Both the position numbers and the translations under genes were made by a program. Below are positions 1-64,000 of a DNA stretch of 64,000 nt, piece by piece (within the stretch, counting starts at the first letter, position 1; every line of letters begins with the position of its first letter). The notes beneath the pieces are model-generated. The model ran no database searches. It was not told where the DNA came from and worked only from the letters and a program-made list of their open reading frames with translations. The stretch covers positions 53,636 to 117,635 of the forward strand of contig JAUCBJ010008130.1 of assembly GCA_032718475.1 (NCBI GenBank), in the 5' to 3' direction. The DNA is from Nemertoderma westbladi. Its lineage: Eukaryota > Animalia > Xenacoelomorpha.

Positions 1-165
1 AACCTGTGGTGGAAATGATTTAGTGGAAAGTTTATAGTCCTTTTGATTCGTGTGCCTATTCGAGGAATATCCAGTAAGCAACCGAGGGTGGACTCTCTAT
101 AGCCGAGGGGCACTTGTATAATAACTAATAATCACAAACCCCGTCCTCTTATAATATATAACTCT

Positions 166-233
166 GTAGTAGTCAGTAGTAGTAGTAGTAATAGTAGTAG
201 TAGTAGTAGTAGTAGAAGTAGTAAGTAATAGTA
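166..233 (+). repeat. Imperfect (TAG)n microsatellite in the 5' leader of element A
   Basis: gtagtagtcagtagtagtagtagtaatagtagtag... read directly. Confidence 0.8.
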
Positions 234-635
234 AAGGAGATCGGTTTAAACCAAAGTGATAAAGTAACATTATTATATAACATAATCATATAGACAAAGT
301 AGAATAAGATACAGATTCATAATTATTTTATCAAACTCATGTACTACTTACTTCAATGTGCCAATTGTAATAATAATTAAACATATTATTCAGATTAATC
401 TGCGTTTGGCCCTATAAGATATTATACTGACGTATTTTATATTATTATATCCATCCGAGTAAACAAGAAGTGAAGTAAATGTTTATTATTATAGTTTTAG
501 AAATTGAATGATATACCCAAGATAGTGAAATAGATAATATACCAGAAATTGCGAGTGAACCCAAAAGTGAAAACTATCTCGTTGAAAACGACAACGTGTA
601 GCCGAATTAACGAACTTGAATAGATTTGATCTCCA

Positions 636-3600
636 ATGGCTAGCGCCAACCGAACGCCATCAACGAACCATCCATCAGTGGAAACGAGCTCAGACCTCAT
701 TGACATAAGGGATGAGCCCAGACGAGTATCAGTCGTGGATGGCAGGATCGAGTCGGGCCGAGAACTCGCCCGAACCCCGAGAACGAACCCAACACAAGCG
801 GAGGGCGCCTGGCAACCAACAACGAGCCCAGGCGGTGTGGCACGCTCAATTCCTGGGGCTGCTAGAGCAAGCATCGGCGCTCGCTTACGCACTAGCAGCT
901 TGGTGGGAACTGGGCAGGGGCCACCCACTCAACCAGAACGAGCTGTCCTCCCAACTCACGAACCTGAACCGGCCAATATTCGACACGAACCTGAAAGAAC
1001 CTCGACACAGACAACACGACCCAAAGACCCCCAGATCCAACGATCATCACGATCACAACGAAGTGCTGTTCTGATTGACCCCCAACAACCAGAGATCCTT
1101 AAACGACGATCTCAACGAGCAGAACTGACTCTGTTTGGAACTGTTGAGAACCCAACTGGTGAACTGCCGGTGGAACCGGAGCTAAGTATACTTTTAAATA
1201 AAATAACGGTCTACATAGATCATTTACGTGCGTGCGGAGAGGAACAAAGGGCTGTTGAGATTGAAGACCGGGTCAAAGCCCAGTGTCAATCTCGAGAGAC
1301 CCGTTCCAATCCAAACGTTAGGAGGGAACCCAGAGGAACCCAGAGTGAAGATCTGAGGGAGGGAGACCCGACCCCAAGCATTATCACCGAGGTGCCACGC
1401 GTTGATCCAGAGGATTCTGTGTCCCAGGTGACACCAGACTCCATCTGGGAGAACGTCCCTAGGCAGAATGATCGTGCTTCAGGGGTCGGATCTATACACT
1501 CATCCACGATCAATCGAATGAGAACGAATGCAGGGATTGAACAAGCAAGAATGGAGCTAGCGGATGGCATGAGAGAACAAGAGCGTGAGTTAGAGAGAGA
1601 AAATAAAAGGAGAGTAAGTGAACGTGAACTGGAAAGAATAGAAAAAGAGGAACGTGAGGAACGTGAGAAAAGGGAATGTGACAAAAGGGAACGAGAGAGA
1701 AGGGAACGAGTACAAAAGATAGCAGATGAGATGGAACGGGATAAAAGGGAAGGTGAGATTGAAAGGGAACGGGCAAGGGCCAAGAGGGAAATGGTTCGGC
1801 TAAATGCAGAACAGTGCATATTACGTATGGAAGAGGAGGCATCTCAACTTGGAATTTCCCAGAGGGGAAATAAAACCAAGTGTGATTCAATGAATATACT
1901 AACTACTGTAGAACCCAATAACCTAACTACTGTAGAACCCAATAACCGAGAAATTGAAAGTAACCTTCTAGCCATAGAAACACCCCGTTATCCATCACCC
2001 GTACGTAGAATATCAGCGCGTACAGTAAAGAAACCTGTTATTACATCAAAACCCGAATATTGTATTAGTAGCAGAACACCAGCAATGACAGGGGGCTTTA
2101 ATAGCACGTTAGGCAACTCTGCTTCAAAGGGCCCCAGAGGGGCTAAGAACCAAACATATAATTTGGAAAGCCCAACAAATACTGTAAATGCTGCAGTTAC
2201 CAGCTGTATACATAGAACAGGGCACCATATCGAAACCCCTGTGTCAATCATCCAGTACACTGGTGACGAAATGTCAGAACAAGCAGGCATGAATCATAAC
2301 ATTCAGACTGAGGTACCGGTATCGGATTGCAGCAGTAGGCCTAATAGACGGCTGCATTCGACCGGTCTACCGGTAACACATTCTGCGCCAGTTTGCGGTA
2401 CACCAGATTACAGCTGCAGTGATCAGCTACATGCGACTGGTCCGCCGCTATCCAATTCTATAGGCCTACCTGTACGCAGTACTCCAGACTGCACAGCATG
2501 CAGTAGGCAGAATCCCGATTATTATTATTTACCGGTATCTAGCCAGAACCATAGGCCTAATGCTAATAGTAATACTCAAATACCGGTATCTGAAAGTTTA
2601 GATAGGCATAATCTTAATGTACCGGTATCTTATGATTATAGGCCAAGTTATGTAGGCTTACCTAACAGCCTGATGCATACCGGTACTGTTAATCATACAT
2701 GTAGCCCTGCTGATGTAGGTCAAAATCAACATCAGTCTATAGACCACCCTATACCATCCGAATTTAATCAAAATATCGGTATCCAATATGAACCAAGGTA
2801 TGGTTATGGGACACCATTGAGCAGTACCGGTAACCCAAGCCATTTAAACCCCAGAGCCGAGGAATTTCTACCCGTCCCCATAGGCGAAGTAGGAATGCCA
2901 GATGGCCAATATAAATACAAAACCCGTAGCGAAGTGAGTGAAACCCCACAGCAACGGGCAGTAACCTTTTCAAATCAAATAAATAATGGACCCGGATTAT
3001 CAAAAATACCGAGTCTAGCGTACCCATCTATAGGAGCGCAAAGACAACAGAATAAAAATAATACCGCTGGCTACAATTACACAGGAGAAGCAGCCCCACG
3101 TGGACCCCCTTATGTACAAGCAGGAAGGGTCCCTCAATGTTATCAGAGCGGAGGAGAGAGTGAGTTAAGTCATATGGCGGCAATAACAGACGCCATAAAA
3201 GCCAAGCTAGAACTGCCACAGGCTAAACCGTTTACCTTCAGTGGAGAATACCCGGAAGAATATATTCAGTTTCGACAGCTATATACCACTGAAATTCTAC
3301 TGAAACATAACCTGTCAGAAGCACAGAAGATGACCTACCTGATGGTTTACACAACTGGCAAAGCAAAGGAAGTTGTTAGACAATATGCAGGCCTAACAGA
3401 TGGTTTGCGACTAGCATGGGAAGCCATTGAAAAGCGATATGGAAATCCTTCACGTATAATGCAGGCAACAATCAACAAATTGGTCACTAACAAACAAATC
3501 ACCACGACTGCCGAGTTTAGGGACTTTACAGAAAGGGTAAACAAAGCCCTGGTTGCCTTGAAGGAACTCGATATGCCGCATGAGTTGAATGGCATCCATA

Positions 3601-6600
3601 ACATGCGAAAAATAATTGAACTAATTCCCTATTGGGCGAGGAACGCATGGAGAAAGGAAGCAGCACGGACTCGCAGCCAACTGAACCGCGAACCAACCAT
3701 GAACCAACTGGCGAAATTCCTTTCAGATCAAACCGAGATACAAGATGACCCTGTATTCGCAGAGGGACTACTATCAGCTGGTATCGCTGAGCGCCGGGAC
3801 CGATCACATTCACGGGATGACTCAACCCGACAATCGAGAGCAGATTACCCGCGAAAAACAAATATGCTGGTACCAAAGAAATCATTTGAATCTAACAAAG
3901 GGATGATAAAACCTGAACGAGAGCAAGTCTACACAACAACGTCGACTAGTCCGATGAAGAGCCTACAATCGGACAAACAAGTCCGTTTCTCCAGCTACTC
4001 CCCAAAGCCACATACCCCAGATAGAGATTCCCAGGAGTTGGTATACACCCTTGCAACCTGTGATCCAAGCGCAAAGTGCTATCTACATCCAAATGCAAGG
4101 GACCATCAATTCGTGCAGTGTACCCAATGGATAAATGCCGCTGCGGATGAAAAATGGGACTATTTAAAGAAGAATGGACTGTGTAGGAGATGCTATGGGC
4201 GTGGCCACATTGGACGCGACTGTCCGCGCAACTCCAACACCAGGCCTGAACCCAGAACATATGAACGATCCAGATCATACTCACCCGGAGGAGCGAGCGG
4301 GCTGACACCCCTCACAAAGGAAACTAAAAATCTAAAACCCCATAGTAACCGAGGAGATACTGATACTACTACTGTTAACCAAAATAAAAATGAGAATCTA
4401 ACATCTAAGACAGGGGGGGATCAGACCCAACATCCTAACCCTGCCTGGATGGCGAGATACAAGGATCCCCAGGGATCTGAAGTGAGTGGAACCACTGTTA
4501 ATAAGACCCAGGCAGTGACCCACATGGCGACATGTATGTCCCTGTCAGGGATTAAAGTGTACCTCAAAATTGTACCAGTAAAAGTAATGTATAAAAATGA
4601 AAAACAAGTAACAACATATGCCTTCCTAGATGATGGTGCGACTATAAGTCTAATAAGTCGTACCCTTGCTGATACTCTGGGAATGGAGGGAACCAGAACT
4701 AAGTTAGGCCTGGCCATGGTGGGCCACCAGACAACATCAATGGGGGCCATGAGTACCAAGTGCTCCATAGGTGCTCTGGAAGGCCGAGGGACACTCATCA
4801 TTCATGATGCTGAGGTAGAAGTAATACCAGACGTTGGAGTTAACTGTACCCAACCAGATGAGGTAGAAATTGAGAGATACCAACACTTAAAGGGAATTAA
4901 CTTAACAAACTTGCACATTGACATACCCTATGTGACTGTACTGCTTGGGATGAACAATCCTGAGGCACATGAAGAACTGGAAGTTAGGAAAGGTAGCAAC
5001 CCCGGGAAGACACCATGGGGAAAGCTAACACCATTTGGGTGGTGTGTGACTGGACCACTGGAAACAACAGACTATATACACAACAAAACGAAGCGAGGTC
5101 TGGTGAATCATGTGGAAATAACTAAAGACTTAGAGACATTACTGAATAGGGACTGTGAGGGCCTTCATGACAACACATTGGGAGACTCTCCAGAGGACCG
5201 TAGGGCCTTACAGACTCTTAAGGACTCAATACAACTGATAGATGGACACTACGAGGTAGACATGTTGTGGAAGGACCCCAATGAACGGCTTGAAAACAAC
5301 TACATAATGGCGAGAAATCGTCTGAGAAAGTTAAAAGAAAAACTGAGGAAACTACCAGCAGCAGAAGAAGCCATAAACAAGGCAATATGTAAGTATATAG
5401 AAAGGGGCTGGGCAATAGAACTTCCAGAGGACATACAGGAAACTGACCGGACGTATTACTTACCGATACACACAGTGTGGGAACCAAGAAAGAACAAATA
5501 CCGAGTAGTACATGATGCTGCAGCGAAGTACCATGGAAAATCGCTAAATGATTACCTTGTTCGTGGACCCAATATATACAACACAGGACTAGACGTTCTT
5601 CTAAGATTCAGGAAGGGAATATTTGCTTTCACATGCGATGTGGAAGCAATGTTCCACCAGGTACGAGTGAACCCAAAAGACAGCAACAGCTTACGGTTCC
5701 TTTGGTATGAAGGGGAGCTAGGCTCAAAGGAACCCAAAATCTACAAAATGATTGTCCATATTTTTGGTGCTAATTCATCTCCATGTGCGACAACATACGC
5801 TTTGAGAGAGACTACAAATGGCGAGAATCCTGCAATCCAGAATCCATCAGCAGATACAGTGGAAATGATTCGAGAACATTTTTATGTTGATGACGGACAT
5901 GAGACAGGAAACTCAGAGGAGGAGTTGGTCAGGATTGCCAAGGAGGCTAAACTTTGTTTAGCGGGGGGAGGATTCAACCTGACCAAGTTTTTATCAAATT
6001 CCGAATATATTACCAACTGCATGACAGACGGGACCCAACAGGAGCCACTGAACAAACTGACCACAGAACCAGAATACAAACCAATGATAGAAGCTGATGG
6101 AGACAGTGACGAAGTTCGAGCTTTAGGGATAGTCTGGAACCGAAGAACAGATGCATTTGAGTACCATATGGCGAAAATGAAAAGAGGGAAACATACTAAA
6201 AGGGAATATCTATCCTTTGTTGCCCGGATCTATGACCCAATGGGTCTACTCTCAAGGATCACAGTTGTTGGTCGACAAATACTTAGGGAAGCCCATCTAC
6301 TGAAAGTAGGTTGGAATGATGAACTTCCCGAAGGAATAAGGAAGAAATGGGACAAATGGATGGATAGTTTACAACTACTAGATAAGATCACGATAGATCG
6401 GGCCTACTTTCCCGACGGAAACATGGAAAACTTAGAGATACATATCTTCAGTGACGCCTCAGACAAAGGCTATGGAGCAGTAGCCTATGTGGTTCAAAGA
6501 CAGAATAATAGAAGGAGGGCACGGGTTGCATATAGTAAGGCGAGACCGGCCCCATTAAAAATCGTCACAATTCCTAGGATAGAACTCATGGCAGCTTTAT

Positions 6601-8477
6601 TAGGAGTGAGAATAGGAAGACAGTTAGGAAAAGCGATTGGAAATATACAAACCTGGTATTTTTGGACTGACTCTACCACTGTTATTCATTATATCAGGAC
6701 TGACGCACGAAGATTCAAAGTCTTTGTTGCTAATCGAGTTGCAGAAATCCAAGAACTAACAGACATCAACAACTGGAACTATTGTCCAACGTCGATAAAT
6801 CCCGCAGACCAAATATCGAGAGGAATAATTGGAACACAGAAGAAGGAAGACGAAGATCTGTGGCAATATGGCCCGGAGTACCTCAAGGATGAAGGAAGAT
6901 GGCCTGAATTTCCAGGAGGTCCACAGGCTCTACTGGAAGGAGTCAAAGGGGATGACCCGGAATTACGAAGGGAAGTAGTTATGTCAACCACTATAAGAGA
7001 CAAACCAACAATGACAGAGCGAATACTCCACCATGATCGCTCATGGTATGACACTAAACGGCGTGTAGCGCGATGGAGGATGTGGATGGCTTGGATACGA
7101 ACACGGAAAAGTGGAGGGCCCCGACCAGAACTACATGTGGAAAATGCAGGGATGGCTATCATAAAGTACATTCAACAGGAGGGCTTCCCAGATGAAGTGG
7201 AGAAACTAGTGGTTGGAAAACCTATCCCGAAAGACAGCAACCTGAGACCATTGAGCCCCATTATGAAGGACGGAGTAATCTGTATGGGCTCCCGGCTGGG
7301 GAATGCCCCAGGAGGGATTGTCCCTGAGTGCCCCATATTGATCCCGAAAGACTCAGTTATCGTGGATAAGATTATACACGATTCCCATGAAGCCTCACAA
7401 CATGGAGGTGTGGAAGCAACACTCACGAGGATACGGAGGAAATTCTGGATTCCAGCAGTCAGGAGAAGAGTGAAGGGCTGGGTGGAGAAGTGTGTTACCT
7501 GTCGCACCATTCGTCGACAGAGGGTGGAGCAGGTGATGGCACCTTTACCTGCGGAGCGGATAACACCCTATGAGCCACCATTCACAAATTGTGGTGTTGA
7601 CCTCTTTGGTCCTATTAATGTCAAAGTGGGCCGACGATACGAGAAACGATGGGGTTCCATATTCGTGTGTTACGCCTCAAGGGCTGTTGCCCTGGAATTA
7701 GTTAAAGATGCGAGCGCGAACTCATTTATTAATGCACTCAGAAGATTCATTACAAGGTGTGGAGCAGTGCGAAGGATTAGCTCTGATAATGGGTCGAATT
7801 TCATTGGAGCTAATCGAGAACTTCAAGATCTATACCGGATTGCGCAAGCACCTGCTATTGAAGAACATGCGAGGAAACAAGGTGTCAAGTGGAAATTCCA
7901 TACCCCTTATGCCCCCCATTCTTCAGGAGTCTGGGAAAGACTTGTAGGAAGTGCTGAGCGGCTCTTAGAGGCAAGCACCCGAAATCGATGCCTTGATGAG
8001 GACGCATTCCGCACAGTGTTAGCAGAAACAGAAGCAACAATGAATGCGCGTCCGCTATGTGCGTTAAATGATGACCCGAATTCTTACGAGGTTTTGACAC
8101 CAAACCATCTACTATTGAGGAGACCAGTCCAGGTTTTGAGTAAAGACCTGTTCGACGAGAATGACCTATATTCCAGAAAGACATGGAAAGTAATACAAGT
8201 AGTATCAAAGATATTCTGGCGCCAATGGGTAACTGAATATTTACCAACCCTTCACAAGCGACACAAGTGGCGGGTGGAAAGGAGAGATCTGAAACCGGGA
8301 GATCTAGTCATAGTGACAGATGACACCCTAGCGAAACACGATTGGGTGATGGCTAGAGTAGTAAATTGCCTGCAGGGACCCGATGGGCACACTAGAACGG
8401 TCGAATTGAAGACAAGTGGGAAGAAACTTGTAAGACGTCCGATAAGCAAATGTTGCTTATTGGAGCAAACTGTCTAA
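636..8477 (+). CDS. Intact BEL/Pao Gag-Pol polyprotein (2613 aa)
   Basis: Coiled coil, DUF1759-like Gag, CRRCYGRGHIGRDC knuckle, protease FLDDGA, RT CDVEAMFHQ..FYVDD, Pao RNase H FSDAS..WTDS..NPAD, integrase HH-CC, GVDLFGP, SDNGSNF, GVWERL. Confidence 0.97.
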   Translation: MASANRTPSTNHPSVETSSDLIDIRDEPRRVSVVDGRIESGRELARTPRTNPTQAEGAWQPTTSPGGVARSIPGAARASIGARLRTSSLVGTGQGPPTQPERAVLPTHEPEPANIRHEPERTSTQTTRPKDPQIQRSSRSQRSAVLIDPQQPEILKRRSQRAELTLFGTVENPTGELPVEPELSILLNKITVYIDHLRACGEEQRAVEIEDRVKAQCQSRETRSNPNVRREPRGTQSEDLREGDPTPSIITEVPRVDPEDSVSQVTPDSIWENVPRQNDRASGVGSIHSSTINRMRTNAGIEQARMELADGMREQERELERENKRRVSERELERIEKEEREEREKRECDKRERERRERVQKIADEMERDKREGEIERERARAKREMVRLNAEQCILRMEEEASQLGISQRGNKTKCDSMNILTTVEPNNLTTVEPNNREIESNLLAIETPRYPSPVRRISARTVKKPVITSKPEYCISSRTPAMTGGFNSTLGNSASKGPRGAKNQTYNLESPTNTVNAAVTSCIHRTGHHIETPVSIIQYTGDEMSEQAGMNHNIQTEVPVSDCSSRPNRRLHSTGLPVTHSAPVCGTPDYSCSDQLHATGPPLSNSIGLPVRSTPDCTACSRQNPDYYYLPVSSQNHRPNANSNTQIPVSESLDRHNLNVPVSYDYRPSYVGLPNSLMHTGTVNHTCSPADVGQNQHQSIDHPIPSEFNQNIGIQYEPRYGYGTPLSSTGNPSHLNPRAEEFLPVPIGEVGMPDGQYKYKTRSEVSETPQQRAVTFSNQINNGPGLSKIPSLAYPSIGAQRQQNKNNTAGYNYTGEAAPRGPPYVQAGRVPQCYQSGGESELSHMAAITDAIKAKLELPQAKPFTFSGEYPEEYIQFRQLYTTEILLKHNLSEAQKMTYLMVYTTGKAKEVVRQYAGLTDGLRLAWEAIEKRYGNPSRIMQATINKLVTNKQITTTAEFRDFTERVNKALVALKELDMPHELNGIHNMRKIIELIPYWARNAWRKEAARTRSQLNREPTMNQLAKFLSDQTEIQDDPVFAEGLLSAGIAERRDRSHSRDDSTRQSRADYPRKTNMLVPKKSFESNKGMIKPEREQVYTTTSTSPMKSLQSDKQVRFSSYSPKPHTPDRDSQELVYTLATCDPSAKCYLHPNARDHQFVQCTQWINAAADEKWDYLKKNGLCRRCYGRGHIGRDCPRNSNTRPEPRTYERSRSYSPGGASGLTPLTKETKNLKPHSNRGDTDTTTVNQNKNENLTSKTGGDQTQHPNPAWMARYKDPQGSEVSGTTVNKTQAVTHMATCMSLSGIKVYLKIVPVKVMYKNEKQVTTYAFLDDGATISLISRTLADTLGMEGTRTKLGLAMVGHQTTSMGAMSTKCSIGALEGRGTLIIHDAEVEVIPDVGVNCTQPDEVEIERYQHLKGINLTNLHIDIPYVTVLLGMNNPEAHEELEVRKGSNPGKTPWGKLTPFGWCVTGPLETTDYIHNKTKRGLVNHVEITKDLETLLNRDCEGLHDNTLGDSPEDRRALQTLKDSIQLIDGHYEVDMLWKDPNERLENNYIMARNRLRKLKEKLRKLPAAEEAINKAICKYIERGWAIELPEDIQETDRTYYLPIHTVWEPRKNKYRVVHDAAAKYHGKSLNDYLVRGPNIYNTGLDVLLRFRKGIFAFTCDVEAMFHQVRVNPKDSNSLRFLWYEGELGSKEPKIYKMIVHIFGANSSPCATTYALRETTNGENPAIQNPSADTVEMIREHFYVDDGHETGNSEEELVRIAKEAKLCLAGGGFNLTKFLSNSEYITNCMTDGTQQEPLNKLTTEPEYKPMIEADGDSDEVRALGIVWNRRTDAFEYHMAKMKRGKHTKREYLSFVARIYDPMGLLSRITVVGRQILREAHLLKVGWNDELPEGIRKKWDKWMDSLQLLDKITIDRAYFPDGNMENLEIHIFSDASDKGYGAVAYVVQRQNNRRRARVAYSKARPAPLKIVTIPRIELMAALLGVRIGRQLGKAIGNIQTWYFWTDSTTVIHYIRTDARRFKVFVANRVAEIQELTDINNWNYCPTSINPADQISRGIIGTQKKEDEDLWQYGPEYLKDEGRWPEFPGGPQALLEGVKGDDPELRREVVMSTTIRDKPTMTERILHHDRSWYDTKRRVARWRMWMAWIRTRKSGGPRPELHVENAGMAIIKYIQQEGFPDEVEKLVVGKPIPKDSNLRPLSPIMKDGVICMGSRLGNAPGGIVPECPILIPKDSVIVDKIIHDSHEASQHGGVEATLTRIRRKFWIPAVRRRVKGWVEKCVTCRTIRRQRVEQVMAPLPAERITPYEPPFTNCGVDLFGPINVKVGRRYEKRWGSIFVCYASRAVALELVKDASANSFINALRRFITRCGAVRRISSDNGSNFIGANRELQDLYRIAQAPAIEEHARKQGVKWKFHTPYAPHSSGVWERLVGSAERLLEASTRNRCLDEDAFRTVLAETEATMNARPLCALNDDPNSYEVLTPNHLLLRRPVQVLSKDLFDENDLYSRKTWKVIQVVSKIFWRQWVTEYLPTLHKRHKWRVERRDLKPGDLVIVTDDTLAKHDWVMARVVNCLQGPDGHTRTVELKTSGKKLVRRPISKCCLLEQTV

Positions 8478-9627
8478 TTTATGCCAAAGGCATGGGGGGA
8501 GGGTCCATGTATACCTCAAATCGTACCTAAATTAAGATTCAAAATATATTATCAAATTTACAAATGAGTAGAAGAAAACTGAACTAGTACTTTAGGATAG
8601 GCAGATACCGGTATATAGGTACATTGACTGAATGGTAACCTGGGGTGAAATTTATGTTTCCGGAACATAAAATGTATGTGTGAAATGAATGAATGGTTAT
8701 ATGACGCAATACTGAACACAGCCCTAATGAACAATGAACTTGCAACTTCTCAGTTGCGGAATGAACTGAATGAATGGAACAATTGTAGTATAAAATGAAC
8801 TTAAATTATGGGAAACATAGATTTCATTAGCAGCAACCATAGAACATGAAACCAGCAAATTCCAGAACGTATAATAAAACTTTATAGTGTAACTGACCAT
8901 TTAGTCGATTATGGATATTATACGTTATTAATGATAGTACTTGATCTGGATATCTGGATATAGAAGAATTATCATATATAACTAGCTTATTAGAATTAAT
9001 CTCAGAGGAGCCGTAATGAGGACTGTGATGTGTAAAGGATGCGGTGGCGAAGTGGTACCACGGGGAGAAACATTTAAAACTTGGCTTATGAACTGTCTTG
9101 TCTCAGGGTACGAAATGGAGGAACGCGAAAGTATCGTGACCGCGAATTCTGATAGAAGAGAAGGATTCCCCACCGCAGGAGACCCCATGGGGGGAGTGAC
9201 CATGGTAGCAGCGACTAGTGGTGACCGTGGATGGAGCGTTTATGTTCGATTGTTATTACAAAAATAAACGAGGGACCCCATAATCATGAAAGGGAAATAC
9301 ATTATTTGATATGCTCTAACCATATATATATATAATTGAATGGCACTACTTTTGCAATATGTACCTAGGATGAACTAACTAGCGATTTATCTTGAAGCTT
9401 TATTGAACTACGAAATATTTCGTATATCGGTAATTTAAAAGGACTTGATTGAATTGTAATTAATTTATAGAGGGAAATAGGAAACCACTCATGGTTTGGC
9501 AAGCCATGAGCGTGTAATGTTGCCAGGGGGCCTACATCGCGGAATGACAGTTGATATATATCGTTTTCGGACTCAAACTTTTTAATATAGTCGTGATTTC
9601 CTCGAGAAACCATTTATAGTGGTTTCT

Positions 9628-9635
9628 GGGGGGAG
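9628..9635 (+). promoter_or_regulatory. Polypurine tract of element A
   Basis: GGGGGGAG followed by TT and TGTT, the usual BEL PPT-LTR junction. Confidence 0.7.
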
Positions 9636-9637
9636 TT

Positions 9638-10845
9638 TGTTCCCGACTATAGTCAGTATTTCATCGTACAGTATGGCCCAAAATTCTTATCACCTGTTAT
9701 TGCCGTAGAAATTCCATTTTATTGAGAGAGAATGTCATGACGTCATAACATGACGTCACAAAAGTAAAAGTATAGTGTATCTTGCATGAAGGCTTGCTCG
9801 CCTCATGTTCACGAGAGAATTATCATATCCTATAATGAGTGAGTGAATATTAGAACCATTTAAAGTGAAAGGACACATTGAGTGAGAGGCAACAATGGAA
9901 GTGTAAGGCATCCTCTGGGATTTACCCTCACCTGTGTATATTGGTGTATAACGTATTATATTTTGGCCCCATTTTCTATGGCCTATTGTTGTTTGGTAAA
10001 CCAATCCCAGATGGCTTTCCTTCCATTCATATATGACAAGAGCAGGATGATATTAGATTCATTCTGTCGATATAACTTTGTAGAAACGTTACATAGTTTT
10101 CACCGTTCGTTCGTACTTTCGTTCTTTCGTTCGTTCTGACCTATTGGTCACTGAACTTAACTATTATTGTTCTAATTGAACTGAACGTACAGTGCATTTG
10201 TACTGTACGTGTTATAAGTCATTTGTTGAAGGAAGGAAGCGTCATCATGTGATTGTGCACTGGTGCCGTTTATACATATTGAACATTAAAGTAACTAGGA
10301 CTTGAACTGAGTTTTCTAGACGAATGAGACGGACGCGTAGAAACGACGTTCTTAGAGGGAAAGAATATCGACGGAACAAAGTGAAAACTATGTAACGTTT
10401 CTACAAAGTTATATCGACAGAATGAATCTAATGTCATCCTGCTCTCGTCATATATGAATGGAAGGAAAGCCATCTGGGATTGGTTTACCAAACAACAATA
10501 GGCCATAGAAAATGGGGCCAAAATATAATACGTTATACACCAATATACATAGGTGAGGGTAAATCCCAGAGGATGCCTTACACTTCCATTGTTGCCTCTC
10601 ACTCAATGTGTCCTTTCACTTTAAATGGTTCTAATATTCACTCACTCATTATAGGGTATGATAATTCTCTCGTGAACATGAGGCGAGCAAGCCTTCATGC
10701 AAGATACACTATACTTTTACTTTGTGACGTCATGTTATGACGTCATGACATTCTCACTCAATAAAATGGAATTTCTACGGCAATAACAGGTGATAAGAAT
10801 TTTGGGCCATACTGTACGATGAAATACTGACTATAGTCGGGAACA
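9638..10845 (+). repeat. Putative 3' LTR of A, made of ~465-bp inverted arms (9638-10103 / 10381-10845) and a 277-bp spacer
   Basis: Starts TGTTCCCGACTATAGTC and ends GACTATAGTCGGGAACA; arms differ by about 5 substitutions and 1 indel; no TSD of its own (GAGTT vs CATTT). Confidence 0.7.
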
Positions 10846-11239
10846 CATTTGATCAGATATATCAAAGCGGCGTCTTTAGTATAATACCGTAATAGTATCA
10901 ATTAACTCTGTTATACAATGTAAATATACTAAATCTATTTATAAATATATTATGAGCCCTACATTGTATATTTATCCTACAGGTAGACAATGTAGTATGT
11001 TAAAACTTGATATAATTTGGTATAATGTATAACATATTACAAATAAGACTGAGGCAGCTAAACTATATTGCAAAGAAATCAAATATCCTAAAGTAATATA
11101 CTAGACCCTCCCTCCACCCTATAAATAGTGTTCACCATCTACCCCACCCACCGCCCTTATTACTTCATAATAATGAAAGATAGTACCGGCGCTCCAGTCA
11201 CTCCGTTCCCTCCGCTGGGGGGGTTAAGTTGTAGGTTTT

Positions 11240-12750
11240 GACACTATGCAAAATCCGAGCACAGAGTTAGAAGCGCATTGGATAGGCGAACATTTCTTGC
11301 AGTGAAAGTATTTCCATACTTATTATAGTTTTCGAGATAGTCAGACATGAGTAGCAAAAATTTGAATTTTTTTGGTAAAGTCTGATTACACCGGTACCTG
11401 TCATCCGAAATATGGATTGTGATATATCGTTAGATGCGGGTCCAATAACTGTACATTCACATATTTTCAAGGAAAAAATTCGATCAAGGGTTTTCGAAAT
11501 ATTTTCGAATTACCGGAAGCAGACTTTGGACGACCATATCTCCGGTACCGGTAGGCCTATTAAGTCAAAAATTTTTTTAATCTACTTAGAACACTCCAGT
11601 GAATGTTTTTTAGTTTGAAAGTTTTGCCCCAAAATGCTCAGAAGTAATTTCGAAAACACTGATCATTTTGCGATCATGATCTTTTGACCCCCTAGAATTG
11701 AACTTTTTTATGGTCAAATTTTGGCTACCCCCCCTAATTCGAGGGTGAGGTATCTTTTTGTAATGTTAAGTTTTTTCATACGGTGAACTCACAGGACTTG
11801 GTCTTCGAAATAAAACCGAAAACATGATCTTTCCTGATCATGGCCTGATCAAATCGCTTTTTGAAAATTTTGAAATGCTCAAAAGTTGCCCCTTCTTAAT
11901 AGAAGTCGATTAGTAAAAAAAAAGTCGGGGGTCTCAAACAAAGTTTTCGAGAAAATCGGGAAAAACCGAAAAACACGATCTTTTATGATCAGGAAGCTGA
12001 TCTCGAGAACTGGTTGCCCGATCGAGCCAATTTTTTTTTTAATCAACTCAGAATAGACCATTGCACATTTCTTACAATGAATGTTTATTAGAAAAATGCT
12101 TAGATTCGATTTTAAATATACTGATCTTTTCGCGATCATGATCTTGAGTTTTGACCCACTAGACTTGAACTTTTTTATGCCCAAATTTTGGCTACCCCCC
12201 ATAATTCGAGGGTGAGGAATCTTTTTGTGTGCGAGCCAATTTTTTTGTTAATCGACTCAGGGCGGTGTTCTGAACGTTTCCTACAGTAATTGTTTATATC
12301 CAAAATGCTTAGTTACGATTTTACGAAGTCCGATCTTTGCGCGATCATGATCTTGCGTTTTAACCGGGAAGAATTCACTTTTTTTAAATCTTTTAACGGG
12401 AATCATGACTAATGTGGGGTCGCTGAATCTTTTTGTAATGTTAAGTTTTTCGATTGGAGCAAGCCTTGAGTGTCCGATTGCTGATCAAAACTGATCTTTG
12501 CTGATCATGGTCAAGATCATGATCTGACACCTCCAAAAAAAGCTCCTTGAATGTAAACCCATATGCTGCCTATCGATTGGCGCTGGTCCCAACTCCGTAG
12601 CATTAGCCGTTTTGGCTGTAGCTCCATAGCAACGTGGTTGCTAGGGAAGCGGACTTTTTGACTCAAATTGGCCCTAGCCGGAGAACCGTAGACTTTTTTA
12701 ACACATTATGTATGGCGAAAAGTCTTCTGGATAAATTTTGGGGGGGGGGG
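11240..12750. mobile_element. Non-autonomous DNA-transposon-like fragment with internal subrepeats
   Basis: Recurrent GATCATGATCTT; ~100-bp imperfect direct repeats at ~11670-11765 and ~12130-12230; no coding capacity; ends not resolved. Confidence 0.4.
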
Positions 12751-12899
12751 GGGTCTAGGAACATCCTATTGTTCGTTTTCGCTTAGTTGCTGAGATCCTC
12801 TCGTCCCACAAATCCCAGGATTCTATAAAGGCATTCTGCTGGACTAGTTCCGTGGCCGGAATAGTGTTCGGTGTTCTGCGAACAGAGAACCTAATCGGT

Positions 12900-14453
12900 T
12901 TAGGGCCCTGACCGTCTAGGCCCCTCCCCCATGCGATCTCCTTGTTTATACTCACATACTTTGGTATTATTCCCTGGCCAGATTGATGCATCCAAGAAAA
13001 GATTAAGATGTTCTTCTAGGATTGTTACTTTGGCACTTTTTGGTGATCCCCTGTTTCCAATTATCCACACATGGATAGGTTCAATCCCAGTTTGCCTATA
13101 ACAGAAATCAATGAGCTGGTTGCGGCTGCAGCTTCTTTCCAGACCAGATACATATATGTACCACAAGTTAATGCTAGATTTTTGAGAATGATCCTTGATT
13201 ATAATCCTTTTTGAGTCTGAATTATTCAACTCGAGAAGTTCTTTCAACATATTGTTCTGGTCTCTTAGTAGACTGGATACCTTTAACTCAATATCGAGGT
13301 CAGAGAACCTGTTTTCAGTTTTGATTTCATCAATTTTACTTTCAAAAGTACAGGTTTTTGATGATGCTGTTTTATGTGGTCTAGACCACGTATTCTCAGA
13401 GTCCAGTACAGTCGCCATAGAAGCAGGATAAGGTATTGATACTTGATGACTGAGATTGATTGGGACATTTTCATTGCATTTGCTGTCATGCCCACCAGTT
13501 TCAGTCTCTTTAAGCTCCTTTGTATCTATGGTGAGAATATCCGTGTCACTAGGAACATCTGTGGTGTGTCCAAGTCCAAGCTTCGCTAAACTTAGTTGCT
13601 TACGCTTTTTCTTACTTCTATACTTTGACAGTTTAGGAGATTGATTTTTCTTTAAGATAGGTTGTGACTGCTGCCGTTCATCAATGGTGGCCTGGTTGGT
13701 TGTATTTTCCACTCCCACTGTTGTTTCAGTATTTCTCGTCTTTACCACTTCCTCCAGATGCTTTAATTTAGTAGCAGTGGGGTCAGAGGTATGTTGAAGC
13801 AATTTAAGTTCTATTTGCATATTGACTACCTTTTCTATCAAATCAAGAATTCCCACAGTTTCCATATTTGAGATATTTACCCGCTTTCTTGTACTGGGTG
13901 TTATTGATTTTGATTCTGCCGCCAGTGAGAACTCCACAACATCCATGGCCAACTCATCAATTGAGCGTCTATGGATAGTCGAAACCTTTGTACCAATTTC
14001 AGACCCAAGGAATTTTTTTATGCTGCATAAAAGCGTTGATTGAAAATATTGCAACATATCAATTCCTAGTGTTGATAGTGCTTTTGCGCAGTCACTCTTT
14101 GGATTTTGCATAATTCTTAATCGCATAGCTGTGGAAATGAAGTCTTCAGTGCTCCTAACATCATGAAACTCTGCCGATAGGCTGCAGTCAAGAGGAGATT
14201 CTGGCCACTCAGTAGATAACAATGGCACTGAGCCAATTGTAGTGCTATCCCCTGCATCAGTATAAGCTTGTACTTTGTTCTTAGTTATTTTGCACATTTC
14301 AAGACATTCTCTTAGCCATTGTAGCAGTTGGGGGCTGTGATTATGGATAGGTAGAATATTGTTTAATCCCTCAGATAGTGCATGGGCATATAAACAAATA
14401 AAAGGGCTACAATCATGAGCATTAACCTGTTTTGCAAAACTTGATTTTGTATG
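12900..14453 (-). pseudogene. CR1/L2/Jockey-group LINE ORF1-like protein, N-terminally truncated, with a Ulp1/C48-like catalytic motif
   Basis: C-terminal IYVSGL..SAKVTI..IWPG ORF1 RRM-like signature and ENRFSDL motif; N-terminal KQVNAHDCSPFICLYA; first ~37 aa of the listed ORF come from an RTE tail. Confidence 0.55.
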
Positions 14454-14604
14454 ACTACTACTACTACTAGGATCGGCATGCTGCATTGCAGCTGCATTTT
14501 TAAGAATGCTGTGCCGGCTTATCGACAAAATTGCACCGCCACAACTCCCTATCACCCATGACATTTGCTAGATCATCCGCATCTTCAAGGCCAGTGTCCT
14601 TTAA
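14454..14604 (-). mobile_element. RTE-clade LINE 3' fragment with (TAG)n tail
   Basis: Reverse complement nearly identical to ~38118-38260 (…TTCTTAAAAATGCAGCTGCAATGCAGCATGCCGATCCTAGTAG). Confidence 0.85.
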
Positions 14605-14608
14605 TTAA

Positions 14609-15300
14609 GGGGGGGGGGGGGGGGGGGGGTAGCGCATTTTCTGACCAAAAAGACAAATTTTTGAAACATATCCTATCTGATGCAGAATTTCATGCTGAAT
14701 CCAAATATTGAAACCGTTTTCCGATATCTTACTTAGTTTTCGAGATATCTGGGATAGAAGATACTGGCTCCGATATATCGCGATATCGGTAAAGGCGATG
14801 AAGTGAGGGGTTTGCATTCAATTTCTGCGAATTTCTGTGCTCAGTGGTACCAATTGGATGTCTCCACGAGAAAGAGCACAAAATTTCAATTGAGAAGGTA
14901 TTTTTTTATGATTATTGGACCTACTGATCAGTTTATAAGACAACTTCAAGTCTCCGGAATGAAGACTGGACTCGAATAAGCGACTCTGCGGTCTTTGCGC
15001 GATTACACGGAATAGACTTATTGGTCATCGGAGATCTTCAAAATGTATAATCTCCAGTTCTAGTGGTCGTACGAAGTTCGTTTTAGGCTCATTCGAAAGC
15101 TCTTTTCTTAGAGAACAAAGTTACCATTTGATTTAAGACAACATGGTTGTAAAGCAACGAAAAATGAATTTGGGTAAAATATGCCTTGCAAATTTTGTTC
15201 AAGTTATGATTGCTCAGGGAGCTTTCAAGAGTTTGCTAAACGAAATGGTAACTTTGGTCTCTGAGAAAAGAGCTTTCGAATGAGCCCAAAACGAACTTCG
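14609..15300. mobile_element. Non-autonomous DNA-transposon fragment starting TTAA|GG (Kolobok-like end) with an internal ~60-bp inverted repeat
   Basis: TTAA then poly-G terminus; arms ~15072-15129 and 15243-15300 are reverse complements. Confidence 0.4.
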
Positions 15301-16340
15301 AACACAGGATTTTCTCAAAAGTTAACAGTAGGCTTAGGTTTCTATACAGAAATAAAAATAGTTTAAACACCGACTCCCACAAGTTACTTTGCTCTTCTTT
15401 AATACAGTGTCACATGGACTATGCATGCTCTTCTTGGTATAAAGGCTTAACCAAACAGCTTAAATGTAAATTACAAGTAGCTCAGAATAAAGTAGTACGA
15501 TTTATTAAAGACTACAAACCTAGGCACCATACCACCTATCTCCAGTTGACTTTTCTGAATCTGGACTACTTAACTTAGATAGTAGAGTTAAGCAGCTACG
15601 CCTTAATCATGTGCATACTGTGTATAATGGTAAATGTCCCAATTACCTAATACAAAAATTCAACAGAGTACGCGATACACACTCTTACAGTACCAGAGCT
15701 AGTGCTTCAAACTTCTACCTCCTGAATTGTAAATCCTTTGAATCTGATACTTTCTTTTTTAATGGTATTAAAAATTGGAACGCTCTGCCTAATGAAATTA
15801 AAAACCTAGATAATCAACATTCTTCTAAATCTGCTGTTAAATCTCACCTCCGCGTGCAATGTAAAATAGGTACAATAGTCCTACAGTAAGTTATTAGTTT
15901 ATTAATTATTTACTATTTATACTGTAATTACGTTTAATAATAAATTGTCGCGATACACACTCTTACAGTACCAGAGCTAGTGCTTCAAACTTCTACCTCC
16001 TGAATTGTAAATCCTTTGAATCTGATACTTTCTTTTTTAATGGTATTAAAAATTGGAACGCTCTGCCTAATGAAATTAAAAACCTAGATAATCAACATTC
16101 TTCTAAATCTGCTGTTAAATCTCACCTCCGCGTGCAATGTAAAATAGGTACAATAGTCCTACAGTAAGTTATTAGTTTATTAATTATTTACTATTTATAC
16201 TGTAATTACGTTTAATAATAAATTGTTCTGTACATTACATCATTCGTTTTAGGTTAGCATAGTGTAATATTGTATTTGTCACCAAGTAACTTAAAGGACC
16301 CCCTTGGAAATAATCTGCAAAGCTTTAGGGATAATCATAT
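15301..16340 (+). mobile_element. L2/Crack-type LINE 3' end (degenerate ORF2 C-terminus and 3' UTR)
   Basis: Translates to ..IQCHMDYACSSWY..KLQVAQNKVVRFI..CPNYL..HSYSTR..WNALP, typical of the L2/Crack/Daphne ORF2 tail. Confidence 0.8.
15671..16226 (+). repeat. 278-bp tandem duplication inside the L2/Crack fragment
   Basis: 15671-15948 repeated at 15949-16226. Confidence 0.92.
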
Positions 16341-16601
16341 ATGTTATGTTGGACAATACCTTTATACTGGTACATTGTTTGGTGTATTTGTTATCGTTTT
16401 TACATAATGTATTTATAAAAATCTATCAGTGCTTTCGAGTTTAACACAGAACTGGAAAGCTATGGACTCATAGTGGACCCAGTGGTCACAAGTCCCAGAT
16501 AGACCATATTCTGTTTCATAGGAAATACAGGATGTTGCTGCATTCATGAATTCTGCCTTTAAATTACTTATTTTACCAATTTTGGTCCAAAAGTACATTT
16601 T

Positions 16602-17760
16602 TGTGACATGATCATAGATCCCGACCCGGTTAGATTTGTACGCGTCACCGTTCTGCTGGGGCTGTTGTACTAAGTCGTTTTGGCTGAAGGCTGTCGGGGA
16701 AAATAATAGAGTTTGTGTTTCTCAATCTTAATGTTCCGAATGATGATAGCACAGAATCAGTATGTAATGAATATCACGATACAGAATGACAGCAGAAAAT
16801 ACACAGATATTAAATGGTGATGTTGGTGGCAGTGATGGTCATAAACTATGACTGGTCTGCAACTCTGTGATTAATGAACTGACCGGTAAATCAGTAATAC
16901 AGAATAATATATGATTGATACACACAGATATTGGTTTCACCTCTTACTCTACTTGGCCTTCTGTACCCAGTGGATGCTTTCCTATCTCTGTTCACGTGCT
17001 TCCCTCCCTGCTATTGGCTAAAATAATTACTAATTGTCACTTTGGCACTCCCTGTGAGTGTTTCCCCCCGCCGCTAGCCTCTACTAGCTGAGTTCTCCCT
17101 CTGAGGTGGTTTGACCTTTCACCTCTCTCTGTGGCTCTAGGGCTTGTGTCGCCCCCCCCCCCCCCAAAGTTGGTTATGAGGCTAGATTATTATTGGTAAT
17201 CTCGTATCCCCAACTATATTTGTAAAATGCTACTGGTCCTATTTTCGGGTGGATAATGTAATGGAATTGAATCCGCTCACAATTTTTTATTGATAAAAAA
17301 CCAGTTACGGTGTAATATTAATTATTCCTATTGAATTATTGGTAAGGGTTTTTACACCATCTAGTGCCATTATACCCATATTCGAATTGATAGGATGCCT
17401 TACTGAGATTCCTGACGTCTTATTGGCCCCTATTATTTGCCTTGAGTAAACCTGATATATAATCTCTGCTGGTTGATCATTGTATCCACTCAGAACATTA
17501 ACATATTGCAGAGGAGTTGCCTCCAATGCAGGGCCTTTGGATGCTGGGCAGATTACTGATGACCAGCGTTTATTACATGCCTTTATGTCTTAATGTTAAT
17601 GTCTTTGCCGTTAATGTCTGTGTCTTTGTGACATTATAATATTATTATTAATTGATATTCTGTCGTTAAACTCAATTTACTCTCTTTGTTTGTTTAATAT
17701 ATCCCCGATATTACGAAATCCAGGAAGTTTTACACTCGCCAGAAAAGGTGGGTCACTACA
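16602..17760 (-). mobile_element. Possible solo LTR
   Basis: TGTGAC...GTCACTACA termini and a CCAAT-like motif; no clean TSD. Confidence 0.25.
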
Positions 17761-19439
17761 ATTAAGTATCAGTGATAATCTGGACAATTGTATTAGATTC
17801 GTGTGTTGTCGTACCTCTGACTTACTAAATAATTAATATATGGCGATATCTCAGACCATTATTATAAGCAAAGCTCTTATTATTAATTATATCACGATTT
17901 AGAATTGTCACAAATTGATTATGGTTGAAATATCAATATATTTAGACATAAAGACAAGTTACAATACGTTTGCCCTAAAGTGAAACACAAACGCTAGACT
18001 TGAGTTCTTACAGAATTAATTAGTCAGTCATTTACTTGTTGTACTTTGTTGTCACACCCCCCCGGTATCATATCTCAGTTAAATACAATAGATAATCAAA
18101 TACCGTATCGAACTAAATAAGTTATAGAGCAAGTGCGATTAATCGATACAGTGAGCGGCCCTCCGTTAAAGGTACACTAGCACAACTCCGCCTATTGTAT
18201 CAGACCAGCGATTCAAGGTCCACAGTGCATGGAGTTTCTGCATAGTTGCAAAAGAGTCAAAATATACGAAATTGAGATTGAAAGAACATATTTTTTATTA
18301 AAGCGCTAACAGTAATAAACGCTGTTAAACGTTGAACCGTTTAACAGTAATATTTGACTCTCAACCCCCCTCGAGTCTTTTGATTTGCTTATTTATTCTA
18401 TTAATGTGCTTATTTTCTCTAATTTCGATCGGCCATCGTAATTGGTAGGAATTTGGTGCATAAATCTTTATCGATTTACATTATAGACCTGGCCCATTTA
18501 TTGTATTTTTTGGTAAGTATTCTGCAAGTATTTGATAAATTTATATACTGGTGTATAACCGGAGAGTGTAAAGGAGTACTTTATATATCGTTATTTATAA
18601 TTGATGTATTTGTTGTTTTTTGCTTTCATGTATTGGTGAGTTTTGAACATTAACTGATAGCGCCCTGTGTGTTTTACCGGTATCTGATTGATTGGCTTCA
18701 TAGTGTATTAAGTAAATGCTTAATTGTTTTGTAGGGCTCATTTTACCCCCTATCTTATTTCTATTTCCATTATTGGAACATATAAAGTTATTTATTTCCT
18801 TGTGGGAGGAAATATTACTTTATTCCCGACGAATTACCTTTCATACTTGGTTTTACGGAATTAAAGCGCAGAAGTACGACTGGCCCATCAATAATATCCA
18901 CAACATAGTCTCTGGATGAATCGTGGGGCACTTTCGTTTCTTCAACCAAGTATCGAACTGCTATTTATCGACATACCTTACGTACAGATTTACTAGTTCG
19001 AATTTTTCAGTCGATCGGAACCACTTTATGCGGTCTTAGCCCGTCAACAGTTCGTTATACCCTATACTCGGCGACATAACTAAGAGTCCTAGGTAGCGTA
19101 TGCGACAATCCCGGGGACGCATTCTACTAACTTTATCTATTGTTTTTATCTGTGCTATTAACTTTTGCACTAAGGTAGTGACAAGCCGACTTGAGGGCGT
19201 CGCAGTGATCCATTATATAAGGCGGGGTGTCGCAGGAGTTTTATCGCCCCAGTATGAATTAAGAAGGATGTTAAAAAGAGGTGTTAGGTCTATATATTTC
19301 TCCCCTTTGGGGTATCGTCAGGACCAAATTCAAAAATACAAAAACCAGAAAGAGCAGTACTACTTACTACATGCACTACAGTACCGGTACTGAGTATCCA
19401 ACCTAGGAGGGCTGGCAGACTGATCCTATAACAATATAA

Positions 19440-20140
19440 ATCCGGCATGGCCTAAGATACTGTATAAAGCCATCAATGATTATTTGAACCCTACAATTGC
19501 AAATGATTGGTTAATTATACACAATAAATTCATGAAACGAAACGTGAAATGCTACAGTATGGAGACATTACCTGTTCGTCGCAAATAGGTTGGAATTGTA
19601 GGTATCGAACTTATTGAACGCGGTCGCACAATTATAAAATAATCAGTACGAAGGCATCAGTAATTGTAGGGACGCGGTATTTCAAATATTGGATTAAATA
19701 TACACGTTAATTAAATTATTTATAAAATATCCTACAAAAATGTATGATTGGCCGGGAAACTCTACAGTAGGAAAGCACCGGTCGCAATGGAACCTTACGA
19801 TAGCGGATATTGGAATACTATATACGGTTATTCAATATAAACTAATCCTACGTAAATGCATGCGAAACGTAGAATGATAGGAATAGCAGATCTGAAATGG
19901 TTGTACTCGGTCATTCAACTATAAAGAAATGCAACATAAATGCATGTGAAACGTACAGTAGATTCAGAAAACAATGTGTGTCTGTACTTTGCAAATAGGT
20001 ATTGAGTAAATTAACGGGGTTGTTCAACTATAAAAATAAAAATAATCAGTACGAAGGCATTAGAAATTGTCTGAAACGCTACTATTTCAAATATAGGATT
20101 AAACATACACGGTAATTAAATTATTTAAATTATTTATAAA
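19440..20140. repeat. Degenerate tandem/minisatellite-like block
   Basis: AATCAGTACGAAGGCAT..ATTTCAAATAT.GGATTAAA at ~19641 and ~20044; recurring TTCAA(C)TATAAA subunits. Confidence 0.45.
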
Positions 20141-20682
20141 ACGTTACACCCTAATAATAATAAAACGTTACACGTTACACCCTCCACACTTCACTGGTTT
20201 ATCTAAACATTAGAGAATCTTTATAAACTACATTGAGAACAATGTCGCTCAACAGAACTGAGAAATTCAACTACCTATACCAACAGTTGAGAGGTCAACT
20301 AAAGGAACTGGTAAGTACTTTAATAGGTGATGACAATGACTTATGGCTTATGACAGGTTAGTTACTGTGTATTGTATGGTGGTAATGTAAAGATGGCCAT
20401 GTCAGTAATAGAGATAACTAATGCTCTTTAGTTAGCATTTTAAGAGTGAAGTGATTGCATTTGATCTCTTCAACCATCTAAATAAATTTGGATTCCTGAG
20501 GTCACCTTCAAAAAATAATGATAGACATATCTAACACTATTTATAGAGACTAGTCCTAGTAGGAATATAAAATTGATAGTAAATTGTGTCTGAGTGAAAT
20601 AGAACTAATTCATATTGATATTCTATTATGTATAATAATATTGTAATACTGTATACAATAATATCAAATTAAAGCAGTTAAA

Positions 20683-20945
20683 GCAGCAGCTTGGTCTAGT
20701 GGTGACAATACTTGGCTTCCGATTAGGGAGCCCTGGTTCGATCCATAGATGTGGCCGCACTGTTTGGGCACAATGCTATAAATCCTGCAGCCTAGCCCAA
20801 CCCCGGCTTTCATCCTTCAGTGGTCGAAAAATGGGAACCAAGCCAACTTGGGAAACTGAGTGGAAGGGTTTACTGTGGAAGATCACCCATGGTAGTGAAC
20901 AGGCATTCCTTGGCTTAAACGAGCCTAAAAGATTCTCCCATAGAT
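20683..20945 (+). mobile_element. tRNA-derived SINE with conserved central domain
   Basis: A box TGGTCTAGTGG (20692), B box GGTTCGATCC (20735), then CCAACCCCGGCTTTCATCCTTCAGTGGTCGAAAAATG, resembling the central domain of widespread metazoan SINE superfamilies. Confidence 0.75.
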
Positions 20946-21506
20946 ATATTTCAATAATATAAAATTAACATTCCACAAGTTTTCAATCTATTACATATAG
21001 TCATAGCCTATATGAAACTACAAATGAGTTTTTTAGAGGGTGCCTTTTTTTCCCTGTGGTGCTTTTTTTCCCTTTTCCACGGGGAAATAAAGGCACCCAA
21101 TTTCGTAAATTTAATAAACATATGAGTGCTTTCAGGCAAAAATTGTCTCAGAATATGAAAGAGCATATGATTTAACCTAGAACTAGCAAAAATTGATTGA
21201 GATAAAATAAATATGTAATAAATGAGGCAATGTTTCATAAAACTGCCTTTTTTCCCCCATCTTACTATATATACTCTATACCTCTCTCTATATTCTTTAT
21301 CTCTGGTCATTTACTATCCTAACAGTTCTCAAGCCAGGTTCCAGGTAAACGACTAACTAAGGAGATTTGAAACCAGAAGCTCAGATTTGAACCAGGAATT
21401 CAAATTTGTTGTCCAGTTGTCTCTTTTATTTGAAATAAAAAGTCGGTTCCTTATTGGGCCACTAGGCCCATCACTAGTAGTAGTAGTATAAAATAAACAA
21501 ACTAAC

Positions 21507-21905
21507 CTGCCATTGTGCAGACTATGTCACTGACAGTCTCACTGTAGATCACCTCAAAGATGGAACGGGTATCCCCAACCTGCAATTTCGATACGGGCAG
21601 TAACTCCTTGTCTTCAACAACAATTGTCTCGAGGCATTCAATAATGCTCTGACTGCACTTTGTATTGGTCCAGGTATCGAATGGATGTTGGATGCCTTCA
21701 CGATCGACAAAACACAGAGCGGCACTGCGGATCCTTTGGGATGAGATAGTTATGGTTTGGGTGCAGCGGGTCGCCATGTCTATGATAGCAAGCACTTCAT
21801 CTTCGCCCTGGTCATAACTCACATTTAGGTCGTAGCCACAGTTGGCTTCAGGTCCACCGGGTCCAACTACCTTGCTTACGAATGTCGCAGGAATAGTAAC
21901 TTCAT
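21507..21905 (-). CDS. Host-gene exon encoding a CASPR/neurexin-IV-type fibrinogen-like module
   Basis: 399-bp phase 1-1 exon (ttttattcctaaag| ... |gttagt); peptide SYDQ..LAIIDMATRCTQTI..KELLPVSKLQVGDT..IVC resembles CNTNAP Y..ISAITDSAEYCEQ..KDHLPVSQVVVGDT..LRC. Confidence 0.65.
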
Positions 21906-23044
21906 CTTTAGGAATAAAACAAATATATATATACAGTCCACTAAATACAAATTTAAGGACAATGAAGTCTCATTCACATACAGTCAGTTATTTTGTACAA
22001 TCAATCAAAAATAAACAGCAACATTGCCAATAAGAAAGATATGTGAATATGAGAATACAGAAAACCCTTTCGTGTCCCATCAAATCACTCATATACTGTA
22101 GGTCAGTGTTTATTTTGTTATTTCTTCCTTTTTTGTCCATTTTTTTTTAAGTTTAGATGCCCTGGTTCCGTTATCAGTTGTTCTGTGAATTCCCTGTAGC
22201 TCGTTTATTGACAGGATCTGATATGTAGGAGATATGTAAGTATTTATTTATATGACATGAGTAGTAGAGGAAGAGGGTCCCCCTGGTAAGTCCTCCCTAT
22301 GCTTCTCTATGGGATTTCCGCTCAGAGGGCTATTGAAAATGATCAATTTTGATACATTTACAACAACCATCTGCCACCCCCATTCATTCGCATTGCATCA
22401 ACCAATGATCGATATTCAACTACGCGTAGCCTAGCCTCACGATGCATGCCTAGCCCCTCGCTCCTGGTTACTCTCCGTTTCGCCTAGCTACCATGACGAC
22501 GACACGATGACGACGATGATCTAATGTATCCTATCATCATCTTTACGGTCAGTCACGGTCGTTGCCCTCTTCCACACTCACATATATTGCGCTATGCTAT
22601 GCTATGCCAACCATCATTACCAACCAGCGCCAGTGTGTGAGTGTGTTAAATTCCCGCTATGCGTACAGTACACGTAGTCGCATTACGCGGCGAAGTGAAT
22701 GCGTTTCCATGGTTACTCACCCTATCGCATCTGTGGCATACTGCGAGCTAACATCTCTATTATACTGTACGTTTTTTTATTATAATTATTGATTATTGTT
22801 ACACACAACCCAATAATTCTTATTTGTACACGTATTTCCTAACTGACCAACCAACCAACCAACAAACCGCATTTAGGCTATTTTCTTATTTCATGGTTTA
22901 AGACCTGTATTATATTGTAGGGTTTTATTTTTGAAAATATCCTATATATAATCTCTTGCTTTAATCACAATTAATCATTTATAATGAATGGTTTTAGTTT
23001 AAAAGTTTTCACTTTGTTTGATTTACAATAAAATAAATTAAATA

Positions 23045-23550
23045 ATGTCTTCCGATTCCGATATGGTTATGCCAATAGTAAGACATTCATTTTTTGCAGA
23101 AGATGGTGAGCCGTATATTATTATTGATTATACAATATACCGTCGGGGAGATGATGATAAATTTAAAATCGATTTTTCTGAAAAAGCGAGGAAAGTTTTA
23201 AGTACAATTGATATTGATGCTTCTGAAAATACCATTCATCTCTTAGATTACAACCTAAAAGATGATCATGCAGGAAAATTAATCAACATCTTACTATTAT
23301 CAATGATAGATGGGTTAATTGTTATTACACAATACAATGAGGCTGGTGAAAAGTTTGAAATACAGCTAAATCGGCATAATCCCTACGAAATTATGTCTTT
23401 CTTAAAAATGCAGCTGCAATGCAGCATGCCGATACTAGTAGTAGTAGTAGCATGTCTTTCTTTATTGTAATGATTTCAAAAGAATCCTTTGTCGAGACTG
23501 AAGAATCAACAGATAATGTTGAATTTGTTGATAATATCATTGATTCTTGA
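23045..23550 (+). pseudogene. AT-rich intronless orphan ORF disrupted by a 48-bp RTE tail
   Basis: Removing 23404-23462 restores an open frame ending ..FIVMISKESFVETEESTDNVEFVDNIIDS* at 23550. Confidence 0.5.
23404..23451 (+). mobile_element. Extremely 5'-truncated RTE copy
   Basis: AAAAATGCAGCTGCAATGCAGCATGCCGATACTAGTAGTAG.. flanked by the 11-bp TSD ATGTCTTTCTT (23393-23403, 23452-23462). Confidence 0.85.
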
Positions 23551-23746
23551 CTTTTTTCATTATATTATAAATATTTTATGATTATTTTTAAAATGTTGAT
23601 TTTCTTAACTATGAAAAAAAAAATCAAATTTTAAATAATCGAAAATTGTAGTATTTGTATATACAGTATATCAGATATGTTTGATGTGTATTGCGGTAAT
23701 TATAGAGTACCTTTTATTATTTTCAATTTACTTTAAGATTTGGAAA

Positions 23747-24031
23747 ATGGGTATTTTAAACGAAAAATGTTCGGTTTGCTATTCTAAATTATTGCAACAT
23801 CGAGATAATTATAAAGGTGAAAATAAACATGGAACTTGCGTGAGATGTATTGTACAATATTCTGAAATGAATAATTATTGTTCTAAAATTTGTCCTATTT
23901 GTCGCGTACCCATATCTAAGTTAAATATGAAGTTGGCGAGATACGAACACTATTATTGGAAAGAGCTACGAAATATAACTTATATTTCCGCGCAAAGTAA
24001 TGATCCTGGAGATTTATTAGCAAGTAGTTAG
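23747..24031 (+). CDS. Small RING-finger-like protein (94 aa)
   Basis: CSVC..KHGTCVRC..CPICR; C3HC4-like but the third Cys is missing; intronless and AT-rich. Confidence 0.55.
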   Translation: MGILNEKCSVCYSKLLQHRDNYKGENKHGTCVRCIVQYSEMNNYCSKICPICRVPISKLNMKLARYEHYYWKELRNITYISAQSNDPGDLLASS

Positions 24032-24053
24032 ACTTGATTACTGTAAGAATGGT

Positions 24054-25767
24054 TGACTGACTGACTGACTGACTGACTGACTGACTGACTGACTGGCTGG
24101 CTGACTGGCTAGCTGGCTGGCTGGCTGACTGACTGACTGACTGACTGACTGACTGACTGACTGACTGACTGACTGACTGACTGACTGACTGACTGACTGA
24201 CTGACTGACTGACTGACTGACTGACTGACTGACTGACTGACTGACTGACTGACTGACTGACTGACTGACTGACTGACTGACTGACTGACTGACTGACTGA
24301 CTGACTGACTGACTGACTGACTGACTGACTGACTGACTGACTGACTGACTGACTGACTGACTGACTGACTGACTGACTGACTGACTGACTGACTGACTGA
24401 CTGACTGACTGACTGACTGACTGACTGACTGACTGACTGACTGACTGACTGACTGACTGACTGACTGACTGACTGACTGACTGACTGACTGACTGACTGA
24501 CTGACTGACTGACTGACTGACTGACTGACTGACTGACTGACTGACTGACTGACTGACTGACTGACTGACTGACTGACTGACTGACTGACTGACTGACTGA
24601 CTGACTGACTGACTGACTGACTGACTGACTGACTGACTGACTGACTGACTGACTGACTGACTGACTGACTGACTGACTGACTGACTGACTGACTGACTGA
24701 CTGACTGACTGACTGACTGACTGACTGACTGACTGACTGACTGACTGACTGACTGACTGACTGACTGACTGACTGACTGACTGACTGACTGACTGACTGA
24801 CTGACTGACTGACTGACTGACTGACTGACTGACTGACTGACTGACTGACTGACTGACTGACTGACTGACTGACTGACTGACTGACTGACTGACTGACTGA
24901 CTGACTGACTGACTGACTGACTGACTGACTGACTGACTGACTGACTGACTGACTGACTGACTGACTGACTGACTGACTGACTGACTGACTGACTGACTGA
25001 CTGACTGACTGACTGACTGACTGACTGACTGACTGACTGACTGACTGACTGACTGACTGACTGACTGACTGACTGACTGACTGACTGACTGACTGACTGA
25101 CTGACTGACTGACTGACTGACTGACTGACTGACTGACTGACTGACTGACTGACTGACTGACTGACTGACTGACTGACTGACTGACTGACTGACTGACTGA
25201 CTGACTGACTGACTGACTGACTGACTGACTGACTGACTGACTGACTGACTGACTGACTGACTGACTGACTGACTGACTGACTGACTGACTGACTGACTGA
25301 CTGACTGACTGACTGACTGACTGACTGACTGACTGACTGACTGACTGACTGACTGACTGACTGACTGACTGACTGACTGACTGACTGACTGACTGACTGA
25401 CTGACTGACTGACTGACTGACTGACTGACTGACTGACTGACTGACTGACTGACTGACTGACTGACTGACTGACTGACTGACTGACTGACTGACTGACTGA
25501 CTGACTGACTGACTGACTGACTGACTGACTGACTGACTGACTGACTGACTGACTGACTGACTGACTGACTGACTGACTGACTGACTGACTGACTGACTGA
25601 CTGACTGACTGACTGACTGACTGACTGACTGACTGACTGACTGACTGACTGACTGACTGACTGACTGACTGACTGACTGACTGACTGACTGACTGACTGA
25701 CTGACTGACTGACTGACTGACTGACTGACTGACTGACTGACTGACTGACTGACTGACTGACTGACTG
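24054..25767. repeat. (GACT)n microsatellite, ~1.7 kb, nearly perfect
   Basis: Read directly; a few GGCT variants near 24095-24125. Confidence 0.98.
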
Positions 25768-27888
25768 ACCAATAAAGACACAAACTGCTCTATTTTCTAG
25801 ACGGGGCAATCAGGAGCGTATAATTACTAATGTAGGGTTCAGGTACAGAAACCCACTACTTACCGTTGGATGGCTCTAATCTGCCGTCCGCTAATATATT
25901 TTACTAAATTTCTACGACTCCTTCTAAATTCTCGTTCCTTTCTCTACCAATTGCTCGATAGAGAGCTAACTGTTCGAATATATGAGCCACGCGGGAATAA
26001 CCAAAACAATAAACCCGAATCGGCTCCCTAAGCTGACTTAAAACGAGTGTGAGAGATTTGACACTCAGAGTGTATTCTATAGCCTAATATTACTGTAAAA
26101 TTGCGCTTACAACTACGTCCTTTCTAATCGCATCTAATCGCAATACTGGGGTTCCCTAACGGAATGTGTGAATGTGAGAATATTTAAATAATCAAAAAAT
26201 TGATGCAGCGTTTATTTTGGGACTCAGCCTTATCTGCGGCTGGCTTTAGGCCAGCAATTTACTGATGCGCGCTGCGTACTGTATACTACGATGTGAATTT
26301 TGTCCGCTAATTCAAATAACTGCCCAGCGTGAATAGTGTACGGTACTCTAAATTTATTACCTAACTACCCTCCACTATGCAGCGTACAAATTCTTAATTT
26401 TACTAATTAATTTCAGTCACAAATATGTAACGGCGTACTAATTACTAAGTATTCCAGAATGCGTAATTCTAAATTATTACGCAACGGGTCACACTAGCAA
26501 CAGCCTAAAATACCGTATTATTTTCGACCTAATCAGAAATTAATTACAGTAAGCTAAGAAATAGAAATCAATCAAAGGGAAAGAGCACCTATCCAAGCAT
26601 TCGTGATTTATTAGGCACACTTTAGTAACGCACCAATCAGCATTCAAACAACAATCGCAATCTACAGTTTAGCTAGCAATTCACAACTCGCAACTCGCAA
26701 CTCGCAACGTAAAGGATGCAGATCTCTCCCGGCTACGTCTAGGCTTCCTAACTAACCCAATTCCCGTCCCCCTAATACTACAAAATAGAGACAAAACCTG
26801 GATCATCAGCCCCTAATTGCCGAGCCGGCGTACCTGACCCACTCTACGCTGCAACTTGCGCGCAATAGTAATCCCCCCAATGTTGCTTGTCTTTGAATCC
26901 TCCGCACTCCCGTCGTCGCTAACCCCCCGATGCGCCCGCCACGCTTACCGGTACCCTAGCCCTCCATCAGAATGAGTAGCTACCGTAGCGGCACATGCAA
27001 ATCACAAAGGTCTGACAGTCTGAGAAATCCCGTAGGATTATTGTCGAAAGAAATCACATAGAACCATTTACTAAAGGGTAGAAATCATAGTTCCAACTTG
27101 TAATTAACAGCGATCATTGAGATTGATTGAGAAACACAATAAGAATCAAACAGAAATTGCAAATTTACGAATCATTGCAAGAAATCAAAAAAGGGCAGTA
27201 ATTTACACAGAAAAACTAAGCATCGAATAATAGTTGAAGGTGAGCTGTGTGGGGTGTGGTGGATGACTAAGGATGTGTAAGCTGTGCAGACAATGGAAGT
27301 ACGCCAATTTATAGGTGATTTGAGAAGGGTGATGCAATCGATCTCTCATTGGCTCCCCAATCCGAGCTAACATTAGACCAGCCTGGAAGCAGTTAGGCCA
27401 ATAAGAGAGCCGGATTGTGGGCCTATAGCTCCCTGAAATCGTAAATTGCCACCATATAAGGTAATTTTCCCGATGCTTAATTTGGCGGTACTAATAATAT
27501 CATCCACAAATATAAATTTAGCGCAATTATAGAGAAATTAAAACCAATAGCTAGCCTCATCAAGGCTAATAACGGCAAGCCCAGATCCAGGGTCCAACAA
27601 GGACTTGCTACCCTGGAACTATCTACTTATATCCTATTACAAAACTACATAGGTAGGGCTACATACTATACAAAATGGATGAGTTCAAAATATATGGGCG
27701 TTTCAACTTCCTTATCTAAATATCATTGCGCATTATGCCTTATCTAAATAATTATACTGCATCACGGACTAATATATGATACTATATAATGAACTAATAT
27801 ATTATACTGTATAATGGACTAACATTATTATACTGTATAACGGACTAATATATTACGTAATGTAGGTACAGCGCCATATACCATAACA
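25768..27888 (-). repeat. 3' LTR of element B (2121 bp)
   Basis: Begins TGTTATGG on the minus strand after GGAGCGG; ~17 substitutions and 3 indels versus the 5' LTR. Confidence 0.92.
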
Positions 27889-28394
27889 CCGCTCCAAGGG
27901 AAATCATGCAATGTTTCCCTCCAATTGTAGAAGAGTGTAAGGCGATGTATACAAAATAAAATAAATCTCCTTCAAATAATCTAAATGTCTTGATACTATA
28001 CTATTTACAAATATTGCCATAGATATTGCATAATGAATTGCATACAAATTAAATTTACAAAACATTATCTCTCTCTCAATGTTAACGATTATTACATACA
28101 AATTAAATTTACAAAAATACTGTTTCTCATTCGTTCTACATAATGATTACTACATACAAATTAAATTTACAAAAATACTTTCAAATTATAAAATTTTGCT
28201 AGAGTAGGTGAAAGGAGTAAGCCAAACCCGCAGGTTTGTCTCCCCAATCACCTCCTTCGCCTCTCTCATAATATAAATCCAAATCAGTGCGACTAGTGTA
28301 TATGAGTCAAGTCGGATATTTACAAATGCTACAATATACATCAGAGCGACGATGATGTATATATCTAGAGTCTGTCGCCCCGTGATACGATGCA

Positions 28395-29003
28395 TTACTG
28401 ACCCGCTCCTGGGTTCTTCGGGCTCGCTCCTCTCTTTCGCCCCCTACCCAGATACACCAATCGTCCTCCAGTTGACTCCGTTGACGTGGTCCGTGAGGCG
28501 TCACTCCCCGGAACCGGCGACGATGTTCCCTGAGCTCCGACAGATACCCGGCTCGTGCTTCGTCCTCGGCCTCGTCCCAATGGTCGTGCTCCTGTGGTCG
28601 CTTCCGCTAACTCTTCCTTCTGCAATTGCATGCGCGCCTTCTCCGACGCACCCTGCGCCTTGCGTTGCAATCTCTGTGCCTCTATAATCGAGTGATAGTG
28701 GTCGTCCTTGACTTGACGCTTGTCTTGGACCTCTCCTCCTGGTTCCTTCCGTGAGCCTTGAGCTCCAACGGTCGTCGTTGTGGGCGCTGCGGTTCGCTGT
28801 TCCTCGATCCTCTTAGCGGTCAATGACCCCACTGGTACGTGAGTCAACAGGAATTCGTTGCGGTATTGAATAGCCGCCATCCTCCAATCTCCTCGCGCGC
28901 GCACCACTTTCCTAGTTTCCGAAAACAAACCCTTTGTAATACGGTCGCAAATAGCAACAAAGTTCCAAGTGTACTTGTTGTCCATATTTAGTTGTCTGAA
29001 GTA
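28395..29003 (-). CDS. In-frame continuation of the accessory ORF after a single TAA (basic, RG-rich tail)
   Basis: TAA at 29006-29004 is followed by six sense codons, then the 196-aa ORF in the same frame. Confidence 0.55.
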   Translation of the reverse strand, partial: YFRQLNMDNKYTWNFVAICDRITKGLFSETRKVVRARGDWRMAAIQYRNEFLLTHVPVGSLTAKRIEEQRTAAPTTTTVGAQGSRKEPGGEVQDKRQVKDDHYHSIIEAQRLQRKAQGASEKARMQLQKEELAEATTGARPLGRGRGRSTSRVSVGAQGTSSPVPGSDASRTTSTESTGGRLVYLGRGRKRGASPKNPGAGQ

Positions 29004-32000
29004 TTACCGAACGACTATGACTCCAGTGTTCTGTGGAAGGTCTTGAGCGGTTAGGATGAGCTCCTGATATTGTGGTAGCGACTGTAGATATGGCTCGTAC
29101 GCAACATGTGATGGGTCTACCGCCCAAAATCCATATCCCGCCTTAAATGGTAACCAACGCATCTGCGCTTGAATGTGGTAGTCAGCCACACTCTCCCACT
29201 TATCTAGCATCTCCCGAAGTAGGTTAGCGCTATGGTTCTGGAAGGAATCGTCTCGCAGTTGGCATCTCGCGCTACGATGTCCCTTTACTCCACAATATCC
29301 ACATTGAGAAATGAAAACGGTGCACGTATGAAACGAATGGTCGGTCTCATTGCACCAACGGCAGACCTTATGCGCCGCCTCCACTACCGCGTCGCACGAT
29401 TTTTGATTGTGCCTTGTGCTGCCGCACAACTTGCACCTACGCGCTTGTGGAAACCAGGCCCTCTCGTATATGAGGTCTCCAATCGGTTTCGCACTTCCTT
29501 CTTTCCCAATGTCTAATACGATGTCGTCCTCTCCGGTCAGCGGTTGTCGATCCGGAACGAAGTAAACATCCTCGCCCTTGTCCTCTATCTCCAATATTTC
29601 CTCCCGCGTTCGTTTCGGATATGTCTTCTCCACCGGAAGATCTACTCCAAACACCTCTACTAACGTCTCCGGCCAACCCTCTCTAACAGGTCTATCAGCC
29701 TCCGAGTGGAAGGGAGTACCAAACCCGCGGGTTTGATTCCCGAACCACTTCTCCAAAGCTTCTGGCATCGGATACTCCATCGACGGTCGGTCTCCCAAAT
29801 CTCCGATATTCTGTCGATATATCCCTTCGAATATTGCTAATCCTCTCCTAACCAACGATGTATTCTCTAGCGATTGGTTGAAGAACGGGGTTAAGAAACG
29901 CTTCATCACGTCGGATTGGATTCCCCCTTTCGAGCGAACGTATTGATCTCCTCCGAACACCAATGGATGACGCTTCAAAACTCGCGCAACGATATCCGCT
30001 AATAAACAAGTTACCGTGTTCGACTCAAGCACCAAATAATATTGTAGTGACGCACGGGGTGGCGCGCATATGTTCCAATACACTAACGCTTGCCGCTTGA
30101 AGTGGGATTTGAACTCCACTCCCGGTGGCGTGTTATATTCACCATACGCCTCCTTGTATTTCTTCTGCGTCTTCAACTTGAAGTCCCAATTATACAATAA
30201 ATGTGCTATGAAGCCCATACCAGTCTTGGCAGAGTTGGGATACTCCCTATAAATTCCCATGTTTTGTGCCCATAGCAACAATAGCTTGGTGTCGACAAAC
30301 GGTCTCGGCAATCTATCTTCTAAATCAGTCATGGCGTTGAAGTCACTCTCCAAATCACTCTGGACTCCCGATCCCACCTTGACGTAATCTTGGCTAAGAA
30401 TCGCCTCTCTAACCTTCTTGGGTAGCATCCTGGCGTCGATACGCTCCGCTCCGTGCATACCTCCTCGCCTGCATACCTCCAAAATCTGTTCCCTAGGATC
30501 CTTCCCCTTCCGATATTGTGTCGTGATTATGGGCTCCAGTCTCTCTCTATCCGCTCTTACGCGCATAAACACATGAGTCACACCATCGGCCGCGCGAATT
30601 TGAATGCACTTACTAGTCAAGCATTCCTGATGAGACCCTCCTTCATCCTCGTCGGATGGGGTCCACATGCGCTCGATAGCCTTGTGGTCGTCATATCGGG
30701 TGTAAGATCCCTTTCTCCTCAGCCACGCCTGGTCTACCTCCTCGTCATCTGGGAATGTAGCCACTGCGACCCATACCTTGATGTACTTGTCTAACCATCC
30801 AAATAACTTGCTCTCTTTTCCCGGAGCTCCAATCTTGTCCAAAGTGTCGTAGTCTGTGATCTGTATCGGGACATCACGCAAGAACTTCACGCATAAAACT
30901 TCCCGTAGACAGTCGACGTTCCAATGATCCGACATCCTCACCATCGGCAAGAATCTAATCGCTTCTCGCGACTCCGGGTGATCTACCAATATTGCAGGTT
31001 CGCTACCGTCGGAATAATACACCGGTCGGGGTTGAGATACGGCCTGTGGAACAAATCCGGTCACTCTCCTCGTCTCCTCTTGATGTCTATCCGCGGTCTT
31101 ATTATATTCCGCTATCCGCGCTTCGAATAATTGTTTCGCTTTCGCCGCTCGCTCCTCCTGCCGCAACGCGTCTATGTCGTCCTGATGCTCAGGCGTGAGA
31201 GCTCTTGCTCGGTGAGGCGAAGTAAACGTAGTCCAGGGACTCGAGAGCTCCAAACCCGCAGGTTTGGTACCCGAGTCGCGTGCTGCTTCGCGCCGCGCCT
31301 CTAGGTCCTTGTAGGCTCGGTACAGCGAAATGGCCGCTGCTGTCTCTATCAAACTGGGTGTCGAACAGGGTTTAATCTCCGTATACGGATCTAAAGTCGT
31401 AACGGTCGGCGTAACGGGTCTTGGAGGTTGCTTTCCGCTGAAGTCGATACTGATCATCGGGTTGCTCATTGGGTAACCTCCCTCGTTATATCTAAGGAAC
31501 TGGTGAGCTTGGCATCGCGTTAATATCGGTTCGGGATGTTGCTCGTCCAATCGGTCGGGAATCGCCATGTCTTGTTTGTTCATGCATTCTCCACATTTGT
31601 AGAACAACTTGTATACACTGAAGACCTTCGACGTCTCTTGATTCTCGCCTCGAGTCCTCCGATACAGATGCATTCCGTCGAACTGATCTCGGACTGCAGG
31701 TAGCGGCTCTTCGTGTCGTAAATACATATTCATGTGGTACAGCCGCGCAATCTCCCCATCCGGGTCTGCGCTAATGTCGCACACGTCTAACGCGAAATCG
31801 TAGGGATACCGAGTGCGATACTCTTTCCGCAAAACTTCCATACGGTCCCCCAACGCTCTCATTCTTTCCCTCCTTAACTCTTTATCATAAGCAGGTTTAT
31901 ATTTCCCATTTAGCTCCATCACCGACCTCCCGTGGTAGTACACATTCGAATCCTTGCCTCCTGGTCGGGCAAATGGCAGCTCCGCCTCCTCTCTGGCAGT

Positions 32001-32039
32001 AAATCCTCTCCGCAGTTGCGCTCTAATTTCCTTCTCCAT
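29004..32039 (-). CDS. Accessory ORF of element B: DEDD (WRN/Mut-7/EXD-like) 3'-5' exonuclease-like domain plus three CCHC zinc knuckles
   Basis: CIQIRA..LPKKVREAILSQDYVKVGSGVQSD..FVDT..GMGFIAHLL..K..W..LQYYLVLE; CKLCGSTRHNQKSC, CRWCNETDHSFHTC, CGYCGVKGHRSARC. Confidence 0.8.
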   Translation of the reverse strand: MEKEIRAQLRRGFTAREEAELPFARPGGKDSNVYYHGRSVMELNGKYKPAYDKELRRERMRALGDRMEVLRKEYRTRYPYDFALDVCDISADPDGEIARLYHMNMYLRHEEPLPAVRDQFDGMHLYRRTRGENQETSKVFSVYKLFYKCGECMNKQDMAIPDRLDEQHPEPILTRCQAHQFLRYNEGGYPMSNPMISIDFSGKQPPRPVTPTVTTLDPYTEIKPCSTPSLIETAAAISLYRAYKDLEARREAARDSGTKPAGLELSSPWTTFTSPHRARALTPEHQDDIDALRQEERAAKAKQLFEARIAEYNKTADRHQEETRRVTGFVPQAVSQPRPVYYSDGSEPAILVDHPESREAIRFLPMVRMSDHWNVDCLREVLCVKFLRDVPIQITDYDTLDKIGAPGKESKLFGWLDKYIKVWVAVATFPDDEEVDQAWLRRKGSYTRYDDHKAIERMWTPSDEDEGGSHQECLTSKCIQIRAADGVTHVFMRVRADRERLEPIITTQYRKGKDPREQILEVCRRGGMHGAERIDARMLPKKVREAILSQDYVKVGSGVQSDLESDFNAMTDLEDRLPRPFVDTKLLLLWAQNMGIYREYPNSAKTGMGFIAHLLYNWDFKLKTQKKYKEAYGEYNTPPGVEFKSHFKRQALVYWNICAPPRASLQYYLVLESNTVTCLLADIVARVLKRHPLVFGGDQYVRSKGGIQSDVMKRFLTPFFNQSLENTSLVRRGLAIFEGIYRQNIGDLGDRPSMEYPMPEALEKWFGNQTRGFGTPFHSEADRPVREGWPETLVEVFGVDLPVEKTYPKRTREEILEIEDKGEDVYFVPDRQPLTGEDDIVLDIGKEGSAKPIGDLIYERAWFPQARRCKLCGSTRHNQKSCDAVVEAAHKVCRWCNETDHSFHTCTVFISQCGYCGVKGHRSARCQLRDDSFQNHSANLLREMLDKWESVADYHIQAQMRWLPFKAGYGFWAVDPSHVAYEPYLQSLPQYQELILTAQDLPQNTGVIVVR

Positions 32040-32795
32040 TATTAGCCACGTATATACATATATATCCCAATAAGGTTCCGTTACGTAACTAATTACACTG
32101 TGGGTAAATCAGTTAGATGTCGCCGAAGGACAGACCTCTTGAGCCCCCCCCCCCCCGCCTTACAGCAGTTCAGGTTCGACTCTCTAGATCCCGTCTCATT
32201 CCTAACTATCCTCTAACCTATTCCCATGCATAGCGCAAAACTTTGGAGGTAAACTGGCCGTGACCAACTCACTTTTTGATGCCCAAACTACTCCCATTAC
32301 TTGTACTAAACTACAGTAGTTAGAAAGGACCATAATCTCAATGCTCGACTATACCAAACCCACAGGTTTGATAATCGAACATCACACTTCACTGCAAACT
32401 ACTGAGTGGGGTCCGCTACGCCCTGGTGCTACTAACCTTTAGCACCTTAGTTGTACTGCTGGCACCAATCTGTGGAAGTTGCTAAACTCAATTTACACTC
32501 CTACGTAATATAGCCGTCACCATGGTTTCTAAATGCTATTTTCCAGGCTTCACGACTTTTCAAATTACTGTTTATCTATAGACGGATTCTAAAACACGTC
32601 TATACACAGCGTCTGGAATTGTCTTGGGTTCACTTCTAATTTTTTAAAATTTTTTAATTTTCCAAAATTTTTGAAATAAAATTTTTGTTTTGATACCCAC
32701 CAGACAAAACTCAACGCAATCACCACAAGCCCGCTCCTATGCATTTCCTTGTATTTGCATACGAGGAATGCATACGAAGTGAGTTGCGTCCAACA

Positions 32796-35700
32796 CTAAT
32801 TTTGTTTTGAGGCAGGAGATAAATTATAATCTCCTGTCTCGATGCGTGTCTCTTTTAATAACACGATATCTTGGACCGGTCGGTCCAAGGTGTGTAAACC
32901 ATTAGTTTTACACTTCTTTGGGTGCGGACACTTGCACCTAATTTTCACAGTGACTGTGCGCACTATGTTTTGCACGTCTGGGTGTATATGCAAGATAACT
33001 CCCGTCTCCCAGTATTTTCTCTTGACAATCGGTTCGGTTATCAATACGTAATCTCCCCTTTGGAGACTCCGAACCGTTTTGTACCACTTTGTTCTGGTAG
33101 ATATGGTGGGAAGATAGTATTCCCGCCAATATTCCCAGAATGTGTACGCTACGAATTGTGTCACTTTCCAGCTCTTACGACTATATAGGTCGGCACTAAT
33201 GGGTTCTGATGCCGGCACAAGAAATGCTGGACTCTGCATTAGCAAATGATTCGGCGTTAATGCAACACCGTCTGGCAACATAGCTATCGGCCTTGAGTTT
33301 AATGTATGCTCGATTTCGATGAAAGCTGAGACCAGTTCGTCATCGGTAAGTTGTTTGTTCACAGGCAATGTTTTGGCAATGGCCTGCTTTACAGAGCGAA
33401 CTAAACGCTCCCAACTTCCTCCTCTCCAAGGACTTTCTGGAGTATTGAATCTCCACTCTACTCTTTGCGGCAAAAGTGCTGCAGAAATTTCTTTATTCTG
33501 TGCCGCTTTATGAGCCGCGTTCAACTCGCTATTCCCTCCGACAAAGTTTGTACCCTTATCGGAGTAGAACGCCTTTACTAGTCCTCTCCTGGCCATAAAT
33601 CTCTTTAAGGCCAGGAGCAGAGATTTGGTCGACATGTCTGCCACACGCTCGATGTGTATGGCTCTACTAGCCATGCATGTCAGTAGCAGACCCCATCGCT
33701 TGTGGGTCAGCCGTCCACTCTTTGCCTCAATCGGACCAAAACAGTCCACCCCTGTGTTCGTAAAGGGTGGGTCATATGCCTGCACTCTCACTTCCGGGAG
33801 TTCAGCCATCTCCTGTTCCAATACTCTGGCGTTCACCCTCTTGCAAACCAGACAGGCGTCATACATAGTGCCTACTGCCCTGCTTGGCTGCAATAGAGTG
33901 AATCGCTGTCTCGCTGCCGACAAACAGTGTAACTTTCCCGCGTGATGCAACCTCTTGTGTATATCCCATAGAATCGCTCTTTGCAATTCTATTGGGTGAC
34001 TAGGGATTATCACTGGGAACCTAAACTGTGAATTTATGTCAACAGTCTGGATTCTCGATCTATGACAAATAAACCCTTATGGATTAATGGACTCCATTTT
34101 CTAAGGGGTTTATAGAGAACTGGTCGTTGAGCCGATAATAGATAGAATTCTTTTGGGAAGGCACACATTTGATAATGCTTCAAATGCTTTAATTCCGCTT
34201 GATCAATCTCATCCTCTGTCAGAGGTTGTTTCAATTTCCGAATTTTCTCACTATTAGTGCTCATTTGTTCTCCTAAATGTTCCGAATGTTTTAAACAAAG
34301 GTACGAAATGTATCGGCTTAACCACGCAGTTCTTTTACAAATTGTCAGCCAAGAGGCAGACGAATTTAGTAATTTGTCATAAATACTACATGGCTCTAAT
34401 GCCAGCAACGGTTGTCCGCTAACTATTGGAAGTTTCGAATCCAAACCCGCAGGTTTGGAAACCAAAGGCTCCATTTTGTCGGTCATTTTCTGTCCGTCAC
34501 TTACCAACTGTGACTCCGGTTTAGTCTGTAAGGGTGGTTTTATGTCATAACTTACCCTTCCTGACCTAGTAGTCACGTAAGTCTGTAGGTCTGACAGGTC
34601 TCCGGGCCGCTCCAATGACTCTTCAGGCCGCTCCAATGACTCTTCAGGCCGCTCCAATGACTTAAGTTTGGCTTTAGACTTCGACTTAGAGACTTTCTCC
34701 ACCTTGACTTCTGCATCTTCAGGCATCGGATTGGTCACTATCTTTAGTCGCTCTGGCCAATGTTCCTGTGTCCTTGTTAGAAAATCAGGTCCATGCAACC
34801 AAAACTCCTGCGACTCTTCCTGACAGAATTCCGCCGGCATTGCACCTCTCGAAGTTATGTCGGCCGGGTTCAACACTCCCGGACAATGTCTCCATTGTTC
34901 ATTCGTCGAAAAGTCGACGATCTGAGCGCGTCTGTTGGCCACAAATGTCTTTAGTGCAATATTGTCGGCCGCAATGTATACTAACACTAAGGATACGTCC
35001 GTCCAATAGAATAAGGTCAATGTCGTGTCTAATTCCTCTGTTATTTGCTTACTTACCTCGACTGAAACTACAGCCGCCTGTAACTCTGCACGAGGGACAG
35101 TTATGTATTTGACCGGCATTGTCTTTGATCTAGAAGTCACAAAAGCCATCTCAAACTTGTCCTGACTCAACTCTCGGCGAAGGTAGGCTACCATACCAAA
35201 GCCGGTGTGACTTGCGTCACTAAATAAATGGAGTTCGAGATGAGCTGGGAATACCAGCTGATTCGGAAAGTAGGAACGGGGTACATCTATATTTTTCAAT
35301 AGATGTAACTCGGCTTCCCACTCTCTCCACTGCTTTGCATGTATAGGAGATATTGGTTCGTCCCACTCTAGGTCGGACAACCAAATTTTCCTCATGCACG
35401 CTCGTGCCTGTAATATTACCGGACTGATAAAGTTCATTGGGTCAAATAGTCTACTTAACATCGATAAGCAAATTCTCTTTGTCAAAACTTTGTCTGGGCT
35501 ACTGGGCTCAAATCTAACTCTTACCTGAAATTTATCCGTGTTCGGATTCCAAGCGAGTCCCAGTACTCGCGCCAAGGGGATGGGTTCGCTAATAGGGCCT
35601 CCGAATTCGTAGTGAACTTGGTCAGAGGGAAACCCCCTGTAGCCAAGCACTCCTGCAGGCCGTGAGCCACTTCTATGGCTTGTTCCGCTGTGTCCTTGGA

Positions 35701-37702
35701 CACCAATCCGTCGTCCATATAGAAGTTTCTCAAGATGGACTCGATGACTTCTACTGGATACTTACCAATCTGGGCTGTTGCCGTTTTCTTTAGAACAGAC
35801 AGCGTGCCGTTTGGACTATCGCGGGCGCCAAATATCCTAACGTACATTTGGTATGTAACCACTGGGCCGGATAAGTCTTCTTTCTCGTACCAGAGAAATC
35901 GAAGGCTATCCTGGTCTGCCTTACAGGCTCTTACCTGGTGGAACATCGCCTCGATGTCACAAGTGAATGCGAATCGCCGCTGTCTAAAACGCAACAGTAT
36001 TCCTATCAAATAGTTATTCAGGTTGGGTCCATCCATCAACTCTGAATTCAGGGACATACCTCTATAGACTGCTGCGCAGTCGTTGACTACTCGGACTTTG
36101 TCAGGTTTGTCAGGGTGAGTCACATAGTGGTGTGGGAGGTAATAAGTCTGGTCTGTCACTAAGTCAGGGCCTTCTACCTTCCCAGCAAATCCCTTGGCGA
36201 AATAGTTGTTGATCTGGGCGCAATACTTCTCCCTAATGTCCGGATTCTTTAACAACCGAGCCCTTACTCCATTCAATCTTTTCAAGGCTAAGCTGTAGTT
36301 GTTCTCCAACTTAGGAGGTTGTCGACGCCACAACATTCCAACTTCAAAATGTCCAGTCGGTAGCAGACGTATGGTATCTTCCATCATCTCCAGTGACCGT
36401 TTCTCATCAGTAGACATAGCTAGGTCATATCCACCGGGTTCCATTGCGTCCCTATCCAGCCATTCGACGGTTCTGGCTCCTGACTCGAGGTCCTGGCGTA
36501 TCAATTCCTTCTGTAGCTCCTCCTCACTGTATTGGAAAATGTCTAGGTCTCGATATTTAGCCACTTGACCCTCCACTATGTTGGTATAAGTCAAAACGTT
36601 ACTCAAATAGGTAGCGTGGGCCGCTGAACCAGACCCACGGGTCTGATAACAGTAGTCCTCGGGTTCACTATCTGTCTGGTCGTTGTGAAGTGGTCCGACA
36701 ACCTAACATTATCGGGAATCAACTCCTCGTCCGACTCGCTAAAGTCACTATAGTGGTCAATACAGGTTCTCCTAAACTCGTCTATGTCTGGTGGTTCTAC
36801 TAACGGTGGTTGAGTTATAGGCTGTAATTCGTCGTATCTGTCTATTGGCTTGTCGCCACCTGTAAACTCATAAGACATGGGTACTCTTGTATACCAACCT
36901 AGTATGGTCCTATGGGCATGTGGTCCATTGACATGCGGCTCAGCTGGTCTCGTTTCCCATATCTGGTGTGCGATCAGCTGTTCTGCACCAATTAACATAG
37001 AAACATTCCTATAACCTACCTGGTGTCTCGGTATTCTGAGCTTGTCAAAATACTCCTGTGCTATGGGACTCATCGGCGGCACCTTACCTAACTGCCTGCC
37101 GAATCCCTTCATAGCTAGACACTTAAATCCGTCCAATGGCAAAGCTTTCCGTTCTTGTCGAGTATGCTGGTCTCTTGGAAGTAGGGAGTCTAGTTCCACC
37201 GAAATTCTGTGTCCCTTGAGGTCTCCTACCCCGTGCATAGACTTGAACTCTATTTGGATCTCCTCGGCGTCCTGGAAGCTAGAAACGGCTCTCGCCACTT
37301 CCTCGTCGATATATGATAATGTGGACGCAGTGTCCAACATCACATATATTCGCTTCGATCCCTTATCTCCAGTAAGCTTCACCGGAATCACGCTAAATAT
37401 TTCCGACGTGGCCGATGATAAATACGTCCGCGCGCTGGTCGATGAACTATCCGCAGTGAAACCTTGGCAGGTCACCTCTCTTGCGCTCAACTCGCCATCC
37501 TCGTCCGACGAACCTGGTTGATAACCATCGTCCTGAATGCCGGTATACGTATTTCTTCTTATCGATACGGGTTCTTTGCTCCCCTTCCTTTGAGGATTTC
37601 GCTGTAAGTAACGGTCCGTTGGGGTATGGAAATCCGCATGTAGCAACTTGTGATGTAGTCTGCCGCATTCCATGCATCCGTCCTTGCTGTTCGGGCACTG
37701 CC
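32796..37702 (-). pseudogene. Element B PR-RT-RH-IN, broken by frameshifts/stop
   Basis: MLDTAS protease; CDIEAMFHQ..FYMDD RT; FSDAS..NPAD RNase H; GVDCFGP, SDKGTNF, GSWERL integrase; breaks near 36605, 35575 and 34034. Confidence 0.93.
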
Positions 37703-37712
37703 GTCATACATG

Positions 37713-38270
37713 GCATGGGCAGCCTTGAATAGGCTTTCCAGGATTTGGAAGTCACCTAGAATTAATCGGAAACTTAAGGTCCGATTATTTAGAGCAGCAG
37801 TAGTTCCAGTACTCCTCTACGGGAGTCCATGCTGGGCTCTAACTGCTGAGGACACCAAATCTCTGGATGGCACATTCACAAGAATGCTACGCCGGGTACA
37901 TTGTGTCAAGTACAATGCACACATCTCCAACCAGACACTATATAACATTGGAGGTGTCTCATTGGTTCCCCCAAGCTTGACACTAGAACAAAATCGCCTC
38001 CGCTTTGCAGGACATTGCTTTCGCCGTGAGGACCAGCCAGTGCATAATCTTGTACTTTGGCAGCCTCATGGAGTGAATAAGCATGGTGGACAGCCCATGA
38101 CTTTCTTGAGACGCATCTTAAAGGACACTGGCCTGGAAGATGCGGATGATCTAGCAAATGTCATGGGTGATAGGGAGTTGTGGCGGTGCAATTTTGTTGA
38201 CAAGCCGGCACAGCATTCTTAAAAATGCAGCTGCAATTCAGCATGCCGATCCTAGTAGTAGATCCTAGTA
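37713..38270 (+). mobile_element. 5'-truncated RTE-clade LINE inserted in the Gag knuckle of element B
   Basis: LKVRLFRAAVVPVLLYGS..RLRFAGHCFR..DRELWR RTE C-terminus, TAG-repeat tail, 10-bp TSD GTCATACATG (37703-37712, 38271-38280). Confidence 0.93.
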
Positions 38271-38345
38271 GTCATACATGACCTGGCGCAAGACATGCCC
38301 AACAGGTATCCAACGTCCGCACTTGAACTCTTCTCTGTTCCGAAT

Positions 38346-41300
38346 TTAATTTTTGAACCGTCTGCAACTATCTAACTTATGGTCGTCAGATCTTACCTCC
38401 TTTAGTAAACAGTATTGGCAACCTACAAATCCATCCGGCAACCCCTGTTGCTTTAACCTAGGTCTATCTAACCGCTCACCTGACCATACTCGCGAGTCTG
38501 ATCTAAAGGCTGGGGTACTCGAATTATATCTGTCTACTGAGTTAAATGTCACAGTGGTCCTGTCATCGTCAAAACTTACCATAGACTTACCGGTAACAGG
38601 TTTAGACTCTCTCATATTCTCCTCTGAGAAGTTTGATTTCATCTCTGCTACTGCGTCTGTGACTATCATGTCATGAATATGCTGAAGTGTCAATACTTTA
38701 CCTTGGCCCTCCAACTTATTCTCTAATTTGCGCCATTTCTGTCTGTAACGCATGTTTAAATGTCTTATTACGCTCTTTAAAACTTCGGCGTGATCACCAT
38801 GATGAGGTAGATTCACCGTCCTCAAGATGTCCAACGCGTTCGAAATAGCGTTCGCTAAGTTCAACAGCTCTAACGGAGTTGTAATCTTTCCGCCCTTACC
38901 CAAGTCTTCTACTATCAACTGTGCCATCTTGGTTTTATTCCCGTAGATGTCGCTAAGCGTCTTCATTGCTAACTCGAATGCTCTTTCATTGCCAACGAAG
39001 TTGTCAGCAATGGCTCTAGGTTCTCGATGGAGCATTTGAAGCAAATAGTTGAACTTCTCGTTGGGAGTAAAGGTGCTGTTGGTTAGCTGCTCGTCGACAT
39101 AGGTTTTGAAAGTCCTCCAATGCTTATGGTTGCCCATAAACTTCTGGGGTTGTTGCGTCGGCAGTCCTTGCCTTGCAGCAAACTTACCTATGTCCCTAAG
39201 GGTTGCGTCGTTCTGGGTTAACAAATGGTTTAGTTCTGCAGGGTTGTTAAGTCTGGTCCTTTCCCGGGGATTGAGACTTACCTGCTCCGCGTCCGTCCTT
39301 CTTTCCTTATAGTTTCGGGACTTCTGACGTCTCATGTCTTCCTCTTCATCACTTGATTCGGTGTCAGTCCTTAGCGCTCGCGTTGGTTTGCGTGCCGAGG
39401 CCCTGACCCAAACATCTTGTATAAACTTTTCGGCTGAGTTTTCGAAATTGGGATTATGGATATTCGGGACAGGCGTCCTTACCTGAGGTCTATGTGGTAT
39501 AGTCTCCTCCGATATGCGTACTCGTTGACTAGGTTGGACTTTATCTAACTCAGGCTTGCTAGGATTAGAATTACCTCTTACCTGGGCTGCTTCCTTTAAC
39601 CGTAGGTTGCTAAGCATGTCCGTTATAGGTTGGATGTGCGGTGATATAGCTTGCGCTAAACTAGCACTTAACTCATCCCTCGTAATAAATTCCTGGCTAG
39701 GGTTCTGTTGTATAGTCGGCTCTATCTGAGTAATCCGCTGTCTCTCATATGATCCCTCTTCCGGTTTAACCCGGAAGTTCTCCGTCGAACTGGGTCGGCG
39801 CTCCGTCCGCGTATTCCAAACCCGCGGGTTCGGTTCGCCCAATACTCGGCCTGTCGGAGTTTCTCTAAACTCTTCGTTCTCGCGTTCCATGTATAGTGGT
39901 GCGGTGCGATGATGCGCTGGATTCTGCGTGATAGGTGAAGCACTAATACCAACTGGCGTGCGATATGTAGAGAACGGTTTAGCGATCCGTGTACTCGTAA
40001 TAGCTGGACCGGGTATAGGAATTCTGGTCGTCATTGACTCGCGTATGGTCGGAGTTCTCGCTTCCTGTTCGGCCTTCTGCAGTGCGAACAGTTCTCGCAA
40101 CTCAGTCCCTACACTCGCCCCACATTCTTCGATCATTCGCATCCCCTTCTCGGCGATTTCATTCGCCTTCCTGGTCCGTTCCTCGCTCTCTAGGTTTAAT
40201 CTCGCACTTTCCAACTGCGCCAGTTTACGTTCTTCTTCTTCCCTCGCTCGTCGTGCTGCGCTCTCTTCTTCCACACGCGCCTTCTCTTCATACAACGCTC
40301 GTCGCTCTTTCTCGATCTTGAGTTCGCGTTCTTTGCGTTCGCGTTCCTTGCATTCGCATTCAAGCTCGAGTTCGCGTTCTTTCTGTTCGCGTTCAAGTTG
40401 GAGTTCGCGTTTGCGTTCCTTGCGTTCGCATTCAAGTTGGAGTTCGCGTTCCTTGCGTTCGCATTCAAGTTGGAGTTCGCGTTCCTTGCGTTCGTGTTCA
40501 AGTTGGAGTTCGTGTTCCTTGCGTTCGCGTTCCGCTTGCTCACGCTTACTTATTTCTTCCAACTCTCTCAACTTCGCGTCTAACTTACGTGTTCGCTCCC
40601 TTTCCCGCTCGGCTTCCTTCCGTGCTTCCGATGCACACAAAACTTCCGCCTGCTGTTCATCCAGTCGGCGTCTTCTCTCCTCCACCGAGTTGTGAGAAAC
40701 AAGGGATCTAGCACATATAACTTTACCTCGTGCGTGACTAACATGGGAATCGCCACTGTCTCTAGATGCATCATCGGGTGGAGTTAACGTTCTCTGCTGG
40801 ATGTTCTCCGTCGTCGGTAGCACCTGGCCCGGTACCACCACTCCACTCTGCATCAGCCAGCTGGTAACTTCCCGCTGATACCTGCGCTCCTCCTTATCCT
40901 GCGTTTCTTCCCGCTCCACTAAATTTCTCAACTCTGCGTCACTCACCTGAGTCGCCTGCGCTTGTGATGCCCATAGCAGCCAGTTCTCCGTCCTAACTCG
41001 TCGAAATCGCTCCGATAATGCGCGGTGCTCCAACAAGGCTGCTAAAACCCTGTCGTAAATCCTCGTCGCCACGTCGCTCGACTGAGACTCTACTGCCTTC
41101 TTTGCTAGGACTGCAAGCTCCTCCGTCTGTTTGAATAACGCTGAGTTGTATCCTTTTCTAATCTCTACTAACCCTTCCCTTCCGATGTTCGCTGAGTCGG
41201 CTAACATCTTCCTTACCTTGTCCGCCGTCCGGGTTATATGTCCGGCATGCGCGCGAAGTTTCTTCTTTATCGCGATATCAAGTTCTCTCTCGCTTACCTG

Positions 41301-41693
41301 ACTCACACTTGGTGGACTTGAAGGATTATTTCGGGAACTAAGGGTACTCCTTACAGCCGCTGGGACCACGGCACTTACCATACCCACAGGTCTGGAAACC
41401 GGGCTCCGGGCTCTCGCTTCTGCTACACTACCCTCCCTATCACTCACCTCTGGTTGGGTTGTAGTACAATCCTTCCTTACAGTAGCGGTAGGGGATCCTA
41501 ATACTATTACCTGAGGTTGCTGTTCTTCCTCACTAGTTACTGTCTCGTCCTCCTGTTCACTTACATCAGCGTCACTCACTGCGTCGTCATAGTCGGCATT
41601 GTCGTCAACAGTAATATTAACGCTATCGTCAGTCGGCGGTCCTGCCGCCGTCTCATAGCTGTCCTCTAGTGCCTCCTTCTCTGAGACACTCAT
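38346..41693 (-). pseudogene. Element B Gag (1115 aa up to a frameshift/stop)
   Basis: Coiled coil with 33-bp ERELQLECERK repeats, DUF1759-like KFMGN..W..F..EKFNYL, Cys/His knuckles continuing in another frame. Confidence 0.88.
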
Positions 41694-42850
41694 AGTCTAA
41701 ATAATATTTGCCTTCCGGCAAAAATATCTCGCAAAAGTTCGAGATATATATATAATTTAATCGAAATGCGATTAAATTATTGTCAAATATCCAATTGTCC
41801 AAAATGTCAAAATAAATTCGCAATGCAATATTGTGAATTTAATAGGATCTAATTTTAGCAAATACCAGTACAATATTTAAACAAAATATTATTCTATAGT
41901 TATTATATAGTATTTAAATACCGGTATGACACAAATAATTTTTTGAATCTAATACAAAATATTTAAAATAAACTTGCCACCTGAATATTTCTAATTTTAC
42001 ATAGATAACTCTAATCAACGCAATTTTGATTTCAAATATTATATGTATCCACTAGCGCGTGGCTACATCTTCGGGTTGCGACTCTCTCTCTCTCTAACTC
42101 GAGCGATTCAAAAACCCATGGTCGGCTAAACCTAACTATCCTAACTAATAAATTGAGTTCAGCTTCGCAGTTAAACAACCGATAATTTTTTACTGCTTCC
42201 ACAAACACAATGGTGCCAACAGAACAACTAACCTTGTTTGCTGTGAGATTCCACGTCCGCGTCCAAAGTTTCAGTCCTTTCGCTGATTGCAAACCGAACC
42301 CGCAGACCCACACGAACCCCAAACTCAGAAGCTCCGTCTTGCCATGTATCTCCAGATGGTATAAAATAACTAAGCGGTTATCCAACATACCGGTACAAAA
42401 CTCTAGATTTTATTACAAAATAATTTTGACCAAAACTGAATTCTCACAAACCTAGCTAAAAATTTCAAAAAACTTACTAATTACGGCCTGCCCTAACGGC
42501 CTAAGGAACCGCTGTATCTGCGATTAGTAAACGCACTACCGTATATCCACTGTATGCAATACAGTAAGTAAAACAGTACACCAACCTAACAGCCTAATGA
42601 ATACTGTGTGCGGTACACCAAAACAAATGTCCTTTCTACTTGTACGCAGTAACAGCAATCAGCCTAATGTACTACTGTACTATTGTACGCGACCAGTGAA
42701 TACAGTAATCTAAACTAACAGCCTAAAGGAATACACTCGATGTTCTACTGTACGCAGTACAGTGCCTAATACTGTGATCTAATTCGTACTTACTGTACGC
42801 AGTACAGCAAACAAAGCATCCTTTACTGTTAAACGAACTACCCCAGCCTA

Positions 42851-44978
42851 ACCAATAAAGACACAAACTGCTCTATTTACTAGACGGGGCAATCAGGAGC
42901 GTATAATTACTAATGTAGGGTTCAGGTACGGAAACCCACTACTTACCGTTGGATGGCGCTAATCTGCCGTCCTGCTAATATATTTTACTAAATTTCTACG
43001 ACTCCTTCTAAATTCTCGTTCCTTTCTCTATCAATTGCTCGATAGAGAGCTAACTGTTCGAATATATGAGCCACGCGGGAATAACCAAAACAATAAACCC
43101 GAATCGGCTCCCTAAGCTGACTTAAAACGAGTGTGAGAGATTTGACACTCAGAGTGTATTCTATAGCCTAATATTACTGTAAAATTGCGCTTACAACTAC
43201 GTCCTTTCTAATCGCATCTAATCGCAATACTGGGGTTCCCTAACGGAATGTGTGAATGTGAGAATATTTAAATAATCAAAAAATTGATGCAGCGTTTATT
43301 TTGGGACTCAGGCTTATCTGCGGCTGGCTTTAGGCCAGCAATTTACTGATGCGCGCTGCGTACTGTATACTACGATGTGAATTTTGTCCGCTAATTCAAA
43401 TAACCGCCCAGTGTGAATAGTGTACGGTACTCTAAATTTATTACCTAACTACCCTCCGCTATGCAGCGTACAAATTCTTAATTTTACTAATTAATTTCAG
43501 TCACAAATATGTAACGGCGTACTAATTACTAAGTATTCCAGAATGCGTAATTCTAAATTATTACGCAACGGGTCACACTAGCAACAGCCTAAAATACCGT
43601 ATTATTTTCGACCTAATCAGAAATTAATTACAGTAAGCTAAGAAATAGAAATCAATCAAAGGGAAAGAGCACCTATCCAAGCATTCGTGATTTATTAGGC
43701 ACACTTTAGTAAGCACCAATCAGCATTCAAACAACAATCGCAATCTACAGTTTAGCTAGCAATTCACAACTCGCAACTCGCAACTCGCAACTCGCAACGT
43801 AAAGGATGCAGATCTCTCCCGGCTACGTCTAGGCTTCCTAACTAACCCAATTCCCGTCCCCCTAATACTACAAAATAGAGACAAAACCTGGATCATCAGC
43901 CCCTAATTGCCGAGCCGGCGTACCTGACCCACTCTACGCTGCAACTTGCGCGCAATAGTAATCCCCCCAATGTTGCTTGTCTTTGAATCCTCCGCACTCC
44001 CGTCGTCGCTAACCCCCCGATGCGCCCGCCGCGCTTACCGGTACCCTAGCCCTCAATCAGAATGAGTAGCTACCGTAGCGGCACATGCAAATCACAAAGG
44101 TCTGACAGTCTGAGAAATCCCGTAGGATTATTGTCGAAAGAAATCACATAGAACTATTTACTAAAGGGTAGAAATCATAGTTCCAACTTGTAATTAACAG
44201 CGATCATTGAGATTGATTGAGAAACACAATAAGAATCAAACAGAAATTGCAAATTTACGAATCATTGCAAGAAATCAATAAAGGGCAGTAATTTACACAG
44301 AAAAACTAAGCATCGAATAATAGTTGAAGGTGAGCTGTGTGGGGTGTGGTGGATGACTAAGGATGTGTAAGCTGTGCAGACAATGGAAGTACGCCAATTT
44401 ATAGGTGATTTGAGAAGGGTGATGCAATCGATCTCTCATTGGCTCCCCAATCCGAGCTAACATTAGACCAGCCTGGAAGCAGTTCGGCCAATAAGAGAGC
44501 CGGATTGTGGGCCTATAGCTCCCTGAAATCGTAAATTGCCACCATATAAGGTAATTTTCCCGATGCTTAATTTGGCGCTACTAATAATATCATGCACAAA
44601 TATAAATTTAGCGCAATTATAGAGAAATTAAAACCAATAGCTAGCCTCATCAAGGCTAATAACGGCAAGCCCAGATCCAGGGTCCAACAAGGACTTGCCA
44701 CCCTGGAACTATCTACTTATATCCTATTACAAAACTACATAGGTAGGGCTACATACTATACAAAATGGATGAGTTCAAAATATATGGGCGTTTCAACTTC
44801 CTTATCTAAATATCATTGCGCATTATGCCTTATCTAAATAATTATACTGCATCACGGACTAATATATGATACTATATAATGAACTAATATATTATACTGT
44901 ATAATGGACTAACATTATTATACTGTATAACGGACTAATATATTACGTAATGTAGGTACAGCGCCATATACCGTAACA
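42851..44978 (-). repeat. 5' LTR of element B (2128 bp shared portion)
   Basis: Begins TGTTACGG on the minus strand; matches 25768-27888. Confidence 0.92.
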
Positions 44979-45300
44979 GACTGACTGACTGACTGACTGA
45001 CTGACTGACTGACTGACTGACTGACTGACTGACTGACTGACTGACTGACTGACTGACTGACTGACTGACTGACTGACTGACTGACTGACTGACTGACTGA
45101 CTGACTGACTGACTGACTGACTGACTGACTGACTGACTGACTGACTGACTGACTGACTGACTGACTGACTGACTGACTGACTGACTGACTGACTGACTGA
45201 CTGACTGACTGACTGACTGACTGACTGACTGACTGACTGACTGACTGACTGACTGACTGCCTGAATGACTGAATGACTGACTGACTGACTGACTGACTGA

Positions 45301-45345
<45 letters not shown>

Positions 45346-45727
45346 TGACTGACTGACTGACTGACTGACTGGCTGGCTGGCTGACTGACTGACTGACTGA
45401 CTGACTGACTGACTGACTGACTGACTGACTGACTGACTGACTGACTGACTGACTGACTGACTGACTGACTGACTGACTGACTGACTGACTGACTGACTGA
45501 CTGACTGACTGACTGACTGACTGACTGACTGACTGACTGACTGACTGACTGACTGACTGACTGACTGACTGACTGACTGACTGACTGACTGACTGACTGA
45601 CTGACTGACTGACTGACTGACTGACTGACTGACTGACTGACTGACTGACTGACTGACTGACTGACTGACTGACTGACTGACTGACTGACTGACTGACTGA
45701 CTGACTGACTGACTGACTGACTGACTG
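44979..45727. repeat. (GACT)n microsatellite with GGCT/GAAT variants
   Basis: Read directly; separates divergently oriented elements B and C. Confidence 0.98.
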
Positions 45728-48700
45728 TGTAAAGGCTTTTGCGGATATAACTAGTCATTTTCCCCGCAAAGTACTCTGTAGGTGATTTAGCGGACATAAA
45801 AAGCCGTTTTCTTACTGTGTAGGTGTTTTAGTGGACATAAAAAGCCATTTTTCTGTATGTGTACTTTAGCGGACATAACAAGCCATTTTATGCCGCAATA
45901 CGCCAAAATACTCTTAATACAGTGTAGTTCAGATGACGACATCTATCAGCTGATATGTCGATGTGGAGCTTTTTGGCTTTCTTTGTTCGGCTCACTCGAC
46001 CAATCAGAGCGATTTTCATTTTATCTTGTACAGAAGCCTACGGAAGATCGCGCAATGCATTATGGTCTTTGTTTACCTTTTTTCCTGAGCCCAGAACATC
46101 GGCTTTGGAATTATTCTGTGTTTCAGACTTTAGCCAAACATTAGAACGGCTTTGATCATAGAAACGTATAACTGTTATCAAACCTGATCACATACAAGCA
46201 AATCAACTCAATCTTTCACCGCATCATTTTACTGCTATTTACTGTCGGTTATTAATTGTTATAAGTTGATGGATATGTTGTTATATTTGGAGAATATCGA
46301 TAAATAATCATAAAACCCCAATCTTCTTGATATACTAAAGGTTAGAGAGACCGGTTACATATAGCAATTGCGACTTACATTATATTGGTTTTGGAGTGAA
46401 TTGAATGCTATTTCATAGACCCTACATGTGTCAGTTGCTGTTCTCCTTATATATGATCAAATTTAGTGAAGGTCGGCAGATCAGTGTGCAGCAGTGTGCG
46501 GTAGTGTGCATGAATGTGATAGATAACAAAGCATTTCCTAAAGAATGCGCCTTATACGAAAATCAATAGCCATCCTGTTGCGTTTAGTGTAAGTCATAAC
46601 TCTGTTTACATACTTAGAGCGCCACGTCCTAAAGGAACTGTTAATATTTCCCGAAAGTGAATAATATTTGTCAGAGATATTGTAGTAACGAGCAATTGAA
46701 TAATACAGTAAGTCTACACCGCAATAAGGTCAGAGCATCCGAATCCAGTCTCCCTTAACCATGGGTGAATGGTCGCGCATAGGCTGGCTTCGGCTAATGT
46801 AACTTTATGTGTATCAAATACTTGTTATAGGCTAAAGTCGATTTATAACCTAGAAGACACCTAAAATTGGCAGGTTAAACTGCTAAAGGTCTAAAAGCGC
46901 GAACAATAACAGTTATTCTTTCTTTATTGCAACGTAGGCAATAAAGGCAAAAGTACCAGTCGACTGGTACCCTGTAGGCCTAACTACCTAACCACCCGAA
47001 CCGGTACTTACAGCAGTACAGGTACTAGTATTATTTCGATTGTGATATATTGTATATTGTAGGCTGTTAGGGGATTAGGGATTGATCACCCCTTATTCCT
47101 TTGTATGGTTTACTTATTTCTGTCAGTTTTATTTATTTGTAGGTTAATATTGAACAGAAGGCGTGTAAGCCTGCTCAGATTGTACAAGTAATTTGTAGGC
47201 TGGATTGTTGTCTGATTATTGTTAAGTCTGAAGAGATTGCAGTGTGTGTAGAGTGTATGTCCGATAAAGTACTAGTTGGGAACGTGGGGGCATCCAGTGC
47301 TGTAAGGTAAATCCCCCCCCCCCCCCCCCCCCGAAAGAATAAGTCGTACTACTCGGTTAGAACGCATACTAACTAACCATTTCGGAGTCTGCACATACTG
47401 TAGTTTATTTAGGCTTGATAGTAGTCTGCCAGCATTTGGTTTGTATTTTGTTTGTGTAGTCTGAACGGGTAGCGTAATATTTATTATCCAGAGTTTATGC
47501 GATTATTCGCAACATACACCACCCCAAGGTCATTCCTACAGTAATTGTGCTTGTTATACATACCGTTATAGTTAAATTAACCCCGGTACTACATCAGGGC
47601 TGTTTGGCGTAGGTAAAGACTGGTGATTTTATGCTCTGGTCACTCCGGCAGATACCGTGGTTCTTTTAGCTGCACAAGTATTTTTAACTGCTGGTTATTT
47701 GTTGTATAAGTACTTGTACCTAATTTAGGGTTTAGTGTACAGCGCTTTCCGAAGGTAATTAGTTTGTAGGCAGTATATTTGTGTTGTAAAGTGGTTAATA
47801 GGCACGTTAGCTATAGTAGGCTGCGGTAATTAACTTCTAGGTAGGAACACTCCGGGTACATAACGTAGTACTTATAGCGCTACGGCTATAAGTCGTCAGA
47901 CGGTGGTATTTTCTTATCTAGACAACGCAATATATTTACTACTGCTTTATTATTTTCAAATACCGTAGTATCTTGTCCGTTTGTAATAACCAGATATTCT
48001 AACTCCTTGTTAGGCTGGTTTGTAGATTCCCTGTAAAATTAACCCTAAAAATTCGTACGTGTAATTTTTGTGTTTATTTAGAGATTGTAATCTCACCCCG
48101 TAATTGTACGTAATTTGTAGTAATAAGTAACTTAGTAAATTAGAATTATTTGTTTTAGTGTCCAATAAGTAGCACTACACTGAGAGCGTACAGCTTCTTT
48201 GTAGTGACTCCTTACCAGAAATAATAACATTTATTTCAAATATTGTAACAAAACCCATTAAACGGGTATATATATATTATAAATCAACTCAAACCGATTT
48301 ATAAAATAGTAGGCTTGTCATACAACAATTAGGTCTTAATATCAGTTGGAATACTGCTTAAATAACGGTAATAAAGTAAAGTAAGGTAACTAAGTAACCC
48401 TAAAATTCAGAAATTCAATTATTCTAAAATAATTGACGTACCGGTATTTACGATAGGCTTATTATATTTATTTCTATAAATTTAAGCTGAAATTATATAC
48501 CGGTATTCTGTAATTAATTCTAGTCTATAATTATACTTATATATACTATAAGTGTAAGCTGTATACCAGTATTCACGTTAGGCTTATTATATATCTATAT
48601 ATTTGCGCTGAAATTATATACCGGTATTCTGTGACGAACCCTAATATTCGATCCGTAATAATACTTATATATACTATAAGTGTATACCGGTATTCTAATA

Positions 48701-51700
48701 TATTGTATATATATCACATTACATAGAGTAACGATATCGGTAATTAATTACTAGGCTAACAGTTGATACTTAATTACTAGACTTGCGTTAATTGTAGTTA
48801 TAGCAGTAGGCATTCAACTGTACAAACAAACATGTCTGACACAAAGCAAAACCTGTCAGACAGTCTCCTAGATACAACCATCTGTGATCCAGATAGGAGT
48901 GCAGAACGTTTGAGACCGAAGTTCAACTCACCTCCTACTGTAAGAAAGATCATCCCTCCAGTAGTAGTATCAGACCCTAGGCTAGTCAAACACCGTAGGT
49001 CTATCATAGGCACTCGGGCTCGAGTCAAGCGGGACCAAGAAGCAGCTGTTAAACAGCAGCAACACCCGAGCCGAGAACTTATTTCTCAGCGGCCCGATAG
49101 CTCCAGTAGTTCAGATACTGTAGAGTTGACAACCGAGTGCGGAGCAAAGATGGCAGATGCGGTTTATTCGGATCCCCTTCTCATTCTTCCTGCAGCCGTA
49201 CTCACTAGGGTATTGATTGCGGTGGAAGAACACCAAATCGATTGGGCGAGAAGTAAGCGATCGACCAAGGACAGTTATGCGGGATACACAAGGGAGGAAC
49301 TAAAGTCTATTGTCGAGACGCAATGGAACTTCCCCGGACCCGGACTCCCGTTTAACTTATCGGAAGCTGCCTGGGAGGACTTATACAGGATGGGAGTGAC
49401 AAAGGACACTAGTGATCCAGCTGTGTGGAAGAGGTCGGCAGCGGGATATGTACAGGGATTCTTCAGCTCTTTGGAGCGATTAGAGGAACAACTGTTTCAA
49501 CAACATCAAGGACCTCAAGAACAGGGAGAGCTGCTTTATCAAGTTCGAGTAAGAACCCTAAGAATCAGACTACTCCTATCAGCATTTGAGGAAGCTTCGA
49601 AGAGAACCTAAGACACGTCGTTGCAAGTTGCTGTAAAGACTTGGTTACAACCGGTGAGTCTCAAGGTTCAAGGAACGACCCAATGGAAAATTCAGCTAAC
49701 TGAGCGCTCGACCCACGGAGAATCAACAGACGCTGCCTTTTCTCAAGTGGAAAGCGAGGTTACATTAGAGAAACCTCAGAAGAAGGACGCTATTGACATC
49801 TATCTGTCGGACTATCAACGATTTTTAGGTGATGAAGAGTTGAGGAGACGGCTGGCTGGACTTCGCCCTAATAGTGAAGGAGACAAGTTTGTGTTGGACG
49901 CAATAGACGCAGAAATGATAGCTGCAAACCAAGCTAAATTTGATGAACGCATCCGCATCGCTAGGGTCCAAGAAGAACAAGTAAAGAAGAAACAGATAGA
50001 AGACAGACAGGAAGCGGCAGCGGTAGAAGCTGAAAGAAAAGCGGCAGCGGAAGCGGCAGCGGCAGAGGCTGAAAGGAAAGCGGCAGAGGCAGCGGCAGAA
50101 GCTGAAAAGAAAGCGGCAGCGGCAGCGGCAGAAGCGGAGAGAAAAGTAGCAGCTGCAGAAGTTGAAAGAAAGGCCGCATTGGCAGTGGCGGAAACCAAAC
50201 GGAAGGCATCTGAAGAGACAGCCCAACTAGAGTTGGAAAATCTTCAAGAGAAGCAAGATTACCTAAATAAACAAATAACAGCTAGTCAGATGCAGATGAT
50301 AAGTCGATCTACTCCCAAGAGACAGGGATTTACATCATCTGATGAAGGCGATACCACCGATCCTGAAGGCGGAGGAAATAGATCTCATTCCAACAGACGT
50401 AGAAGAATGCCTCACCATCAGAAATTGCCTAATTTGCCCCCAGCTGTGAGAAGGCAACTAGCTAAAGCAGACTTATGTAGCACAGAACCCACTGACCAAA
50501 GTATTAGAGTAGAAAGACTCCCCACTATAGTGGATGAGCCTGAAATAATTAGGCCTGTTCTCGAAGCCACTCCCTCTGTGATAGAGACCACTGTACTTCC
50601 AGAACCTAACTCTAAATTCTCTTTGCACAGTACTAAACTACCTGTATCCCGTGGGACAGTTTCTCAGTCAACTCCGGTCCTGGACGCCGAGCGAGACATT
50701 AACAATTTGTCACCCGTCGTCCCTCGTCTACCCGCTACTATGTTGGCGGCTCCCGCTTCGGCGGTCGAGTGGGTGGATGAATGATGGCGGGGGATGGATA
50801 TTCTCCTCGGGCAGATGGAGAATCAGGCACGCTCCTCCCAGCAGGTCCGAGAGTTGGAGGGGACTGTTCAACAGTTAAGGGGAACAGTAAGAGAGAGTAG
50901 GTTAGAATTGCAGGAAGTGCAGCAGAGTATCGCGTTAGAACGCGATGAGTTAGTAAATCTACAAAAGGGTATACCAACACCCCCTGTAACAATGTGTCAA
51001 CCTGTTAGGTCTGAAGTATTTCATGCACAAGGTGTGGAGCCTACACGCATCTTTACTGCTAGTGAAGTAGAAACTCCTATAGTAAACCCTATTAAGGGTA
51101 ATTATAAACCTGTTGACAATGATATTCCATATAGACCTGATAATAATCCGAGAAATTTATATACCGATAACTCGATATTATATAATACGATGGCCCAAGA
51201 AAGTTTTACGCGTCAAATGGCTAGAACCGAAGCCCGTCAAGCGGTAAAGGTGGGAGAGATCGTCAAGTTCAATGGAGATGAGATGAGATGAAATGGTTAC
51301 CTTTTAATGAATATTATAAAGATAACATACAGAACTCTGTGCTATCTAATGGAGAGAAACTTAGATTCCTCATCGAGTGCTTGGAAGGATCTCCCAAGTT
51401 AATGGTGTTAAAGTTTATTGGACATCCAGATGGATTAAGACAAGTTTGGAATACACTAAACATCAGGTATGGTAATAGGAATAACATAGCTAGGTATTTG
51501 TATGCGAAATTGGTAGCGCCCCGAAAGTTCATTAGCAGCGGGATTATAGAGTTTTCCGATGAGATTCAGGAGATCTGTAGACAATTAGATTGGCTAGGTA
51601 AGTCTCATGAATATCAGAGTTCTATGGTTATTGGAGCTGTAGCATCTACTTTACCAAAGGGTGGAGTAGGTACACGCTGGGACAAGAAAGTGTTATATAT

Positions 51701-54700
51701 GATGGAACAACAACGAAGAGACCCTACCATGGCTGATCTCATGTCATTCTTAGATGGAGAGGTAAAATTACAGCTCCTAAAGCAGTCCAGAGAGAAGACA
51801 CCGGAAAATAAGGTAAGTGAGAAACCCGTTTCTAGGAGAAAGGTAACACCAGTGTGTTATACAGACGACGGCGAAAGCCAGGCTTCTCAAGAGGAGGATA
51901 GCGGGAAAGACACTGAAAGATCTTACTATGTCAACAAAGCGCCTAAAGTAAATTTAAGTCTCGAACCAATGACAGGAGAGAACAGGTAACAAAAACTCCT
52001 CCTACGTCTCCTAAGAGAGTTCACGGAAGAAAGCCCAAGGAAAGAACGAGAGTGCACAACGTTACCCAAGGTAAAGTAAGTAACATCAAACCAAAATGTG
52101 CGCTGTGCGACGGGCCCCACCGTTTAAGTGTGTGTGATGAATTTTTAAAGAAATCACTAAAAGATAGACGTGAAGTCATGTGGGATAAGCGGTTGCGTTA
52201 TAATTGCCTCAGACAAGGACACCAACGGCGAACCTGTTACTCCGACGCAAGGTTTGCAAAGTGCGGCGCGAAACATCATATCTTGTTGCACACTGAATTC
52301 GAAAGAAACAGCCCGAGCCAGGTAAGTGAGTCCGAACTACATGTCCAATTCAGTGATGTGAACGACACTGACCAAAGTTCTGAGATGGAAGGATTCTATA
52401 CGGATGAATTCTCCGACGAAAACGAATCCTGTTACCTAATAAATACCGCAGTGTATCGAGCACTTACGTATGAGAAGGAAACCGATAGTGAGCTCCCCCT
52501 AACTACTCCTGACCGACAACCATCTTGGAAAGCACCAACTTCCAACGTAGGAATCCGAGAATTTCCCGTAGTGCAGTTGAGAGTCCACGGGTCAGAAAAG
52601 AGCTATATAGTGAGCGCCCTCCTTGACTCCGGCAGCACAGGAACATTCATCGATAAAGAACTAGCCGAAGACATCTTTGCTGGACAACCCAAGTTCCGAA
52701 CTAAGTTGAACCTTTCAGGAATTATGCAGGTTTGGAAATCTACAGTAACTACAGATTACTATGTAGGCGCGTTGTCCACCCCCCAGGATGAACTAGGAGA
52801 ACACAGCATAAGGTCAGTAAAAATGGTGGCGATAAAGAACTTCGCTACCAGCCAAGTGGAACCTTATAACTGGGATGAGGATGATTTCACCCAACAGCAT
52901 GAGATACCTAGATTCAACATAGATTACCCTGGAGTGCAAATACTCATCGGCCAAAATGCGCATGAGGAGCTTGAGACATTGGAGAAACGGCCTGCTCAAC
53001 CGCAACCACTGCAAACCTATGCGGGAAGAACTAGAGTAGGTTGGTACTTTACTGCACCTTCCCGTAGAACTCTCATGGAAAGGCTACCCAAAGAACGAGT
53101 CTACCAGGTGAGTGAATGGGAAGAGGAGACCAGTGAGGGAGACGACCCACCTGAGGGAACACCATACTCCTCAGATAATGACGATATCCACCAACTATTC
53201 GACGAGGAGAATACCATCGACCTCCTTACGGAAAATGAAACTTGGCAAAACCAAGTGAACCTATGTCACCTCATTCATCCAGCGTGACAAGTCGATTACA
53301 ACGACGAACTGAATGAAGTGATAGATCGCTACAACGCGAAGACTCGTGATGAACACGCCGTACGATTCTTTACTCAAGAGGCTATAGAGCCCAATTCCTA
53401 CGATAAGGCCCTATCAGTAGCAGAAGAAAGAGCCAAGCAGATACAGGAAACAACTACACGTTTTCTTAAAGATCAAGTTAGATATGAGATTGGTCTGCCT
53501 TTCCGACGGCGAGAACCCAATTTTATAAACAACCGACCCTTGGCGGAGAAGAGAATTGCGCAACTTCATCGACGCCTTACGGCAAATGCTTCAGCTAAGG
53601 AGATGTACAAGACCCAGTTGAAGAAATTCATTGACAAGGGATATGCGGAGCGAGTACCGGAAGAAACACCCATAACTGAGAGAAAGTACTATCTAACACA
53701 TCATTACGTTCCCAAACCCGGTAAACCCAACGAAGTCCGGGTAGTATTTGACGGCTCCGCCCTCTACATGGGCCAATCCCTTAATTCCGAGTTGTTGCCA
53801 GGACCCAACTTACTCCAATCCTTGTTGGGAATACTCTTAAGATTACGACAATATTCAATCGCTTTCGCCTCCGATATAGAAGGCATGTTCTTACAAGTTA
53901 AGGCGCTGGATAGAGATCGAGACAGCCTACGATTTCTGTGGTGGCCTGAAGGCGACCTCAACCAGAAACCGGTGGAGTACTGGATGACCATCCAGGCTTT
54001 TGGGATCATCTCGAGCCCTTCAAACGCCTGCTCAGTAGTGCGTACCACTGCTGATGACAACCGGGACGCCTTCTCCAAAGAGGTTATCAACAACATCAAA
54101 CGGGATATATACATGGACGACAATTTAAAGTCCCTCCCATCGGTGGAAGAAGCCATTGATGTCGCCAAAGAACGGTAGAGTGCTTGAAAAGAGGTGGATT
54201 TCGATTAACTAAATTCACCAGTAACTCCCGTGAATTTCTGGAATCGATCCCAGTAGAAGACCGAGGAGTTAAAGATCTAGACCTTATCAAGGACGATCTT
54301 CCAGAAACCAAGACGCTTGGTTTGAAATGGGACACAGAGAGAGATATCCTGTTTTTCCAGCTAAAACAGCGAGATAATCCAGTTCGGACTAAACGGATTT
54401 GTCTAAGTATCCTGAGCACTTATTTCGATCCATTGGGATTTATTAGCCCAGTTATATTGATTGCTCGGAGTTTAGTACAACAAATGTGGCTTGAAAACCA
54501 CTCATGGGATGATCCACTTAAGGGAGAACTATTAAAGAAATGGATGAAATGGGAAGATTCTCTACCATCCATCGAGAACTTTATAATTTCCCGTTCATAT
54601 TTTGGTCATGTTCTCCCCACGTATTCCTATCAACTCCATGTGTTTGGAGATGCCAGCGATATGGGAATAGGTATAGTAGCCTACCTGAGAGTTGAAACTC

Positions 54701-57700
54701 CGGATGGAATTAAGGTCGCCTTGGTTACCTCTAAGGCCTTGATTAACAACAAGTTGAAAGTTCCTCGAGCGGAGTTAAAAGCGGCTCTATACGCTACAGC
54801 CATCGGCCGGAATGTAACAGAACAGATCGACTATCCACTGGAGAAAACTGTCTATTGGACCGATGCTTTACTCATGTTGGAGTATATAACCAATGAAGTC
54901 TGTCAGTTCAGCGTCTTCGTTACCAACAGAGTAGCCATTATACTTAGTCGCACGAAGATAGATCAATGGAGACATTGCCCCGGAACGATTAATCCAGCCG
55001 ACATCGCCTCCAGAGGAGCAACTCCACAAGAACTGATAGATACTCCAGACTGGTTAGGTGGACCCGACTTCCTAAGCAAAGAAGAGGATGAATGGCCTCC
55101 TCATCATACCACGGCGGAGATTAGACAAGCCAAGGGAGCGGAGAAAGTCAAACCTAAAACCCGAGCGAGTAAATCGAAGTTATTTAAACCCGTGATAGAT
55201 CTGTCTGTACTACACACTTCCGGAGACGACGCTTTGGATCCAAAAACCCCAGCCACAAATAAGTCTGTTGTGGAAATCAGAGAGAGAGATTGGAAATCTG
55301 GAACACCAGACGTCTCGCAGGGACTCTCACCCCTCCTGCAGAGAGCGATACATCACTATAGTTCCTGGAATCGGCTCTGTAAGGCCGTTACATATTTAAA
55401 GCGATGTTTTCATCATCACTACTCCAGGACGAAGACCGCTAGTGGTACCACTCCACTGACATCTGCTCAGGTCCATGTTGTTAAAGATCTTCCCAAATAC
55501 AAGATATCGGACAGATTTCTGAAGGAGAGAATCAGTTACCAGGAGCATGAAGAAACCAATAAGCAGATACTGAGACTCCTGCAATGCTATGAGGATTCCG
55601 ATAAGTATTTCCTGTTGTTGAGAAATCCACAGATGCGCTTAAGGGATCGTTTCTCTAGCACAATGATAGATGGGTTGATATGCGTTGGAGGAAGACTAAC
55701 TAATGCTCCATTATCCTTTGACACTAAGTTTCCCATACTCATTAGAAATCTTGAAATACAAATCAAGATGATTGTAGATGTTCACAGTAAGCTTTATCAT
55801 GCAGGTAGAGAACGAGTTCTTAGCGAAATTCGAACTCGCTATTATTTTCATAAACCCCGTAGAGCTCTGAACCAAGTTCTTAGGAACTGCATACCCTGTA
55901 GGAAAGCATTCAGTAGGCCTTTAACACAGCGAGAGGCAGAATTACCTAGGGAACGAGTAAGCTTCTATGAACCACCCTTCACAAATACCGGTGTGGATTT
56001 ATTTGGCCCTATTGAAGTATATCGTGCTAGGACTATAGTCAAGAGATGGTGTGTCATCTTTGTCTGTATGACTTGTAGAGCTATCCATCTCGATATGGTG
56101 AACGATTTATCTACCAATATCTTCATATTGAGCTTACGCCGACAGATCGCTCGCTTTGGAACTAGTAACACGATGAGATCTGATAAGGGAACGAACTTCA
56201 TTGGTGCCAATAATGAAATCAAGGCTTACGTCAAAGATTGGAACCAAAGACAGGTGGACGATCAGCTAAGGGTAACAGCGTCTAGCTGGACCTTCAACGC
56301 CGCCGACGCCCCTTGGTGGGGAGGAAGTTAGGAGAGATTAATCAGGAGCGTGAAGACCACATTTCACTTTATAGTGCCGTGCCGCGCTTATCTCACCGAC
56401 GAACTTTTGCGGACGTTAATGGAGGAAATCGCCGCCTATCTCAACGAGAGACCGCTTATGCCAGTCTCATCGAGTCCCGATTCCCTGGAAGCGCTAACAC
56501 CCGCGCACTTCCTACTGAAGAAACCTGTAGCCATGCTCCCACGATCGGAAATCACGGACGGAGACGAATACTGCCGGCAAACTTGGCAACTTATGCAGTT
56601 GTTATCCCGTCGTTTCGCTGACCATTTCGAAAAACATTATCTGCCTACACTACTCACTTCGAACTAAGTGGTTTGCGCAGCAAGAAAACGTCAGCGCAGG
56701 AGACATGGTCATTATTGTGGAGTCAGATCTTCCACGTAAGCGGTGGCAGACAGGTCGTATCATCGAGACTCATATCTCAGATGATGATTTGGTGCGATCG
56801 GTAGAACTCGTCGTCATGCGACGTAACTTTAAGAAACCGGGAATTGTCTTCGAGACGCAGCAGCTCAATCGCCCAGTTGGTCGTTTATGTTTACTGTAAA
56901 GGGACAGAGAACTCTCCGGAAACTATGGAAGGCAAGATACTCTTCCCACGACCACCTCCCTAATCCAACCAACATCCAGGGACTCCCCAACGTGACAGCA
57001 TCTGGAGTGGGTGTGTGACTATATTATTTCATATATTTTTATTATTTTTATATTTATGTATGTATTATTATGTACTCTTATTATAATCGTTTTCTTTAAT
57101 TTTATTTAGTAGAATGTTGTTTTAGCGATTATCTAGTAGATTAGTGCAATATATATTAGTCTTATTACTTAATTACTTATATTATATATATTTAGTGCGA
57201 CGGCGAGAAAAATTCTTTTTCTCTTTCCTTACTACTGTCCGTATTACATTATAAATACGTGACTACAGTAAGATGAATTATCCGTACTTATTAAAGTACA
57301 ATAAAGCTCCTACTATATTTAAGTATTATTGGTAAGTAGAGTATTAGGAATGCAAAGTTCAGATCCTCGTGTCTCAGCTAAACCAAACTCTGGGTAGACC
57401 TTGGAAACGACTTGCCTCTTCTCACTGACATTGCTCCTTGCAATATTGCTCTCATACTGTATATTAAATAATACATATAGTAGCGTGATGTCCCTTTAAC
57501 AGTAGCGTACGACGCAAATAAATCTGTTAAACCCTTTGACCATCTGTAATTCTAGTCGATTAAGATATCGTGGCACCCACCGATATACTTGAAAGACAAA
57601 ATTCTAGAATCAGTGGTTAACGTCCCCAGACAAGCTCTGGAATAAATTGGTGCCCACCTTAAATATTAACTATTAATATTTGTAAAATCTGTCAAATAGA

Positions 57701-57970
57701 TACAATAGAGTAATTACTTACAAGTTAACTCTAGAAAATCTATAAATTAAAATCTGTAAAATTTTAGATCCTTTAAAATTATAGTCTATTAAGATATCGT
57801 AGCACTTACCGATACTCTTAACAAATAAAGCCAGTAAAGCTTATTAAAATTGTTTCACAAGTTACTCACTTGTAGGAACAGCAGTTGTTGTAGGAACTTC
57901 TGTTTTTGTACCTAAAACAAAATAAAATATGATATTTACGGATCTCTGCAATAATATTCATATTTTAATC
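45728..57970 (+). mobile_element. BEL/Pao element C (5' LTR/leader ~3.1 kb, degenerate gag-pol, no 3' LTR in window)
   Basis: Starts TGTAAAGGCTTTTG after GACTG; 5' region homologous to element D; BEL pol motifs. Confidence 0.85.
48832..56899 (+). pseudogene. Element C Gag-Pol with multiple stops/frameshifts
   Basis: CALCDGPH/CLRQGHQRRTC knuckles, LLDSGS, YMDD, FGDAS, GVDLFGP, SDKGTNF; the TAA at 49609 corresponds to CAG in element D. Confidence 0.93.
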
Positions 57971-57974
57971 TTAA

Positions 57975-58532
57975 CCCTATTAGTACCGGGCTATAAAATG
58001 TTCTACAAATACCGGGGGGGGGGGGGGGGGGGGGTCATATTGACCCCTCCTCCCCTCTAAAATCTACAAATTTTTACGAAAACGTCTGATTTTTTGTTTG
58101 CACGTAGGTATCACTAGTCTGGATCCGACCGAAAAAAAAAATTTTCGAAAAATATACTGGGGTGGTTATATTGCAGCACCAAAATTACAAGTAGTGCACA
58201 ATTTTCACAAAATTTGAAAGTTACTTTTTTCGGCTAATTGTTTTTCAATACAGGTTTTCTGGGGCGCAAAATAGATTGGAAAATATGTAAAAATGAATTA
58301 GTTACTATAAATGGCAGTTTAGTCCTCTCTGCGTAGGAAAAAATGAAAAAAACAAGTAACCAGCACTTTTCAGTTTGAACACAAAATTTTTAATTCACTT
58401 ATACGATGCTATAAATTCACATTTTTAGGTTTTCTTGGGCGCTGATTCTAATGAAATACATTTCTAATATGCCAGATCATTGCAACTTGTATTTTTCGGC
58501 GTAATTTGGCAAATTTTGGTGCTAAAATTGCT
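57975..58532. mobile_element. piggyBac-like non-autonomous element end
   Basis: TTAA|CCCT terminus and GGGGTCATATTGACCCC subterminal palindrome; other end not seen. Confidence 0.45.
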
Positions 58533-59539
58533 GGTCGGTCGGTCGGTCGGTCGGTCAGTCGGTCGGTCGGTCGGTCGGTCGGTCGGTCGGTCGGTCGGTC
58601 GGTCGGTCGGTCGGTCGGTCGGTCGGTCGGTCGGTCGGTCGGTCGGTCGGTCGGTCGGTCGGTCGGTCGGTCGGTCGGTCGGTCGGTCGGTCGGTCGGTC
58701 GGTCGGTCGGTCGGTCGGTCGGTCGGTCGGTCGGTCGGTCGGTCGGTCGGTCGGTCGGTCGGTCGGTCGGTCGGTCGGTCGGTCGGTCGGTCGGTCGGTC
58801 GGTCGGTCGGTCGGTCGGTCGGTCGGTCGGTCGGTCGGTCGGTCGGTCGGTCGGTCGGTCGGTCGGTCGGTCGGTCGGTCGGTCGGTCGGTCGGTCGGTC
58901 GGTCGGTCGGTCGGTCGGTCGTCGGTCGGTCGGTCGGTCGGTCGGTCGGTCGGTCGGTCGGTCGGTCGGTCGGTCGGTCGGTCGGTCGGTCGGTCGGTCG
59001 GTCGGTCGGTCGGTCGGTCGGTCGGTCGGTCGGTCGGTCGGTCGGTCGGTCGGTCGGTCGGTCGGTCGGTCGGTCGGTCGGTCGGTCGGTCGGTCGGTCG
59101 GTCGGTCGGTCGGTCGGTCGGTCGGTCGGTCGGTCGGTCGGTCGGTCGGTCGGTCGGTCGGTCGGTCGGTCGGTCGGTCGGTCGGTCGGTCGGTCGGTCG
59201 GTCGGTCGGTCGGTCGGTCGGTCGGTCGGTCGGTCGGTCGGTCGGTCGGTCGGTCGGTCGGTCGGTCGGTCGGTCGGTCGGTCGGTCGGTCGGTCGGTCG
59301 GTCGGTCGGTCGGTCGGTCGGTCGGTCGGTCGGTCGGTCGGTCGGTCGGTCGGTCGGTCGGTCGGTCGGTCGGTCGGTCGGTCGGTCGGTCGGTCGGTCG
59401 GTCGGTCGGTCGGTCGGTCGGTCGGTCGGTCGGTCGGTCGGTCGGTCGGTCGGTCGGTCGGTCGGTCGGTCGGTCGGTCGGTCGGTCGGTCGGTCGGTCG
59501 GTCGGTCGGTCGGTCGGTCGGTCGGTCGGTCGGTCAGTC
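58533..59539. repeat. (GGTC)n microsatellite, ~1 kb
   Basis: Read directly; AGTC variants only at ~58557 and at the last unit. Confidence 0.98.
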
Positions 59540-61040
59540 TGTAAAAGCTTTTGTGGGATAACTGACACGTTTGCCTTTGCTGGCCAGTTCCCCCCCGGTC
59601 GCTAGAATACTCTCAAAGGGATTTATAACTAAAATAGTGCAAGCTACCAGCTTATTGGCTGATGTGCTGTGTGGAGATATCTGGGCTCAGTTTAATCGGC
59701 CAACTAGCTGTAGGGAGGTTGCCTAAGCCTTGCTGTCCGTGTCGGCCAATAGAATTTGCGTAGGCGTTGATTTCGACCTATCCCAGCGCTACTGAACTGA
59801 ATTTCCTATCTCTATGCTCATCCTCTGTGTTGAACGGAGCTTCGGGGAATAAGGGTATTTTGGTATACTCGTATAGTGGTAGTAGTCATATGATTTTATA
59901 TGATTCTGTTGTTGTGTTCCCATTTTTCGCCATAACACCGGCTTTTTGGGAAGAACTCTAGTAAAACTGCTTAAATTATCGAAAGTATAAACTGTTACCT
60001 ACTCGACTAACTAATCTAATCAATCTTAACTCACTATTAATCATATTGTTTGTACTGTTATTTACCGTCAGTTATTAATTGTACCTATTTGTTGATGGAA
60101 ATATTGCTCTTTGGATAATACGGATAAATCTCCCAAATTTCCCAATTTTCTTGATACACTACAGGTTAGAGAGACAGGCTATACATAACAATTGCGATTT
60201 ATATTAATGTGGTGTGTATTGAATCTAATGTTATTTAGCAGACCCTACATGAGTCAATTGCTGCTCTCTTTATGTGTGATCAAATATACTGACGGTCGGC
60301 AGAATAGTGTGCATGATTGTGATTGGTAACAAAGCATTTCCTAAAGAATGCGCTTTATACTTTAATCATAAGCAGTATCGTTGCGTTTAGTATAAGTCCT
60401 AGTTCTGTTTAAATAGATAGAGCGCCACGTCCTAAAGGAACTGTTAATATTTCCCGAAAGCCAATAATATCTGTCAGAGAATTAATTATTAACGATCTAT
60501 CGAATAATACAGTAAGTTTACACTGCAACCTTACACTGCAATAATAAAATTTAAGCAGCCGAATTCAGCCTCCCGGGTGTAGATCCATCGGGTGAATGAT
60601 CGCGCATGGGCTGACTTCGGGTAATGTTTTGTGTATTAGCATAAAATATTGTCGTATGCTAAAGTTGTTTTAATTAACTAAAAGACATATAAATTTTGGC
60701 AGGTTAAACTGCTAAAGGTCTTCAAAAGCGCGAACAGTAACAGTTTATAATCTTATTGCAGTAGGCAATAAGGTTGCAAAATACCGTAGTGACTGGTAAA
60801 ACTGAACCGGTACTTCTGTAGGTCAGTAGGCCTAACTGTCATCACCGGTACCGGTACTGCTGTACAAGTACATTTAGTATTATTCGATTTTGATTATTGT
60901 ATACCGGTAGGCTGTTTAAGAGATTAGGGACTGTACACCCCTTGTTTCTTTTGGAGCTTACTTATTTCTGTCGGTTTTATTTCCTAGTAAGTTAATATTG
61001 AGCTGAAGACGTGTAAGTCTGCTCAGATTGTTCAAATAAT

Positions 61041-61614
61041 TGTAGGCTGAACTGCTGTCTGACTGTGTTGAGTTTGGAGAGATTACGGCGTGTGTAGAGT
61101 TTGTCTGATAAAGTGCCGTTAGTAAGTTGGGGCAGCCATATGCGGTAAGGTCAATCCCCTCTTAAAGAATAAGTCGTACTACCGTGTTAGAACGCATACT
61201 AACTAACAGTTTCAGAATCTGCATATACTGTAGTTTATTTAGGCTTGATTGTAGTCTGCCAGTGTTTTAGCCTGTGTTTGTTTGTGTGGTCTGTTCAGGT
61301 ACCGTAATAGTTATTACTCAGATATTTTGTAGGCTAGATTGTTGTCTAGCTATTCTTAGGCCTGAAGGGATTGCTGCGTGTGTAGAGTTGGTCTGATAAA
61401 GTGCCGTTAGTAAGTTGGGGCAGCCATATGCGGTAAGGTCAATCCCCTCTTAAAGAATAAGTCGTACTACCGTGCTAGAACGCATACTAACTAACAGTTT
61501 CAGAATCTGCACATACTGTAGTTTGTTTAGGCTTGATAGTAGTCTGCCAGCGTTTAGTTTGTATTTTGTTTGAGTATTCTGTACGGGTAGCGTAATATTT
61601 ATTATTCAGAGTTT
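61041..61614 (+). repeat. ~287-bp tandem duplication in the LTR/leader of element D
   Basis: Units start at 61041 and 61328; element C has a single copy (~47193-47495). Confidence 0.8.
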
Positions 61615-62892
61615 ATGCGATTATTCGCAACATTCATGTCCCCAAGTTTATTCCTACAGTAATTGTGCTTGTTATACATACCGTTATAGTTAAACTAACC
61701 CCGGTACTACATCAGGGCTGCTCGGCGTAGGTAAAGACTGGAGATTTTGTGCTTCGGTCACTCCAGCAGATGCCGTGGTTCTTTTAACTGTTCAAGTATA
61801 TTTAACTACTGATTATTTGTTATACCGGTACTTGTACCTAATTTAGGGTTTAGTGTACAGTGCTTTCCGAAGTAATTAGTGTAGGCAGTATATTTGTGTT
61901 GTAAAGTGGTTGATAGGCACATTCGTTAGCTCTATTAGCTTCTGGGTAGGAACAATCCGTGATACATAACGTAGTACCTATAGCGATACGGTTATAGGTC
62001 GTCAGGCGGTGGTATTTTCCTATCTGGACAGTACAATATATTTACTACTACTTATTATTTCAAATACCGTAGTACCCTGTCCGTTGTAATAACCAGAATT
62101 CTAACCCTTTGTTAGGCTGGTTTGTAGACTTCCTGTAAAATTACCCTAAAAATTTCGTACGTAATATTTTGTTGTGTTTAATTAGAGAATTAATCTCACC
62201 AGTATCGTAAGTAATTTGTAGTATTAAGTAACTTAGGTAAATTAGAATTATCAGTTTTAGTGTCAAATAAATAGCACTTCACTGAGAGCGCACAGCTTCT
62301 GTGTAGTGACTCCCCCAGAAATAATAACATTTATTTCAAATATTGACAAAAAACCCATTTAAACGGGTATATAAATATTATAAATCAAATCAAACGATTT
62401 ATAAATAGTAGGCCTGCCATACAACAACTAGGTCTCACTATCAGTTGGACTACTGCTTAAATAACGGTAATAAAGTAAGTTAAAGTAACTAAGTAACCCT
62501 AAAATATTCAGGAATTCAATTATTCTAAAAATAATTGACATACCGGTACTTACCATAGGCTTATTATATTTATTTCTATAAATTTGAGCTGAAATCATAC
62601 CGGTACTCTGTAATTAATTCTAGTTCATAATTATACTTATATATACTATAAGTGTAAGCTGTATACCGGTATTCAAGATAGGCCTATTATATATTTATAT
62701 ATATCTGTGTTAAATTTATATACCGGTACTCTGTGACAAACCTAGTTTACAATACTTATATATATTATAAGTGCATACCGGTATTCTAATATACTGCAAT
62801 AAATTACCGGTACTAGGCCAGTGGTCATACTGAATTACTAGACTTGCTTTAACTGTAACTATAGCAGTAAGCCTTCAACTGTATAGCTAAAC

Positions 62893-64000
62893 ATGTCTGA
62901 CACTCAGCAAAACCTGTCAGACAGTCTGATCGATACAACTATCTGTGATTCAGATAGGAGTGTGGAGCGAATAAGAAAGGAGTTCGGCTCACCTCCTACT
63001 GTAAAAAAGGTCATCCCTCCAGTAGTATCAGACCCTAGGCTAGTCCACCATAGGTCCATCATAGGCACTCGGGCACAGGTAAAACGGGACCAAGAGGCAG
63101 TTGTCCTATCGCAGCAACATCTTGGTCAAGAACCTACTTCCCAGCGACCCGATAGCTCCAGCAGTTCGGATACTGTAGAGCTGACTCCCGAACATGGAGT
63201 GCAGATGGCTGATACAGTCTACTCGGACCCCCTTCTTACTCTTCCTGCTGCAGTGCTAACTACTATATTCATTGCGGTGGAGGAACATCAAGCCGACTGG
63301 GCGAAGAATAAGCGAGCGACCCAAGATAATTACGCGGGATACGCCAGGGAAGAATTGATATCTATTGTTGAATCACAATGGAACTTTCCCGGACTCGGAC
63401 TTCCGTTGGATCTGTCCGAGGCTACTTGGGAAGATATACACAGGATGGGAGTGGCTAAAGATACAATGGATCCAGCTGTTTGGAAGAGGTCGGCAGCAGG
63501 ATATGTGCAGGGATTCTTCGGATCCTTGGATCGATTGGAAGAACAACTGTTTCGACAACCTCACGGACCTCAAGAGCAGGAAGAGCTGCTATATCAAATA
63601 CGCGAAAGAACCCTACGCATACGACTAATCCTCTCAGCCTTTGAGGAAACTTCCAAAAGAAGACAGGACACGTCGCTGCAGGTTGCTGTCAAAACTTGGC
63701 TACATCGGGTAGATCTCAAAGTACAGGAAACGGCCCAGTGGAAATCCCAGCTGGCTGAGAGATCAACCTATGAAGAACCAACTGATGTCACCCTTTCTCA
63801 AGCGGAAAGCGAAGAGGCCGCCGAGAAACCGCGAACTAGAGACGCTATCGACATTTATTTGTCCGACTATCAGCGATTCCTAGGAGACGAAGAGTTGAGG
63901 AGACGGCTGTCTGGACTTTCCCCTAATAGTGAAGGAACCAAGCTTGTGTTGGACTCAATCGATGCCGAAATGTTAGCTGCAAACCAAGCTGAATGTGATG
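62893..64000 (+). CDS. Element D Gag N-terminus (open to window end)
   Basis: MSDTQQNLSDSLIDTTICDSDRS.. orthologous to 48832; no stop in 369 codons. Confidence 0.88.
   Translation, partial: MSDTQQNLSDSLIDTTICDSDRSVERIRKEFGSPPTVKKVIPPVVSDPRLVHHRSIIGTRAQVKRDQEAVVLSQQHLGQEPTSQRPDSSSSSDTVELTPEHGVQMADTVYSDPLLTLPAAVLTTIFIAVEEHQADWAKNKRATQDNYAGYAREELISIVESQWNFPGLGLPLDLSEATWEDIHRMGVAKDTMDPAVWKRSAAGYVQGFFGSLDRLEEQLFRQPHGPQEQEELLYQIRERTLRIRLILSAFEETSKRRQDTSLQVAVKTWLHRVDLKVQETAQWKSQLAERSTYEEPTDVTLSQAESEEAAEKPRTRDAIDIYLSDYQRFLGDEELRRRLSGLSPNSEGTKLVLDSIDAEMLAANQAECD

Follow-up and report, generated by a model that had tools for sequence, protein, structure and literature searches.

AGTC-type tetranucleotide arrays at the 5' ends of three BEL/Pao retrotransposons in Nemertoderma westbladi: a likely but non-strict microsatellite preference

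Introduction

Can an LTR retrotransposon lineage acquire a taste for microsatellites? The question is raised by a 64-kb stretch of Nemertoderma westbladi DNA (64,000 nucleotides, hereafter the window) in which three elements, referred to here as B, C, and D, each begin at the edge of a long tetranucleotide array. The targeting of LTR retrotransposons is usually ascribed to host-protein tethering or to weak palindromic motifs. By one published account, near-strict sequence specificity is found almost exclusively among non-LTR elements, with LTR targeting (as in Tf1) working via host proteins at a distance. Microsatellite targeting is on record among non-LTR elements and some DNA transposons and in one viral DDE enzyme. 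We found no report of a microsatellite-targeting BEL element in the literature within reach; Repbase entries and subscription journals fell outside it, and a precedent may exist. The main text of a BEL/Pao survey (PMC3118150) contains neither the word "microsatellite" nor the phrase "target site". If a tetranucleotide preference is inherited in a BEL lineage, it would show a weak palindromic preference sharpening into a niche, with the C-terminal loop of the integrase as a candidate protein feature; if such a preference is absent genome-wide, the locus is simply a place where BEL elements have nested in the ordinary way.

Results

The features on which the analysis rests are as follows, with element A serving for comparison.

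630..8477, plus strand: A, a BEL/Pao element with a single 2615-codon frame
24054-25769: (GACT)n array of 1.7 kb, 421 of 428 units GACT, a few GGCT variants at the far end; adjoins the B 3' LTR
25768..27888, minus strand: B 3' LTR, about 2.12 kb, starting TGTTAT at 27888; 3' end ambiguous, may miss about 24 bp
28395..32108, minus strand: accessory region of B, comprising a 1034-codon frame without stops (29004-32108), then one stop, then a 202-codon frame
32796..41696, minus strand: B gag-pol, split into five reading-frame pieces
42827..42850, minus strand: candidate LTR tip of B, 24 bp ending TTTAACA, beside the 5' LTR copy only
42851..44978, minus strand: B 5' LTR, starting TGTTAC after CAGTC
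44979-45727: (GACT)n array, 172 of 187 units GACT, separating B and C at their 5' ends
45728..48780, plus strand: non-coding 5' part of C, presumably its LTR and leader, starting TGTAAAGG after GACTG
48781..56900, plus strand: C gag-pol, interrupted by stops and frame changes, with DUF1759, protease LLDSG, RT YMDD, Pao RNase H, and integrase
57971..58532, plus strand: opening part of a DNA transposon, probably non-autonomous (TTAA then CCC), interrupting the C 3' region and leading into the GGTC array
58533-59539: (GGTC)n array of 251 units, 249 GGTC and 2 AGTC (at 58557 and 59536)
59540..64000, plus strand: D, 5' 4.4 kb only, starting TGTAAAAG after CAGTC; its visible gag start is open to the window edge

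A preliminary description of this DNA had reported array junctions at the 5' ends of B, C, and D, and all three are real in the sequence: CAGTC-TGTTAC for B (5' LTR start at 44978, minus strand), GACTG-TGTAAA for C (start at 45728), and CAGTC-TGTAAA for D (start at 59540). Its further remark that D sits at one of only two AGTC units in a GGTC array was borne out by our count of 2 among 251. All three 5' ends carry TG. The start of B is set by its second LTR copy, whose own start at 27888 is preceded by non-array sequence; those of C and D were inferred from a common TGTAAA.GCTTTTG.GG start together with 75-82% DNA identity between the two elements further in. Neither a second LTR nor a second copy of the start of C or D was found within the 64-kb window. 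A candidate second LTR start of C after its stop (about 57010) was rejected for want of an upstream copy. No tRNA genes were found in the window, and no primer-binding site was assigned.

Four ends of these elements can be assessed, and all four adjoin (A/G)GTC arrays; the CAGTC/GACTG phase is common to all three 5' ends, a small sample. These are very long, pure arrays with individual variant units. B and C lie in divergent orientations on either side of the 44979-45727 array, in the middle of which are variant blocks, while D is nested: it lies in an array, the array in the DNA transposon, and the transposon in C. This transposon may be piggyBac-like; its other end is absent from the 64-kb window. 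C and D, members of the same family, both start at arrays, with different repeat units.

B and C are confirmed as BEL/Pao LTR retrotransposons. Both carry DUF1759, Peptidase_A17, and an integrase zinc finger, with DUF5641 additionally in B, and in both the YMDD, DAS, and integrase motifs stand in BEL/Pao order. The gag-pol of B encodes DUF1759, an RT with YMDD, a Pao RNase H with DAS, the integrase zinc finger, the D,D,E motifs, and DUF5641, and contains a 160-bp insert at about 38118-38278 with a (TAG)n-type tail. The 1034-codon frame in the accessory region of B contains three zinc knuckles and a part that resembles a 3'-5' exonuclease. D was assigned to BEL/Pao by its identity to C, only the start of gag being inside the window. 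A triple Cys-His box in gag is described as a BEL/Pao feature in the portion of PMC554778 available to us. A pattern search retrieved a single box from each of A, B, and C. Three can be made out by eye in C, two of them degenerate, and the box region of B falls at a frame break.

The preliminary description had also recognized two distinct BEL families, with which the 34-45% identity between the pol pieces of B and C agrees. The two are nevertheless likely to represent one lineage, judging from protein trees in which they form sister branches for RNase H (support 0.965; 123 of 123 sequences), integrase (0.916; 108 of 123), and RT (0.42; 122 of 123), with A outside the pair. The relatives in these trees were gathered with B as the query and are at most 48% identical. 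Long-branch attraction could also produce this grouping, the B-C distance being 1.5-1.8. In the C-terminal domain of the integrase, a basic loop is longer in B and C than in A; it spans 8-9 residues in 70 of 78 parsed sequences and 20 in C, and the insertion in B was read by eye.

We would like to note that the 3' end of B is harder to read than its 5' end. Two long terminal direct repeats are present, differing by 17 substitutions in about 2120 nt, and their homology ends at 25768/42851. This end is compatible with three registers: an LTR ending in GT, one ending in CA, or one that has lost a TTTAACA tip. An exact CAGTC duplication needs the GT ending (TG...GT termini exist in plant Copia elements, per the accessible part of PMC9804982), and the CA ending leaves no 5-bp duplication. 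The TTTAACA that closes the extra 24 bp mirrors the TGTTA start (chance about 0.03), and if it is taken as the true LTR end, then the tip of the 3' LTR would have been deleted. GACTG had been reported on both flanks of B. The CAGTC at the 5' junction stands, but the matching flanks do not prove a duplication, since the 3' end fits all three registers and the 4-bp period of the array alone gives a 1-in-4 chance match. The 3' flanks of C and D lie beyond the window, and a duplication is established for none of the three elements. The 3' junction looks reworked.

As for the phase, the target motif of Drosophila Pao-group elements is given as the weak palindrome AWTAWNWTAWT in the available portion of PMC3276498. 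The phase used by B, C, and D scores 6 of 10 against this motif, with the other three phases at 3, 2, and 3. The site of D scores 4-5, a value reached by 5 of about 1000 positions in its array. The earlier suggestion of cutting in a fixed phase holds in that all three 5' ends show CAGTC/GACTG, but the phase need not be a special feature, being the one that the weak Pao palindrome predicts. As the best fit of four to a published motif, it needs no new mechanism. The pile-up of elements in arrays, unlike the phase, does need one. The motif is weak, with 17% of the non-array 11-mers in the window scoring at least 6, so it accounts for phase and not for enrichment.

Arrays make up 12.6% of the window outside B, C, and D. 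None of the seven other edges checked (one of them an internal edge of A) touches an array, the nearest lying 558 bp away, and the 3' LTR of A starts about 15.5 kb from the nearest array. At the 12.6% array share, three insertions out of three falling in arrays, combined with a 1-in-4 match in phase, have a chance of about 5e-4. That value carries no correction for the choice of this window among many, so it is suggestive and not decisive. The sample comprises three insertions in one selected window, with B and C sharing one array.

We further compared the B terminus with other samples, represented by contigs only (no raw or long reads) from three studies; of five runs listed, with a best share of 0.48, four were used. 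A first flank pass drew on 24 of 462 loose-end matches and left the repeat-side junction (44971-45002) uncovered; a second drew on 14 of 15. The matches listed include three distinct B-family flanks, none of which lies in an array, and they include no array flank from any of the four runs, where repeat flanks may have been filtered out. The three flanks, from two studies, begin no more than 2 bases from the B terminus, one of them exactly at it. Two have 1-2 bases in common with the internal sequence and may be 3' LTR junctions that were rearranged, and one falls within 5' sequence of the C family (2 mismatches in 30 to 46881). All four runs contain the B family in abundance, yet only 1-2 unique flanks are visible per run; a crude expectation, which unsafely treats depth as copy number, is about 176 and 450 visible flanks against 1 seen per run. 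Such scarcity would follow if filters conceal the majority of flanks as repeats. Pooled samples or weak seeding could also explain it, and depth does not equal copy number. The flank test has known blind spots, and the other-sample data give no measure of the strength of the array preference.

The B terminus had no matches in metagenome contigs, and no match was found in a phage collection. A scan for arrays followed by TGTWA returned at least 113 loci, most of them short; none of the 113 listed had BEL protein or window matches. The outcome speaks neither for nor against a preference, and it shows that CAGTC-TGTWA often arises as a plain array variant.

Discussion

A non-strict microsatellite preference in one BEL lineage is the likely reading of the window, although it is unproven genome-wide. 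We hold with moderate confidence the fuller account, in which B, C, and D are BEL/Pao elements, probably of one lineage, with 5' ends at AGTC-type arrays, and in which their integrase would favor such arrays strongly but not exclusively. The integrase would cut a target of two-fold symmetry with the 5-bp stagger that is usual for it. (AGTC)n is pseudo-symmetric, since counting out from the central base every odd position is A.T; one of its four phases would therefore fit best and be usable in either orientation, matching B and D versus C. In a GGTC array, the rare AGTC unit taken by D would be the best-fitting site. Because a long array offers hundreds of consecutive sites, related elements would pile up and nest, and later slippage of the array would likely blur or trim their ends. 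A bolder form of this account, which we regard as possible though doubtful, has the integrase of B and C/D reading the AGTC repeat directly, perhaps via the enlarged basic C-terminal loop, with most copies genome-wide in one (A/G)GTC phase. If true, this would be a microsatellite niche that an LTR retrotransposon holds through direct recognition of the sequence and that has persisted in families with about 40% identity in pol.

The more serious challenge, though we think it unlikely, is that no special preference exists: the elements would lie in a repeat-dense refuge that tolerates array insertions, or in open chromatin, with the weak Pao palindrome setting the phase and a coincidence being noticed. 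The window is indeed crowded with nested elements, the known motif accounts for the phase, all three visible outside flanks are non-array, the 5e-4 figure fails once very many windows are scanned, and microsatellites are described as general insertion targets in the part of PMC5704215 available to us. Such indifference fits poorly with the seven other edges, none at an array, with C and D of one family starting at arrays of different unit, with the placement of D at a rare AGTC unit, and with an abundant family showing so few unique flanks. At the opposite extreme, strict targeting of AGTC arrays as in some non-LTR elements, with essentially every copy at CAGTC/GACTG in an array, agrees with the three of three in the window and the few unique flanks visible. 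The preliminary description had proposed that both families target (AGTC)n arrays as safe havens, which may be read as a possible evolutionary explanation. Against strict targeting stand the three non-array flanks that begin no more than 2 bases from the B terminus; they exclude it if they are true 5' ends, though two of them may be rearrangements. We consider strict targeting very improbable.

The order of events could instead be reversed, element first and array second, with insertion into short CAGTC-containing seeds that cut repair or slippage then grew to kilobases. The length and purity of the arrays and the reworked look of the B 3' junction favor such growth, and in maize TAFTA elements short TA targets expanded after insertion (as cited in the accessible portion of PMC5907723). 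However, the mid-array variant blocks between B and C, and the GGTC composition of D's array versus the site used, fit arrays older than the insertions, and a preference for seeds would still be required; we judge this history improbable. Least credible to us is that assembly joins across arrays made the arrangement. Kilobase arrays are prone to misjoins, and the other-sample data are contigs, with no raw or long reads, but a misjoin inside an array alters its neighbors and not the abutment of each TG terminus on the array, and the arrays carry individual variant units.

The preferred reading, a strong but non-exclusive preference, has its closest parallels in MuTAnT (PMC4486113) and SaTar (PMC5907723), which, in the parts of those sources available, are likewise DDE-enzyme systems with a strong but non-exclusive microsatellite preference, array-linked chains of elements, duplications that are hard to read, and tips that are often deleted. 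They differ in being Mutator-like plant DNA transposons, mostly at TA repeats with 8-11 bp duplications, and SaTar chains are described there as non-nested, whereas D is nested in C. The sesarmid nimaviruses, with a Ginger2-like DDE transposase, are also reported to insert in microsatellites of an invertebrate genome, but according to the available portion of that preprint (bioRxiv 2023.01.31.526539) they are large DNA viruses with an (AT)n target and no reverse transcription. Near-strict sequence-specific elements share with B, C, and D a fixed position in a multicopy target, but not their looser choice of site. Drosophila roo, Max, and 3S18 belong to the same BEL/Pao superfamily, with 5-bp duplications in the fly elements, and the best-fitting phase of the Pao-group motif on (AGTC)n is the phase used here. 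The accessible part of that source (PMC3276498) describes low-information motifs and mentions no microsatellite preference, whereas every end that can be assessed here sits in a tetranucleotide array. B further departs from the Pao-group elements described there in its 2.1-kb LTRs and its extra 3' frame.

Elements and array contacts

The window is eukaryotic DNA rich in repeats, in which four BEL/Pao LTR retrotransposons were found, here called A to D, with A serving as the comparison element. These and the tetranucleotide arrays are as follows:

630–8477, element A, a single frame of 2615 codons
24054–25769, (GACT)n array
25768–44978, minus strand, element B, with two LTRs of 2.12 kb, a gag-pol split into five parts, and an additional frame of 1034 codons
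44979–45727, (GACT)n array
from 45728, element C, gag-pol broken, 3' region interrupted at 57971
58533–59539, (GGTC)n array
from 59540, element D, first 4.4 kb in the window, a relative of C (75–82% identical)

The two LTR copies of B differ by 17 substitutions. No 3' LTR of C was found within the window, and the insert at 57971 in its 3' region is probably a DNA transposon running into the GGTC array. The closest database relatives of a B pol piece are about 40% identical, with a ribbon worm and a barnacle as the named organisms among the best ten.

With the start of B set by its second LTR copy, and those of C and D by the start sequence common to both, the 5' junctions reported in the preliminary description were reproduced: CAGTC|TGTTAC for B, GACTG|TGTAAA for C and CAGTC|TGTAAA for D, whose 251-unit array has two AGTC units, with the junction at one of them. 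All four assessable ends of B, C and D contact an array, versus none of the seven other edges checked in the window. The chance that all three insertions lie in arrays and share one phase is about 5e-4, as calculated from the window's own array share and uncorrected for window selection, and we consider the association a real local pattern.

The GACTG said to flank B on both sides can be read there, but it is no proof of a duplication. The homology between the LTR copies stops at GT; when the LTR is read with a CA end, the duplication disappears. The 5' LTR extends 24 bp further, as far as TTTAACA, which is a mirror of its TGTTA start (a match with a probability of about 0.03 by chance), and the sequence suggests that the tip of the 3' LTR was trimmed. 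Trimmed ends are common in the microsatellite-resident MuTAnT DNA transposons covered in part of PMC4486113, and TG...GT ends exist among plant Copia elements according to a section of PMC9804982; more than one 3' register of B is therefore tenable.

Relationships and coding capacity

Trees were built from single unjoined frames of the elements and 120 relatives gathered with B as the query. B and C were sisters in the RNase H tree (support 0.965, 123/123 rows), the integrase tree (0.916, 108/123 rows, short-match rows left out) and the RT tree (0.42, 122/123 rows), with A next to the pair in the domain trees. This supports B and C as a putative single lineage but falls short of proof, given the long branches and the use of B to gather the relatives. 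The C-terminal domain of the integrase has an enlarged, basic loop in B (32796–32950, minus strand) and C (56780–56900, plus strand), while 70 of the 78 parsed integrase sequences, A among them, have a short form. The B loop contains a Cys-x-Cys-x-His...Cys stretch, and our guess is that the enlarged loop contacts target DNA.

The extra frame of B, open for 1034 codons after pol (29004–32108, minus strand), has eight homologues (E <= 0.001) in a set of 1.84 billion representatives. Common to it and these homologues are a region resembling 3'-5' exonucleases and, at the C terminus, three zinc knuckles. The profile built from all nine sequences matches human EXD2 (6k17, E 4e-4) as well as Lin28 and nucleocapsid knuckles, and the Atlas lead for the frame is PF01612 + PF00098 (0.82). 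The first D-x-E motif is present in most homologues but has no aligned counterpart in B, making exonuclease activity of the B product doubtful. A literature search listed no paper on this combination.

Flanks in other samples

Of five sequencing runs listed, all in the form of contigs, four (three studies) were aligned to the B start and its internal neighbour. B-family sequence occurs in these contigs at high abundance and in diverse forms, its depth there not being a copy number. Loose ends at the B start lie at 27888 (runs X1 and X3, from one sample), 27889 (X1) and 27890 (X2). Among the matches listed in these contigs there are three distinct B-family flanks, none of them an array. One, from sample S1, is C-family 5' sequence matching window positions 46881–46910, and B-family copies likely also nest within C-family elements. 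Unique flanks this scarce in an abundant family would be expected if filters for repeats and human likeness had masked array flanks; pooling of samples or weak seeding would account for the scarcity equally well.

A metagenome scan for the B terminus gave no matches, and none of the 113 loci listed from a second scan (at least 113 loci) carried BEL sequence. Five of these loci (L004, L005, L016, L087 and L112), unrelated to the window, run from a similar short sequence through an (AGTG)n tract into differing sequence, resembling repeats that carry a microsatellite at one end.

Explanations for the association

The reading we favour, at roughly an even chance, is that the integrase of the B/C/D lineage would prefer the pseudo-symmetric AGTC repeat strongly but not exclusively and would cut it in the best-fitting phase; nests of elements would then accumulate in long arrays, and later array slippage would blur their ends. 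The targeting of AGTC arrays proposed in the preliminary description agrees with the array contacts of all four assessable ends, but a strict form of it is not supported: the three non-array flanks in other samples are evidence against strict specificity, which we consider quite unlikely, and specificity of the strict kind treated in part of PMC3706591 was not found in this lineage.

Appreciably less probable than a preference, yet the most credible alternative, is that the pile-up is tolerated, with the ordinary Pao motif at work. That the arrays grew after insertion is improbable, and assembly joins are the least probable account of all.

Drosophila Pao-group elements, as described in part of PMC3276498, make 5-bp duplications and have in common the weak palindromic motif AWTAWNWTAWT. 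Against this Drosophila motif, (AGTC)n in the CAGTC phase fits at 6 of 10 positions and in the other phases at 3, 2 and 3, so the fixed phase, in both orientations, follows from ordinary symmetric target recognition. The phase noted earlier is present, as CAGTC or GACTG, at all three 5' ends, but its being a special feature is not supported. The D junction scores 4–5, a level attained at 5 of about 1000 positions of its array. The motif does not account for the array enrichment, because 17% of the non-array 11-mers of the window score >=6.

A preference for microsatellites is known from Mutator-like elements (parts of PMC4486113 and PMC5907723) and a nimavirus DDE case (part of bioRxiv 2023.01.31.526539), whose behaviour is alike, whereas B, C and D are BEL/Pao retrotransposons. 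A literature search of open journals, at the level of titles and abstract openings, found no microsatellite-targeting BEL precedent. The lineage is probably a new form of a known behaviour, its genome-wide reach being unproven.

Other features of the window

A foldback element (9638–10845) with arms of about 466 bp, 99% complementary, lies just downstream of A. Three related short pieces (14448–14604, 23399–23450 and 38118–38278), each with a terminal (TAG)n-type tail, probably derive from the 3' end of a non-LTR element; the last splits the gag-pol of B. Within RT-like non-LTR sequence, a 278-bp exact tandem duplication (15671–16226) is either recent or an assembly artefact. A small RING-finger-like frame (23639–24031, plus strand; Pfam zf-RING_2 E 0.03, below the cut-off) ends 23 bp from the left array and is adjoined by a short AT-rich frame (23042–23470); the two may belong to some larger mobile element in which that array lies.

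Follow-up and report, generated by a model that had tools for sequence, protein, structure and literature searches.

Nine evenly spaced hairpins and an exonuclease-like third gene in a BEL/Pao retrotransposon of Nemertoderma westbladi: a candidate RNA target and its candidate reader

Introduction

CERV, the accessory protein of the C. elegans LTR element Cer1, is the product of a spliced mRNA and is required to export the element's unspliced RNA, according to the available excerpt of the report (PMC10309623). Cer1 with CERV and HIV with its Rev-RRE pair resemble the element described here in three ways. Each is an LTR element, each encodes an accessory protein whose mRNA is spliced (a prediction in our case) and each needs to export unspliced RNA that still bears splice sites. 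However, the RRE is a single structured region, whereas our element carries nine small, evenly spaced hairpins, three of them outside the predicted intron. In the same excerpt no cis element is described for CERV. Unlike Rev and CERV, the protein of our element combines an exonuclease fold with knuckles.

A second parallel concerns the protein. The bdelloid LTR elements Juno and Vesta, and Terminons, carry, downstream of pol, a third ORF whose product has a DEDDy fold like that of RNase D, and the authors cite EXD1 and Maelstrom as inactive RNA-binding relatives (PMC5408684, in part). Juno and Vesta belong to retrovirus-like rotifer clades and have intact catalytic residues, and no hairpin is mentioned in the sections available. 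Our element differs in being BEL/Pao, in its incomplete ExoI motif and in the three CCHC knuckles that follow the fold; the likeness noted here is one of layout. For such exonuclease-like third genes in LTR retrotransposons, published descriptions name neither substrate nor target.

The remaining parallels concern the RNA or DNA target. HIV NC contacts the guanines at positions 2 and 4 of a tetraloop, as in SL2 and SL3 of HIV-1, and a CCHC knuckle of RSV binds the UGCG loop of SL-C (PMC7599994, PMC5035970, PMC8833184, all in excerpt). These retroviral sites are single, lie in the 5' leader and are read by Gag, whereas in our element the loops are repeated in coding sequence and a second knuckle protein is available. 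The TLS, ILS and GLS signals of the Egalitarian (Egl)-BicD system consist of two helices with a 3'-strand bulge, a form that would suit about 6 of the 9 hairpins here. They occur several per transcript and are bound by an exonuclease-homology domain that does so without its catalytic residues (PMC13186709, in part). However, Egl is a host protein, its signals share no loop sequence and its U-A rule is unmet here. VANC of the VANDAL elements is an element-encoded accessory gene with an element-specific repeated motif, as in our case, and acts over whole elements via these motifs. VANDALs, though, are DNA transposons with tandem-repeat DNA motifs, as opposed to a one-strand RNA structure that is dispersed and lies mostly within ORFs (PMC5735166, in part). 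A literature search of partial coverage found no arrangement like the one reported here.

Results

The element and its third gene

Four elements, A to D, were compared in the window, the 64-kb stretch of N. westbladi DNA that was analysed. Element B is a BEL/Pao LTR retrotransposon of ~19 kb on the minus strand, in which two LTRs enclose gag and pol with the domain order PR-RT-RH-IN (Table 1). The assignment is carried by DUF1759 (E 1e-8), Peptidase_A17 (3e-39) and DUF5641 (1e-17). The element RNA would be ~16 kb with a 5' leader of 1.15 kb, and Gag has Cys/His knuckles.

Table 1. Features of element B and its nine hairpins (positions in the 64-kb window; sense is the minus strand)
Feature	Position	Strand	Remarks
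5' LTR, ~2.1 kb	42848..44967	-	lacks the hairpin; has donor-like sites (44039, 42947)
gag (DUF1759)	38346..41693	-	reading frame broken near 3' end
LINE-like fragment, inserted, 568 nt	37706..38275	+	DUF6451 below cutoff; other family copies lack the insertion
pol (protease, RT, Peptidase_A17, integrase H2C2, DUF5641)	32796..37703	-	four overlapping frames in this copy
Span with 18 GGTAAG and 3 GGTGAG 5' splice-site-like motifs	34505..41448	-	gag-pol
Branch point and 3' splice acceptor, predicted	32098..32116	-	58 nt before accessory ATG; sequence pattern only
Accessory ORF, 1011 aa	29004..32039	-	fold predicted as DEDDy 3'-5' exonuclease, ExoI motif incomplete; also three CCHC knuckles and a conserved module at the C terminus
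Basic, RG-containing frame, 202 codons	28395..29003	-	same frame as accessory ORF, after its stop
3' LTR	25765..27877	-	differs from 5' LTR by 17 mismatches and 9 gap columns
Hairpin 1 (new)	41367..41406, core 41378-41394	-	N-terminal part of gag; loop UGUG; a single G-A mismatch
Hairpin 2	39805..39844, 16-nt core at 39817	-	gag; loop CGCG; G-U in stem
Hairpin 3 (new)	38473..38512, core 38484-38500	-	gag, ahead of knuckles; loop CGCG
Hairpin 4 (new)	36618..36657, core 36629-36645	-	protease-RT linker; loop CGUG; stem G-C replaces A-U
Hairpin 5	34430..34469, 16-nt core at 34442	-	Peptidase_A17 (RNase H)-integrase linker; loop UGCG; lower stem in different register
Hairpin 6	32343..32382, 16-nt core at 32355	-	non-coding pol-accessory ORF spacer; loop UGUG; longest stem of the nine
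Hairpin 7	31239..31278, 16-nt core at 31251	-	accessory ORF, N-terminal part; loop UGCG
Hairpin 8	29708..29747, 16-nt core at 29720	-	accessory ORF, between exonuclease fold and knuckles; loop CGCG
Hairpin 9	28211..28250, 16-nt core at 28223	-	3' non-coding region; loop UGCG

Element B alone has the accessory ORF, and a search for a relic of it in elements A, C and D found none. The protein is predicted to adopt a DEDDy exonuclease fold of the RNase D/WRN type with an incomplete first catalytic motif. Profile matches include Lin28A at the knuckles (E 1.4e-6), the NC proteins of HIV and RSV, and EXD2 (E 0.0047). Structural comparison of the fold model with NrnC, Nibbler, Egl and RNase D gives Z of 10-11.4 at rmsd ~4 over 180-225 aligned residues, the best being NrnC (Z 11.4, rmsd 3.9, 185 aligned) with a model whose mean pLDDT is low (45). 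Foldseek returned no match at E 0.001 or better. Egl held the top Foldseek rank but tied with other DEDDy proteins in the structural comparison, and its rank was not taken as a sign of kinship. Pfam assigned no family to the exonuclease region. A single-sequence match to rotavirus VP4 (E 0.01) was discarded because profile and fold searches both give DEDDy.

Eight remote homologs have an identical layout; the contigs of two homologs measure 13 and 19.5 kb. Six of them have the ExoI D-x-E; one lacks the region and one has D-x-K. In element B neither of two alignments places a D-x-E at ExoI, but their register is unstable and an acidic patch is nearby. The ExoII D is retained, and ExoIII reads Y-x3-E, as it does in two homologs. 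Word-indexed protein searches with the accessory ORF gave nothing, and a profile search gave two proteins, one of them new. DNA of the remote homologs was not found in metagenomes with the accessory ORF, nor in metagenomes, viral contigs or genome contigs with a two-homolog alignment. Relatives sought by integrase in viral contigs were not found either, and peptide footprints of the hairpin occur in none of 10 homolog proteins.

Nine copies of one hairpin

The initial annotation had reported a short hairpin at six places along element B. All six were verified, and they far exceed a shuffled background: CAAACC-N4-GGTTTG with at most one mismatch has 6 matches in the 64-kb window against 0.17 expected, a number attained by 0 of 100 shuffles. 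The count itself was too low. A scan tolerating up to 4 mismatches added three copies, which makes nine, all on the sense strand. When every 6-4-6 gapped word was scanned without bias, the hairpin core came out as the top dispersed word of element B (5 exact copies), whereas in A, C and D no word is dispersed in 3 copies. The nine copies score 15.5-28.9 bits in a leave-one-out matrix, with every other minus-strand place at 9.9 or below. A covariance model built from the nine gives its members 34.5-44.3 bits and the next minus-strand match 8.6, and finds no tenth sense copy. A weak look-alike at ~42294-42311 was left out of the count.

The hairpin is absent from both LTRs and, as had been noted, from elements A, C and D of the window. 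The co-occurrence of hairpins and ORF is that of a single element, against two full elements and one fragment with neither trait, all within this window. The copies are dispersed singly, not in tandem, and 7/9 sit in coding frames. The three reading frames and the peptides KPAGL (twice), QTRGF and NPRVW were as annotated. The proposal that selection acts at the nucleotide level was supported. Rfam over 19.3 kb gave a sole, chance-level match (E 1.7) away from the hairpins, and a tRNA scan was blank. A pri-miRNA reading was dropped on the length threshold for pri-miRNA stems, those here being only ~13-17 bp.

Spacing is even, with a mean of 1.57 kb and a CV of 0.24 (P 1.8e-4 under random placement). 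With the LINE insertion removed the gaps are 1562, 1332, 1287, 2188, 2087, 1104, 1531 and 1497, the two widest covering RT/RNase H and integrase. When placement was restricted to non-domain sequence, 0 of 400,000 trials were as even.

The probable folded strand and the shared loop

Covariation, which the initial annotation had proposed as a check, is present: 83.8% of 117 cells pair, both sides have changed in 16 cells, and 0/500 shuffles were that high, in a test that took its structure from these very sequences. Paired positions include 13 G-U and no A-C, and the G-U pairing proposed for the copy at 39816 (hairpin 2) is among what was seen. Loop variation is TG in 8 cases and CA in none. The flanks are only 32% identical between copies, yet those of each copy lengthen its own stem. 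Pairing with the own partner ranks 3/720 among permutations of the 16-nt flanks, although the antisense strand passes too (1/720). The extension lies mostly beyond a 2-nt 3' bulge. This +2 register suits ~6/9 copies and does not fit those at 34441, 38484 and 41378, and the lower helices are often shorter than 6 bp. Folding in 318-nt context leaves two copies poor, hairpin 2 with a pairing probability of 0.02 and another with ~0.3. Overall, the evidence points to folding as single-stranded sense RNA, in line with the original proposal; the G-U excess over A-C and the covarying flanks carry this. The same asymmetries in stem and loop, with flanks that covary while dissimilar, count against a symmetric dsDNA site of the VANC type, which had also been suggested.

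What feature of the loop is kept? Three copies are indeed cUNCGg tetraloops, as first noted. However, the UNCG pattern fits just 3/9 and YNMG 6/9, whereas YGYG fits 9/9. Because of this, the feature that selection keeps would be the guanines at loop positions 2 and 4, present in 9/9 copies and of the kind read by retroviral CCHC knuckles, rather than the extra-stable fold. In comparison with retroviral Psi, knuckle-readable G loops are present in all nine, and the 5' leader position is occupied by none (0/9).

Among family contigs hairpin 6 has just 2 variable places in 38 nt, which preserve YGYG or fall at the bulge junction. The depletion of variants is borderline (2/38 vs 14/78, P 0.052), and an adjacent stretch is nearly invariant too. 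A depth peak was seen above this spacer hairpin and was not counted as evidence. In the whole-element comparison, 40 of 1514 variant rows include none at a hairpin core and so have no bearing on conservation there.

Splice signals

The accessory mRNA is predicted to arise by splicing to the acceptor at 32098, where both branch point and acceptor are canonical. One sequencing run tentatively taken for RNA, with 26 contigs aligned, was not counted as evidence of expression. Upstream, GGTAAG is enriched in gag (11 vs 3.3 expected, 0/400 codon shuffles) and pol (5 vs 1.3); downstream of the acceptor there is none. Two hairpins adjoin donor-like sites. In hairpin 1 a GUAAGU starts at the 3' foot, and in hairpin 3, where U-A replaces the closing C-G pair, such a site lies 4 nt past the hairpin. 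An in-frame Gag-accessory fusion from the GGTAAG sites was considered and rejected because the acceptor requires phase 2, which is impossible for GGTAAG inside an open frame. Three of the nine hairpins lie downstream of the predicted acceptor and would also be in the spliced mRNA. The initial annotation missed this 5' splice-site enrichment, as well as the three added copies, the bulged lower stem and the even spacing.

Discussion

The best reading, we infer, is a distributed Rev/CERV-like pair. The accessory protein would dock on the YGYG hairpins and coat the long RNA, protecting it against decay or unwanted splicing and aiding its export, and to this we give a probability of roughly 0.4. 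The nine hairpins are predicted to fold in the element RNA as bulged stem-loops. The accessory mRNA would come from splicing to the 32098 acceptor, and the unspliced form would keep an intron of ~11 kb packed with strong 5' splice-site motifs. Going by known chemistry, the CCHC knuckles would read the loop guanines and the exonuclease-like domain would grip the bent stem. The even spacing may reflect a short-range effect that needs renewal along ~16 kb of RNA. The knuckle/exonuclease ORF is therefore retained as a plausible partner of the hairpins, as first proposed, though not as a strict Rev/RRE analogue. The RRE is located in an intron and confined to intron-containing RNA, whereas hairpins of which 3/9 are in the spliced mRNA cannot mark unspliced RNA alone. 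An extended version seems tentative, even doubtful: one hairpin per 1.5 kb would form a periodic RNA address, read by the element's knuckle pseudo-exonuclease and combined with decoy U1 sites, by which a 16-kb intron-retaining RNA evades nuclear surveillance.

What if the loops are read by Gag instead? Its knuckles might recognize dispersed packaging or condensation signals that help to pick out and compact a genomic RNA of unusual length. Where G2/G4 and UGCG loops have direct precedents, these are Gag NC domains on packaging signals, and the Gag of element B has knuckles of its own. Dispersed packaging signals reportedly occur in RNA viruses, and CG-containing loops could kiss between two RNAs, for which MoMuLV offers a precedent. 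However, retroviral packaging signals cluster in the 5' leader, and the 1.15-kb leader here has no hairpin. Elements A and C package RNA too, without a repeated hairpin; three copies fall in the predicted spliced mRNA, for which packaging would not be expected; and nine sites would be sparse for capsid-protein contacts. We regard this reading as unlikely, though the most probable of the rivals. Distinctly unlikely is that a host RNA-binding protein (the Egl-BicD adaptor, an export receptor or a splicing repressor) steers the RNA to the germ line or into export from the nucleus, with the accessory ORF a bystander. Egl signals, two helices kinked by 3'-strand bulges, do cooperate in pairs per transcript, but Egl requires U-A pairs at two positions separated by 8 bp, where A-U and G-C are disfavoured (PMC13186709). 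Within the 13 consensus pairs, five of nine copies lack U-A altogether and no copy has two such pairs 8 bp from each other. Also in favour, the I factor retrotransposon employs an Egl signal, and two hairpins lie beside donor-like sites. Egl signals have no common sequence, though, whereas the nine hairpins share loop and upper stem, and a host-read signal would serve any BEL element, yet A and C have no hairpin.

Three further readings were weighed. Marks against silencing of chromatin, either VANC-like DNA sites or nascent-RNA hairpins that tether the accessory protein and sustain transcription, are improbable. Even cover of the element suits an effect that spreads a limited distance, the core is near-palindromic, VANC itself acts over whole elements (PMC5735166, in part) and 5' splice sites guard against early termination (PMC12211998, in part). 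However, strand asymmetry and covarying flanks misfit a dsDNA site, VANC recognizes tandemly repeated motifs of non-coding DNA whereas most copies here are coding, and the nascent-RNA version differs from our best reading in outcome alone. Very improbable is an aid to reverse transcription of a long genome, in which the structures, in RNA or in plus-strand ssDNA, would serve for pausing, template switching or internal priming. Among the limits named for long retrotransposons is processive cDNA synthesis (PMC6431247), even spacing fits a replication aid and plus-strand DNA has the sense RNA sequence. Set against this are a motif with no polypurine tract, and invariant loop guanines and frequent G-U that better fit protein recognition of RNA. 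Stable hairpins, moreover, usually impede reverse transcriptase. The least probable reading is a neutral by-product, a short palindrome spread by template switching or a tiny mobile insertion. Coding copies are all in linkers or low-complexity parts that tolerate insertion, and a stem variant is common to 3/4 of the 5' copies, as after duplication. Yet the spacing is even, orientation is the same in 9/9, loop variation is TG-only, flanks differ between copies while complementing within each, and all 54 of 54 viral loci matching the pattern hold a single match.

For most elements, how long unspliced retroelement RNAs dodge splicing, early termination and decay is an unsettled question. Element B unites a sharply defined 40-nt candidate target with a candidate reader, and evenly spaced hairpins that run through three reading frames follow an unusual design rule. 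Specific binding would make the pair a compact RNA tag with its reader. Should the periodic-address reading be true, it would amount to a counter-defence distributed along the RNA, and its readers would be the third genes, widespread in LTR elements, that join exonuclease and knuckles.

Element B and its family

Element B belongs to the BEL/Pao LTR retrotransposons and lies on the minus strand. Its two LTRs align with 2095 matches, 17 mismatches and 9 gap columns. Its gag contains DUF1759 and its pol contains Peptidase_A17, integrase H2C2 and DUF5641. The pol of this copy is split over several frames. LTR identity is 99% (25765-44967) despite several frame breaks in gag and pol, and either an assembly error or a young non-autonomous copy would account for this. 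A 568-nt LINE-like insertion in B is missing from other family copies. Its family has many diverged copies in the host: two DNA runs yield contigs in the tens of thousands at 80-100% identity. Runs X1, X3 and X5 contain some copies that lack 31564-31894 or 30230-32154 of the accessory region (29007-31900), so subfamilies with deletions exist. Integration of B and C might possibly be targeted to the microsatellite arrays around them.

Positions of elements and other features in the window
Feature	Position	Strand	Remark
Element A	630-8477	plus	BEL/Pao; unbroken 2615-codon gag-pol frame; no long repeat partner within the window
Inverted repeat pair	9638-10845		466 bp, 98.7% identical; probably a small DNA transposon
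Open frame	12900-14567	minus	555 codons; no Pfam match
Piece of LINE-like fragment	14448-14604		95% identical to 37706-38275, opposite orientation
Microsatellite arrays	24054-25769, 44979-45727, 58533-59539		long (GACT)n around B; (GACT)n and (GGTC)n flanking C
LTRs of element B	25765-27877 and 42848-44967	minus	~2.1 kb each
Accessory ORF of B	29004-32039	minus	extra ORF, 1011 codons, 3' of pol
LINE-like fragment	37706-38275		high-copy; at B gag-pol junction
Hairpin look-alike, 5' leader	42294-42311	minus	weak; loop UGCG, stem with three G-U pairs; ~0.9 kb 5' of hairpin 1
Elements C and D	46227-49945, 60049-64000		related, 76-82% identical

An evenly spaced hairpin array

The initial annotation counted six copies of a short hairpin along B. 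All six were found, against 0.17 expected, and none of 100 shuffles held as many. However, six is not the total. A scan tolerating up to 4 mismatches added three sense copies at 41378, 38484 and 36629. In leave-one-out scoring all nine reach at least 15.5 bits, against at most 9.9 bits at every other minus-strand place. A covariance model found no further sense copy in the 64 kb, the leader look-alike falls under the model threshold, and an Rfam search over 19.3 kb gave a single chance-level hit (E 1.7), away from the hairpins. The claim that A, C and D lack the motif also stands: a search for dispersed hairpin families of any sequence returned eight copies in B, at most two in A or C and a single one in D. 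Host DNA between elements gave nothing beyond AT-rich clusters of 3-4. IMG/VR has 54 loci with the strict pattern, each of them a single match (54/54).

With the insertion removed, successive gaps are 1562, 1332, 1287, 2188, 2087, 1104, 1531 and 1497 nt (CV 0.24; P 1.8e-4 under uniform placement). When placement was confined outside homology blocks, 0 of 400,000 arrangements were as even, although the blocks are coarse and 2 of the 9 real sites lie inside them. RT/RNase H and integrase lie within the two widest gaps. Coding hairpins occupy linkers and do use all three frames, as proposed. Retrotransposons with a hairpin array at even spacing did not turn up in a literature search of partial coverage.

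Evidence for a folded sense strand

Across 13 consensus pairs in nine copies, 85 cells are Watson-Crick, 13 G-U, none A-C and 19 other. G-U on one strand is A-C on the other, and these counts therefore point to the sense strand (P 1e-4, with the lower register having been chosen on that strand; 5 G-U vs 0 A-C in the upper 7 pairs alone). Loops vary from CG to TG only (8 TG vs 0 CA), a one-sided pattern not expected from symmetric CpG decay. The new copies carry two-sided core changes, C-G to U-A and A-U to G-C, and two of them a G-A mismatch. RNAalifold independently recovered the upper stem together with a 3' bulge and a lower stem of 4 bp; 7/12 pairs show two-sided changes. The bulge register suits about six of the nine copies, and two copies fold poorly given longer context. 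Plus-strand single-stranded DNA shares its sequence with the sense RNA and may be the folded form instead.

The flanks are only 32% identical between copies. Among the first six, left flanks pair best with their own right flanks (out of 720 permutations, rank 35 with 10-nt flanks, 6 with 13-nt and 3 with 16-nt; antisense rank 74, 12 and 1). Stem extension exceeds that of random element flanks (P 1.4e-4, conserved G held fixed) and of 44 distinct viral single matches (P 0.005). The hairpins are very probably a selected single-strand structure.

Family variation was scored at one site, around hairpin 6 in the pol-accessory spacer (32285-32435; four runs contributed 85, 54, 1 and 2 contigs). Among the rows listed are 17 substitution rows at 15 places. 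Ten adjacent places vary just outside the stem, and the commonest change at its edge leaves a G-U pair. Only two places vary within the 38-nt hairpin: the first change turns the loop from UGUG into CGUG, and the second falls at the bulge junction. Counting one indel, 2/38 places vary inside vs 14/78 outside (P 0.052), and nearby 32298-32325 is nearly invariant too. This is consistent with selection, short of proof.

A candidate reader and its predicted mRNA

Third ORFs of DEDDy type are known from LTR elements of rotifers (PMC5408684, PMC6431247). A full HMMER search of 1.84 billion proteins with the accessory ORF retrieved 8 (E up to 0.001), all matching in two stretches. Homologs share an exonuclease-like domain, three CCHC knuckles and a C-terminal module; knuckle 2 has an aromatic residue in 9/9 sequences. 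The remote homologs P0001-P0010 form an unnamed family with a DEDDy exonuclease, three CCHC knuckles and a conserved helical tail; most keep D-x-E, and P0001 has the knuckle module twice. The best solved-structure matches to the profile are Lin28A knuckles (E 1.4e-6), HIV and RSV NC, a trypanosome CCHC RNase D and EXD2. DEDDy nucleases fill the top ranks for a low-confidence fold model (pLDDT 45; Z up to 11.4). The ExoI D-x-E motif is present in 6/8 homologs and at no alignable place in B, where the register is unstable and an acidic patch lies nearby, so an inactive or altered domain is predicted for B. The exonuclease-homology domain of Egl grips a bulged stem with its catalytic residues unused (PMC13186709). 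The fixed G2 and G4 of the hairpin loop, which reads YGYG in 9/9 copies, match the positions that the two HIV NC knuckles bind in SL2 and SL3 (PMC7599994). Binding of a UGCG loop by an RSV knuckle is documented (PMC5035970, PMC8833184), though in that RSV work mutating the loop left Gag specificity unchanged in the assay used. Within the window the family profile matches only element B. Searches of metagenome, viral and genome contigs returned no DNA for any remote homolog, and co-occurrence of array and ORF is observed in this one window. That the accessory protein reads the hairpins, chromatin variant included, is about an even bet.

Upstream of the accessory ATG lie a predicted branch point and acceptor, and the LTR contains donor-like sites. 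Translation of the accessory protein from a spliced mRNA is therefore predicted, and genomic RNA would keep an intron of ~11 kb. This predicted intron has 18 sense GGTAAG vs 1 on the opposite strand (34505-41448, gag-pol). Gag holds 11 vs 3.3 expected (0/400 synonymous shuffles) and tested pol pieces 5 vs 1.3 (2/400), an enrichment noticed post hoc, the hexamer ranking 11th in gag and again in pol. The accessory region and element A have none; C has three. Two hairpins adjoin donor-like sites. It is possible that the GGTAAG motifs act as decoy U1 sites against early termination; 5' splice sites also invite splicing and retention. Protection against early termination by 5' splice sites is reported in PMC12211998.

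What do the hairpins do?

That Gag itself reads the hairpins as packaging signals we consider doubtful. Recognition by a host adaptor is quite unlikely. The bulged two-helix shape of Egl signals suits about six of the nine B hairpins, but none of the nine has, within the 13 consensus pairs, the two U-A pairs 8 bp apart that Egl requires. Chromatin-level anti-silencing is improbable; the suggested likeness to VANC targets fails, the hairpins not being a VANC-type DNA repeat (PMC5735166). An aid to reverse transcription is very improbable. That the array is a neutral by-product is scarcely credible.

The reading we prefer, at a probability of roughly 0.4, is that the accessory protein preserves the long RNA. 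The proposed pair in B would function like Rev/RRE, as suggested, or CERV, but lacks the intron-only placement of Rev/RRE. In Cer1, CERV is a spliced-mRNA product required to export unspliced RNA (PMC10309623). Likewise, the accessory protein would dock on the hairpins of B RNA, and the effect, renewed every 1.5 kb, would keep the long RNA intact and exportable.

Follow-up and report, generated by a model that had tools for sequence, protein, structure and literature searches.

A BEL/Pao retrotransposon with an exonuclease-like, zinc-knuckle third gene and an array of predicted hairpins

The 64-kb stretch of DNA that we analyzed (the window) contains a young BEL/Pao LTR retrotransposon on the minus strand (element B, 25765-44978; 19.2 kb), whose third gene, ORF3, joins a region resembling DEDDy/RNase D-type exonucleases to three zinc knuckles. 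Element B also carries eight covarying predicted hairpins (stem CAAACC/GGTTTG, loop YGYG), all on its sense strand and, within the window, in no other element. ORF3 and the hairpins thus co-occur in element B, and BEL elements A and C have neither, with the qualification that B is one of just three elements with a visible 3' part (the window ends inside element D, and C may be truncated). Tentatively, and by analogy with Egalitarian of Drosophila and CERV of the Caenorhabditis elegans element Cer1, we propose that ORF3 might be an element-encoded RNA adaptor that binds these eight hairpins.

Element B and its third gene

The two LTRs of element B are direct repeats with a TG start, and 18 mismatches separate them over 2123 aligned bases. 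Because the outer end of the 3' LTR runs into a (CAGT)n array, the target-site duplication cannot be fixed. The gag-pol region encodes DUF1759 (E = 1e-8), a protease-like LDTAS motif, a reverse transcriptase with YMDD, Peptidase_A17 (E = 3e-39), and Integrase_H2C2 (E = 2e-5) with DUF5641 (E = 1e-17), which is the Pao-type order (PR-RT-RH-INT). No triple Cys-His box of Gag was matched in the six open pieces that we scanned, and gag is interrupted at that place. Contigs from runs X1, X3, and X4 skip the MITE-like insertion in gag; a second copy of this insertion lies at 14448-14604 of the window. No genomic context for element B turned up in the viral, metagenome, or genome contigs that were searched.

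In its gag-pol domain order, its LTRs, and the presence of a third gene after pol (as in some members), element B resembles the Belpaoviridae. However, the ICTV profile of this family gives lengths of 4.2-10 kb, LTRs of 0.2-1.2 kb, and third genes that are env-like only (PMC8742986), whereas element B is 19.2 kb long with 2.1-kb LTRs and its third gene is not env-like.

Table 1. Coordinates of the features of element B within the window
Feature	Position	Strand	Remarks
5' LTR	42848..44978	-	~2.13 kb; TG start abuts (CAGT)n array; inner end approximate
gag-pol, BEL/Pao type	32796..41696	-	at least 6 open pieces (broken in this copy)
Hairpin 1, gag	41378..41394	-	
Hairpin 2, gag	39816..39832	-	
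Possible ninth, weaker hairpin	38483..38502	-	both bases of the closing pair differ; 14.2 bits, E = 0.055
MITE-like insertion, high-copy, in gag	37707..38274	.	
Hairpin 3, pol	36629..36645	-	both bases of one stem pair differ
Hairpin 4, pol	34441..34457	-	
Hairpin 5, pol-ORF3 spacer	32354..32370	-	fold z -5.0
Candidate splice acceptor (CTAAC ... CAG)	32098..32116	-	predicted from sequence; 59 bp 5' of the ORF3 ATG
ORF3	29004..32039	-	ATG to TAA; 1011 aa up to the stop of this copy
Hairpin 6, ORF3	31250..31266	-	
Predicted DEDDy/RNase D-type exonuclease fold	29877..30719	-	aa 441-721; ExoII D562, conserved D583, ExoIII Y668-x3-E672
Hairpin 7, ORF3	29719..29735	-	
Three CX2CX4HX4C zinc knuckles	29262..29435	-	aa 869-926; starts at aa 869, 893, and 913
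Conserved C-terminal motif (helix, A, G-aromatic, Y)	29055..29222	-	3' of knuckles; common to 8/8 relatives
Further in-frame codons (n = 202)	28395..29003	-	beyond ORF3 stop; Arg/Gly-rich; last 80 aa have pI 11.8
Hairpin 8, 3' untranslated region	28222..28238	-	fold z -3.7
3' LTR	25765..27888	-	outer end merges into (CAGT)n array

ORF3 starts 756 bp beyond the stop codon of the integrase, and 506 bp lie between the end of its frame and the 3' LTR. A sequence-only reading of this DNA had described a 1011-aa sense ORF between pol and the 3' LTR, and this copy does contain it, but that reading missed a longer frame: in 11 contigs from run X3, 5800 of the 5988 depth units lack the stop at 29004-29006. 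Judging from these contigs, most copies lack the stop, and the ORF3 frame of the family is likely to be ~1213 codons. That ORF3 is not env, as the same reading held, is supported: its most hydrophobic 19-residue window scores 1.34, so there is no clear transmembrane segment, and Pfam, PDB, and fold comparisons of aa 334-1011 gave no match to a fusion protein or other env-type protein. ORF3 was unmatched in Pfam, and aa 1-330 were unmatched in all of the sequence searches that we ran. Word-index protein searches with the ORF3 family came back empty even for an alignment with members in the collection, so these blanks weigh little.

ORF3 recurs in many copies in the sequencing runs, and the element belongs to an abundant family in organism A. 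None of the runs listed is recorded as RNA, and X4, which may be RNA, was not counted as expression. In runs X1 and X3, the depth summed over ORF3 reaches about one-third of that over pol, and deletion derivatives are present, which implies that ORF3 is absent from some relatives at 80% identity or above. Across 1961 bp of ORF3, no indel has a share of 15% or more. Of 39 differences between ORF3 copies, 28 are synonymous, versus 31.5% expected (p = 2.8e-7; omega of ~0.18): ORF3 is clearly under purifying selection. All 9 differences in the knuckles and the C-terminal motif are synonymous, as compared to 14 of 23 in the exonuclease-like region, so the putative RNA-binding end looks most constrained. 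No terminal repeats were found flanking ORF3, and we rejected a nested DNA transposon around it for this reason. The sequence-only reading had asked whether ORF3 might be a one-off nested insertion; instead, it behaves as a stable part of the family.

The exonuclease-like domain and the zinc knuckles

The motifs that suggested an exonuclease to the earlier reader lie where they had been placed: CIQI at 30608, LPKK..VGSGVQSD at 30425, FVDT at 30299, GMGFIA at 30221, and QYYLVLE at 30044. The proposed match to the DEDDy/RNase D-type family also held up. In the VIA alignment of the ORF3 model, all 50 of the 50 matches listed contain DEDD-superfamily domains; the best among these is the EXO domain of Nibbler (Z = 10.9, rmsd 3.9, 183 aligned), and Exd1 (Z = 8.2) and Egalitarian (Z = 7.6) are also listed. 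With Foldseek, the top match was the WRN exonuclease (E = 0.035), with no row at E ≤ 0.001. A profile of the ORF3 family matched EXD2 with E = 5.5e-5, or 9.6e-4 when the query was removed. As a lead, ESM Atlas gave PF01612 clusters at 0.90 for ORF3 (148 features) and at 0.94 for the relative P0002 (179 features). The structure model is of modest confidence (mean pLDDT of 44.7, and below 50 across the ExoI region), and a single-sequence fold was of no use (pLDDT of 32.7). Together, the model and the profile hits support a DEDDy/RNase D-type fold for the middle of ORF3. Trypanosoma brucei RNase D (PDB 7C42/7C45), Nibbler/Mut-7, EXD2, and the WRN exonuclease would share this fold, but these are cellular enzymes with just 8-12% identity to ORF3 in the structural alignment, and direct descent is not evidenced. 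The entry 7C42, whose listing names a CCHC-type domain protein, matches both the exonuclease-like and the knuckle parts of ORF3.

The ExoII aspartate that had been recognized earlier is D562, in VGSGVQSD. ExoIII had been called degenerate, but it appears instead to be a YxxxE variant (Y668-x3-E672) whose glutamate is also found in the relatives P0002 and P0006; five relatives have aspartate. ExoI is less clear. No canonical hydrophobic strand with DxE is present within aa 330-560, as the sequence-only reading had noted, and three alignments gave three registers. However, an acidic run (D463-E466) would lie at the position of strand 1 according to alignment A1 and the VIA ranges (where the pLDDT of the model is below 50). 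The N-terminal half of ORF3 scored -0.1 bits against the ExoI profile of the relatives, and divergent copies skip aa 464-466 or lose the match there, so this stretch is variable.

The three perfect knuckles that had been reported are present. When the ORF3 protein was shuffled, one such knuckle arose in 6 of 20000 shuffles and three arose in none of the 20000; the six frames of the window contain one further knuckle of this type. In profile comparisons, the knuckles of ORF3 resemble those of retroviral NC and Lin28.

We identified eight remote relatives (P0001-P0008), and all eight combine an exonuclease-like region, knuckles, and the C-terminal motif. A profile built from these homologs only matched ORF3 with E = 9e-27, while the best of 500 shuffles reached 4.4 bits; hhalign gave 99.75% for ORF3 against the relatives. 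ExoI DxE is kept in six of them (P0002, P0003, and P0005-P0008), and the ExoII aspartate is kept in seven. Pfam gave weak matches only (for PF01612, E = 0.2 in P0002), and no contigs carrying the eight relatives were found in searches of viral, metagenome, and genome contigs. On the basis of their shared sequence features, we define these putative exonuclease-knuckle proteins as an unnamed protein family. As the proteins closest to ORF3 are eight unnamed ones with the same layout, the fusion appears to be older and more widespread than element B, and the suggestion of a recent capture from a host EXD, Mut-7, or Nibbler gene finds no backing.

The hairpin array

The sequence-only reading found the ORF3 cargo and overlooked the hairpins. 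There are five exact matches to the hairpin pattern versus 0.01 expected. At 8 of 14 pairs, both sides have changed, and this covariation score was reached by none of 500 shuffles, although the structure and the pattern were built from the very sites scored. Spacing is even (1.1-3.2 kb along the RNA). In comparison to shuffled sequences, only four of the eight hairpins fold with z < -2.5, and two have another minimum-energy fold. Outside element B, the best site in the window scored 11.9 bits, and Rfam 15 had no matches over 25765-44978 at E up to 1.

Two sites in element C with two mismatches each were rejected, as they have no loop and fold poorly, and seven loci in viral contigs, with one match each, were treated as chance. 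We also rejected a protein-level origin of the hairpins because they occur in phases 0, 1, and 2 and in non-coding DNA. The strand-specific loops, the G-U wobble, and the paired changes in the lower stem lead us to favor a single-strand structure, rather than a palindromic DNA-binding site, for these predicted elements.

Possible roles of ORF3

If ORF3 is an RNA adaptor, it may be expressed from a spliced or subgenomic mRNA by way of the candidate acceptor. The exonuclease-like surface would bind the hairpin stem, the knuckles would bind the G-rich loop and its flanks, and in this way the very long genomic RNA would be exported, transported, or protected. Any nuclease function would come second: catalytic residues are kept in most relatives, and ExoI is non-canonical in this lineage. 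Against an adaptor, three of the eight hairpins lie inside the would-be ORF3 mRNA, an arrangement at odds with a strict Rev/RRE logic.

Two precedents would be comparable in how they work. The EXO domain of Drosophila Egalitarian binds bulged stem-loops, its catalytic residues are dispensable, and the signal of the I factor is a target (available part of 10.1101/2025.08.03.668247). Egalitarian has the DEDDy fold that is predicted for ORF3, but it is a host protein with links to BicD and dynein, it is not the best fold match, and that part of the source does not note knuckles. CERV is needed for export of Cer1 genomic RNA, and the available part of PMC10309623 describes it as an accessory protein of an LTR retrotransposon that pairs a pseudo-enzyme domain with a Cys-rich, putatively RNA-binding part. 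In contrast to ORF3, CERV comes from a Gypsy element, is spliced from the gag region, and is G-protein-like rather than DEDD; homology is not expected. A broader version of the adaptor proposal, which we consider rather doubtful, is a trans/cis module of an invertebrate BEL/Pao lineage: an Egalitarian-like protein (DEDDy fold, triple knuckle, and basic tail) and eight or nine hairpins through gag, pol, and ORF3 would route the 17-kb genomic RNA without an envelope, and the protein family would be spread over the retroelements of several hosts.

It is unlikely, though a serious alternative, that ORF3 has 3'-5' exonuclease activity and, held in place by its knuckles, trims element RNA, primer, or cDNA ends, with either a non-standard acidic ExoI or a decaying branch. 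The DxE and ExoII residues kept by most relatives fit an active nuclease, as do D562 and Y668/E672 in ORF3 itself and the acidic run at the expected strand 1; T. brucei RNase D likewise joins knuckles to this fold, and the rotifer ORF3s discussed below are described as retaining catalytic residues. However, the missing canonical DxE, the ExoI profile score, the variability of aa 464-466, and the greater amino acid change in the exonuclease-like region than in the knuckles all argue against activity. Less probable still is that Gag uses the hairpins for packaging, with ORF3 unconnected to them and serving as a general RNA chaperone or as a second nucleocapsid of a genome that is unusually long. 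Dispersed and evenly spaced hairpins fit Gag packaging signals as well as they fit an adaptor, and the resemblance to NC and Lin28 suits a chaperone, but elements A and C carry Gag without the hairpins, and the retention of the exonuclease-like fold would be unexplained.

We think it improbable that ORF3 acts in counter-defense, the lead idea of the sequence-only reading, as a mimic of Nibbler, Mut-7, or Exd1 whose targets for binding or trimming would be piRNAs or piRNA precursors; this role finds no direct support. Nibbler and Exd1 are among the nearest folds in the matches listed, and the element family is abundant, but the Z gaps among DEDDy proteins are small and do not indicate function, selection is strongly purifying rather than positive, and Pfam did not detect the flanking domains of Nibbler/Mut-7. 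Hardly credible is a functionless passenger, either a captured host gene or a nested insertion: the lower depth over ORF3 and the deletion derivatives would fit, but purifying selection, the lack of common indels and of terminal repeats, and the continuation of the element's hairpins through ORF3 do not.

An exonuclease domain was reportedly noted in nematode Cer-type BEL elements in early papers. In the literature that we searched, we found no DEDDy ORF3 in BEL/Pao, and the sequence-only reading likewise knew of no described BEL family with this cargo, although Repbase or GyDB annotations may already note such ORFs. The type of cargo is known, however: the available part of Rodriguez et al. 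2017 (PMC5408684) describes DEDDy ORF3s in the Gypsy-like Juno and Vesta and the Athena/Terminon retroelements of bdelloid rotifers, with one catalytic Asp replaced by Glu and function not established. Like ORF3 of element B, these are RNase D-like ORFs after pol, inside the LTRs, in the env position, and without transmembrane segments; the rotifer ORF3s also lack a coiled coil. The host element differs (BEL/Pao instead of Gypsy-like). A length of over 1000 aa, three CCHC knuckles, the C-terminal motif, the basic tail, and a hairpin array are not described for rotifer ORF3 in that part of the paper (PMC5408684).

Element B thus extends the DEDDy-ORF3 arrangement to BEL/Pao. The function of non-env third genes in LTR retrotransposons is mostly unknown, and the rotifer DEDDy ORF3s have no assigned substrate in the literature searched. 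For ORF3 of element B, there is a candidate RNA target (17 to 50 nt), which makes the function of such ORFs testable and is relevant to the export of very long retroelement RNAs, to their germline transport, and to their protection from small-RNA pathways.

ORF3 and its copies in element B

Element B, a BEL/Pao retrotransposon on the minus strand, spans 19.2 kb and carries ORF3 between pol and its 3' LTR: the gap from the integrase stop to ORF3 is 756 bp, and that from the end of the ORF3 frame to the LTR is 506 bp. The frames upstream of ORF3 are BEL/Pao by Pfam (DUF1759, Peptidase_A17, Integrase_H2C2, and DUF5641), and the RT motif of pol is YMDD. The insertion is young, since just 18 of 2123 aligned LTR bases are mismatched. 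Any target-site duplication is masked because both outer ends adjoin (CAGT)n arrays. In this copy, gag-pol is split into several frames and includes a 568-bp high-copy insertion that is absent from other copies. The 2.1-kb LTRs and the total length are well over the family ranges of the ICTV profile, which gives 4.2 to 10 kb for the elements and only env-like third genes (PMC8742986).

We aligned public contigs to 25800-42800 of element B and scored this region as 30 bins. Three runs of organism A, from three studies, covered 30 (X1), 30 (X3), and 28 (X5) bins, and a run of organism B (X4) covered 29. Contigs of 83-85% identity cover ORF3 and its edges, so it is a feature of the family and not a one-off insertion. 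No indel had a share of at least 15% over 28940-30900. The summed depth of ORF3 is about one-third that of pol, and deletion derivatives of the family are present; because depth is not copy number, this gap says only that some relatives of pol lack a close ORF3.

ORF3 is real and under selection. We counted 39 of the best-supported 40 of 107 differences (a stop-codon difference was excluded): 29 are at third codon positions, and 28 are synonymous, 9 nonsynonymous, and 2 undecided (scored as nonsynonymous). The synonymous share expected without selection is 31.5% (p = 2.8e-7; rough omega, 0.18). By region, synonymous differences make up 9/9 in the knuckles and C-terminal motif, 5/7 in the linker, and 14/23 in the exo region.

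Every ORF3 motif quoted in the sequence-only reading lies where it was placed, its three "perfect" zinc knuckles (CX2CX4HX4C) are exact matches, and the absence of a TM segment agrees with a hydropathy peak of 1.34, below TM level. Shuffled ORF3 proteins had one knuckle in 6 of 20000 cases and three in none of 20000. The 1011-aa frame is open as described, but this copy is probably a shortened version of a family protein of some 1213 aa: the stop is absent in 5800 of 5988 depth units (11 contigs of X3; it is not covered in X4), and beyond it the frame stays open for another 202 codons, with an Arg/Gly-rich tail at the end.

Features of element B and other parts of the window
Feature	Position	Strand	Remark
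Element B LTRs	44978..42848; 27888..25765	-	
ORF3	32039..29004	-	encodes 1011 aa
ORF3 stop	29004-29006	-	
Candidate splice acceptor	32116-32098	-	
ORF3 pieces skipped by contigs	30230-32154; 31564-31894		internally deleted family derivatives
AT-rich repeats	28029-28179		three of 39 nt, 3' untranslated region, right after hairpin 8
Possible ninth hairpin	38483-38502		widest gap between sites
MITE-like insertion	37707-38274		very high copy, in element B gag
Partial second copy of MITE-like insertion	14448-14604		
Low-complexity charged, coiled-coil-like repeats	40332-40549; 50010-50193		in elements B and C, within the long N-terminal part of gag
GTCA/GGTC-type tetranucleotide microsatellites	24050-25764; 44979-45727; 58530-59560		
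Element A gag-pol	630-8477		BEL/Pao, unbroken, 2615 codons; no ORF3 relative behind
Open frame	12900-14567	-	555 codons; weak Ulp1/C48 protease match (E = 0.058); perhaps a DNA-transposon remnant
Inverted repeat	9638-10845		near-perfect, 466 bp, 99%, spacer 277 bp

Elements B, C, and D, all BEL type, each start with TGT directly behind a microsatellite. Elements B and C share one array, on which they stand back to back; the 3' end of element B adjoins another. Microsatellite-targeted insertion of these elements is possible.

Fold and active site of ORF3

Neither Pfam nor single-sequence PDB searches gave a significant match for ORF3. With phmmer, 1.84 billion representatives yielded eight matches (E <= 0.001; 514-727 aa; 26-32% identity), drawn from ENA, Logan, JGI, and NCBI, for which the sole name given is "hypothetical protein." All eight combine an exo-like part with three Cys/His knuckles, whose spacing varies in some cases, followed by a C-terminal motif. 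Aa 1-330 of ORF3 matched nothing in the searches. A profile of seven relatives, with the query excluded, matched aa 535-697 of ORF3 (E = 9e-27; the best of 500 shuffles reached 4.4 bits), and hhalign aligned the relatives to aa 538-995 (99.75%). The family profile matches EXD2 (E = 5.5e-5 with the query, 9.6e-4 without it) as well as the knuckles of Lin28 and retroviral NC.

Modeled with AlphaFold from a 9-row alignment, aa 334-1011 have low overall confidence: pLDDT is 44.7, rising to 50-70 for the exo core and the knuckles. The DEDD fold proposed from the sequence was nevertheless recovered: Foldseek placed WRN exo at the top (E = 0.035), with nearly all rows DEDD, and VIA-align gave DEDD domains in 50 of 50 rows among the matches listed. 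The best of these was Nibbler (Z 10.9, rmsd 3.9, 183 aligned), and others were RNase D (8.6), Exd1 (8.2), T. brucei RNase D (8.2), and Egalitarian (7.6). Because the model rests on the same author-made alignment, the fold and the profiles are only partly independent lines of evidence.

Judged by its motifs, the protein family looks largely catalytically competent. ORF3 has the ExoII Asp (D562), as do 7/8 relatives. Its ExoIII is Y668-x3-E672; two relatives, those whose best match spans the longest exo stretch (P0002 and P0006), share this Glu, and five others have Asp. A canonical ExoI DxE is present in 6/8 relatives (P0001 has DxK, and P0004 begins downstream) and, as the sequence-only reading had it, is not evident in ORF3: the ExoI register differs among three alignments, and the N-terminal half had no scoring match to the relatives' ExoI profile. 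One alignment and structural ranges place the acidic run D463-E466 at the end of strand 1, right where divergent contigs skip or lose the match. In P0001 the exo-like part has decayed, with ExoII and ExoIII lost, and the triple-knuckle block is doubled, which shows that loss of the active site need not entail loss of the knuckles.

A hairpin array along element B

A repeat search found no nested transposon around ORF3; it revealed a palindrome instead. The window contains 5 instances of CAAACC-N4-GGTTTG (0.01 expected). A widened pattern, built from these and three near copies and thus fitted to the same sites, has 8 exact sites, all within element B and on its sense strand, 1.1-3.2 kb apart, with the loop YGYG. 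Because they are spread over gag, pol, and ORF3 in reading phases 0, 1, and 2 and over both non-coding stretches, the hairpins must be kept as nucleic acid.

In an 8-row alignment, with the structure drawn from the same sequences, 81% of cells pair, 8/14 pairs are altered on both sides, and the covariation score was reached by 0/500 shuffles and by no slid control. Folding z-scores are -5.0, -3.7, -3.6, and -2.6 for four hairpins and weak for the other four; the minimum-energy fold differs from the hairpin at 2/8 sites. A covariance model suggested a ninth hairpin (E = 0.055) and found nothing above 11.9 bits outside element B; Rfam gave no match. Neither an ORF3 relative nor the hairpins were found in the window's other BEL elements; co-occurrence within the window is weak evidence because the window ends within D and C is possibly truncated.

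Precedents and possible roles

Nematode Cer-type BEL elements may have an exonuclease domain. A DEDDy gene in the env position is already known, and its occurrence in BEL/Pao was not found in print; nor were its fusion with three knuckles in an unnamed family and the hairpin array located with it. The rotifer Juno and Vesta elements and Terminons are described as having RNase D-like DEDDy ORF3s of putative function (Rodriguez et al. 2017, PMC5408684), an account repeated in two reviews (PMC5718144, PMC6431247). The word "exonuclease" is nowhere in the main text of the BEL/Pao survey PMC3118150 or of PMC2774666, and passages of PMC554778, PMC9094657, and PMC11662393 report none in BEL elements. 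Literature searches, outside subscription papers, supplements, Repbase, and GyDB, found no BEL/Pao exonuclease-knuckle ORF or such hairpin array.

We tentatively favor ORF3 as an RNA adaptor encoded by the element, although the would-be ORF3 mRNA itself holds three hairpins and most relatives appear catalytically intact. Such intact motifs would suit an active end-trimming nuclease, which we consider unlikely for ORF3. Gag could also be the user of hairpin arrays; that the hairpins are packaging signals for Gag and ORF3 a general chaperone seems less likely again, and a role for this DEDD-fold protein in piRNA counter-defense is more doubtful still. That a gene under such selection is a passenger is very improbable.

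For the RNA adaptor, Egalitarian and CERV may serve as models by analogy. The DEDDy domain of Egalitarian is described as binding bulged stem-loops with its catalytic residues dispensable, the I factor signal being one target (10.1101/2025.08.03.668247), and CERV as required for export of Cer1 RNA (PMC10309623). A spliced or subgenomic mRNA, perhaps one using the candidate splice acceptor, would yield ORF3, and the protein would bind the hairpins via the exo surface and knuckles. Once bound, it may aid the export, movement, or shielding of the ~17-kb genomic RNA.
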